A stretch of DNA of 35,588 nt from positions 1-35,588 of the forward strand of contig JANNWY010000197.1 of NCBI GenBank assembly GCA_031409335.1. The letters are read 5' to 3'. The notes under the pieces were generated by a model that made no database searches, was not told the DNA's origin, and saw only the letters and a program-made list of their open reading frames with translations. The first letter of the stretch is position 1; each line of letters starts with the position of its first letter. The DNA comes from Chthoniobacteraceae bacterium (lineage in GTDB: Bacteria > Verrucomicrobiota > Verrucomicrobiia > Chthoniobacterales > Chthoniobacteraceae). The translations under genes were made by a program, and so were the position numbers. This document shows positions 1-35,588 of this stretch, piece after piece.

Positions 1-33
1 TGCGTCCCGTGAACGCAGCGCGGATGGAAGTTC

Positions 34-83
34 GTTTCGGCGGGACGCCGAAACCAACGCTCGGGACGAGCGTGCTACCCGGA
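34..83. repeat. GTAG-type REP-like element (right arm; partner arm probably upstream of the window)
   Basis: Two adjacent perfect hairpins with GGA loops, GTTTCGGCG-GGA-CGCCGAAAC (34-54) and ACGCTCG-GGA-CGAGCGT (57-73), followed by CTAC (75-78; GTAG on the minus strand). Confidence 0.7.
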
Positions 84-108
84 ACGCACTGCGGCGCGCC
101 TTCAGCAA

Positions 109-1131
109 ATGAAGACTGGTCTTCTCCCCACTAATTTCCCCGCGGATGTTGCGGATGCGATCGCGCGCGCGGTCGAGTTATTGACTGCCGGAGAACCCGT
201 CGCGCTGCCGACGGAAACGGTGTACGGCCTCGCCGCGGATGCGACGCGCGCGGATGCGGCAGTGAAAATTTTCGAGGCGAAACAGCGTCCATTTTTCGAC
301 CCCCTCATCGTCCATCTGCCCGATCTCGACTGGCTCGAACGCATCGCCCGCGCCGACTCGCCGCTCGTCGGAAAACTCATCGAAAATTTCTGGCCCGGTC
401 CCCTGACCCTCATCCTGCCTCGGCGCGACATCGTGCCGGACATCGTGACGTCCGGCCTCGCGACCGTCGCCGTGCGCATGAGCGCACATCCCGTCTTCCG
501 CGCCGTCGCCACTGCATTCGGCAAACCACTCGCCGCGCCGAGCGCGAACCCTTTCGGACGCATCAGCCCCACGACCGCGCAGCATGTGCGCGACGGGCTC
601 GACGGTCGCATCCCGCTCATCGTCGATGGCGGGCCGTGCGCGGTCGGGATCGAATCGACGATCGTCGCGGTGGAAGGGGAGCGGCTGCGCATCCTGCGCG
701 CGGGACCGATCACGGCGGAAGAACTCGCGCCGTTTGGTGAAGTGGAATTCGCAAGTGCCGGAGTAACGCCAGACGCGCCAGGACAAATGAAGAGCCACTA
801 CGCACCGCGCACGCCGCTGCGCTTGGCTGAACATCGAACATCCCCTTCGGCAAGCTCAGGGCCTTTGGGAAACATCGAACATCGAACATCGAAGGTCGGA
901 CTGCTTGCGTTCACGATGCCGGAGAATACGGGCGGCCTCGACGCAGTTGAAATCCTCTCCCGCACCGGCGATCTCCGCGAAGCTGCCGCCACACTTTTCG
1001 CCAAGCTCCGCCGCCTCGACGACGCGGGCCTCGACCTCATCCTCGCCGAGCCCGTCCCCGAACACGGCCTTGGCATCGCCATCATGGACCGCCTCCGCAA
1101 AGCCGCCGCGAGACTTTCCGACGCGCGCTAA
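109..1131 (+). CDS. sua5: L-threonylcarbamoyladenylate synthase, Sua5 type (YrdC domain + C-terminal SUA5 domain)
   Basis: Motifs VALPTETVYGL, IFEAKQRP..DPLIVH, FWPGPLTL, AAPSAN, GIESTI; linker APGQMKSHYAP; C-terminal LFAKLRRLD...AIMDRLRKAA. Confidence 0.95.
   Translation: MKTGLLPTNFPADVADAIARAVELLTAGEPVALPTETVYGLAADATRADAAVKIFEAKQRPFFDPLIVHLPDLDWLERIARADSPLVGKLIENFWPGPLTLILPRRDIVPDIVTSGLATVAVRMSAHPVFRAVATAFGKPLAAPSANPFGRISPTTAQHVRDGLDGRIPLIVDGGPCAVGIESTIVAVEGERLRILRAGPITAEELAPFGEVEFASAGVTPDAPGQMKSHYAPRTPLRLAEHRTSPSASSGPLGNIEHRTSKVGLLAFTMPENTGGLDAVEILSRTGDLREAAATLFAKLRRLDDAGLDLILAEPVPEHGLGIAIMDRLRKAAARLSDAR
829..893 (+). repeat. In-frame intragenic repeat: GAACATC heptamer tandem interrupted by a CCCTTCGGCAAGCTCAGGG palindrome-like unit
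   Basis: GAACATC at 829, 836, 877 and 884, plus AACATC at 871; the 14-nt direct repeats at 829-842 and 877-890 are 48 nt (16 codons) apart; encodes EHRTS...EHRTS. Confidence 0.75.
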
Positions 1132-1655
1132 ATCGGCGGGATCGAGCGGCGCAAGTCTTCCAGCCGGGTGCGTGTGCCGTGCGCGTCGCACCAGCGTTCG
1201 ATGTAGGCGAAGTCGAGTGCGTCGCCCTGCACGGCGAGGATGTTGCGCGCATCGTCGCGATCCTTGTCACGGTTCCAGCGCACTTTTTGAATGATCATGT
1301 CCTCGGCGGTGGCGATCCACGCTTCGCGCTCCAAATCGGGTAGATATTTCCAAACGCGCCGCTGAAATCGCTCTTGGTGATGAGCATCGGCGCTCAGAAA
1401 AAACAGCTCGATGCGAAAGGGGGAACCGCTGAGTTCGATGATGTGGCGCTGCGAACCGGTGATCGTCTCGAAAGAAATTTGCGGATCGAGCCGCAGCGCC
1501 GCGGGGAGCGAACCGGCAAATGCCATGAAGCCTCCGCTCTCCATTTGCACCGCGACGTCCGCATCGTGCGTGGCGCGCGCGATGCCGTGTGCATTCGACA
1601 CGAGCCCTCCGGTGACCATGTGCGAAAGACCCGCCGCTGCCAGTCGGTCCATCAA
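1128..1655 (-). CDS. Pol-beta superfamily nucleotidyltransferase (DUF6036/AbiEii-like), putative toxin; natural start probably 1686 with a frameshift near 1650-1656
   Basis: GG-x12-DAD-type motif (VTGGLVSNAHGIARATHDAD) and C-terminal TAEDMIIQK...RDKDRDD; directly downstream of a small ORF; its stop overlaps the sua5 stop. Confidence 0.7.
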   Translation of the reverse strand: MMDRLAAAGLSHMVTGGLVSNAHGIARATHDADVAVQMESGGFMAFAGSLPAALRLDPQISFETITGSQRHIIELSGSPFRIELFFLSADAHHQERFQRRVWKYLPDLEREAWIATAEDMIIQKVRWNRDKDRDDARNILAVQGDALDFAYIERWCDAHGTRTRLEDLRRSIPPI

Positions 1656-1682
1656 GCACTGCGCAAACCGCTTCGTCCGATT

Positions 1683-1946
1683 TCATGCGGGCTGCACGGA
1701 TGTATAAAAGCCATGCTCCTGCACCTGCCGCACGCGGGCGATTCGGCGATAGACTTCCGCCTCGACCTGCTCTTCCGAAAAGTGCGGGAACTGCGCGCGC
1801 ACGCCGCCGCGCATTCGCACCAGCGCCGTTTCAAACAGCTCCAGCCCCAGCACCAGCTTGCTCTCCGGCGACTGCTGCCGCGCCCGCAGCACCTTGTCGC
1901 GAAAGATTTCGTCCATCAGCGGCTGAAATTCATTCGGTGCGTCCAT
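1683..1946 (-). CDS. Small helical protein (87 aa), putative antitoxin/partner of the nucleotidyltransferase
   Basis: Clean ORF with a RARQQSPESKL...MRGGVRAQFP pattern resembling small proteins that precede DUF6036-like genes; ATGA overlap with the downstream ATG at 1686. Confidence 0.7.
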   Translation of the reverse strand: MDAPNEFQPLMDEIFRDKVLRARQQSPESKLVLGLELFETALVRMRGGVRAQFPHFSEEQVEAEVYRRIARVRQVQEHGFYTSVQPA

Positions 1947-2037
1947 GCGGAGGGAAGATAGCGGCGACGCTGCCGGTGGGCAGGAAAAAGTTTCGCCGCC
2001 GGTGCGCGCCCGCGCTTACATCCGCGCTCCGCAAACA

Positions 2038-3663
2038 ATGAACGAACCCAAAGCCGCGACGCCCGGCGCAAACAAACTCAACACCAAGGCCGCGGGCATC
2101 GTCGGGCTTGCGGTGATGTGCTCGCGGTTACTCGGGCTCGCGCGGGAAGTGGTCTTCGGAATTCTCTTTGGCGCGGGCAAGTCGATGGACGCTTTCACGA
2201 TGGCGTTCAAGACGCCGAATCTGCTGCGCGATCTTTTCGCCGAGGGCGCGCTTTCGACCGCGTTCATCACCACGTTTTCAAAAAAGATCGCCACCGAAGG
2301 CGAACCCGCGGCGTGGCGGCTCGCGAACAAAATCGGCACCCTGCTGCTCATCACGATGACGGTCATCGCCGCGTGCGGCGTGCTGCTCGCGCCGTATCTG
2401 CTCTCCATCACCGTCACCGGTTTCAAGCAGGACCCGGCGAAGTTCGATCTCACCGTGTTGCTTGCGCAGATCATGTTCCCATTCATCATCCTCGTCTCGC
2501 TCGGCGCGCAGGTGATGGGCATCCTGAATTCGCGGAATGTCTTCGGCATCCCCGCGATGGCGTCGTCGTTTTTCAATATCGGCTCCATCATCGGCGGCGT
2601 CGCGCTCGCGTGGTGGATCGATCCCGAATTCGGCCCGCGCGCGCTCATCGGCCTCGCCATCGGCACACTCATCGGCGGCGCGCTGCAGCTCGGTGTGCAA
2701 ATCCCCGCGCTGCGGAAAATCGGCTACCGGTTTCGCTTCGATTGGGACTGGCGCGATGAAGGCGTCATGCAAGTCGTCCGGCAGATGGGCCCCGCGATCA
2801 TCGCAGCGAGTTCTGTGCAGGTGAATGTGATGGTCAACGGCTGGTTCGCGAGCTGGCTGGAAGATGGCACCGCATACCGGCTCGGCGTCGCGTTTCGCCT
2901 CATGCAGCTCCCGCTCGGACTCTTCGGCGTCGCGCTCGGCACCGTCACGCTCCCGCTCATCTCGCGCATGGCCGCGCAGAAAAATATGGCCGACTTTGGA
3001 GCCGTCCTCGCGCGCGGATTCCGCCTCGCGTTCCTCCTCACCATCCCGTCCGCCGTCGGCCTCGTGCTGCTCGGTCGCCCGATCATCAGCCTCATCTACG
3101 AGCACGGAAAATTCAGCGCGCACGCCACCGACCAGGCCGCGCTCGGCCTGCAAGGTTACGCCCTTGGCCTCTGCGCCTACTCCGCGCTGAAAATCCTCGC
3201 GCCCGCATTTTACGCGATCGACCGCCGCCGCACGCCGATGATGGTCAGCTTCCTTTCCATCGGGTTAAATTTCGGCCTCAACTGGTGGCTCGCGTTCAAG
3301 CTGCAATGGGGCATCCAGGGCCTCGGCTTCGCGACTGGCTGCGTGGCCACGTTTAATTTCGCGCTGCTCTACTGGCTCATGCGCCGCGAAACGCAGCACC
3401 TCCAAACGCGCGCCCTGCTCGCCACTTTTGGGAAACTGCTCATCCCCACCGCGCTCCTTGCCGCCATCTGCTGGGGCGCGCGCGTCACCGTGCTGAATGG
3501 CTGGGAGCATTTTGCGCTGCCACTTAAAGCCGCCGCGCTGCTCGCCACGATCGCGCTCGCAGGCGGCGCATTTTTCGGCGCAGCCACGCTGCTGCGCGTG
3601 GAGGAAATGACGGAGATCACCGCGCTCGTGAAACGGAAGCTGAACCGGCGCAAGGCGGCGTAG
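2038..3663 (+). CDS. murJ: Lipid II flippase MurJ (MviN)
   Basis: SRLLGLARE, DAFTMAFKTPNLLRDLFAEGALSTAFI, RLMQLPLGLFGVA; multi-pass hydrophobic protein. Start placed at ATG 2038 (frame open from 1945). Confidence 0.95.
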   Translation: MNEPKAATPGANKLNTKAAGIVGLAVMCSRLLGLAREVVFGILFGAGKSMDAFTMAFKTPNLLRDLFAEGALSTAFITTFSKKIATEGEPAAWRLANKIGTLLLITMTVIAACGVLLAPYLLSITVTGFKQDPAKFDLTVLLAQIMFPFIILVSLGAQVMGILNSRNVFGIPAMASSFFNIGSIIGGVALAWWIDPEFGPRALIGLAIGTLIGGALQLGVQIPALRKIGYRFRFDWDWRDEGVMQVVRQMGPAIIAASSVQVNVMVNGWFASWLEDGTAYRLGVAFRLMQLPLGLFGVALGTVTLPLISRMAAQKNMADFGAVLARGFRLAFLLTIPSAVGLVLLGRPIISLIYEHGKFSAHATDQAALGLQGYALGLCAYSALKILAPAFYAIDRRRTPMMVSFLSIGLNFGLNWWLAFKLQWGIQGLGFATGCVATFNFALLYWLMRRETQHLQTRALLATFGKLLIPTALLAAICWGARVTVLNGWEHFALPLKAAALLATIALAGGAFFGAATLLRVEEMTEITALVKRKLNRRKAA

Positions 3664-3712
3664 TTTTTTGCGGTGCAAACGGGGATGCCGCCCGTAATGT
3701 CACCGCCCTTTT

Positions 3713-5065
3713 ATGAAACCTGCGAGCACGCTCAACACCCGCGAACTCTACGACCGCTACGTCATCCCGACCTACGCGCGATTCGATCTTCGCTTCGCCC
3801 GCGGGCTCGGGTGCGAGGTCTGGGATGAGGCTGGAAAACGCTATCTCGATTTCGGCGCGGGCATCGCCGTCACGTCCATCGGGCACTGCCATCCGCGCGT
3901 CATCGCCACCATGCAGCGGCAGATCGGCACGCTCGTTCACACCTCGAATCTCTACTACACGCGCCCGCAGGCGGAGCTCGCCGAGCGGCTCGTCCGCCTC
4001 ACCTGCGCCCCCGGCGAGCCGCGCGGAAAAGTGTTCTTTTGCAACAGCGGCGCGGAGGCCAACGAAGCCCTCTACAAACTGGCGCGGAAGTTTGGGAATG
4101 ACGGCGTCTCACCATCCGCGCGTCACGCCGCCGGCGAGCAAATCGCACCGGAACTTTTCCGCACCGGCATCGTGACGATGCACGGCTCCTTCCACGGACG
4201 CACCATCGCGGGCATCTCCGCGACCGGGCAGGAAAAGGTGAAGAAAAGTTTCGAGCCGCTGCTCGCAGGGTTTGTCCACGTCCCCTTCAACGACGGCCCC
4301 GCACTCCTCGTCGCCGTGCAGGAACCTGGCACCGTCGCGATCCTGCTCGAGCCGATCCAGGGCGAGATCGGCGTGCTTCCCGCGACGCCGGAATTTCTCC
4401 GCCTCGCGCGCGACCTTTGCGACCGGCACGGCTTGCTGCTGATGTTCGACGAAGTGCAATGCGGGCTCGGGCGCACGGGCGATTGGTGCGCCTGGAAAAC
4501 GCTCGCGGGCGACGACCTCATGCCCGACGCGTGCTCGTGGGCGAAAGGCATCGCGGGCGGCTTCCCGCTCGGAGCCATCTGGGTCAGCGACCGTCCCGTC
4601 ATTTTGAAAACAGGCGCGACCATTCCGCTGTGCGATCTGCTCGGCCCCGGCTCACACGGCACCACCTTCGGCGGCACGCCGCTCGTCTCCGCAGGCGCGC
4701 TCGAAGTGCTTTCGGTCATCGAAGACGAGGACATGCTCGCCAACGCCCGCCAACTCGGCCCATACGCCGTCGCCGCGATCGAAGCCATCGCCTCCCCGCT
4801 CATCCGCCAAGTGCGCGGCGTCGGGCTCATGATCGCCTTCGAGTTGGTCGCCGATTTTGCCAAGCAAGTCGCCACGAAAGACCGCGCACCGAGCCTCTTC
4901 GTGGTGGACCGCCTCCACGAAGCTGGCCTGCTCACCGTCCCCAGCGGCACCCACGCCATCCGCTGGCTGCCGCCGCTGAATGTGACGGCGCAGGAAATCG
5001 ACGAGGCCGCGGCAATACTCGGCAGGACGATGGGCACCTGTGCCGGCCTGGAGACCGTGAAGTAA
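3713..5065 (+). CDS. argD: Acetylornithine aminotransferase (class III PLP aminotransferase)
   Basis: YLDFGAGIAVTSIGHCHP, FFCNSGAEANE, SFHGRT, LEPIQGE, FDEVQCGLGRTG, PLP lysine in AKGIAGGFP, HGTTFGG. Confidence 0.88.
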   Translation: MKPASTLNTRELYDRYVIPTYARFDLRFARGLGCEVWDEAGKRYLDFGAGIAVTSIGHCHPRVIATMQRQIGTLVHTSNLYYTRPQAELAERLVRLTCAPGEPRGKVFFCNSGAEANEALYKLARKFGNDGVSPSARHAAGEQIAPELFRTGIVTMHGSFHGRTIAGISATGQEKVKKSFEPLLAGFVHVPFNDGPALLVAVQEPGTVAILLEPIQGEIGVLPATPEFLRLARDLCDRHGLLLMFDEVQCGLGRTGDWCAWKTLAGDDLMPDACSWAKGIAGGFPLGAIWVSDRPVILKTGATIPLCDLLGPGSHGTTFGGTPLVSAGALEVLSVIEDEDMLANARQLGPYAVAAIEAIASPLIRQVRGVGLMIAFELVADFAKQVATKDRAPSLFVVDRLHEAGLLTVPSGTHAIRWLPPLNVTAQEIDEAAAILGRTMGTCAGLETVK

Positions 5066-5076
5066 GTCTGAGCACT

Positions 5077-5188
5077 GGTGGATGGCGTCGCTCCGTCGCG
5101 CCATGATTCCCTGTCGCCGCAGGCCCATTTTTTAGCGTGGCGCTACCGCGCGGTCGTTGCCATGCGGCGCGGAGCGACGCCATCCACC
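5077..5188. repeat. REPIN-like inverted repeat pair
   Basis: GGTGGATGGCGTCGCTCCG (5077-5095) is the perfect reverse complement of CGGAGCGACGCCATCCACC (5170-5188), with imperfect extension to CATG on both arms; lies just after the argD stop. Confidence 0.8.
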
Positions 5189-5307
5189 TAGGCAGTTTTT
5201 AGGTCTCGAGGCGGAAAATCGAACGGAAGCGCGGTGCGTGTTGTCGAGATGAGGCCAAAGCACCAAAGGCGATATCCAGAATGCAAACGTGCTTTAAACT
5301 CACCTCT

Positions 5308-5736
5308 ATGAAATCTTTTTCCCGTTACCGAAATTCAGGCTTCACTCTCCTGGAAATCATGCTGGTGGTTATGATTATCGCGCTGTTAGCAGGTTCGGCG
5401 ATTTACATGATGCAAGGAAACATCGGGGTTGCGAATGATGTTCGCATCAAAAGTGACCTACTTGCGCTCAAATCGCCGTTAACAGTTTATGCTGGCAATG
5501 GGTTCCTGCCGACGACCGAACAAGGGCTCAAGGCGCTGGTCACGAGGCCGGAAACTTCTCCAAAACCGCGCAATTGGCGAAAGCTGATGGATAGCACTCC
5601 GCTCGATCCTTACGGGGAGGAATATCATTACGTTCAGCCCGGCATTCACAACCCGGACAGCTACGACCTCTTTTCATCTGGAAAGGATCGCATCGCGGGC
5701 ACGCCAGACGACATGGGAAATTGGGAATCACAGTAA
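5308..5736 (+). CDS. gspG: Type II secretion major pseudopilin GspG
   Basis: Prepilin cleavage/N-methylation motif G|FTLLEIMLVV; PTTEQGLKAL, DPYGEEYHY, YDLFSSGKD...TPDDMGNW. Alternative start at 5281. Confidence 0.92.
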   Translation: MKSFSRYRNSGFTLLEIMLVVMIIALLAGSAIYMMQGNIGVANDVRIKSDLLALKSPLTVYAGNGFLPTTEQGLKALVTRPETSPKPRNWRKLMDSTPLDPYGEEYHYVQPGIHNPDSYDLFSSGKDRIAGTPDDMGNWESQ

Positions 5737-5856
5737 GCGAGCGAAGCTTGCCACGGCTGCGAATCGAAGTCGTGTTTTCCCACCTTTGACGCACCCACGC
5801 ACCCGCCACTTTTTCCCCATCGGAAACCGCACCGCGCGAGTTCACAGAGATTCAAC

Positions 5857-5885
5857 TTGCCGCCGTCCTGAAACTCCCCTAAATC
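5857..5885 (+). promoter_or_regulatory. Putative sigma70-type promoter for infC
   Basis: TTGCCG-N17-TAAATC upstream of infC. Confidence 0.35.
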
Positions 5886-6057
5886 CGCACCCACGAAGCG
5901 TGCATTGATTGCGCTTCTCTTCACCGCGCGAAGTCGCTGGCGTGGTAAGCCGGAGCCGCGACGAATTTCTCCCACGAAATCCGCCGCGAGTAGCGACCCA
6001 AAAATCGACCGGGCTCAGTCCGCCGCTCCCGAGGCAAAGCCCCACCCAAACCAAACT

Positions 6058-6651
6058 ATCCAACACCAGCAAATTCGAGTTAATGGGCGCATCCGCGCGC
6101 GCGAAGTGCGCGTGGTTCTCGCCAACGGGGATCAATTGGGCGTGATGAAGCTCTCGGACGCCATCCGCCATGCACAGAATCTCGGCCTCGACCTCGTCGA
6201 AGTCGCCGCCACCGCAAATCCCCCGGTCTGCCGCATCGTCGATTACGGCAAGTTCAAATACGAGGCCGCCAAGCACGAGAAGGACAAGAAGCATTCGACC
6301 AGCAAGCTCAAGGAGATCAAATTCCGCGTGAACATCGGGAAGCACGACTACGAGACGAAACTGCGGCACGCCGAGGAGTTTCTCGACAAGGGCAACAAGG
6401 TCCGTGTTCTCCTCCAGTTTCGCGGTCGCGAAATGGCCCACCAGGATCTCGGCGTGGCGCTGCTGGCGCGGGTAAAAACCGATCTCGTGACGATGGCAGC
6501 CGTCGAGCAAGAGCCCAAACTCACCGGCAAAACCGTGACGATGACGCTCGCTCCTCTGCCCGCCAACAAACGCAAGCGCCATTTCTTCGGAGACCACGAA
6601 CTGCCCGAGGGATTCGACGACGACGACGAGGAAGACGACGAAAAGGAATAA
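6058..6651 (+). CDS. infC: Translation initiation factor IF-3 (start uncertain, probably non-AUG)
   Basis: IRVNGRIRAREVRVV, LDLVEVAATANPPVCRIVDYGKFKYE, KLKEIKFRVNIGKHD, FRGREMAH; acidic C-tail. No ATG upstream of the conserved N-terminus; ATC 6058 or ATT 6073 are candidates (frame open from TTG 5905). Confidence 0.95.
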   Translation: MQHQQIRVNGRIRAREVRVVLANGDQLGVMKLSDAIRHAQNLGLDLVEVAATANPPVCRIVDYGKFKYEAAKHEKDKKHSTSKLKEIKFRVNIGKHDYETKLRHAEEFLDKGNKVRVLLQFRGREMAHQDLGVALLARVKTDLVTMAAVEQEPKLTGKTVTMTLAPLPANKRKRHFFGDHELPEGFDDDDEEDDEKE

Positions 6652-6669
6652 CGTCGCTCCTCCCTGATT

Positions 6670-7359
6670 TTGCTCTTGGAGAAAAGACTCCTGCTCTTCG
6701 ACATCGACGGCACGCTCATCACCAGTGGTGGTGCCGGCGAACACGCCCTGCGGCTCGCGATCAAGGATCGCTTCGGCATCGACGAAGACTTTCGCGACAT
6801 CGAAATCGCCGGTCGCACGGACTCGCGCATCGCCCGGCAATTCTTCGCGAAACATTCCCTGCCAGATACGCCGGGAAACACCGCCGCGCTGTTCGAATCC
6901 TACCTCGAACACCTCGCGCTGCTGCTTCCGAAAAAGACCGGAAGATTGCTCCCTGGAATCGTCGAGCTGCTCGACGGACTGAAAGCCCGGCCGGATGTCG
7001 TGCTCGCCCTGCTCACCGGCAATCTCGCCCGCGGCGCGGAACTCAAACTCACGCACTACGGCGTGTGGGACTACTTCGAGTTCGGCGCATACGCCGACGA
7101 CCACCACGATCGCGATCAACTCGGCCACTTCGCGCGCACCCGCGCACTGGAGCGCCACGGCATCGCGTTTTCGCCCGCGCAAATTCTGATCCTCGGCGAC
7201 ACGCCACACGACATCGCGTGCGCCCGCGCCATCGGCGCAAAGGCGGTCGCCATCGCCACGGGCCAGTTCACTCGCGCCCAACTCGCGGAACATTCACCCG
7301 ATTTTCTGTTCGATGACCTGGGCGATCCGTCCGCCGTCATCACCGCCCTGACCGCCTGA
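6670..7359 (+). CDS. HAD-superfamily hydrolase (phosphoglycolate phosphatase-like)
   Basis: Motif I LLFDIDGTL, motif II LLTGN, motif IV LGDTPHDI; TTG start. Confidence 0.88.
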   Translation: MLLEKRLLLFDIDGTLITSGGAGEHALRLAIKDRFGIDEDFRDIEIAGRTDSRIARQFFAKHSLPDTPGNTAALFESYLEHLALLLPKKTGRLLPGIVELLDGLKARPDVVLALLTGNLARGAELKLTHYGVWDYFEFGAYADDHHDRDQLGHFARTRALERHGIAFSPAQILILGDTPHDIACARAIGAKAVAIATGQFTRAQLAEHSPDFLFDDLGDPSAVITALTA

Positions 7360-7570
7360 TTCGCCGCCGGTCACGGCAATTGCCCGCGCGCATCTTCCCG
7401 CTCAAGATCGCGCCGCACTATTTTGCGCATCCGCCTCCGCGTGGGCGGGTGAAATCGTGACGTGCAACAACTCCCGCCGACTCCTGATCCGCTCGGTGCC
7501 GCCACGCGCACGCCATTTCATGCGGATGGCTTGCCAACTCTCAAAGCTGTCGAAACGCAGGCCACGCATC

Positions 7571-10500
7571 TCAACTCCGGCCAAAGATGAGGAAAAGCGC
7601 GAGCGCGAGAAACAGCGCGCCGGTCAGCACCTTTGCGAGCGCGGTGTGCTTTTTTTGGAAAGCGATCAGCGCGTCGCTGCGCATCCCGGCCCACGCGAGG
7701 ATGAAGATCGCGACGAGCGGGACGATGAACGCGCCGTTGTAAAGCAGCAGCAATCCGAGCGCGTCGCGCTGGCCGTTGCGCAGCATGAACTGGATCGTCG
7801 GCAGATAGACCTGGCCGGTGCAGGCGAGTTCGAGCAGCGAGATGACGATGCCCGCTCCGAATGCGGCGGCCACGAAATTCCGCGCGCGCGTGCCGGTGCG
7901 GACGACGGTGCGGATTTGGTCTTTCAGAAAACCGGGAAGCTGGAGCGTCATGTCACCGAGCCGTCCATCGGCGGCGAGGCGCGCGTCGCGGAAGCTGAGA
8001 AGGGCGATGACGGCGGCGAGCGCGGCGAGCACGTAGTTGAGGAGATTTCCCGCAATGCGAAACGCGGCGGCCTTTTCAAAAAGCTGCACGAGGCCGAGCC
8101 CGACGAGGAAATACGCGAGGAAGACCGCGCTGATAAACGCCGCGCCGACGGCGAGGATTTCGCGCGGGGTGCGGCGCGCGATCTGGAGATAGGAAAGCAG
8201 GAAGATGATCGTGGCGAAGGCGCACGGATTGATGCCATCGAGCAGGCCGGCGGCGACGACCACGCCGCGGTCGAGCGCGGCGTAGCGCTGCACGATGCGC
8301 TGCTGCGCGGACGCGATCTCGGGCGCGGCGGCCTCGGCCCACGCGGGGTCGGGCGTGAGCGCGGCGGCATCGCGCAGGAGCGTGCCGAGCGCGGTGAAAT
8401 CCAGACCGTCGCGGACCAGCGCGCCAGCCTGCGTGAAGACGGCGGGCGCGACTTGATGCAGCGTGTCCCGGATCCGCAGGCGAGTGGAAAGCGTTTCGTT
8501 GAGCAACGCCTCGCCGGGGGATTCGATGTTGCGTTCCTCCAGCGTCATCTGCGGGAACGCGGCGGCGTGGCGGTTGAGCTGGTCGCGCACGCGCTCGCAG
8601 TCGCGGCAGCCGGGTTTGTAGAAAAAGAGGACGCGGAACGGCTGGCCCGTCGCGGGAGCGTCGGGCACGGGCGCGGCGATGGTGTTGTCCGCGCCTTTTT
8701 GCGCGTCGGGCGCGAGCGCGGCGATGGCTTGGAAACTCGTGTAGGGGCTTTGCGCGCCATCGAGTCCGAAGTGGGCGAGCGCCTTCTTTTCGTTCGAGGT
8801 GTCGTCGTCGAAGCCGAGGATCGGCACGAGCACGGCGTAGCCTTTGCCAAGGCGCGCGTAGTTTTCCGTGACCCACGATTTCACGCGGTAGCGCGCGCGC
8901 GACGACTCCTCGTTCTGCGCCGCGAGCAGCGTGGCAAAGGCCGCGGGCTCGACCGGGCGGCCGAGCCGCAGCAACGCAAACTGCGCCGCGAAGCGCACCG
9001 CGTCGGCGGGATCGTTCGCGAGCTTTTCCACCGTGGGAATCAAGTCCGCGCCAGCCCCGCCCGACGGTTCGCCCGTCGCCCACGCGCCAAATTTCTGACG
9101 GCGTCCGGAGCTGCGGCTGCTGCCAAATTCCTCGCCGTCCGCGGCGCTGTGCGCGTCGTCGAAATGGTGTATCCAGCCATCGTCCGGCGCGGCGGTAAAT
9201 GGCACGACGGCGCGGACGAGCGCCTCTCGGTCGTTCAGGATCGCATCGAGCCGCGGCTCCACTGCCGCGCGGCCGAGCGCGCGAAAAGCGGCGCGGCGCA
9301 GCACGGGATTTGCGTCGTTGAGAAAGCGTTCGAGGCCCTGCCCGCGCGCCTGCTGCGTTTGCCCAAGCAGCACCATCGCGAACACTTTCCGGCCCGGCGC
9401 CGCATCGCTGGCGAGAATCTTTTTCGCCCACGCGAGGACCGGTGCGTGCGCGGTGGAATCGGCGAGGATGCGATGCAGGTAATAATTGTAGATGTCTTCG
9501 GGATCGAGCAGCGAACCGGGCCGCGAAAATTCTTCGAGCAGCGCAGCGAGGCCCGCGGCCTTCGCGGAATTCAGCCACACATGGATCGCCGTCTCCCGCA
9601 CATCGCCTGCCGGGTGCTTGAGAACGCGGAGGGCGAGTTCGAGAAACGGGCCGTCGCTCCACGGCGCGGCGGGCGCCAGCGAACTCGCGACGCGGCGGCA
9701 GTCGAGGGCGCTGAGTGTATCGTAGATCGCGAGCAGTTTTTGCGCGGCCTCCGCGTGGCGCTGCGCAGTCAGCACGCAGGCGGCGGAGAATTGCTGGCGC
9801 GGCGAGCCAGTGCGCAGAAATTTTTCCAACACCGCGCGCATCTCGGCAGGCGGCGCGTGCGTCTCGGGCGGGATCGCGTCCGTCCCGGGCTTGTCCGGCG
9901 TTTTCGCAAACGCATTGTAAAGCTGATCGAGCGCCGCATTCGGCGCGGCGGTTTCACTTGTGGAAACAGGGACGCCGCTGGGCAGCGCGAGCACATCGAG
10001 CACGGCATCGGCCCGCGTCTGATCCCCGCCTGTCAACGCCGCGAGTAGCTGCGCGGTGAAGCGTCCGTGGCCCGCGAGAATGCGCAGCGCGGCGGCGGCC
10101 ACGTCGGCGTTCGGATGCGCTGCGAACCGCGCGACGAACCCCGCTTTCCACGGGCCGCGCTTTTCGTTGCCGCCGAAGGTTTCGTCGCGGTTGTCGAAAA
10201 GATCGAGCGCGAGCAGCAGCGTTTCCGCGGGCGCTTTCCACAGCGCCTCGGTCATTTCGGCGGGCGGCGCGGTCGGGCTCGATGAGATGTAGAGCTTGAG
10301 AATCGGCGGCTTGAGATCGTCGTGGCGCAGGAAGAACGGCGTCAGTTTTTGCAGCACACTTTTCCCCGTGTCCGCCGATTCATCGTCGTCGTTGCCGTAG
10401 CTGCCACCCGTTTTTTCCCCCGCCAGCGCGCCGACCGCGCTGATGCGCACAAAGGAATCCGTATCGTCGAGCCGCGCCTCGATTTGTTTTTCGAGCCCCT

Positions 10501-11773
10501 TCGAGCCGCGTTTCCCGATCGTCTCCAGCGCCGTCGCGCGCACGCGCCAGCGCGCATCGCCGAGCCGCGCCGCGAGTTGTGCGACCGCGTCGCCGCGCGT
10601 GTTCGTGGCGAGGGCTTCGAGCGCGGTGATGACCACGTTCTCCGACGGATGTTCGAGATGGCGCGCGATCGTTTCCGCGCTCGCCGCATCGCCGCCAAAT
10701 TTTCCCAGCCCGCGCAGCATCGAGTGCAGCACGCTCTCCGTGCGCTCGCCCTTCGCGTCATCCGCGCCGAGCCGCGCGAGGATCGGCGGCACCGCGTGCG
10801 CGCCGCCCGCCTTGAACGCAGAATCCACCGCCGTCTCGCGCACGAGCGGATCTGGCGCGGCGAGAAAATCCGCAAGGATCGGCAGCACCGCCGGCCCGCC
10901 GTCGCCGAGCGCGCCGAGCGCGGTGGACTGCTGCTCCAGCGTGCCCAGCGCGAGATCTCGCGCGAGCGCCGCGGCCTGCCGCGGCAGCGCGGTAAGCAGC
11001 ACGAGCCGGTATTGCGCGGACTTGAGTTGCGCGCGCGGCGCGGCCTCGAGGTCGGCTTGCGCGTTCAGAAAATTTTCGATCCGCGCCACCGCGCCGAGCC
11101 CGAAGGCCTCCATGCGCTGCACGCCGCGCTCCCCGCGCGCGCGGTCGCCGGACATGATCTCCATCGCCGCCGCGCGAAACGTGTCGTCATTCAGCGCCGC
11201 GTCCGGTTTCGCGGCGGGCGTGCCGCTTTCCACCCACGCCTGCCACTTCGCGAGCGCGCCCGCATTTCCGCCCGACGCAGGCTCCTCGCGCCACGGATCG
11301 AATCCCAAATCGTCGCCCGCCGCTTCCTCCAAAAGATCGAGCGCGCCGAGCCGCACCGCGAGCAGCGGATGGCCGAGCCTCGCGACGAGTTGCTTCGCGG
11401 GAAAAGGCTTCATCTCGCGCACCAGCGAACGCACCACCCGCGCCTGATCCTTCTGCCCAAGCGCCTCCAGCACCGGTGGCCACCGGTCGTCCGGCACGCC
11501 CTCCGTCCGCATTTTTTCAAAATCCGCCAGCGAAAGTCCGGGCCGATTCCCCGCATTTTCGATCGCCCCGTGCAGCGGCAAAACCGCGAGCAGCGCGGCG
11601 GCGATCACGAGCCGCAGCTTCGTCGCGAATCGCGAACGTAGCGCGGGCGTCCCCGCCTGCCGTATCGCAGTGCTTCCAGCCTGCCTCACGTCCACCGATT
11701 GCACGCGCGAGGCAGGCTGGAAGCCCGCGATACGGCAGGCGGGGACGCCCGCGCTACTTTCTTTCGCGTTCAT
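7571..11773 (-). CDS. 1400-aa fusion: signal peptide, HEAT/PBS-lyase-like repeats, thioredoxin/glutaredoxin-like CxxC domain, DsbD/CcdA-type transmembrane domain
   Basis: HEAT-like units (DPLVRETAV, DARWRVRATALETIG, DTDSFVRISAVGAL, DANPVLRRAAFRAL); FFYKPGCRDC (8597-8608) with a later VAPAVF; TM region with DGINPCAF and LELACTGQVYLP. ATG 11773 overlaps the upstream stop (TGATG). Confidence 0.85.
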   Translation of the reverse strand: MNAKESSAGVPACRIAGFQPASRVQSVDVRQAGSTAIRQAGTPALRSRFATKLRLVIAAALLAVLPLHGAIENAGNRPGLSLADFEKMRTEGVPDDRWPPVLEALGQKDQARVVRSLVREMKPFPAKQLVARLGHPLLAVRLGALDLLEEAAGDDLGFDPWREEPASGGNAGALAKWQAWVESGTPAAKPDAALNDDTFRAAAMEIMSGDRARGERGVQRMEAFGLGAVARIENFLNAQADLEAAPRAQLKSAQYRLVLLTALPRQAAALARDLALGTLEQQSTALGALGDGGPAVLPILADFLAAPDPLVRETAVDSAFKAGGAHAVPPILARLGADDAKGERTESVLHSMLRGLGKFGGDAASAETIARHLEHPSENVVITALEALATNTRGDAVAQLAARLGDARWRVRATALETIGKRGSKGLEKQIEARLDDTDSFVRISAVGALAGEKTGGSYGNDDDESADTGKSVLQKLTPFFLRHDDLKPPILKLYISSSPTAPPAEMTEALWKAPAETLLLALDLFDNRDETFGGNEKRGPWKAGFVARFAAHPNADVAAAALRILAGHGRFTAQLLAALTGGDQTRADAVLDVLALPSGVPVSTSETAAPNAALDQLYNAFAKTPDKPGTDAIPPETHAPPAEMRAVLEKFLRTGSPRQQFSAACVLTAQRHAEAAQKLLAIYDTLSALDCRRVASSLAPAAPWSDGPFLELALRVLKHPAGDVRETAIHVWLNSAKAAGLAALLEEFSRPGSLLDPEDIYNYYLHRILADSTAHAPVLAWAKKILASDAAPGRKVFAMVLLGQTQQARGQGLERFLNDANPVLRRAAFRALGRAAVEPRLDAILNDREALVRAVVPFTAAPDDGWIHHFDDAHSAADGEEFGSSRSSGRRQKFGAWATGEPSGGAGADLIPTVEKLANDPADAVRFAAQFALLRLGRPVEPAAFATLLAAQNEESSRARYRVKSWVTENYARLGKGYAVLVPILGFDDDTSNEKKALAHFGLDGAQSPYTSFQAIAALAPDAQKGADNTIAAPVPDAPATGQPFRVLFFYKPGCRDCERVRDQLNRHAAAFPQMTLEERNIESPGEALLNETLSTRLRIRDTLHQVAPAVFTQAGALVRDGLDFTALGTLLRDAAALTPDPAWAEAAAPEIASAQQRIVQRYAALDRGVVVAAGLLDGINPCAFATIIFLLSYLQIARRTPREILAVGAAFISAVFLAYFLVGLGLVQLFEKAAAFRIAGNLLNYVLAALAAVIALLSFRDARLAADGRLGDMTLQLPGFLKDQIRTVVRTGTRARNFVAAAFGAGIVISLLELACTGQVYLPTIQFMLRNGQRDALGLLLLYNGAFIVPLVAIFILAWAGMRSDALIAFQKKHTALAKVLTGALFLALALFLIFGRS
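11638..11757. repeat. GTAG-family REPIN (120 bp) inserted in frame near the 5' end of the HEAT-Trx-DsbD gene
   Basis: Begins GTAG and ends CTAC; 31-bp perfect inverted arms, a small internal loop, then a further 16-bp perfect stem; length is exactly 40 codons. Confidence 0.9.
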
Positions 11774-12588
11774 CAATGCAGCAGCGCGTAGGCGACGATG
11801 TTCACATTCATCTCCAGCGAATTGCGGATTTCATTTCCACCGCAGCAGCAGCAGCCGGTCGAGTTGTGCGTGTCGTTCAAGCCGTGCCGCGAATAGACGA
11901 CGACCAGCTTGCCGTTCACCTCGATGCCTTCGAGCACCGCGGTGCCGGAGGATTTCGCGAGGTCGAGTTTTTCGATTTTGAAAACCGTGCGGTAGAGCGG
12001 GTGCTCGGGCGGGATCGCCTTGATCGGCGCGTCCGGCAGCAGCGTGCGCAGTTCGCGGCGAAAAGCCTCGTCCCACTCCTTGCTCGAGCAGCCCGACGAC
12101 GCGAGCAGGAAGCCGCCGCCGAGCAGATACTTCGCGAGGTTTTCGCGCTCCGCTTGCAGCAGCCGGAAGTCGCCCTCGCCGGTCATCACGAGAAAGGGAA
12201 AATCGTAGAGTTCCTTCGCGTCGAGCTTCACCGGCTTGAAGCGCCGCTCGGTGACGATGGTGGTTTTTTGCTGGAGCGTGTTGAGGAAGGTGTCGCTGAA
12301 ACAGCGCGACGTTTTGTTGCCCGCGTAGATGACGTTGGCGCATTGGACGATACCCTGCTTTTCGGCGAGGGCGGGGAAAGTCAGCGCGAGGAGGAGAACG
12401 AAGACCGGGATTTTTATGGCTCGCAGCCACGGCGCCTGCGGCGGGCTAAACTTCAAACGCCAAACTGCAAACGCCAAACGCCAAACGGTGGAAGGCGCGC
12501 GCGCTTCAGTCTTTTGAAGTTTGGCGTTTGGCCGCGCGCAGCGCCCGCACAATGGAAGTTGAATGCTCGTCTTCATGTTAGTTTTCAT
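11773..12588 (-). CDS. Exported DUF4159-like protein with C-terminal GCCCCGG motif
   Basis: YDFPFLVMTGEGDF, ENLAKYLLGGGFLLA, IPPEHPLYRTVFKI, LEGIEVNGKLVVVYS; signal-like IPVFVLLLALTFPALA; ATGA overlap with the upstream stop. Confidence 0.8.
   Translation of the reverse strand: MKTNMKTSIQLPLCGRCARPNAKLQKTEARAPSTVWRLAFAVWRLKFSPPQAPWLRAIKIPVFVLLLALTFPALAEKQGIVQCANVIYAGNKTSRCFSDTFLNTLQQKTTIVTERRFKPVKLDAKELYDFPFLVMTGEGDFRLLQAERENLAKYLLGGGFLLASSGCSSKEWDEAFRRELRTLLPDAPIKAIPPEHPLYRTVFKIEKLDLAKSSGTAVLEGIEVNGKLVVVYSRHGLNDTHNSTGCCCCGGNEIRNSLEMNVNIVAYALLH
12448..12531. repeat. Inverted heptamer (AAAC-NNC) tandem repeat within the DUF4159 N-terminus
   Basis: AAACTTC AAACGCC AAACTGC AAACGCC AAACGCC (12448-12482), central GAAGGCGCGCGCGCTTC, then the inverted TTTGAAGTTTGGCGTTTGG (12513-12531). 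Confidence 0.75.
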
Positions 12589-15347
12589 GGCTTGTTCTCT
12601 GTCGAAAAATATCGCTTCACCGCCGCGCGGTAGCTCTCCGGCACAGCCTCGGGCGCGACCGCTTCGCCCGCGCCTTCGCTCGTGTCGCGCGTCCCGATGT
12701 CCGATGCGCCGGTGCTCGCATTGTCCTCGGGCCGGCCCGCGCCATCCTTGCCTCCGCGGCCTTTGCCGATCTCCGGCCCGCCGCGTTCCTTTGCTCCGGG
12801 GCGGCTACGCGATGGGCCGAAAACTGGCAGCCGCGGCAGCTTGCCCGCGACCGAATAGCCGCTGTCGCTGTTCCCGCTGAAGCCGCCCTCGCCACTCGTG
12901 CCCGCGCCCGTTTGATCGCCGCTGCCGGGGCGCGGGATGAGCGAGCGCATCAGCGAATTCAGCGTGGAGGCGAGATCTTCGGGCAGCGGGAACGGCGCGG
13001 AGTCGCACTCGCCGCTGCACATCTCCGCCATGCCGTTTTTTCGTTTGAGCAGGCTTTCGAGCAATTGCACCGCGACCTCCGATTGCGACGCGGCGAGTCG
13101 GCTGTCGCCCGCTTCCGCGGCCTTCGTCGCGCCGTCCATCACCTCCGGGATGTTTTCGTTTTCGAGTGCTTCGAGAAACTCACGCCCTTCCTCCCGCATC
13201 CGCGCGAACTCCTCGGGCAGCGCGTCGAGCACCGGGCCGAGTTCCCGCGGCCACGCGCGCAATTCCTCCGCGATGGCAGATTGCCGCGCGCCGAGATCGC
13301 GCAGCGCCTGTCCCGCCTGCGTCTGGCCGCGCCGGATTTGCTCCACCATGCGATTCAGGTCTTTCAAAAGATCGCGCTGCCGCTGCACGAGCTGCTGAAA
13401 CTCCGCCGCCTTCTCAAACACCTTCGCCGCCTCGATCGCGCGCTTGCCTTTGTCCATGTCCTTCGCCATCCGCTCGCGGCTTTCGCCGAGACGATCCTGC
13501 AATTCTTTCATCGCGCCGGCCATCGCCTGCGGATTGGCGTCCTTGAGTTTTTCGAGGTCTTGAAAATTCTCGAACAGCTTTTTCCCCACGTCAGCGGCGG
13601 CTTGGGAAAGCGGCTGGTCCACGTCGAAGATTGGAAAATCCTTCGCGATCTCGCCAAAGGTTTTGCCCGCCTCCTCGTGCGCCTCCTGCGCTTTTTGCCG
13701 CGCGGATTCCGCGGCTTTCACGCCGCCGGATTCCGCGGCCTTCCTCATTTCCTCCAAAGCCGCGCGCGCCTTTTCCAGCGCCGCATCCATCGCCTCGTAA
13801 CGCGCGGAAAATTCCTCCAGCGTCACGCGGCTGCGCAGGATTTGCGCGTACTGCTTGTGGTCGATGATGCGGATGCGCGCGGGATCGGAGACGGACACGC
13901 CGAGCAGATTCGGATTCGTGTCGCCGGCTTCGAGCGTGAGTTCGATGGTCTGTCCGGGCTGCACGCCAAAGGGCGCGAGCTTGATCGTGCCGCCGAATTC
14001 GTGCCGCCGCTCGCCCGTCTGCACGGCCTCCGCCGCCGCGCGTTCGCGAAAGCCGGTGAGCTTGCGCACGAGCGAAACGCGCACCAGCCCAAGGTCGTCG
14101 CGCGCGTCGGCTTCGAGCGGCAGTTCGCTGTCGGGCGTCGCGAGGATTTCGCCGGACGGCTGGCGCAGCATCACGCTCGGGCGCTCGTCGGGCGTTACTT
14201 TTTGCTCGATCTGGAGCGGCTCGGAAAGCGTGCCCGCGACATCGCGCACCTCGAGCGCGATCCGCGCCGCGGCGCGCAGCACCCAGGAAAATCGCGCCTC
14301 GTGCGTGCCGCTCGTTTCCGCGGCGATCTCCTCCGCGCCGACGCGGAGTGTGCCGCTGCCGAGCGGGCGATTGCTGGTGACGAGCGCGGTGATGCGGCTG
14401 CCCGGCAGCGCCCCGAGAGCTTGCGAGCCGACGGTGAAGACGCGCTTCGGCAGGCGGGAATATGCGGGCGGCTGCACGGTGAGCAGCACGTCCTGCACTT
14501 TCGGCTGCATCAGCACGTTCACGCGCATCCACGCACTGCGCGCGCGCCCGACGGCGAACGCCACTTCGACGGGCGCGGCCATCTTTTCCAGCTTCCGCGA
14601 AAAGCGCGCGGCGTTTTCCTGAAACGCGGGCGAGTCATCGGTGCGGCCCGTCGCCGGATCGCGCGTGAGGCAGCGCACGGGCGCGGTGAATTTGCCGCCG
14701 GCGATGTCGGCGCTGACGAGAATTTCGCCGCCGTAAATCACCTCCGCCGGTTGCGGGCCGACGAGGAAGTTCAGCGGCGTGTAAGGCGGAATGTCCGCGC
14801 GCGGCTGGAGCAAACGCCGCGCGATGATCGACGATGCGTTCGGTGAAAAGAGCGCGCACGTCGCAAGCAGCATCGCCGCGCCCGCGAGCCAGCACGCTGC
14901 GCGTCCGAGCGAACGCAGCGGCAGCGCGCGGGCAAGGCGCACTGCGCGCACACGCTCGCCGGCCCCTGCGACTGCGCGCTCGCGCAGCCACGCGCCGAGC
15001 GGCGTGGCGGGCGCGCCGTTTGCGGACGCGAGTTCAAATGCGGAGAGGACTTCGCGACGATCGCTCGCGAGCGCGCGATCCGCCGTGGCCGCCGCGTCCG
15101 CGCGACGAAAGGCGAACACTTTCCAAAGCGCGCGCAGCACGCCGAACACGCCAACCGCGACGATCGCCGCGAACGCCACACGCCGCGCGGGATCGGTGAA
15201 GCCCGCGTAAAAATCGAACACGCCGAGCACGAGCAGCGCGAGCGCGGCCCACGCGAGAGCGCGGAGGATTTCGGCGAAAAACACGCCGAGCCGCCAGCGA
15301 CGGTGAAAGCCCGCGAGGGCCGGGAGGAAGTGGGATGCGGCTTTCAT
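12585..15347 (-). CDS. DUF4175-like membrane-anchored protein (3 N-terminal TM segments, Ig-like region, coiled coil, Gly-rich tail)
   Basis: Start MKAASHF at ATG 15347 (ATGA overlap); VQPPAYSRLP, PDERPSV, ARDDLGL, long Q/E/K/L helical region, C-terminal VPESYRAAVKRYF. Confidence 0.8.
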   Translation of the reverse strand: MKAASHFLPALAGFHRRWRLGVFFAEILRALAWAALALLVLGVFDFYAGFTDPARRVAFAAIVAVGVFGVLRALWKVFAFRRADAAATADRALASDRREVLSAFELASANGAPATPLGAWLRERAVAGAGERVRAVRLARALPLRSLGRAACWLAGAAMLLATCALFSPNASSIIARRLLQPRADIPPYTPLNFLVGPQPAEVIYGGEILVSADIAGGKFTAPVRCLTRDPATGRTDDSPAFQENAARFSRKLEKMAAPVEVAFAVGRARSAWMRVNVLMQPKVQDVLLTVQPPAYSRLPKRVFTVGSQALGALPGSRITALVTSNRPLGSGTLRVGAEEIAAETSGTHEARFSWVLRAAARIALEVRDVAGTLSEPLQIEQKVTPDERPSVMLRQPSGEILATPDSELPLEADARDDLGLVRVSLVRKLTGFRERAAAEAVQTGERRHEFGGTIKLAPFGVQPGQTIELTLEAGDTNPNLLGVSVSDPARIRIIDHKQYAQILRSRVTLEEFSARYEAMDAALEKARAALEEMRKAAESGGVKAAESARQKAQEAHEEAGKTFGEIAKDFPIFDVDQPLSQAAADVGKKLFENFQDLEKLKDANPQAMAGAMKELQDRLGESRERMAKDMDKGKRAIEAAKVFEKAAEFQQLVQRQRDLLKDLNRMVEQIRRGQTQAGQALRDLGARQSAIAEELRAWPRELGPVLDALPEEFARMREEGREFLEALENENIPEVMDGATKAAEAGDSRLAASQSEVAVQLLESLLKRKNGMAEMCSGECDSAPFPLPEDLASTLNSLMRSLIPRPGSGDQTGAGTSGEGGFSGNSDSGYSVAGKLPRLPVFGPSRSRPGAKERGGPEIGKGRGGKDGAGRPEDNASTGASDIGTRDTSEGAGEAVAPEAVPESYRAAVKRYFSTENKP

Positions 15348-17548
15348 AAAAGGCCCTCCCGTCGGCGCAGCCACCACTCGGCGCCGAAGACTGATGCGAT
15401 GAGCGCGGCGATCCACCAGCGCGGCCAGAGCGGCTCCCAGCGCGGTTTCGCGCGCGCGGCGGTGGTGTCGGTTTTCCAAAGCGATGCGGCGAGTTTGTCC
15501 ACATCGGCGGGCGTGAAAATTTCGCCGCCCGATCCGCGCGCGAGGGTGGCGAGGCTCTCGCCGTCGGGACGCAGGTCGTCGGCCTCCGCGGGCGGCGCGG
15601 CGACGGTGAGCGTGGCTTCGCCTTCGAGTGTGTCGGGCTGCGCGCGGTCGGCGACGCGGACTTGGTAGCGGCCCGGCTGATCCGTCGTGACCACCGCGGC
15701 CCACTCGCGTCCGATATCGCCGCCGCCCGGAAGTGCGGTCGCCGCGGCCTCGCCGAACGGCTGTCCGTCGCGCATGATTTTCAAAACCGGCTCCGGTTTT
15801 CCCGCGCCGCGATACGCGACGATCGCGCGCACTGGCTGTCCCGCCTCCGCCGTCGGCTCGGTGAAGCGCACCGCGAAATCCTGTCCGGGCAGGAACTCCG
15901 AAAAGGTCGCGCACCATTGCATGAGCTGCACCCAGAACTGCTGATACACCGCGCCTTGCTCGCGGACTTCGGGGCGAAAATCCCAGCGCCAGAGCCCGTC
16001 GGCATTCACCGTGGCGACCATGCCGCGTCCGAACCGGCGCGCGATGAGCAGCGGCACGCGCGTCTTTTTTTCCTCCGGCTGACCCTCGGCGAGGACGCGC
16101 GCGAACGGCTTGAGCCGCGCGACTTGATGCGCGTCCTCGAGCAGCGGCAGCGTCGCCCACACGCGATCCTCCGCTCCGGGCAGCGCCGCGCCAAACAGCC
16201 CCGCGCCTTGATCCGCGAGCGGCACGAGATGAAAGCCGCCGCTCATTTCCGCGCCCCACTCGACCGGCTCCAGCGCCTCCAGCGGCGCGAACTTTCCCGC
16301 ATACGGCTTGCCCCGCGCAAACATCACCGCGCCGCCCTGATCGCGCACAAAACCGGTGAGCGCCGCGATGCGCGCGGGCGTGAGAAAGCCGTCCGCGCCT
16401 TTGCCAAAGACGATGAGATCGTAGCGCGCGAGCCCTTCGGCGGAGTCCGGGAAAACGCTGTCGGGCGACGCGAGCGGTTCCGCGCTTTTGCCGCTGCCGG
16501 CCTCGACGCGAAAGTAACGCTCCTCGTTCAGCCGATGCACCGTGAGAATCTCGATCGCGCTTTGCTGGCGGAGCAGTTGCGCGAGGAATTTGCTGTCCCA
16601 ATACGGCGCGCCTTCGAGCAGCAGCACGCGCGTTTTGGTCGTGAGCACTTTCACATGCACCGTGTCGGCGTTATTGGCGGGCACTTGTTCTCCGGGCCAC
16701 GGCGCGGTGCGCAGCGTGTAGTCGCCGCCGTTTTCCGGCACGTCGGCGAGATCGAAAACCACGCTCGCCCGCGCGCCGTCTTCGAGCTGCGCGTCCTGCC
16801 GCGCGATCTCTTTTCCATCCGCGCCCGCGAGGATCACGGTCGGCCTGATCGCGCCTAGTCCGCGGTTCTCGAGCTGCGCGGAAATTTTCACGGGCTGCCC
16901 GCGAAAAGCCATGACGCGCCGGGGCAGCGCGGTGAGCACGAGGTCGCGGCTGCCCCACGCGCCGCCGAGCGGGATGGCGTGAATCGGCACGCCGCGTCCG
17001 CGCGCGCGGAGGGCGAGGTCGTCGAGCTTCGCGCGCGAAGTCTGGCGTCCGTCGGAGATGACGATGAGGCCGGCGAGCGGCAGCGCGCGCTGATCGAGCG
17101 CACCGGTGAGGGCGCGGGCGAGATCGGTGCCCGCGCCGTCCGGCTGGAGCGCGGCAGTGGCGGGCGCGTCGTCTTCGAGTTGCGCGGAGAAAGGATGCAC
17201 CTTCACGTCGCCCCGCGCGCCGGATGCTGTGCGCAGGCGCTCCGCGAGGCGGGTCGCGGTTTCCCAGCGCGTCGCGTTTTCATCGTGACCGGACTTCATG
17301 CTCGCGCTGCGATCAAGCAGCACCAGCCAGTCGCGGCGGGCGCTCGCGCTTTCATCGAGCCAGCGTCCGGGGTTCAGCCAGAGCACCGCGAGCGCGAGCA
17401 CGCCGCACGAGCGCAGCGGGAACAACTGACGCCGCACACTCGCCGAGGCCTCGCGCGCGCCGTGCCATGCGAGCCAGAGCGCGGCGATGATGAAGATCGT
17501 CGCGAGGGCGATGGCCTCGGGGAGACCGATGGCGGGATTCCAGGTCAT
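15344..17548 (-). CDS. vWA-domain membrane protein with class-I glutamine-amidotransferase-like domain
   Basis: GGAGG SD before ATG 17548; MIDAS-like LLDRSASM and VISDGRQ; RVLLLEGAPYWDSKFL, YDLIVFG, RFGRGMV..DGLWRW; C-terminal EWWLRRREGLL. Confidence 0.85.
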   Translation of the reverse strand: MTWNPAIGLPEAIALATIFIIAALWLAWHGAREASASVRRQLFPLRSCGVLALAVLWLNPGRWLDESASARRDWLVLLDRSASMKSGHDENATRWETATRLAERLRTASGARGDVKVHPFSAQLEDDAPATAALQPDGAGTDLARALTGALDQRALPLAGLIVISDGRQTSRAKLDDLALRARGRGVPIHAIPLGGAWGSRDLVLTALPRRVMAFRGQPVKISAQLENRGLGAIRPTVILAGADGKEIARQDAQLEDGARASVVFDLADVPENGGDYTLRTAPWPGEQVPANNADTVHVKVLTTKTRVLLLEGAPYWDSKFLAQLLRQQSAIEILTVHRLNEERYFRVEAGSGKSAEPLASPDSVFPDSAEGLARYDLIVFGKGADGFLTPARIAALTGFVRDQGGAVMFARGKPYAGKFAPLEALEPVEWGAEMSGGFHLVPLADQGAGLFGAALPGAEDRVWATLPLLEDAHQVARLKPFARVLAEGQPEEKKTRVPLLIARRFGRGMVATVNADGLWRWDFRPEVREQGAVYQQFWVQLMQWCATFSEFLPGQDFAVRFTEPTAEAGQPVRAIVAYRGAGKPEPVLKIMRDGQPFGEAAATALPGGGDIGREWAAVVTTDQPGRYQVRVADRAQPDTLEGEATLTVAAPPAEADDLRPDGESLATLARGSGGEIFTPADVDKLAASLWKTDTTAARAKPRWEPLWPRWWIAALIASVFGAEWWLRRREGLL

Positions 17549-17601
17549 GGGAACCTCCAAAGCGCCGCCACTTCGCGCGTGGTTTTCAAGACTTCGTTCA
17601 C
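17545..17601 (-). CDS. Putative 18-aa translational 'bridge' mini-ORF (MNEVLKTTREVAALWRFP)
   Basis: GTG 17601 overlaps the upstream stop (GTGA); its TGA (17547-17545) overlaps the downstream ATG 17548 (ATGA). Confidence 0.35.
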   Translation of the reverse strand: MNEVLKTTREVAALWRFP

Positions 17602-19682
17602 ACTTCCACTGCGCTCCTTTCCTCGCGTTTCGCACTGATCGGCTCCGCATCCGCGCGGACGCGGAACCAGCGAATGCAAACACCTTCCGCGAGCAGGCAC
17701 AGCGCGGCGAGGGCCACGCACCACGGCCAGAGCGGACGGCCTTCGCGCAGCTCGGCGAGGCGGGTGCGCGCCGTGTCGCTGACGACGGTGCCGCCGGCTT
17801 GCGCGAGTTCGGCGGCGGTGAGCTGGCGCAGGTCGGATTCGTTTTCGGGAAAATTGATGACGGCGCGATCGAGCACGCCGCCTTGCGCGAGCCAGCGGTA
17901 GCTGCCGGGCGCGGGCGGCTCGGCGGTGATGAGCCGCTGCGCGGATTCGGCACTGAGCGCGGCGGGCTGGTCGAGATCGTTGACGAGCGTCACGAGCTTC
18001 GGATCGAGCGCCGCGCCAGTATCCAGTCGGAGCGGTTCGCCAGGCTCGAACGTGTGAAGCGTATCGCTATTCACTCGAAGCGCGAGGTGCCGGATGAACT
18101 CGCCGAAAAACGCAACGAAGCCCGCGCGCTCCGGCCAGTCGGATTCGCCGAGATCAAGGTTCCACCACGCGATCAATGCCGGGCGTTCACCGCCAACGTT
18201 AAAGTCGATTAACGTGAGCGCGGGAACGCCGTCGTCGAATTCGAGCAGCGGCGTGACCGGGAGAGAAAAGTGCATCGCCACACGCTGCCGAAAGCGCGCA
18301 TTGACCGGATCGCCAAACGAGCCGCTCGCGAACAGCGCGAACATCGGATGATCTTCATTGGCAATGCGCAGCGCCCATCCCGGTGCATCGCGCCGCTCGG
18401 CGGTGAGCGGTCCTTCCGCGGCGGCCGGCACCCCACCGGACCACATGTGGACGGCCTTCCGATCAAGGCCCGGAGCCGCCTGGACGACGAGTGGCCCGTG
18501 TTTCAATTGCGCCCGCAGTGCCTCGTTCGTATCGATATTCGCATCGCCACTCCAACCCGCGACGAGTGCGACATCGAACGAATTGTCGCGCACAAGATCG
18601 GCGAGCGAAACGCGCCGAACGTTCGCAGCATCGAGCGCGCGCGCGGCCCGTTCCCAAGCGCGCGCGGTCGCGTCGTTTTCAGCGCCGACGATCGCGATGC
18701 GCACCGCGCCGCGCACATCGGCCAGCGCGTAGCGCGTGTCGTCGCCGGGGAAGCGGTCTTCGGAAAGCGTCGCCTTGAGCGGGATGAGTCCCTCGGCGGG
18801 AAATTTCACCGGCATGATCGCGAGCGTCTCGGACCACGGCGCGATCTCGACGGCCTGCGACAAGCGGCTTTCACCCGCCTCGGCGAAGACAGTGACGCGG
18901 CGCGGCTCGCTGGAAAAATTGCGCACGCGGCAGACGAGCCGCGCATCCTGTCCGGCGATGGGCCGCGCGGGTTCGAGCGCGAGGCCGGTGAGACCGGTAT
19001 TCGCGGCGTCGCCCGCGCCTACTGCAATCAACGTAAGCACGATGTCAGGCGGCGTTTCATTTCTCACATTTCGCCATGTTGATTTTTGGAAGTCGGAGCA
19101 GATGACGAGTTCGCGTTCGCCTTCCGCGGCGGCGAGTTGTTTCAACGCGAGATTTATCGCGCCGCCAATGTCGCCGGGCTCGGCCTGCACGCTGGCCTGG
19201 CGGAGCGACTGACGCAGAAAAGCGAGATTCGGCCCCGGCTCGGGCAGCGCGGATTCGGCGTGCGCGCGAAGCCAGACGAGGTTCGCGCGCGCGCCGGCAG
19301 GGAGCGTGGCGAGCACGTCCTCGGCGGCCGCGGCGGCCTGCGCGAGCCGCGTGCGCGTGCCGTCGGCGAAGCCCAGTGAGGCGGTCGCATCCACGACGAT
19401 GACAGTCGTGCGCGACGCCCCGCTTTTCGCCCCGAAACGCGAGAGCAGCCACGGCTGCAAAAACGCGGCGACCAGCGAGAGCATCGCGAGCGTGCGCAGC
19501 AGCAGGAGCCAGCGATCGCGCGGACGCCGCACCCGCGTGACGCGCCGCATCGCCTCACGCAGCAGCCGCAACGATGGGAAATCGCGCGTGCGCGGACGCG
19601 TGCGCGAGAAGAGATGCGCGAGCAGCGGCACGGCGATGAGCGGGGCGATCAGCCAGATGGGATTTTGGAAAAAGACGTTCAT
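17598..19682 (-). CDS. BatA-like N-terminal double-TM + vWA domain protein
   Basis: Start MNVFFQNP; PLLAHLFSR...FPSLRLL...LLLLRTLA...QPW; MIDAS-like VVDATAS and ICSDFQ; C-terminal VINFPENESDL and LWPWCVALAALCLLAE. Confidence 0.88.
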   Translation of the reverse strand: MNVFFQNPIWLIAPLIAVPLLAHLFSRTRPRTRDFPSLRLLREAMRRVTRVRRPRDRWLLLLRTLAMLSLVAAFLQPWLLSRFGAKSGASRTTVIVVDATASLGFADGTRTRLAQAAAAAEDVLATLPAGARANLVWLRAHAESALPEPGPNLAFLRQSLRQASVQAEPGDIGGAINLALKQLAAAEGERELVICSDFQKSTWRNVRNETPPDIVLTLIAVGAGDAANTGLTGLALEPARPIAGQDARLVCRVRNFSSEPRRVTVFAEAGESRLSQAVEIAPWSETLAIMPVKFPAEGLIPLKATLSEDRFPGDDTRYALADVRGAVRIAIVGAENDATARAWERAARALDAANVRRVSLADLVRDNSFDVALVAGWSGDANIDTNEALRAQLKHGPLVVQAAPGLDRKAVHMWSGGVPAAAEGPLTAERRDAPGWALRIANEDHPMFALFASGSFGDPVNARFRQRVAMHFSLPVTPLLEFDDGVPALTLIDFNVGGERPALIAWWNLDLGESDWPERAGFVAFFGEFIRHLALRVNSDTLHTFEPGEPLRLDTGAALDPKLVTLVNDLDQPAALSAESAQRLITAEPPAPGSYRWLAQGGVLDRAVINFPENESDLRQLTAAELAQAGGTVVSDTARTRLAELREGRPLWPWCVALAALCLLAEGVCIRWFRVRADAEPISAKREERSAVEV

Positions 19683-19951
19683 CCTCTGGTGCCTGTCATT
19701 GGGTTGCTCGCGACTCCGGCGGGCCAAAGGCCCAGCGACATGGCAGCCCAGGGCATCGCCCTGGGTAGCCGATAAAGAAGAAGCGAGCCCTGAAAGGGCG
19801 AAACAAGGATTCGCCGCCGCAGGTGTTCCGCCCTTTCAGGGCTGGGGCCTGTCTGACGACGAACCCAGGGCGTTGCCCTGGGCTGGCTTGTTTCTGGGCC
19901 TTCGGCCCGTCGGAGTGGGGTTCGGACGAAAAAATACATCGCGGTTTTCAT
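19679..19951 (-). CDS. Putative 90-aa REP-derived 'bridge' ORF (MKTAMYFF...GTRG)
   Basis: ATG 19951 overlaps the DUF58 stop (ATGA); its TGA (19681-19679) overlaps the BatA-like ATG 19682 (ATGA); most of the ORF is a palindromic repeat. Confidence 0.4.
   Translation of the reverse strand: MKTAMYFFVRTPLRRAEGPETSQPRATPWVRRQTGPSPERAEHLRRRILVSPFQGSLLLYRLPRAMPWAAMSLGLWPAGVASNPMTGTRG
19713..19916. repeat. Composite REP-like palindrome (A-B-C-C'-B'-A'), 204 bp
   Basis: A GGGCCAAAGGCCC 19721-19733; B CCCAGGGCATCGCCCTGGG 19747-19765; C GCCCTGAAAGGGC 19787-19799; C' 19830-19842; B' 19864-19882; A' 19896-19908; outer ACTCC/GGAGT ends. Confidence 0.88.
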
Positions 19952-20829
19952 GCGAATGCGCCGCCAATGCGGTCGAACAGCGGCCAGTAGCTGCCGTCGG
20001 TGCGGGCGAGCGCATAATCGACCTGGCGCTGCGCGCTGAGCGTGCGCAGGCGCGCGAGATGGGCGTCGAGCGTGGCGCGGTAGGCGGTGGCGACGGCGCG
20101 CGGATGCAGCGTGAGTTGCTCGCGCGTTTCGAGATCCTGATAGCGCGCGAGCGTGCCGTCGCCGAGGTCCATTTCCTGCGGCGAGAGCAGGTGGAAAAGA
20201 TGCACGCGGAAGCCGCGATGGAGGAACGGATTCAGCGCGTGGAAGACGGCGGCGGGGTCGTCGTAAAAATCGGAGAGGATGATGACGGTGCCGCGGCGGC
20301 GAAGCTGGAGGCTGGCGCGGCCAAGCGCGGCGGCGAGCGAAGTCGGGCCGCGCGGCGCGTTGTGTTCGAGCGCGCTGAGGATGTTGTGCAAATGCCGGCG
20401 CGTGCTGCCGGGCGGATGAAATTCGCGGATGCGGTCGTCGAAAATTTGGAGCGAGACGCGGTCGCTGCCGCGCACGACGAGCCACGCGAGCGCGGCGGCG
20501 AAGAACGACGCGAACTCCAACTTCGAGAGCGCACCGCCCCCGTTGAAGGCCATGCTTTCACTCGAGTCGAGCAGGACGTGGCACTCGAGATTTGTCTCCT
20601 GCTCGAAGGTCTTCACGCAATGCCGGTCGTTGCGCGCGAACACGCGCCAGTCCACGAGCGCGGGGTCGTCGCCGGGCGTGTAGGCGCGATACTCGTGAAA
20701 CTCCATCGACGGCCCGCGCAGCTTGGAACGATGCCGCCCGGCGAGCCAGCCCTCGGCGATGAGCTGGGCGGAAAGCTCGTAGGATTCGAGGCGGCGGACA
20801 TCTTCGGGGCGGAGATACTTGAAGGGCAT
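19948..20829 (-). CDS. DUF58 family protein (vWA-like MoxR partner)
   Basis: GRHRSKLRGPSMEFHEYRAYTPGDD..VDWRVFAR..VKTFEQET, LLDSSESM, ILSDF; start MPFKY at ATG 20829. Confidence 0.92.
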   Translation of the reverse strand: MPFKYLRPEDVRRLESYELSAQLIAEGWLAGRHRSKLRGPSMEFHEYRAYTPGDDPALVDWRVFARNDRHCVKTFEQETNLECHVLLDSSESMAFNGGGALSKLEFASFFAAALAWLVVRGSDRVSLQIFDDRIREFHPPGSTRRHLHNILSALEHNAPRGPTSLAAALGRASLQLRRRGTVIILSDFYDDPAAVFHALNPFLHRGFRVHLFHLLSPQEMDLGDGTLARYQDLETREQLTLHPRAVATAYRATLDAHLARLRTLSAQRQVDYALARTDGSYWPLFDRIGGAFA

Positions 20830-20841
20830 GGGACAGGGGCG

Positions 20842-20933
20842 GAAAACATTCAACTTGCAACGTTCAACGAGGCGAGAGCGTCCATGAGGTTTCTTTGAAA
20901 GTTGGAAGTTGAGCGTTGGACGTTGAACGTTTC
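20842..20933. repeat. Inverted heptamer (AAC-NNNC) tandem repeat between moxR and DUF58
   Basis: Left arm AACATTC AACTTGC AACGTTC AACG (20845-20869); right arm TTGAAAG TTGGAAG TTGAGCG TTGGACG TTGAACG (20895-20929). Confidence 0.8.
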
Positions 20934-20939
20934 TCCCAA

Positions 20940-21926
20940 TCAGACTTTCCCCAGCAAATGCCCAATGATGTCCTCGACGCTGATGCCTTCGCCCGTCGCG
21001 TTGTAATTCGGGATGATGCGATGGCGCAGCACCGACGGGGCGGCGGCTTTGACTTCGGCGATCGAGGCGCTGTCGCGTCCGCGCAGGAGTGCGAGGGCGC
21101 GGGCGGCGCGGACGAGCGCCTGCGCGGCGCGCGGGCCGGCACCCCAGCTCACGTATTTTTTCACGTAATCGTCGGCGAGCGGCGACGCGGGGCGGCTGCT
21201 GTGCGTGAGCGTGAGGATCGAGCGTTTCACGTTGTCCGGCAGTGGCACGTCGTGGACGGAATTTTGCAACGTGATCAGGCTCGCGCTGTCGAGGATCGTC
21301 TCGGCAACGTCGGGCTGCGCGCCGGTGGTGCGGTCGAGGATGGCGAGTTCTTCGTCCATGCTCGGGTAGTCCACGAGCAGGTGGAAAAAGAAGCGGTCGA
21401 GCTGCGCCTCGGGGAGCGGATAGGTGCCTTCGTGCTCGATCGGATTTTGCGTGGCGAAAACGAGGAACGGCTCTTCGAGACGGCGCGTGTGGCCGGCGAC
21501 GGTGACTTGTTTTTCCTGCATCGCTTCGAGCAGCGCGGCCTGCGTTTTCGGCGGCGTGCGGTTGATTTCGTCGGCGAGAATGAGGTTCGCGAAAATGGGA
21601 CCGGGCTGGAACTCGAAGCGGCGCTGGCCGGTGTCGCCCGCCTGCAAAATCTCGGAGCCGACGATGTCCGCCGGCATGAGATCGGGCGTGAATTGGATGC
21701 GCTGAAATTTGAGGCCGAGGATTTTTCCGAGAGTGGAAACGAGCAGCGTTTTCGCGAGGCCGGGCACGCCGACGATGAGGCAGTGGCCTTTGCACAGCAG
21801 CGCGGTGAGCATCAGCTCGACGACCGCATCCTGGCCGACAATGACGCGCGCGGTTTGCTCGCGGATGCGCTGCACTTGCTGGCGGGTTTGCTCCCAGAGT
21901 TGGGCGGGTTCGTGGGTTTGTTGCAT
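20940..21926 (-). CDS. moxR: MoxR-family AAA+ ATPase
   Basis: Walker A GVPGLAKT, RIQFTPDLMPADI, Walker B ILADEINR, QAALLEAMQE, ATQNPIEHEGTYPLPEAQLDRF; start MQQTHE at ATG 21926. Confidence 0.93.
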   Translation of the reverse strand: MQQTHEPAQLWEQTRQQVQRIREQTARVIVGQDAVVELMLTALLCKGHCLIVGVPGLAKTLLVSTLGKILGLKFQRIQFTPDLMPADIVGSEILQAGDTGQRRFEFQPGPIFANLILADEINRTPPKTQAALLEAMQEKQVTVAGHTRRLEEPFLVFATQNPIEHEGTYPLPEAQLDRFFFHLLVDYPSMDEELAILDRTTGAQPDVAETILDSASLITLQNSVHDVPLPDNVKRSILTLTHSSRPASPLADDYVKKYVSWGAGPRAAQALVRAARALALLRGRDSASIAEVKAAAPSVLRHRIIPNYNATGEGISVEDIIGHLLGKV

Positions 21927-21939
21927 GGGTTCGGATTGG

Positions 21940-24897
21940 TTAATTTTCTTCTTCGTCTTCGTCAGTTTCCTTGATGGGGCGCGCCATCCACCAGAGGCCG
22001 AATTCACCGCGCGCGGCAGGCTTTCCGGCGATGAGATCGCGCACGGCGTTGTCGAATGGCGTGGGGTCGTTGGTCTTGCCGGGAAAGCCTTGCTGCTGTA
22101 AGCGCGCGGCTTCGCCGTCTTCCGGCGCGGGCTTTGCGCCTTGGTCGGCGGGCTGCGCAAATTTCTCGCGCCACGCGCGGCTGAGGTCGGGATTTTTCCA
22201 AAGCGCGTAGGCAAACATGATTGGCTTGCGCTGCCCTTCTTCACGCACCGTAAAGTAGGCGGAGATGATCGCTTCGGGCGGCGGCTGTCCTTCGAGCAGC
22301 GGGGTTTTCGCTTGGGCGAGTTGCGCCTTGTCGATGCTCCGCGCACCGCGTCCGCTTTGGAGAGCGAACTTTAATCCGCCGAGCAAGCCGACTGGCGCGA
22401 CGCCGACCGTGCAGGCATGTCCGTTGAGCGCGGCTTTCTCCGTGGCTTCGGCAATCTCTTTGCGCATCGCATCGTCGAAGCGCCGGCCTTTCCAGCGGTC
22501 GGCGTTGAACGCCTTCGCAAACTCGCTGCCGTCCAACTGCGTGCTGGTGACGGTGAGGCGCGCGGCAAGCAAGGCGGGAGGCCATTCGGCGAACTTGCCG
22601 AGTTGCGCGACGACGGCGGCTTGCTCGTCGGGAGTTTTCGCGAGCAGCGCGGGGAGGATTTTTTCTGGCGCGAGCGCGACGACCTCTTTCAAAATCTCGT
22701 CGGCGCGTCCGGCGGGGACGCGCGCGGCGTCGGGGATCGGCGGCGCGGGCTGGTCGGCGGCGAGGGCGCGCGCGTGCGCTTTGATCCAGCCGATGCCGAA
22801 CTCGGGACACGTTTGGAGCAGCTTTTGCCACGTTCCATTTTCGCCCGCCGCGAGCCGGGGCAGGACAAACGCGAGCGCGGTGAAGTCGCCGAAATTCTGC
22901 GCGGACGCGACCCAGTAAATCGGTTCGGGAATCGGCGTCTCGTCCGCGAGCAAGGTCGCGATGGCGGCGCGGGTCGCGGCATCCGGCGCGGCGGGCGCGG
23001 TCTTTTTCCCCCCGCGCTCGTGCTGCATGATGAGCGAAAGAATGCCGCTGCGCACCGCGGGATCTTTGGCTTTGGGCGCGAGTTGGTAAAGCTGCGCCTC
23101 GGCCTGCGGCCACGGGACTTTTTCGAGCTGGCCTTGGAGCGTTTCCCAAAGCTCAATCGAACTTTCTTTGTCGGCATCGGCGAGTTCGGCAAGCATGTCG
23201 GCGAGGCCCTGCGGTTTGAAAATCTGGTCGAACTTCTTGAGTTCGCCGTCGGCCTGGCGCTCGTACGCTTTGCGCTGCTCGGGGTCGATCTTTCGACCAT
23301 AGTTTTCCAACCGCTCTGCGCTGCGGACCTTGATCGCGGCGGCAACGATGGGGCGGAGCTTTTCACCAAAGGCCGCGGCGTCGGAGCCGAGTTTGGCGGC
23401 GTAGGCTTCGAGTTGCGCGGTCACGTTGTCATTCGCTCCGCCGTCCCACACGGCGGGATCGAGGAAGACATTCTGGAGCAGTTTTTGCGAAGCCGCGCCG
23501 CCCCTTTCCACGAGGAAACCGAGCGCGGGATCGAAGTTGTTGTCGCCAGTGCTTCCGCTCTCGCGCAGCGCGCTCCACGCGAGATCGTCGTCGCTCAATG
23601 CGGCGACCGTCGCGAACCACGCGAGCACTTTTTCCGCGCGCCCGGATTCGAGATCGTCGGCCTCGGTGCGCAGGCGGCTGGGGATGATGTTTTCGACGAG
23701 CGCCCATGCGAGTTCGCGGAGTTCGGCGGGACGGTCGAGGCCGCTATACTCGTGGCGGATACGCTCCGCGCGCGGCATGTCACTGCTGAAATAAGACGAT
23801 GAACTCGAATCCGATACGTCCGAGCGCCGGAGCGGGACGAGGCGGTGATCGTCGAGCAGTCGGGCGAGAGCGGCGAAGGCGGCGCGGCGGTCCGCGAAAA
23901 ATGCGGACGTGGGACCGTCGGACGCGCCTTCGCCGGACTCGACTGCCCGTCGCCCATCCTCGCCGCGCTGCGGCGATGCTCCGGGTGCGGCGAAAAGCCA
24001 GTTGGAGTCGCGCGGTAGCGATTCGATCTGATCGCGTTTTAGCGAGAGCAGGAAACTTGCGGCGCGCTTCCCAGCAGGGTCCGTGGCGAGGGGCGCGGGC
24101 GTTTGCGCGCGGGCGCGGCTGGCAAGGAAGAGCGCGGCATCGCGCCTCATCCAACCGCGCGGAAATTCGCCCGCGAGTTTTTCGATGGCAAGCGCGTAGG
24201 CCGCGTGGTCGCGTTTATCGAGGAAATCGTCGGTGAGCTGGCGCAGACGGCCATCCGCGAGGATGGACACGGCATGGTCGAGCGCGGCGGCGGAATCGCG
24301 AGTGAACGCGAGCGCGTCCCGCAGCAGAGTGGCGGCCTGTTCCGCGCGGCCTTGATGCTGAAGATGCGCGGATAGCAGGATCGCACCGGCAGCCATGGCG
24401 GGCTTCGCTTCCTCGCCGGAGAGATACTCGCCACTGACTCGGACGCCATTGCGGCTTTTCTTCGCGCCCGGCTTCAGCGCCTCGGCGAGCTTTTTCAAAT
24501 CGCCGTCGAGATCAGCCTCCTGGATTTGCGCCGCGGGAAGTTTGCCGCCGCTCTCGTCCTCAGCGCCCTTCGCGCGCCGGGCGCGGACGCGGCGGGTGTG
24601 ATCCACGATGAGTTCGACGGTCCCGGTTTTCTCCTCGCGCACGAGCCACGCATTTCCCGAGTAGCCCGCGCCATCGCCGCCCGGCAGCAGGATGCCGCCA
24701 TCGCCATTCTCAGCGAGCGATGCCTTCACCCACTTCGCACCGCGCGAATCCGGAAGGCCGAGTTTGAAAAAGTTTTCGAGTGTCTTCGCCAGCTCGACCG
24801 GCACTGCATCCTGTCCCAACGAGGTGCCTGCGCCGTGCCAAAATCCCGCTGCCGCAAATGAAACCACGAACAAGCAGGTTATGGATCCAATGCGCAT
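21940..24897 (-). CDS. Large secreted hypothetical protein (985 aa, mostly helical, acidic C-tail)
   Basis: Long ORF co-oriented with the operon, ending 13 nt before moxR; N-terminal signal-like MRIGSITCLFVVSFAAAG; no family recognised. Confidence 0.8.
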   Translation of the reverse strand: MRIGSITCLFVVSFAAAGFWHGAGTSLGQDAVPVELAKTLENFFKLGLPDSRGAKWVKASLAENGDGGILLPGGDGAGYSGNAWLVREEKTGTVELIVDHTRRVRARRAKGAEDESGGKLPAAQIQEADLDGDLKKLAEALKPGAKKSRNGVRVSGEYLSGEEAKPAMAAGAILLSAHLQHQGRAEQAATLLRDALAFTRDSAAALDHAVSILADGRLRQLTDDFLDKRDHAAYALAIEKLAGEFPRGWMRRDAALFLASRARAQTPAPLATDPAGKRAASFLLSLKRDQIESLPRDSNWLFAAPGASPQRGEDGRRAVESGEGASDGPTSAFFADRRAAFAALARLLDDHRLVPLRRSDVSDSSSSSYFSSDMPRAERIRHEYSGLDRPAELRELAWALVENIIPSRLRTEADDLESGRAEKVLAWFATVAALSDDDLAWSALRESGSTGDNNFDPALGFLVERGGAASQKLLQNVFLDPAVWDGGANDNVTAQLEAYAAKLGSDAAAFGEKLRPIVAAAIKVRSAERLENYGRKIDPEQRKAYERQADGELKKFDQIFKPQGLADMLAELADADKESSIELWETLQGQLEKVPWPQAEAQLYQLAPKAKDPAVRSGILSLIMQHERGGKKTAPAAPDAATRAAIATLLADETPIPEPIYWVASAQNFGDFTALAFVLPRLAAGENGTWQKLLQTCPEFGIGWIKAHARALAADQPAPPIPDAARVPAGRADEILKEVVALAPEKILPALLAKTPDEQAAVVAQLGKFAEWPPALLAARLTVTSTQLDGSEFAKAFNADRWKGRRFDDAMRKEIAEATEKAALNGHACTVGVAPVGLLGGLKFALQSGRGARSIDKAQLAQAKTPLLEGQPPPEAIISAYFTVREEGQRKPIMFAYALWKNPDLSRAWREKFAQPADQGAKPAPEDGEAARLQQQGFPGKTNDPTPFDNAVRDLIAGKPAARGEFGLWWMARPIKETDEDEEEN

Positions 24898-25014
24898 GGG
24901 GGACGCCGAAGGAATTACTCTGCCCGGCCCTCGCCGACAAACTCAAAAGCGTTTCATTGGGAATGCGGTTGCGGAAGGCTTGTCGCGACAGAAACGCACG
25001 GGTATTTGCCACAC

Positions 25015-25557
25015 ATGAAGCGCCCAACAGAAAAATCACCGAACCCGCAGCGGGTGCTGATCCTTGTCGATGAATCCAACGTGACCAGCTCCGCGAAAGC
25101 GGCGAATCGAAAATTGGACTGGCTGAAGTTGCAGGAGTTTCTCCTCGGCGGGCGTGAGTTGATTGAAACCGCGATCTACGCGGGCCTCCCGCCGGCCATG
25201 TCGGAGTGGCAGGCGGAGCGGGACAAGAAGAACAAGTTTCTCCACTGGCTGCGCTCGCACGGATTTATGGTGATGATCAAGGAGGGCTCGCCCGGCGCGG
25301 AGGCGCACTACAAGGCGAATGTCGATGTGCTGATGGCGATCGATGCGGTGGAGCTTTCCGTCCAGATGGAGCCCGATGTCGTCGTGCTCGTCTCGGGCGA
25401 CGCGGACTTTGCGTATCTCGCGTTGCAACTGCGCCGGCGCGGCATCCGCGTCGAAGCGGCCTCGACGATTCCGACGCTCGGCGCGGGATTGAAAAGTGCC
25501 GTCAACGCTTTCATCGACCTGACTCCGCTGTTGGAAACGTTTGAGTCGTTGGGGTGA
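25015..25557 (+). CDS. NYN domain protein (LabA/DUF88, PIN-like fold)
   Basis: LILVDESNV, KANVDVLMAID, LVSGDADFAYL...RRGIRVE. Confidence 0.88.
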   Translation: MKRPTEKSPNPQRVLILVDESNVTSSAKAANRKLDWLKLQEFLLGGRELIETAIYAGLPPAMSEWQAERDKKNKFLHWLRSHGFMVMIKEGSPGAEAHYKANVDVLMAIDAVELSVQMEPDVVVLVSGDADFAYLALQLRRRGIRVEAASTIPTLGAGLKSAVNAFIDLTPLLETFESLG

Positions 25558-25558
25558 C

Positions 25559-26233
25559 ATGGCAGATTACCCGCTGCAACAACTCATCGACGATCTCGCG
25601 GTCGCGATCACGCCTGGCGATTTTCACGCGGCATTTTTGGAATCTTGCGATGTCTTCGACCGAACGAACACCACGTTGATCGCCGAGCGCGGCGCGCAGA
25701 TCGTTTGCCGCGCAGGCTGTTCGCTCTGCTGCTCGCTGCGGGTCGATGTCCTCGCGCACGAAATCCTCCTAGTCGCCCACTACCTCCGCGCCCACTTTTC
25801 CCCGCCGATGCTGGCCGATCTGAAAGCGCGAGTCACCGCCCATGCCGCGCGCGTTTTGCCGCTGACGCCATTCGAGCATGCGACGCAAAACATCGCCTGC
25901 CCGCTGCTCGCCGATGATGGCCGATGCAGCGTTTACGCAGTGCGCCCGCTTTCCTGCCGGCGACATCATTCGACGAATTTCGCCGCGTGCCAGTTCACGT
26001 ACGATCATCCGGCGGATTTGGAATTTCCCGGCGCGCACGATGTCGAACTCTTCCGCACCTTGACGGCAGCGCTGCGGGAGACGGGGCAGGTCTATGCGGA
26101 ATTTGCCTTCGACACGACGATCTACGAACTCGGCACGGCGCTCGCGGAGGCGCTGGACGATCCGGCGAGCTGGACGCGCTGGCACGAGGGACAGCCCGCA
26201 TTTTTGCGAGCGTCGATCACACCCGCGCTTTAA
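25559..26233 (+). CDS. YkgJ/FliB-like cysteine-cluster protein
   Basis: CRAGCSLCC, CPLL, CSVYAVRPLSCR; ATG 25559 follows the NYN stop by 1 nt. Confidence 0.85.
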   Translation: MADYPLQQLIDDLAVAITPGDFHAAFLESCDVFDRTNTTLIAERGAQIVCRAGCSLCCSLRVDVLAHEILLVAHYLRAHFSPPMLADLKARVTAHAARVLPLTPFEHATQNIACPLLADDGRCSVYAVRPLSCRRHHSTNFAACQFTYDHPADLEFPGAHDVELFRTLTAALRETGQVYAEFAFDTTIYELGTALAEALDDPASWTRWHEGQPAFLRASITPAL

Positions 26234-26263
26234 TTCCGGCGGATTTCATCTGGGGAGCGCACT

Positions 26264-26283
26264 GGGCATGGCATGTGCATTGT
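26264..26283 (+). promoter_or_regulatory. Possible sigma54 (-24/-12) promoter for the HDOD gene
   Basis: GG-N10-GC in GGCATGGCATGTGC (26265-26278) and an overlapping TGGCATG-N4-TTGT variant. Confidence 0.35.
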
Positions 26284-26345
26284 CGCAGTTTTCTTATCGT
26301 TGATCCGTTCATGAAACCACTCGCCAAGCCGGCTCCTCCTTTCGA

Positions 26346-27194
26346 ATGACCGCCAGGGAAATCGTCGCACAAGTGACCAACCTCCCGGTCATGCCATCGG
26401 CCACCGTCAAGCTGTTGCAGCTTCTGGAGAATCCGATGGAGAACACCCAGGCTGCGCTGGACATCATCCAGCACGATGCCGTCCTGAGCGCCAAGCTCCT
26501 GCGACTGTGCAACTCCGCCGCGATCGGGCTTCGCAAGGCGGTGGCTTCGGTCGATCAGGCGGTGTTTTTCCTCGGATTTCGTGAGGTGCAGCGCCTCGCC
26601 CTCGCGCTCGGCGTGGGTGGCAGTCTGAAGCGGAAGGGCAAATGCAGCGAAGCCGAGGCGCGGGAACTTTGGCATCACTCGGTGACCACGGCTCACGCGG
26701 CCACCTTGATTTTGCCGGAGATCCGGTCGCTGGAAGTCGATTCGTCGATCGCGTTTACCGCCGGACTTTTGCACGATATCGGCAAGCTCGTTCTCGCCGA
26801 GGCGTTGACGCCGGAAATGCACACGGAAGTCCGGGCGCGCGTTTCCGGCGGGCTGCCACTTTGGGAAGCCGAACGAGCGGTCATCGGGTCGCCTCACTCG
26901 GAAGTGGGGGCCGTCCTTCTGCAGACCTGGCACATGCCGGAGATTCTCGTCGAGCCGGTTATCAATCATCACAAACCGGCATTTGAAACGGAGCCGAAAC
27001 TTTCCGTCCTCATCCATCTGGCGGACTGCGTGGCGCATCAGGTCGGCAAGAACCCGGCGTGGCCGGACTTTGCAGCGCTGGTGGACCAGGCGGCGGCTTC
27101 GTCCGTGGGCTTTGGCGCACCACAGTTGGCGTTCGCCTTGAAAGCGCTCGCTGAGCAGATGGAGAAAGTCGATCAGTTTGCCCAAGCGGCATAG
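26346..27194 (+). CDS. HDOD domain protein
   Basis: LPVMPS, DAVLSAKLLRLCNSA, AVFFLG, LWHHS, AGLLHDIGK, HSEVGAVLLQTWHMP, HHKP. Confidence 0.9.
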   Translation: MTAREIVAQVTNLPVMPSATVKLLQLLENPMENTQAALDIIQHDAVLSAKLLRLCNSAAIGLRKAVASVDQAVFFLGFREVQRLALALGVGGSLKRKGKCSEAEARELWHHSVTTAHAATLILPEIRSLEVDSSIAFTAGLLHDIGKLVLAEALTPEMHTEVRARVSGGLPLWEAERAVIGSPHSEVGAVLLQTWHMPEILVEPVINHHKPAFETEPKLSVLIHLADCVAHQVGKNPAWPDFAALVDQAAASSVGFGAPQLAFALKALAEQMEKVDQFAQAA

Positions 27195-27262
27195 GCCAGC
27201 AAATGGGCTCACCATCCGCACCGCGCACGGCTCACGAAATTTTGCAAACAACCACACCACGC

Positions 27263-27279
27263 TTGGCCCCGGCCTTGCT
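27263..27279 (+). promoter_or_regulatory. Sigma54 (-24/-12) promoter
   Basis: TTGGCCCCGGCCTTGCT: TGGC at 27264, exact GG-N10-GC spacing and TTGCT, 28 nt before ATG 27308. Confidence 0.6.
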
Positions 27280-27307
27280 AGACCAACCATGAGAACTCCA
27301 ATTCCCA

Positions 27308-28534
27308 ATGTCGGATAAAATGAAGCAACGCATTCTTTTTGTAGATGATGAAGCCATGCTTCTCGAAATGTACCGGCTGGTTTTCGAGAGCGATCAAGAG
27401 CGATGGGACATCCATTTCGCACCGGGGGCAAAGGAGGCGCTCGAAATGATGGAAGCCCAGCCGTTCGATGTGATCGTGTCGGACATGCGGATGCCGGGCA
27501 TGAGCGGGGCGGATCTTTTTCAGGAAGTGATGAAGCTGTACCCGCAGACGTCGCGCCTCATCATGTCGGGATACGCCGATCAGGAACAGATCGCCAAATG
27601 CCTCGGCGCGACGCATCAGTTCATCGCGAAGCCATTCGACATCAAGCTCCTCAAGAACACGATCTGGCGCGTCTGCGCACTGGATGGTTGGATGCTCGAT
27701 GAGAAGCTGCGCACTGTGGTCGCTCAGCTTTACAGCGTGCCGAGTCTGCCATCGCTTTACTTCCGAATCATGGATGCGCTCGCCTCGCCGGATGCCGGCG
27801 TCGATACGATCGGCGGGATCGTGGCGAAGGATCCCGCGATGACGGCGAAGATTTTGCAGCTCGTGAATTCCGCATTTTTCGGCATCGCGCGAAAGGTGTC
27901 GAACGCGATGGAAGCGGTGCAGTATCTCGGCGTCGGGCGGGTGCGCTCGCTGGTGCTTTCGCTGCATGTGTTTTCCTGTTTCGACACGCTGAAGATTCCG
28001 AACTTTTCGATCGAACGGGTGTGGGCCTACAGCCTGGCGACCGGGAGCCTGGCGCAAAAGATCGCCAAGGCGGAACGCGCCAGCCGCAACGACATGGATG
28101 AGGCATACGTTGCCGGCATGTTGCACGACATCGGCACGTTGATGCTCGCCTCCAGCTTCGCGGATCAATACGCAAAGGCTCTCGAGATCGCGAGTGAACG
28201 AAAGATCGCGATGATCGATGCCGAGCGGGAAGTCTTCGGTGTGACGCACGCGGAAGTCGGTGCCTATTTGCTCGGTCTCTGGGGTCTCCCGATCTCGATC
28301 GTCGAGGCGGTCGCCCTGCATCATGCTCCTCACCATACTGGGGTGAAATCGTTCAGCCCGTTGACTGCCGTGCATGTGGCGAGCGTTCTCGAAAACGAAA
28401 TTTCGGACACCGGCCCCGAAGCACTGCGAACGAAGATCGACGCGGAGTACATCGACGAAATCGGCCTCGGCGACCGTTTGGAGGAATGGCGCGACATCGC
28501 GCGCGAGGCGCTCGGCGGAGTCGCAGCGTCGTAG
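27308..28534 (+). CDS. Response regulator: receiver domain + HDOD domain
   Basis: RILFVDDE, VIVSDMRMPGMSG (phospho-Asp), IMSGY, IAKPF; then PSLPS, DPAMTAKILQLVNSAFFG, AGMLHDIG, THAEVGAYLLGLWGLP. Confidence 0.92.
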   Translation: MSDKMKQRILFVDDEAMLLEMYRLVFESDQERWDIHFAPGAKEALEMMEAQPFDVIVSDMRMPGMSGADLFQEVMKLYPQTSRLIMSGYADQEQIAKCLGATHQFIAKPFDIKLLKNTIWRVCALDGWMLDEKLRTVVAQLYSVPSLPSLYFRIMDALASPDAGVDTIGGIVAKDPAMTAKILQLVNSAFFGIARKVSNAMEAVQYLGVGRVRSLVLSLHVFSCFDTLKIPNFSIERVWAYSLATGSLAQKIAKAERASRNDMDEAYVAGMLHDIGTLMLASSFADQYAKALEIASERKIAMIDAEREVFGVTHAEVGAYLLGLWGLPISIVEAVALHHAPHHTGVKSFSPLTAVHVASVLENEISDTGPEALRTKIDAEYIDEIGLGDRLEEWRDIAREALGGVAAS

Positions 28535-28593
28535 CGAAAGTGGCGCGCCGCGCGCGCGGCATTGAGCGCAAGCATCGGTGTTTGGTCAGCTTC

Positions 28594-28740
28594 ATGCGAT
28601 CCGGGTTTTCCCTCGCGCTGACTTACATTCCCGCCGGGTGGATGGGCGACGCGAAGGCGCTCAGGCTCGATCCCGCGTGGACGGTTGCGAGTCCGGGAAA
28701 GCCGGTCGTCTTTTGCCTCGACGACATCGGCTGGGAATAG
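28594..28740 (+). pseudogene. Possible internally deleted remnant of a carbohydrate-associated beta-sandwich domain gene
   Basis: 48-aa ORF joining YIPAGWMGD..LRLD (resembles the start of a PSGWMGD-type domain) directly to AWTVASPGKPVVFCLDDIGWE* (resembles its FYLDDI.YE end). The resemblance is from recall and is unverified. Confidence 0.4.
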
Positions 28741-28746
28741 CGGTGT

Positions 28747-29352
28747 TCAGCTTGCGACCGGCTTGAGCGGAGTCGGCTCGGGAAACTGGACGTTGTAATA
28801 AATTTCCGCGAGCGGCAGTTCGATGTTCAGCGATTGCAGGCGGGCCGTGGCACCGAGTCCGGTGATCGGGGTGAGTTGCCAGGTGCCGTCGTCGTGGCGG
28901 AAGAAGACCTCCACCAGCGGCTCCTTTTGCGAGACGAGGACGTATTCGCGGAAGGAAGTGAGCGCCCGGTAATTCGCGAACTTGCCGCCGCGATCATAAG
29001 CCTCCGTGGAGTCGGAGAGCACTTCGAGGATGAGCGTTGGATTGGTCGCCGTTTCGGCGTCGTGCGCGGACATCAGGGACGGTTCGCAAATCACCGACAC
29101 GTCGGGATAGGTGAAGAGGCCGGTGGCAGGGATTTCGATTCGCAAATCGCTGCCGTACGGGGTGCAGCCCTTTCCGCGAAGCCGGTTTCCCAACTCACGA
29201 ATTGCATTCGATGAAATCAAGCAATGCATCCGGCTCGCGCCCGCCATCGCGAATATCTCTCCGTTGTAATACCCGCTCTTGTCTTCAGCCTCGCGCTCCA
29301 GGATGAGGTATTCTTCGACAGTGACGTGCGGTTTTTTCTGCGGAATAGCCAT
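28747..29352 (-). CDS. Uma2 family (PD-(D/E)XK-like) putative endonuclease
   Basis: TVEEYLILE, YYNGEIFAMAGAS..H, YPDVSVIC, NPTLILEVLSDSTEAYDRGGKF..Y, EYVLVSQ. Confidence 0.92.
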   Translation of the reverse strand: MAIPQKKPHVTVEEYLILEREAEDKSGYYNGEIFAMAGASRMHCLISSNAIRELGNRLRGKGCTPYGSDLRIEIPATGLFTYPDVSVICEPSLMSAHDAETATNPTLILEVLSDSTEAYDRGGKFANYRALTSFREYVLVSQKEPLVEVFFRHDDGTWQLTPITGLGATARLQSLNIELPLAEIYYNVQFPEPTPLKPVAS

Positions 29353-29373
29353 GCGGGGAAGGTAACGATGGTT

Positions 29374-29994
29374 TCACCGCGGTCGCAAGTCCATGCGCGC
29401 CAGCTCGCGGTCATGCCACTTGCTGAGAAAGAGCAGCGCGCAAATCGCGCCCACGAATGCGAGCGCCATGTCGGTCTGCGTGTCCCACACGTCGCCCTGC
29501 GTTCCGAGAAAGGAATCGCTGGCCTCGCCACTGACCAGTGCGACGAGCCATTCGATGAGTTCGTACCACGCGCTGATCGCCATGCACACGCACACGATCA
29601 GGAACGCGCGCCAGCGCGCTGAAGGGATCACATTCCAGCGGATGAAAAGCTCGCGCGCGACCATCGCGGGCACGAAGCCCTGCGCCAAGTGCCCGAGCCG
29701 GTCGTAGTGATTTCGCGAAAAATGAAACACCTCGCGCACCCAGTCGCCGACCGGCACGAGCGCGTAGGTGTACTTTCCACCGACGCAAAGGATGATCATG
29801 TGCAGCGCGATGAGTGTGTAAACCAGCGGGGTGAATGGAAAGCGGCGACGGGTCGGGATGAGAATGGCGAGGCCGATGATCGTCGGCGCGACTTCCAGCC
29901 ACCACGTCAGGCGATCGTGCGGCGCGACGCCCGACCACACCAGCACTGCGAGCACGGCGGCGAGCAGCAGGGCGGGGAGGGAGTTTGTGGACAT
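29374..29994 (-). CDS. DUF2238 (YjdF-like) inner membrane protein
   Basis: PHDRLTWWLE, GGKYTYALVP, RNHYDRLGH, YELIEW, FLGTQGDVWDTQTDM; start MSTNS at ATG 29994. Confidence 0.88.
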   Translation of the reverse strand: MSTNSLPALLLAAVLAVLVWSGVAPHDRLTWWLEVAPTIIGLAILIPTRRRFPFTPLVYTLIALHMIILCVGGKYTYALVPVGDWVREVFHFSRNHYDRLGHLAQGFVPAMVARELFIRWNVIPSARWRAFLIVCVCMAISAWYELIEWLVALVSGEASDSFLGTQGDVWDTQTDMALAFVGAICALLFLSKWHDRELARMDLRPR

Positions 29995-30049
29995 GGCGCG
30001 CACGGTGCGCGGTCGCCGCGTTCGTGGCAACTCCCGGCGCGATTTGCGA

Positions 30050-30078
30050 TTGGCGAACGCGTTCCGTTCCGTCATTCT
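30050..30078 (+). promoter_or_regulatory. Putative sigma70 promoter giving a leaderless DUF4870 mRNA
   Basis: TTGGCG-N17-CATTCT-N7-ATG(30086). Confidence 0.45.
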
Positions 30079-30085
30079 CCCGCGC

Positions 30086-30448
30086 ATGGAAACTCCTGCC
30101 ATCCCGCCCGCCATGCCCGCATCGGTCCCCACGAACGACGAAAAGATGCTCGCGATGCTCGCCCACCTCATCACTTTAGTGAGCAGCTTCATCGGGCCGC
30201 TCGTGATCTATTTGGTGAAGAAGGATGAAAGCGCGTTCGTCGGCGATCAGGCAAAGGAAGTCCTGAACTTTCACCTCAGCGTCCTGATCTACGCGGTCGT
30301 GGCAGGCCTCAGCGTCCTGCTGCTGATTGGCTTCGTGCTCCTGCCCGCGCTCGGCGTATTCGTGTTTGTCGTCACGATCGTCGGCGCGATCCGCGCCTAC
30401 GAGGGCAAAATGTACCGCTATCCGCTGTGCATCCGCTTCATCAGTTGA
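30086..30448 (+). CDS. DUF4870 (Tic20-like) membrane protein
   Basis: DEKMLAMLAHL, GPLVIYLVKKDES.FV..QAKEVLNF, YRYPLCIRFI. Confidence 0.88.
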   Translation: METPAIPPAMPASVPTNDEKMLAMLAHLITLVSSFIGPLVIYLVKKDESAFVGDQAKEVLNFHLSVLIYAVVAGLSVLLLIGFVLLPALGVFVFVVTIVGAIRAYEGKMYRYPLCIRFIS

Positions 30449-30455
30449 GCGCCGA

Positions 30456-30484
30456 TTGACACGCGGCATCCGCCGCCCGAAACT
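30456..30484 (+). promoter_or_regulatory. Putative sigma70 promoter for the PQQ-propeller gene
   Basis: Consensus TTGACA-N17-GAAACT, 8 nt before GTG 30493. Confidence 0.5.
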
Positions 30485-30492
30485 CCGCGCCT

Positions 30493-31740
30493 GTGACCGG
30501 CTCAAACTTCTTCGTCCGTCGGAATCCACGCATGATCGCCGCGCTCGCGGCGTTCGGATTCTGTGTCCTGCAAAATCACCTCCACGCCGACTGGCTGCAC
30601 TATCGCGGCCCGTCGATGAATGGGCTTTCTCCCGAGAAAGGCTGGACCGCGCAGTTTCCCGCGGGCGGACCGAAGCAGCTCTGGAAGATCGAACTCGGCA
30701 CCGGCACCGCCTCCGTCACAGTGTCCGGCGATCGCGTGTATTCGATGGGAAATCAGGATCGCAAAGATGTCGTGGAGTGTCTCGATGTGAAGACCGGGCG
30801 CAGCATTTGGAAGCACGCCTACCCGCTGGAGCTCGATCCGAATATGTTCGAGGGAGGTCCGCGCTCGACTCCGACCATCGACGGCGGGCGGGTCTATACC
30901 GTCAGCCATCAGGGCGATATCTGGTGCCTCGATGCCGCGTCGGGAAAAAAGATTTGGTACAAACATTACCAAAAAGATTTTGGCGGACGCCGCCCGCAGT
31001 GGGGATACGCGGGCTCGCCCACGATCGACGGAAATGCCGTGCTCTTCGATGTCGGCGGGAAGGGGAGTTCCACCGTCGCGCTCGATAAAGCGACGGGAAA
31101 CCTCCTCTGGAAAAGTGGCGACGACGAAGCGGGCTATGGCTCGCCGGTGGTCGCGACGATTGGCGGAAAAAAGACCGTCGTGGTCTTCAAGGCATCGCAT
31201 CTCGTCGGGCTCGATGCCGGCGGCGGAAAGGAGCTTTGGCGCACGGAATGGAAGACCAGCTACAACGTGAATGCCGCGACGCCGCTCGTCAGCGGCGACC
31301 GCATTTTGATTTCGAGCGGCTACAATCACGGCGCGGCGCTCATCGCGATCAGCGGCGGAAAAGCCAGCGAGGTTTGGAAGACGAAAAAGCTGCGCGCGCA
31401 TTTCAATTCGCCCGTGATTTTGCAGGACTCGATTTACGGCATCGACGGCGACTCCGGCGGCGGCAATCTCGTGTGCCTCGACCTCGCGACTGGCGAGCAA
31501 AAGTGGATCGAGAAAACGGTGAAGGGTGGCTCGCTCATTTCCGCCGATGGAAAACTCATCGTGCTTACCGAGAAAGGCGAACTCGTCGTCGCCGAAGCCG
31601 CGTCCGCCGGCTTCAAAAGCCTCGCGCGCGCTGCGGTGATGAGCGGACGCTGCTGGGTCCAGCCCGTCCTCGCCAGCGGTCGCCTTTTCCTAAAGAACAA
31701 CGCAGGCACCCTGGTGTGTTTCGACCTCGGCGCGAAGTAA
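30493..31740 (+). CDS. PQQ-like beta-propeller repeat protein (BamB-like, PVC-expanded family)
   Basis: Signal peptide then ADWLHYRGP, GPRSTPTI, CLDAASGKKIW, ALDKATGNLLW, CLDLATGEQKW. Alternative ATG at 30532. Confidence 0.88.
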   Translation: MTGSNFFVRRNPRMIAALAAFGFCVLQNHLHADWLHYRGPSMNGLSPEKGWTAQFPAGGPKQLWKIELGTGTASVTVSGDRVYSMGNQDRKDVVECLDVKTGRSIWKHAYPLELDPNMFEGGPRSTPTIDGGRVYTVSHQGDIWCLDAASGKKIWYKHYQKDFGGRRPQWGYAGSPTIDGNAVLFDVGGKGSSTVALDKATGNLLWKSGDDEAGYGSPVVATIGGKKTVVVFKASHLVGLDAGGGKELWRTEWKTSYNVNAATPLVSGDRILISSGYNHGAALIAISGGKASEVWKTKKLRAHFNSPVILQDSIYGIDGDSGGGNLVCLDLATGEQKWIEKTVKGGSLISADGKLIVLTEKGELVVAEAASAGFKSLARAAVMSGRCWVQPVLASGRLFLKNNAGTLVCFDLGAK

Positions 31741-31797
31741 GGGCAGAGGTTGAAATAGTCGTTCCTCTTTCGTGTCGTTTGTGGCAGTTTCTTCATT

Positions 31798-32487
31798 ATG
31801 AAACTACCCACGTTCTCCTGCGCGACCGCACTTCTCGTGCTCGGCTCGATAGCTACCGCGGCGGAAGGTCCGCTCGCTCCACAACTCAAAAACGACCTTG
31901 TCTCCCTGCAAGGCAAGAAGGCTCGCCGCTTCGACGATGCTCCGCTCGCGAATGCCAAATACTTCGCGGTCTATTACTCCGCAAGCTGGTGCGGACCCTG
32001 CAAACAGTTCACGCCAAAGCTGGTCGAGTTCTACAACCGGATCAAACCGGCTCACGCGGACTTTGAACTCGTCTTTGTCAGCAGTGACAACTCCGAGGCC
32101 GACATGGAGGCTTACATGAAGACGGATGCCATGCCATGGCCGGCGCTCGACTTCCGAAAGACGGCCACACGCAAACATGTGCTCTCGAGCTACAGCGGCA
32201 AAGGCATCCCATGTCTCGTCTTCCTTGATGCCAATGGCAAAGTCCTCTCAAATTCGTACGAAGGTACCAACTACGTCGGTCCAAACAAAGTGATGGCTGA
32301 TATCGAGAAGACGCTGGGCAGCGGCACGGCTCCCGCCGCGACCTCCGCAATGCCAGCGGCCGGGACCACGGCGACAGGCGGTTTGGGTGGAACAACTTCA
32401 ATCGGTGCCGGCACTGGGAGCACCAATGGTGTCTCGTCGAAAGGCAGCAGCCTCGACGAATTCCTCAAAAAGAAACCAGGGAAGTAG
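31798..32487 (+). CDS. Exported thioredoxin-like protein (nucleoredoxin/tryparedoxin-like)
   Basis: Signal peptide; YYSASWCGPCKQFTPKL, FELVFVSSD, MPWPA, GIPCLV; G/T/A-rich tail. Confidence 0.88.
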   Translation: MKLPTFSCATALLVLGSIATAAEGPLAPQLKNDLVSLQGKKARRFDDAPLANAKYFAVYYSASWCGPCKQFTPKLVEFYNRIKPAHADFELVFVSSDNSEADMEAYMKTDAMPWPALDFRKTATRKHVLSSYSGKGIPCLVFLDANGKVLSNSYEGTNYVGPNKVMADIEKTLGSGTAPAATSAMPAAGTTATGGLGGTTSIGAGTGSTNGVSSKGSSLDEFLKKKPGK

Positions 32488-32525
32488 GTTCGTTCTTCCT
32501 TTCGCAAGGCCGCTCGGCCCTGCGC

Positions 32526-33278
32526 TCAGACTCGAACGACTTCGATCCCCTGCGGCCACATTTCCTGCGGCTCGTAGCCGAGCAGTTTCGCGGCGGACGA
32601 CATGTCGAATCGCGCCTGCGAAACAGGTCGGCTCGCCGCATACACGATCGCGTGGCGCACCTTCGCCGGAGCCTCGACCGCACAGGCGAAAAAGCGGCCG
32701 GCATCGCCGGGGCTGAAATACACATCCTTCGCCCAATCCGCCCTGCTGATTTCGTCAACTTGATCGAGCGTCCGCGGACACCAGCCCAGCCGCGCGACGA
32801 TGACGCTGATGTTTTCCGTTTCCGCAAATCCCCGTCCAATCGCTTCCATAAACATCTTCGTGGCGGCATACCACGAGCGCGGGCTGGTGGGATCTTCCGG
32901 GCGGATCGGCAGAGGTCCGTTAAACTGTTGCCACCAATTCACCTGACCGCTGCTCGGCAAAACGATGCGTCTTACTCCAGCCGCACGCGCGGATTCCATG
33001 ACGTGGTAAAGGCCGAGGAGGTTGTTCGGCAGCAGTTCGGTCAGAAAATCCGCGTCATCAGGAGTAGCGGCGAGATGCACAAGGCAATCGATGCCGCGCA
33101 TCGCAACGTCGAGGGCCGCCCGATCCGTCAGGTCGCCGATGATGCAGTCATCAAGGCCGAGAGTGGCATCGCGATCGAAGCCCCGCAGCGTGTGGCCACG
33201 CTGCTGCAACTCGGCGACAACTGCGCGACCGATGCGGCCAGAAGAGCCGGTGATGAGGACGGAAATGGGCTGGACCAT
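32526..33278 (-). CDS. NAD(P)-dependent oxidoreductase, extended SDR (uronate-dehydrogenase-like)
   Basis: VLITGSSGRIG, VHLAA, catalytic YAATK, ARLGW; start MVQPI at ATG 33278. Confidence 0.85.
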   Translation of the reverse strand: MVQPISVLITGSSGRIGRAVVAELQQRGHTLRGFDRDATLGLDDCIIGDLTDRAALDVAMRGIDCLVHLAATPDDADFLTELLPNNLLGLYHVMESARAAGVRRIVLPSSGQVNWWQQFNGPLPIRPEDPTSPRSWYAATKMFMEAIGRGFAETENISVIVARLGWCPRTLDQVDEISRADWAKDVYFSPGDAGRFFACAVEAPAKVRHAIVYAASRPVSQARFDMSSAAKLLGYEPQEMWPQGIEVVRV

Positions 33279-33341
33279 GCGGGAGTTGAATAGTCGGCGC
33301 ACGCGATGGCGGCGAATTCATTTCTGAACCTCCCGCCTTTC

Positions 33342-35588
33342 TCACAGCCCGCCGCTCTTCCTCTTCCTCCGAAAGCCCAGCAGCCCCAGCGCACCAAGAA
33401 CGAGCAGGCTCACGGAGCCCGGTTCCGGCACGGCTCCCACCGACGCTTCTGCGAAAGTGTGGGCTTCCCATCCGCCTGCATCTGCAAAAAACGCGCTCCC
33501 GTCGAACCCGTTCGCCGGGGCTGCGGGAAGGACCGCCGAAAGCGTCACCACTCCCGAATCGCCGATATTCAGCGCCGCCAGCGTCTGGCTCGTGGTGAGG
33601 GTCGTCCGCGCGTTCGCGTTGATCGTCGAGCTGCCGGTGCCGAGCGCCACCGTCAGATTGGTGATCCCGCCGCCGGTCGTGAGCGTCGCGTAGTTCTGCG
33701 GGCCGGTCAGCGTGAGCGTGCCGCTGCCGTCTCTCGTCAGCCCGCCCGCGCCGCCACTGATTGGGCTGCTGATCGTGAGCAGGCCGCTGCCGATGTGGTG
33801 GACGATGACTTCGGACCCGCTCGCGCCGAGGGCGCCGTTTTGGATGGTGTAATTTCCCGCGCCTTGCACGAGCACCGCGTTGTTCGCCAGCGCGAGCACC
33901 CCGGTCGCGCCGCCGAGATTCAGCGTGCCTCCGCCCGTGGTGTTGATCGAGAGCGTGCTCGCCGCGTGCGCCACGTTGGCCAGCGTCAGCGTGCCGCCGA
34001 TGCCCGAGTAGCCAGGGTCGGTTGAGATCGTCGTGAAGTCGGTCGCAGTGGTGCCCGCGACGGAGTTGCTCGTGGTCAGCACGGTGCCAGCGGTGGTGTT
34101 GCGGATAAAGTTGAAGCCACCATCCTGCTTCGCGAATCCAGTGCCGCCGCTGTCTTTGACCAGCGCATATCCGAAGATGCCATTCGCACCCGCGGCTCCG
34201 CTGCCCGTCACCACTGCGGGCGTGCGGACGAGCCGAGTGCCCGTGCTCGCGGAAGAGTAGTCGATCAGCAGCGTCGAGCCGGGATTGCGCGTCCAGGCGT
34301 TGCCGAGCGTCAGCGTCGTGCTGCCGGCGCCGCTGTTGTTCGGGTCCGGCGCGATCGTGCTGAAATTGCTCGCGCTCAGCGTCACCGCACCCAGCGTCTG
34401 CGCCGTCGCGATTCCCGCGCCCGTCTTCCCGAGCACGCTCAAGGTGCCGCCGCCGAGCGTCAGGGCCGAGGCGCTGTTGAGCAGATTCGTCGGCGCCGCG
34501 AGCCCGTTAAAATCAAGCCTCAGCGTACCGCCGCCGACCGTCGTCCGGCCCGTGTAAGTATTCGCGCGAGTCAGCGTCTGCGTGCCGAGCCCATTCTTCG
34601 TGATGCCGCCACTGCCGGAAATCACGCCGTCATAAACTGCCGGGCTCGCGTTGTTGCCGGCCAAAGTCAAAGTCGCCGCTCCGAGGAGCACGCTGCCGCC
34701 ACTCGCCCCGCCGCCGCTCAGCGAACCGATCTGCGTATTGAAACCCGTGATGTCGAGTATCGCGCTCGCGCTATTCGCCATCGCGACCGCCGAGTTCCTG
34801 CCAAACGCGCCGCTCGTCCCGGAGACCGAGGCCGCACCCGCCTTGAGAATGCCCGCCGTGACCGTCGTCGCACCCGTGTAAGTATTCGCCCCCGAGAGCG
34901 TCAGCGTCGCCGCCGCGTTGTTCATCGTCAGCGTCTTGCCCGCACCCGCGATGATCCCGCCAAACGTGCTGTTGGACGAGCCGAGGTAATTCACGCTGCC
35001 CGTGATCTTCGCCGTCGCATCGGCCGCCGCAATCGTCCCGACGCCCGTGACATTGAGCCCGCCATTGGCGCGCAAATTCGCCCCGCTCCCGATCGTGAAC
35101 GGGCCCACCCCGGCGGTGACGAGCCCAGTTACACTTCCCTGCCCAGTCCATGCGCCGCCCGTCGCGGCCAGCGTCCCGGTGATGGTCCCACCCGAATTCA
35201 AATTGATGATCCCCGTGCTCGTCACCGCTGCGTTGATCGTGCCCGTGCCTTCCAAGGTGCCCGCGACGATATTGATCGCCGGACTGTTAATCGTGCCGAC
35301 GTTCACCCGCGTGATTCCACCAGTTTGGCTATAGCCGTTCGGGATCGAAAGCGTGCTCCCGTTGATCGCCTCCACCACGCCCGCGGCCTGATTGGTAAAG
35401 GCGCTCGGGTTGATCGTGAGCGTCTGCCCCGCGAGGTCCGCGCGGAGCGTCCCCGCATTGAGCAGCGTGCTCGTCCCGCCCACAAACTGCGCCTGCCCCA
35501 CAGTGCCCCGCCCGCGCACCAGCGTCCCCGCGCCCAGCGTCACCGTGTTGGTGCCTTCGATGCCCAGCGCCGCACCACTCCCGGCGAG
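33342..35588 (-). CDS. PEP-CTERM surface protein with autotransporter-associated beta-strand (PATR) repeats, 5'-partial
   Basis: LTLSGANTYTGATTVTAGIL, ITKNGLGTQTLTRANTYTGRTTVGGGTL; C-terminal VPEPGSVSLLVLGALGLLGFRRKRK; frame open to the window end. Confidence 0.92.
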   Translation of the reverse strand, partial: LAGSGAALGIEGTNTVTLGAGTLVRGRGTVGQAQFVGGTSTLLNAGTLRADLAGQTLTINPSAFTNQAAGVVEAINGSTLSIPNGYSQTGGITRVNVGTINSPAINIVAGTLEGTGTINAAVTSTGIINLNSGGTITGTLAATGGAWTGQGSVTGLVTAGVGPFTIGSGANLRANGGLNVTGVGTIAAADATAKITGSVNYLGSSNSTFGGIIAGAGKTLTMNNAAATLTLSGANTYTGATTVTAGILKAGAASVSGTSGAFGRNSAVAMANSASAILDITGFNTQIGSLSGGGASGGSVLLGAATLTLAGNNASPAVYDGVISGSGGITKNGLGTQTLTRANTYTGRTTVGGGTLRLDFNGLAAPTNLLNSASALTLGGGTLSVLGKTGAGIATAQTLGAVTLSASNFSTIAPDPNNSGAGSTTLTLGNAWTRNPGSTLLIDYSSASTGTRLVRTPAVVTGSGAAGANGIFGYALVKDSGGTGFAKQDGGFNFIRNTTAGTVLTTSNSVAGTTATDFTTISTDPGYSGIGGTLTLANVAHAASTLSINTTGGGTLNLGGATGVLALANNAVLVQGAGNYTIQNGALGASGSEVIVHHIGSGLLTISSPISGGAGGLTRDGSGTLTLTGPQNYATLTTGGGITNLTVALGTGSSTINANARTTLTTSQTLAALNIGDSGVVTLSAVLPAAPANGFDGSAFFADAGGWEAHTFAEASVGAVPEPGSVSLLVLGALGLLGFRRKRKSGGL

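Follow-up and report, generated by a model that had tools for sequence, protein, structure and literature searches.

Operons containing moxR, DUF58 and BatA genes are widespread, and the closest described system is the Bat operon of Bacteroides, which has homologues in Leptospira, Borrelia, Francisella and Riemerella. Bat-like complexes have been suggested before as a source of reducing power in the periplasm, with conflicting support: PMC3557215 relates that this was proposed earlier for Bacteroides fragilis, and that bat deletions in Leptospira gave no oxidative-stress phenotype and no support for the proposal. NorQ/NorD and related chaperones combine a MoxR-class ATPase with MIDAS-bearing vWA proteins, as described in PMC13036017. 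For the DsbD superfamily, the Cys positions in DsbD have been described and the mechanism of DsbD-beta/CcdA is established, according to PMC3322552. In the open literature searched, no description of an operon such as the one below was found, and the term DUF4159 occurred only in a Pfam release note.

The window analyzed here is a stretch of 35,588 nucleotides from a Chthoniobacteraceae bacterium. A check of the open reading frames gave eight genes, all on the minus strand, at positions 7571..24897. In the 5′ to 3′ order of the genes, the gaps are 13, 110, 265 and 49 bp, and the last junctions are three stop/start overlaps (ATGA, ATGA and TGATG); the final four genes are translationally coupled. 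The original prediction had described the genes as co-oriented and tightly linked. Co-orientation held for all eight, and tight linkage holds strictly for five of the seven junctions. The two largest gaps hold palindromic repeats, at 20835..20935 between the moxR and DUF58 genes (found at 22 places in the genome) and at 19690..19945 between the DUF58 and BatA genes (45 places, -158 kcal/mol). Two other palindromic repeats are in frame: one at the N-terminus of the DUF4159 protein (12430..12575, 22 places), in a region gapped in homologues, and a long one at the N-terminus of the fusion (11625..11760, 11 places, hairpin of -126 kcal/mol). The latter is absent from homologues; it is lineage-specific and lies outside the conserved system. 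No promoter was found by a sigma-70 scan, and the number of terminator-like sites (34 against 24.3 ± 4.8 in shuffles) was uninformative. An envelope operon of Rhizobium leguminosarum, RL3499-RL3502 (cmd), reportedly carries MoxR, DUF58, BatA-anchor and DUF4159-type genes, as the window does; we know of no CCCC subfamily or Trx-CcdA fusion there.

The first gene (21940..24897) encodes a 985-aa protein with an N-terminal hydrophobic segment, which is predicted to be exported and is probably helical or HEAT-like. It belongs to no named family (no Pfam/NCBIfam match), and its Atlas neighbours are unnamed PVC clusters, followed by HEAT proteins. Of the 11 type-A loci that extend about 3 kb or more upstream, 9 have a homologue directly 5′ of moxR. 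MoxR (20940..21926, 328 aa) matches PF07726 (AAA_3) at 211 bits against a cut-off of 27 and is predicted to be cytoplasmic. The DUF58 protein (19948..20829, 293 aa; PF01882, 151 bits) is vWA-like and would be a cytoplasmic adaptor; its DxSxS motif is present in 31/31 homologues. The BatA-type protein (17598..19682, 694 aa; PF07584, VWA_2 and TIGR02226) is a double-anchor vWA membrane protein with hydrophobic segments at residues 3-21, 58-76 and 655-673, and Dx[ST]xS occurs in 32/32 homologues. The next gene (15344..17548) encodes a 734-aa membrane protein with vWA, Ig-like and GATase-like parts. In profile searches, the vWA part matches the BatB-type structures 4rck, 3ibs and 4jdu, and DxSxS is present in 33 of 34 homologues. 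The GATase-like part matches the GATase1-like structures 2gk3, 3soz and 3rht weakly (E 0.001-0.07); one of 22 homologues matches GATase1_like, and a single-sequence PDB search with this domain returned nothing.

The sixth gene (12585..15347) encodes a 920-aa membrane protein whose three N-terminal helices precede a long part predicted to be periplasmic. The window protein has no PF13779 match at the Pfam gathering score, 3 of 20 homologues match weakly, and Atlas places it at 0.97 to a DUF4175 cluster. Since the relationship to DUF4175 is seen through the homologues, we call the protein DUF4175-like. The labels MoxR, DUF58, BatA+VWA, DUF4159 and HEAT were confirmed by Pfam/NCBIfam. By contrast, the labels DUF4175, GATase and DsbD were softened to "like", because the DUF4175-like and DsbD-like genes lack a Pfam match of their own and GATase is supported by profile only.

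The window shares with the Bat operon moxR, DUF58 and two membrane vWA proteins, one of them BatA-anchored, and its hydropathy fits the periplasmic vWA topology that PMC5700661 reports for Borrelia BB0173. No TPR, BatD or SH3 family, as listed for BatC-E in PMC5700661, was found in the eight window proteins by Pfam at E 0.05. In contrast to the domain list in that article, which names no thiol relay, the window has the DUF4175-like protein, a DUF4159 protein with a CCCC motif and a Trx-CcdA-like fusion. With NorQ/NorD systems, the window has in common a MoxR-class ATPase beside vWA proteins that carry MIDAS motifs. It differs from them in that it has three vWA proteins, most of the vWA domains are predicted to be periplasmic and membrane-anchored, and no gene for a target enzyme lies close by.

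The last gene (7571..11773) encodes a 1400-aa fusion of a signal peptide, a HEAT solenoid, a thioredoxin-fold domain and a six-helix CcdA/DsbD-beta-like domain. HEAT was identified by Pfam and the thioredoxin fold by structure search, and six hydrophobic segments follow. The CRDC motif of the thioredoxin domain (C1056 and C1059; 8597..8608) and the two membrane Cys residues, C1184 in the NPC of the first helix (8222..8224) and C1318 in the ACTG of the fourth (7820..7822), were found where they had been placed. All four redox Cys are invariant, in 120/120 and in 87/87 homologues, whereas the middle residues of CRDC vary. Thus the Cys are conserved as predicted, and the topology fits a trans-membrane relay. 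By hhalign, the membrane domain aligns with DsbD_TM (probability 86.6, E 4.5e-6, 202 columns), with both membrane Cys in register with those of DsbD-beta/CcdA. In Pfam, the window fusion matches neither DsbD_TM nor DsbD_2, and 4 and 6 of 87 homologues, respectively, match at E about 1e-5. Fold searches with the Trx-CcdA model returned lists filled by the thioredoxin domain, with no CcdA structure among the matches. From the alignments, the membrane part appears to be a divergent six-helix CcdA/DsbD-beta homologue.

Like DsbD, CcdA and ScsB, the fusion has this homologous membrane domain, in which helices 1 and 4 each carry an invariant Cys, joined to an exported thioredoxin fold. Its helices match those of CcdA in number (six), with the thioredoxin N-terminal to the membrane domain, and a 1000-residue HEAT solenoid takes the place of the DsbD alpha domain. 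The narrow DsbD/ScsB class has alpha-beta-gamma order and eight helices, whereas the fusion has its thioredoxin before a six-helix domain; its second motif is CTGQ, and it falls below the Pfam cut-off. The Lys at +8, which PMC3322552 gives as a criterion for ScsB, is Leu in the fusion. Because a separate ScsB is present in the same genome, the fusion is an extra system. We also considered the fusion as the housekeeping DsbD and rejected this, since DsbD_TM was found in 41/41 genomes and the long fusion in 10/300, while a search of 40 closer relatives gave no copy of the fusion.

The seventh gene (11773..12588) encodes a single-domain DUF4159 protein (PF13709), predicted to be exported and to have a class I GATase-like fold. 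Seven Cys are conserved, namely C83, C96, C167 and the CCCC motif (C246-249; 11842..11853). Among 43 homologues, C83 is present in 42 and C96, C167 and C246-248 in all, and position 249 is Cys in 40 and TGA in 3. The CCCC motif, read at the same coordinates in the original prediction, was present in 119/120 homologues. The structure model (pLDDT 88.7) gave Z 20.4 to 4i66 and Z 8-9 to GATases (rmsd about 3.5, 145-160 residues aligned), so the model has a predicted GATase-I fold. C167 would sit just past the elbow strand, judging from secondary structure. The DUF4159 tree was a quick version. A complex prediction for the thioredoxin domain with DUF4159 scored 0.00, which carries no weight either way.

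CSGEC of the DUF4175-like protein (13005..13019) also lies where it was noted. It had been listed as an unusual CxxxC motif with the other two; it turned out to be part of a variable Cys patch. Among 34 homologues, at least one C/U was present in the patch in 29 and none in 5. CxxC/UxxC occurred in 9, the CxxxC spacing in only 7 and an in-frame TGA in 5, and the spacing is thus not a conserved motif.

The seven genes from moxR on recur in the same order across Verrucomicrobiota (Verrucomicrobiae, Opitutia, Kiritimatiellia and Lentisphaeria) and in one Planctomycetota locus. The expectation that the fusion gene is kept beside moxR operons was borne out: the CCCC-DUF4159 gene was directly 5′ of the fusion in all 27 fusion-selected loci that had sufficient sequence, and where 10 kb was available upstream, moxR was reached in 19/20. 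A set of 300 Verrucomicrobiota genomes contained 10 long fusions, each of them behind CCCC-DUF4159. The window genome has 13 moxR-like genes, and in the tree the type-A MoxRs form one clade (100/99), separate from the 12 paralogues of this genome.

Of 37 CCCC loci, 30 had a gene for a Trx, CcdA-like or multiheme protein, against 2/20 other DUF4159 loci and 1/6 paralogous operons. Gene order differs in the control loci, and CCCC loci supplied most of the sequences behind the Trx profile. A redox arm is absent from most MoxR/DUF4159 operons. The redox partner of CCCC operons varies among CcdA-like, multiheme cytochrome, plain Trx and VKOR-DsbA proteins, the oxidising-type VKOR-DsbA gene standing in place of the relay in one locus. 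In 17 unbiased loci, the CcdA domain was missing from 3, had a replacement in 2 and was lacking altogether in 2, and in one of the 17 CCCC is retained although no redox neighbour was found. An obligatory CcdA domain is thus not supported. No redox neighbour was scored in 5/20 Planctomycete loci, two of which are cut by contig ends. Stand-alone Trx-CcdA genes had no operon neighbour in 44/45 loci, many of them short. In type-B CCCC operons, the fusion is replaced by the UshA-like PCGU (seleno)protein NF041198, a listed selenoprotein family (PMC13188914). This includes a second copy in the window genome, outside the window (261 bits, cut-off 275). NF041198 differs from the fusion in being fused to a multiheme cytochrome c, and no TGA was seen in the copies viewed.

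Three genomes and 9 metagenome contigs carry an in-frame TGA at C249, the fourth Cys of CCCC (of 18 metagenome pattern matches, 9 were dropped as unrelated chance matches). The TGA in the DUF4175-like patch was found in 5 loci. Each TGA is aligned with conserved Cys, and sequence conservation continues past it. In the genomes with an operon TGA, selA, selB and selD were above the cut-off in 4/4, whereas selA was present in 9/39 other genomes; tRNA-Sec was above the cut-off in 2/4 and just below it in a third. A hairpin 3′ of the DUF4159 TGA had a mean of -7.2 kcal/mol against -2.3 kcal/mol in the Cys forms (9 vs 40). This SECIS-like hairpin is 87.5% paired, has two compensated pairs and is best at zero slide, and all CCC-TGA forms have S-V-R, so that the protein sequence is altered at the hairpin. 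After the DUF4175-like TGA, the hairpin was clear in three loci (L057, L142 and L080) and weak in two (L136 and L138). Sequencing error, pseudogene and recoded Trp were rejected, since the TGA is found repeatedly at a single Cys position, the operon alignments contain no further TGA, and in these genomes selD has a TGA of its own. CCCU-DUF4159 and the UxxC DUF4175-like protein are therefore likely to be two selenoprotein families, as predicted from these sequence features. Neither is in the 2026 inventory (Table 1 of PMC13188914), and a term search of the supplement text of PMC13326102 and PMC12013277 that was searched returned nothing for either. Since all Sec forms are inside one Verrucomicrobiales subclade, they may represent one event. 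The window's own genes have Cys throughout and no TGA, and its genome gave no selA match, with selB and selD below the cut-off.

For the operon as a whole, we regard as slightly better than an even bet the explanation that the relay keeps the machine's own DUF4159 protein reduced and that this subunit does the chemistry. The operon would encode a MoxR/vWA machine for remodelling at the inner membrane; its exported DUF4159 subunit would have a redox-active CxxC/CxxU centre, kept reduced by the CcdA-like membrane domain and thioredoxin of the same operon. Electrons would pass from cytoplasmic thioredoxin to C1184/C1318, then to CRDC and then to C246/C249 of DUF4159. In loci that have a Cys/Sec patch in the DUF4175-like protein, this patch may be a further acceptor, and the remaining DUF4159 Cys may have a structural or resolving role. 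By pulling on DUF58, MoxR would also pull, via the BatA anchors, on the periplasmic vWA domains. The pull would grip or remodel an envelope protein, the thiols of which DUF4159 would reduce or reshuffle. The original prediction of an envelope-spanning, ATP-driven machine with a dedicated reductant supply thus keeps its conserved linkage, Cys and topology, and finds no support for Cys-rich or metal-binding exported clients, for CxxxC as a conserved motif or for an obligatory CcdA: no client is evident, and the neighbours 3′ of the operon differ among the loci viewed.

A metal-loading machine, in which the seven DUF4159 Cys bind a metal or cluster (Cu, Zn or Fe-S), the relay only keeps these ligands free and MoxR/vWA inserts metal into a client outside the cytoplasm, in the way NorQ/NorD serves nitric oxide reductase, seems unlikely. 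It would agree with the clustering of seven conserved Cys, with the retained MIDAS motifs, with the metal insertion by MoxR/vWA pairs described in PMC13036017, with the CCCC loop being the least confident part of the cofactor-free model (pLDDT 59-68), and with Sec being a metal ligand in several enzymes (PMC13188914, section 7). However, no recurrent metal transporter, metallo-enzyme or client was seen in the loci viewed, the recurring partners are thioredoxin-fold CxxC proteins, and Sec is at the CxxU/UxxC position typical of thiol oxidoreductases. Quite improbable is a role in folding only, in which the Trx/CcdA arm is a private isomerase (an oxidase in some lineages) for DUF4159 disulfides, the Cys are structural and the job of the machine is non-redox. 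A seven-Cys CCCC protein may be prone to misfold in the periplasm, and the variety of partners and the lack of a redox arm in most MoxR/DUF4159 operons fit this role; yet Sec with a dedicated hairpin that alters the protein sequence would be unusual for a structural disulfide Cys, the conserved Cys are odd in number, so that one stays free, and TGA was gained in two different subunits. We consider it very improbable that the DUF4175-like, DUF4159 and Trx/CcdA genes are an independent redox unit travelling with a generic MoxR/vWA cassette: a Planctomycete locus does encode DUF4175, DUF4159(CCCC), Grx and CcdA-like parts as a single 1290-aa protein from three fused genes, with no moxR, DUF58 or BatA match within 7 kb upstream, the second CCCC gene of the window genome is apart from any moxR, and three Planctomycete loci (L223, L225 and L231) have no recognisable core genes upstream, but the order is kept from Verrucomicrobiae to a Planctomycete, one MoxR clade accompanies the type-A arm, and core and arm are translationally coupled.

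Beyond the preferred explanation of a DUF4159 subunit kept reduced by the relay, a broader reading is conceivable, although as a whole we find it doubtful. The subunits would form a new class of envelope machine that links cytoplasmic ATP hydrolysis, via integrin-like vWA domains, to periplasmic thiol/selenol catalysis by a GATase-fold CCC(C/U) enzyme. This enzyme would draw its electrons from sources that can stand in for one another, such as the CcdA-like relay and the multiheme cytochrome, and envelope proteins would be reduced or unlocked while MoxR remodels them. DUF4159 would then be the catalytic subunit of Bat-like systems generally.

A putative ATP-driven envelope machine and a predicted inner-membrane electron relay are joined here in one conserved operon. 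To the old reducing-power proposal for MoxR/DUF58/BatA operons, this variant, with its own candidate relay, adds named key residues, CRDC, C1184/C1318 and C249. The DsbD superfamily gains an unusual HEAT-Trx-CcdA architecture, and two predicted selenoprotein families are added. The likely selenocysteine in two proteins of some relatives would provide a chemical handle on the gene family, and the variant occurs in cultured genera, with fusion homologues named from Luteolibacter, Roseimicrobium and Verrucomicrobium.

The operon of the original prediction was borne out as eight minus-strand ORFs, with every quoted Cys motif in place. From upstream to downstream, these are a 985-aa exported protein without a Pfam/NCBIfam match (gene 1, 21940-24897), moxR (20940-21926), DUF58 (19948-20829), BatA-vWA (matching BatA and VWA, 17598-19682), a vWA/GATase-like ORF (15344-17548), a DUF4175-like gene without a match (12585-15347), DUF4159 (11773-12588) and the HEAT-Trx-CcdA-like fusion (7571-11773). 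Pfam/NCBIfam models also matched moxR, DUF58 and DUF4159; the fusion gave a HEAT match, and its membrane end had none. The final three junctions are stop/start overlaps, and the remaining four are 13, 110, 265 and 49 bp long, the two largest containing repeated palindromes. The named relatives with the best scores were Verrucomicrobiota, and a Chthoniobacteraceae record showed 73% identity across the membrane domain of the fusion.

Palindromic repeats found genome-wide also sit in frame at the N-termini of the fusion (11625-11760) and DUF4159 (12430-12575). Since the fusion reads Thr-Lys-Leu where its closest homologues start with Met-Lys-Leu, its start may have shifted upstream of a -126 kcal/mol hairpin, which could affect expression. 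On the predicted cytoplasmic side, MoxR keeps C45 (25/27) and C49 (24/27) before Walker A, and DUF58 keeps C83 (29/31). Close to the operon, the other strand encodes a beta-propeller protein and, behind it, a WCGPC thioredoxin that looks exported (30493-32487), as well as a CxxCxxCC protein (25541-26233). The window also encodes a T2SS G-like pilin (5281-5736) and a Cys-free PEP-CTERM protein with autotransporter-type repeats (33342-35543).

The fusion showed a signal-like N-terminal segment and six helices in hydropathy analysis, and its model (pLDDT 88) placed a thioredoxin fold before the helices. The CRDC residues C1056 and C1059 and the membrane residues C1184 and C1318 were invariant in the best 120 long homologues and in 87/87 Trx-plus-membrane segments from many phyla. 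In a profile comparison with 29 DsbD_TM segments, 202 columns of the membrane domain were aligned (prob 86.6, E 4.5e-6), and the two membrane Cys fell in register. As in DsbD, for which portions of PMC3322552 place the membrane Cys in helices 1 and 4, they occupy helices 1 and 4. From this alignment, the helix count and the Cys placement, the fusion was classed as CcdA-like and not as DsbD or ScsB; a separate typical ScsB is encoded elsewhere in the genome. Membrane loops 1, 3 and 5 are rich in basic residues; thus, HEAT and Trx would be periplasmic. An additional N-terminal thioredoxin domain (CTWC, CAWC, CSVC) occurs in some fusions (loci L066, L077, L083, L216). A stand-alone Grx-CcdA-like family with NPCA/CTGQ motifs (L082-L130), mostly missed by Pfam DsbD models, is widespread in Chloroflexota, Atribacterota, Lentisphaeria and others.

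A search with the fusion alignment returned 80 loci; in 27 of these the HEAT fusion was present and the DNA extended far enough upstream. The fusion is kept beside moxR operons, as predicted: DUF4159 lay directly upstream in 27/27, and moxR was reached in identical gene order in 19/20 with 10 kb upstream. Gene 1 preceded moxR in 9/11 informative loci. The MoxRs of operons ending in the fusion (type A) form a single clade (100/99) apart from 12 other MoxR matches in the window's genome. Among 45 loci with the Trx-CcdA unit and no HEAT match, just 26 of them with at least 5 kb upstream, operon genes were nearby only in L106. The distribution is patchy: a search of 40 closer relatives did not find the fusion.

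When 300 Verrucomicrobiota genomes were sampled without bias, 17 had a close DUF4159, all carrying CCCC (C246-C249). The full fusion followed in ten, and the sample contained no other long fusions. The CcdA domain is not obligatory: three loci had Trx-HEAT-Trx without it and two a UshA-like multiheme cytochrome (type B). One (L049:6043-7200) had a VKOR-DsbA-like fusion, an oxidising-type partner, directly upstream of moxR, and in one no redox gene was found. Record L080 is titled Vicinamibacteria, and its MoxR and DUF4159 nest within Verrucomicrobiales, by mis-binning or transfer. In the window's own genome, contig C177 (L149:1829-6846) carries a second CCCC-DUF4159 together with a DUF4175-like gene and a multiheme cytochrome of the UshA-like PCGC kind, separated from every moxR. 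On C141, a moxR-DUF58 pair clusters with type B in the tree, and C83 holds a lone BatA/vWA pair, as if a type-B operon had been dispersed.

A further sample of 300 genomes, centred on the Planctomycetota record L106, contained 20 strong loci, with CCCC in the 19 ORFs listed. One was a complete type-A operon; in others the last genes were a cytochrome together with Trx-HEAT or Trx, only a cytochrome, or a simple thioredoxin. Genes of the Trx, CcdA-like or multiheme kinds accompanied CCCC in 15/17 and 15/20 loci, against 2/20 other DUF4159 loci and 1/6 paralogous operons of the window's genome. The control is a rough one: its gene order differs, operon ends were sometimes uncovered, and the Trx profile was drawn mostly from CCCC loci. 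In L106, where moxR was not found nearby, one 1290-aa chain joins DUF4175, CCCC-DUF4159, a helical region, Grx and a CcdA-like domain. Protein P0249 (903 aa), with a DUF4175-like part fused directly to CCCC-DUF4159, may be genuine or may result from misassembly.

DUF4159 has seven conserved Cys and is predicted to adopt a class I GATase-like fold. Judged by secondary structure, C167 and the CCCC loop probably lie on the side that holds the active site in GATases. The predicted Cys conservation held for the fusion and for CCCC (119/120 close homologues) and failed for the CxxxC of the DUF4175-like protein. That motif belongs to a patch that takes several forms: among 34 homologues, 29 had at least one Cys/Sec, nine CxxC/UxxC, seven CxxxC and five none.

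CCC-TGA-GG stood at C249 in three genomes and TGA within the DUF4175-like patch in two, four genomes together. All four encode selA, selB and a TGA-containing selD, and two have tRNA-Sec over the cut-off; selA occurred in 9/39 genomes without the TGA, and the Sec machinery is missing from the window's genome. Nine of 18 metagenome matches were true CCC-TGA DUF4159 genes, three of them accompanied by the DUF4175-like TGA. A hairpin ~20 nt past the TGA averaged -7.2 kcal/mol (n=9) versus -2.3 in Cys forms (n=40), with 87.5% pairing and two compensated pairs, and imposes an S-V-R change in the protein. Every Sec form fell within one Verrucomicrobiales subclade; thus, these are not independent events. 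The TGA forms of both proteins are selenoprotein candidates by sequence.

The MIDAS motif is kept in all three vWA proteins, MoxR/vWA pairs mechanically remodel targets (portions of PMC13036017), and a Borrelia BatA-type vWA faces the periplasm (portions of PMC5700661). From these we infer that a cytoplasmic MoxR-DUF58 motor would work via membrane anchors upon periplasmic vWA subunits. In the most likely reading, at slightly better than even odds, electrons would pass from cytoplasmic Trx via the membrane Cys pair and CRDC to DUF4159 C246/C249, and DUF4159 would act upon a protein gripped by the machine, all of these interactions being predicted. That the Cys form a metal site is unlikely; Sec at CxxU/UxxC is usually redox-active and may also coordinate a metal (PMC13188914 section 7). 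The Cys-rich or metal-binding exported clients proposed originally did not emerge, no client gene recurring downstream among the loci viewed. Folding help only is less likely still. Two separable modules, as L106 without a nearby moxR might suggest, are the least likely of these readings.

The reducing-power idea was already raised in the original Bat studies, and deleting bat genes in Leptospira gave no support for a role in oxidative stress (both in portions of PMC3557215); for Riemerella, by contrast, a moxR mutant is reported to have a link with oxidative and heat stress (portions of PMC11834572). The components are of known kinds; in the literature searched, we found no previous description of their combination or of the two selenoprotein candidates. 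Replacement of DsbD by cytochrome c has a precedent (portions of PMC8782879). CCCC-DUF4159 is the constant redox element of these operons, and its predicted electron source differs among loci.
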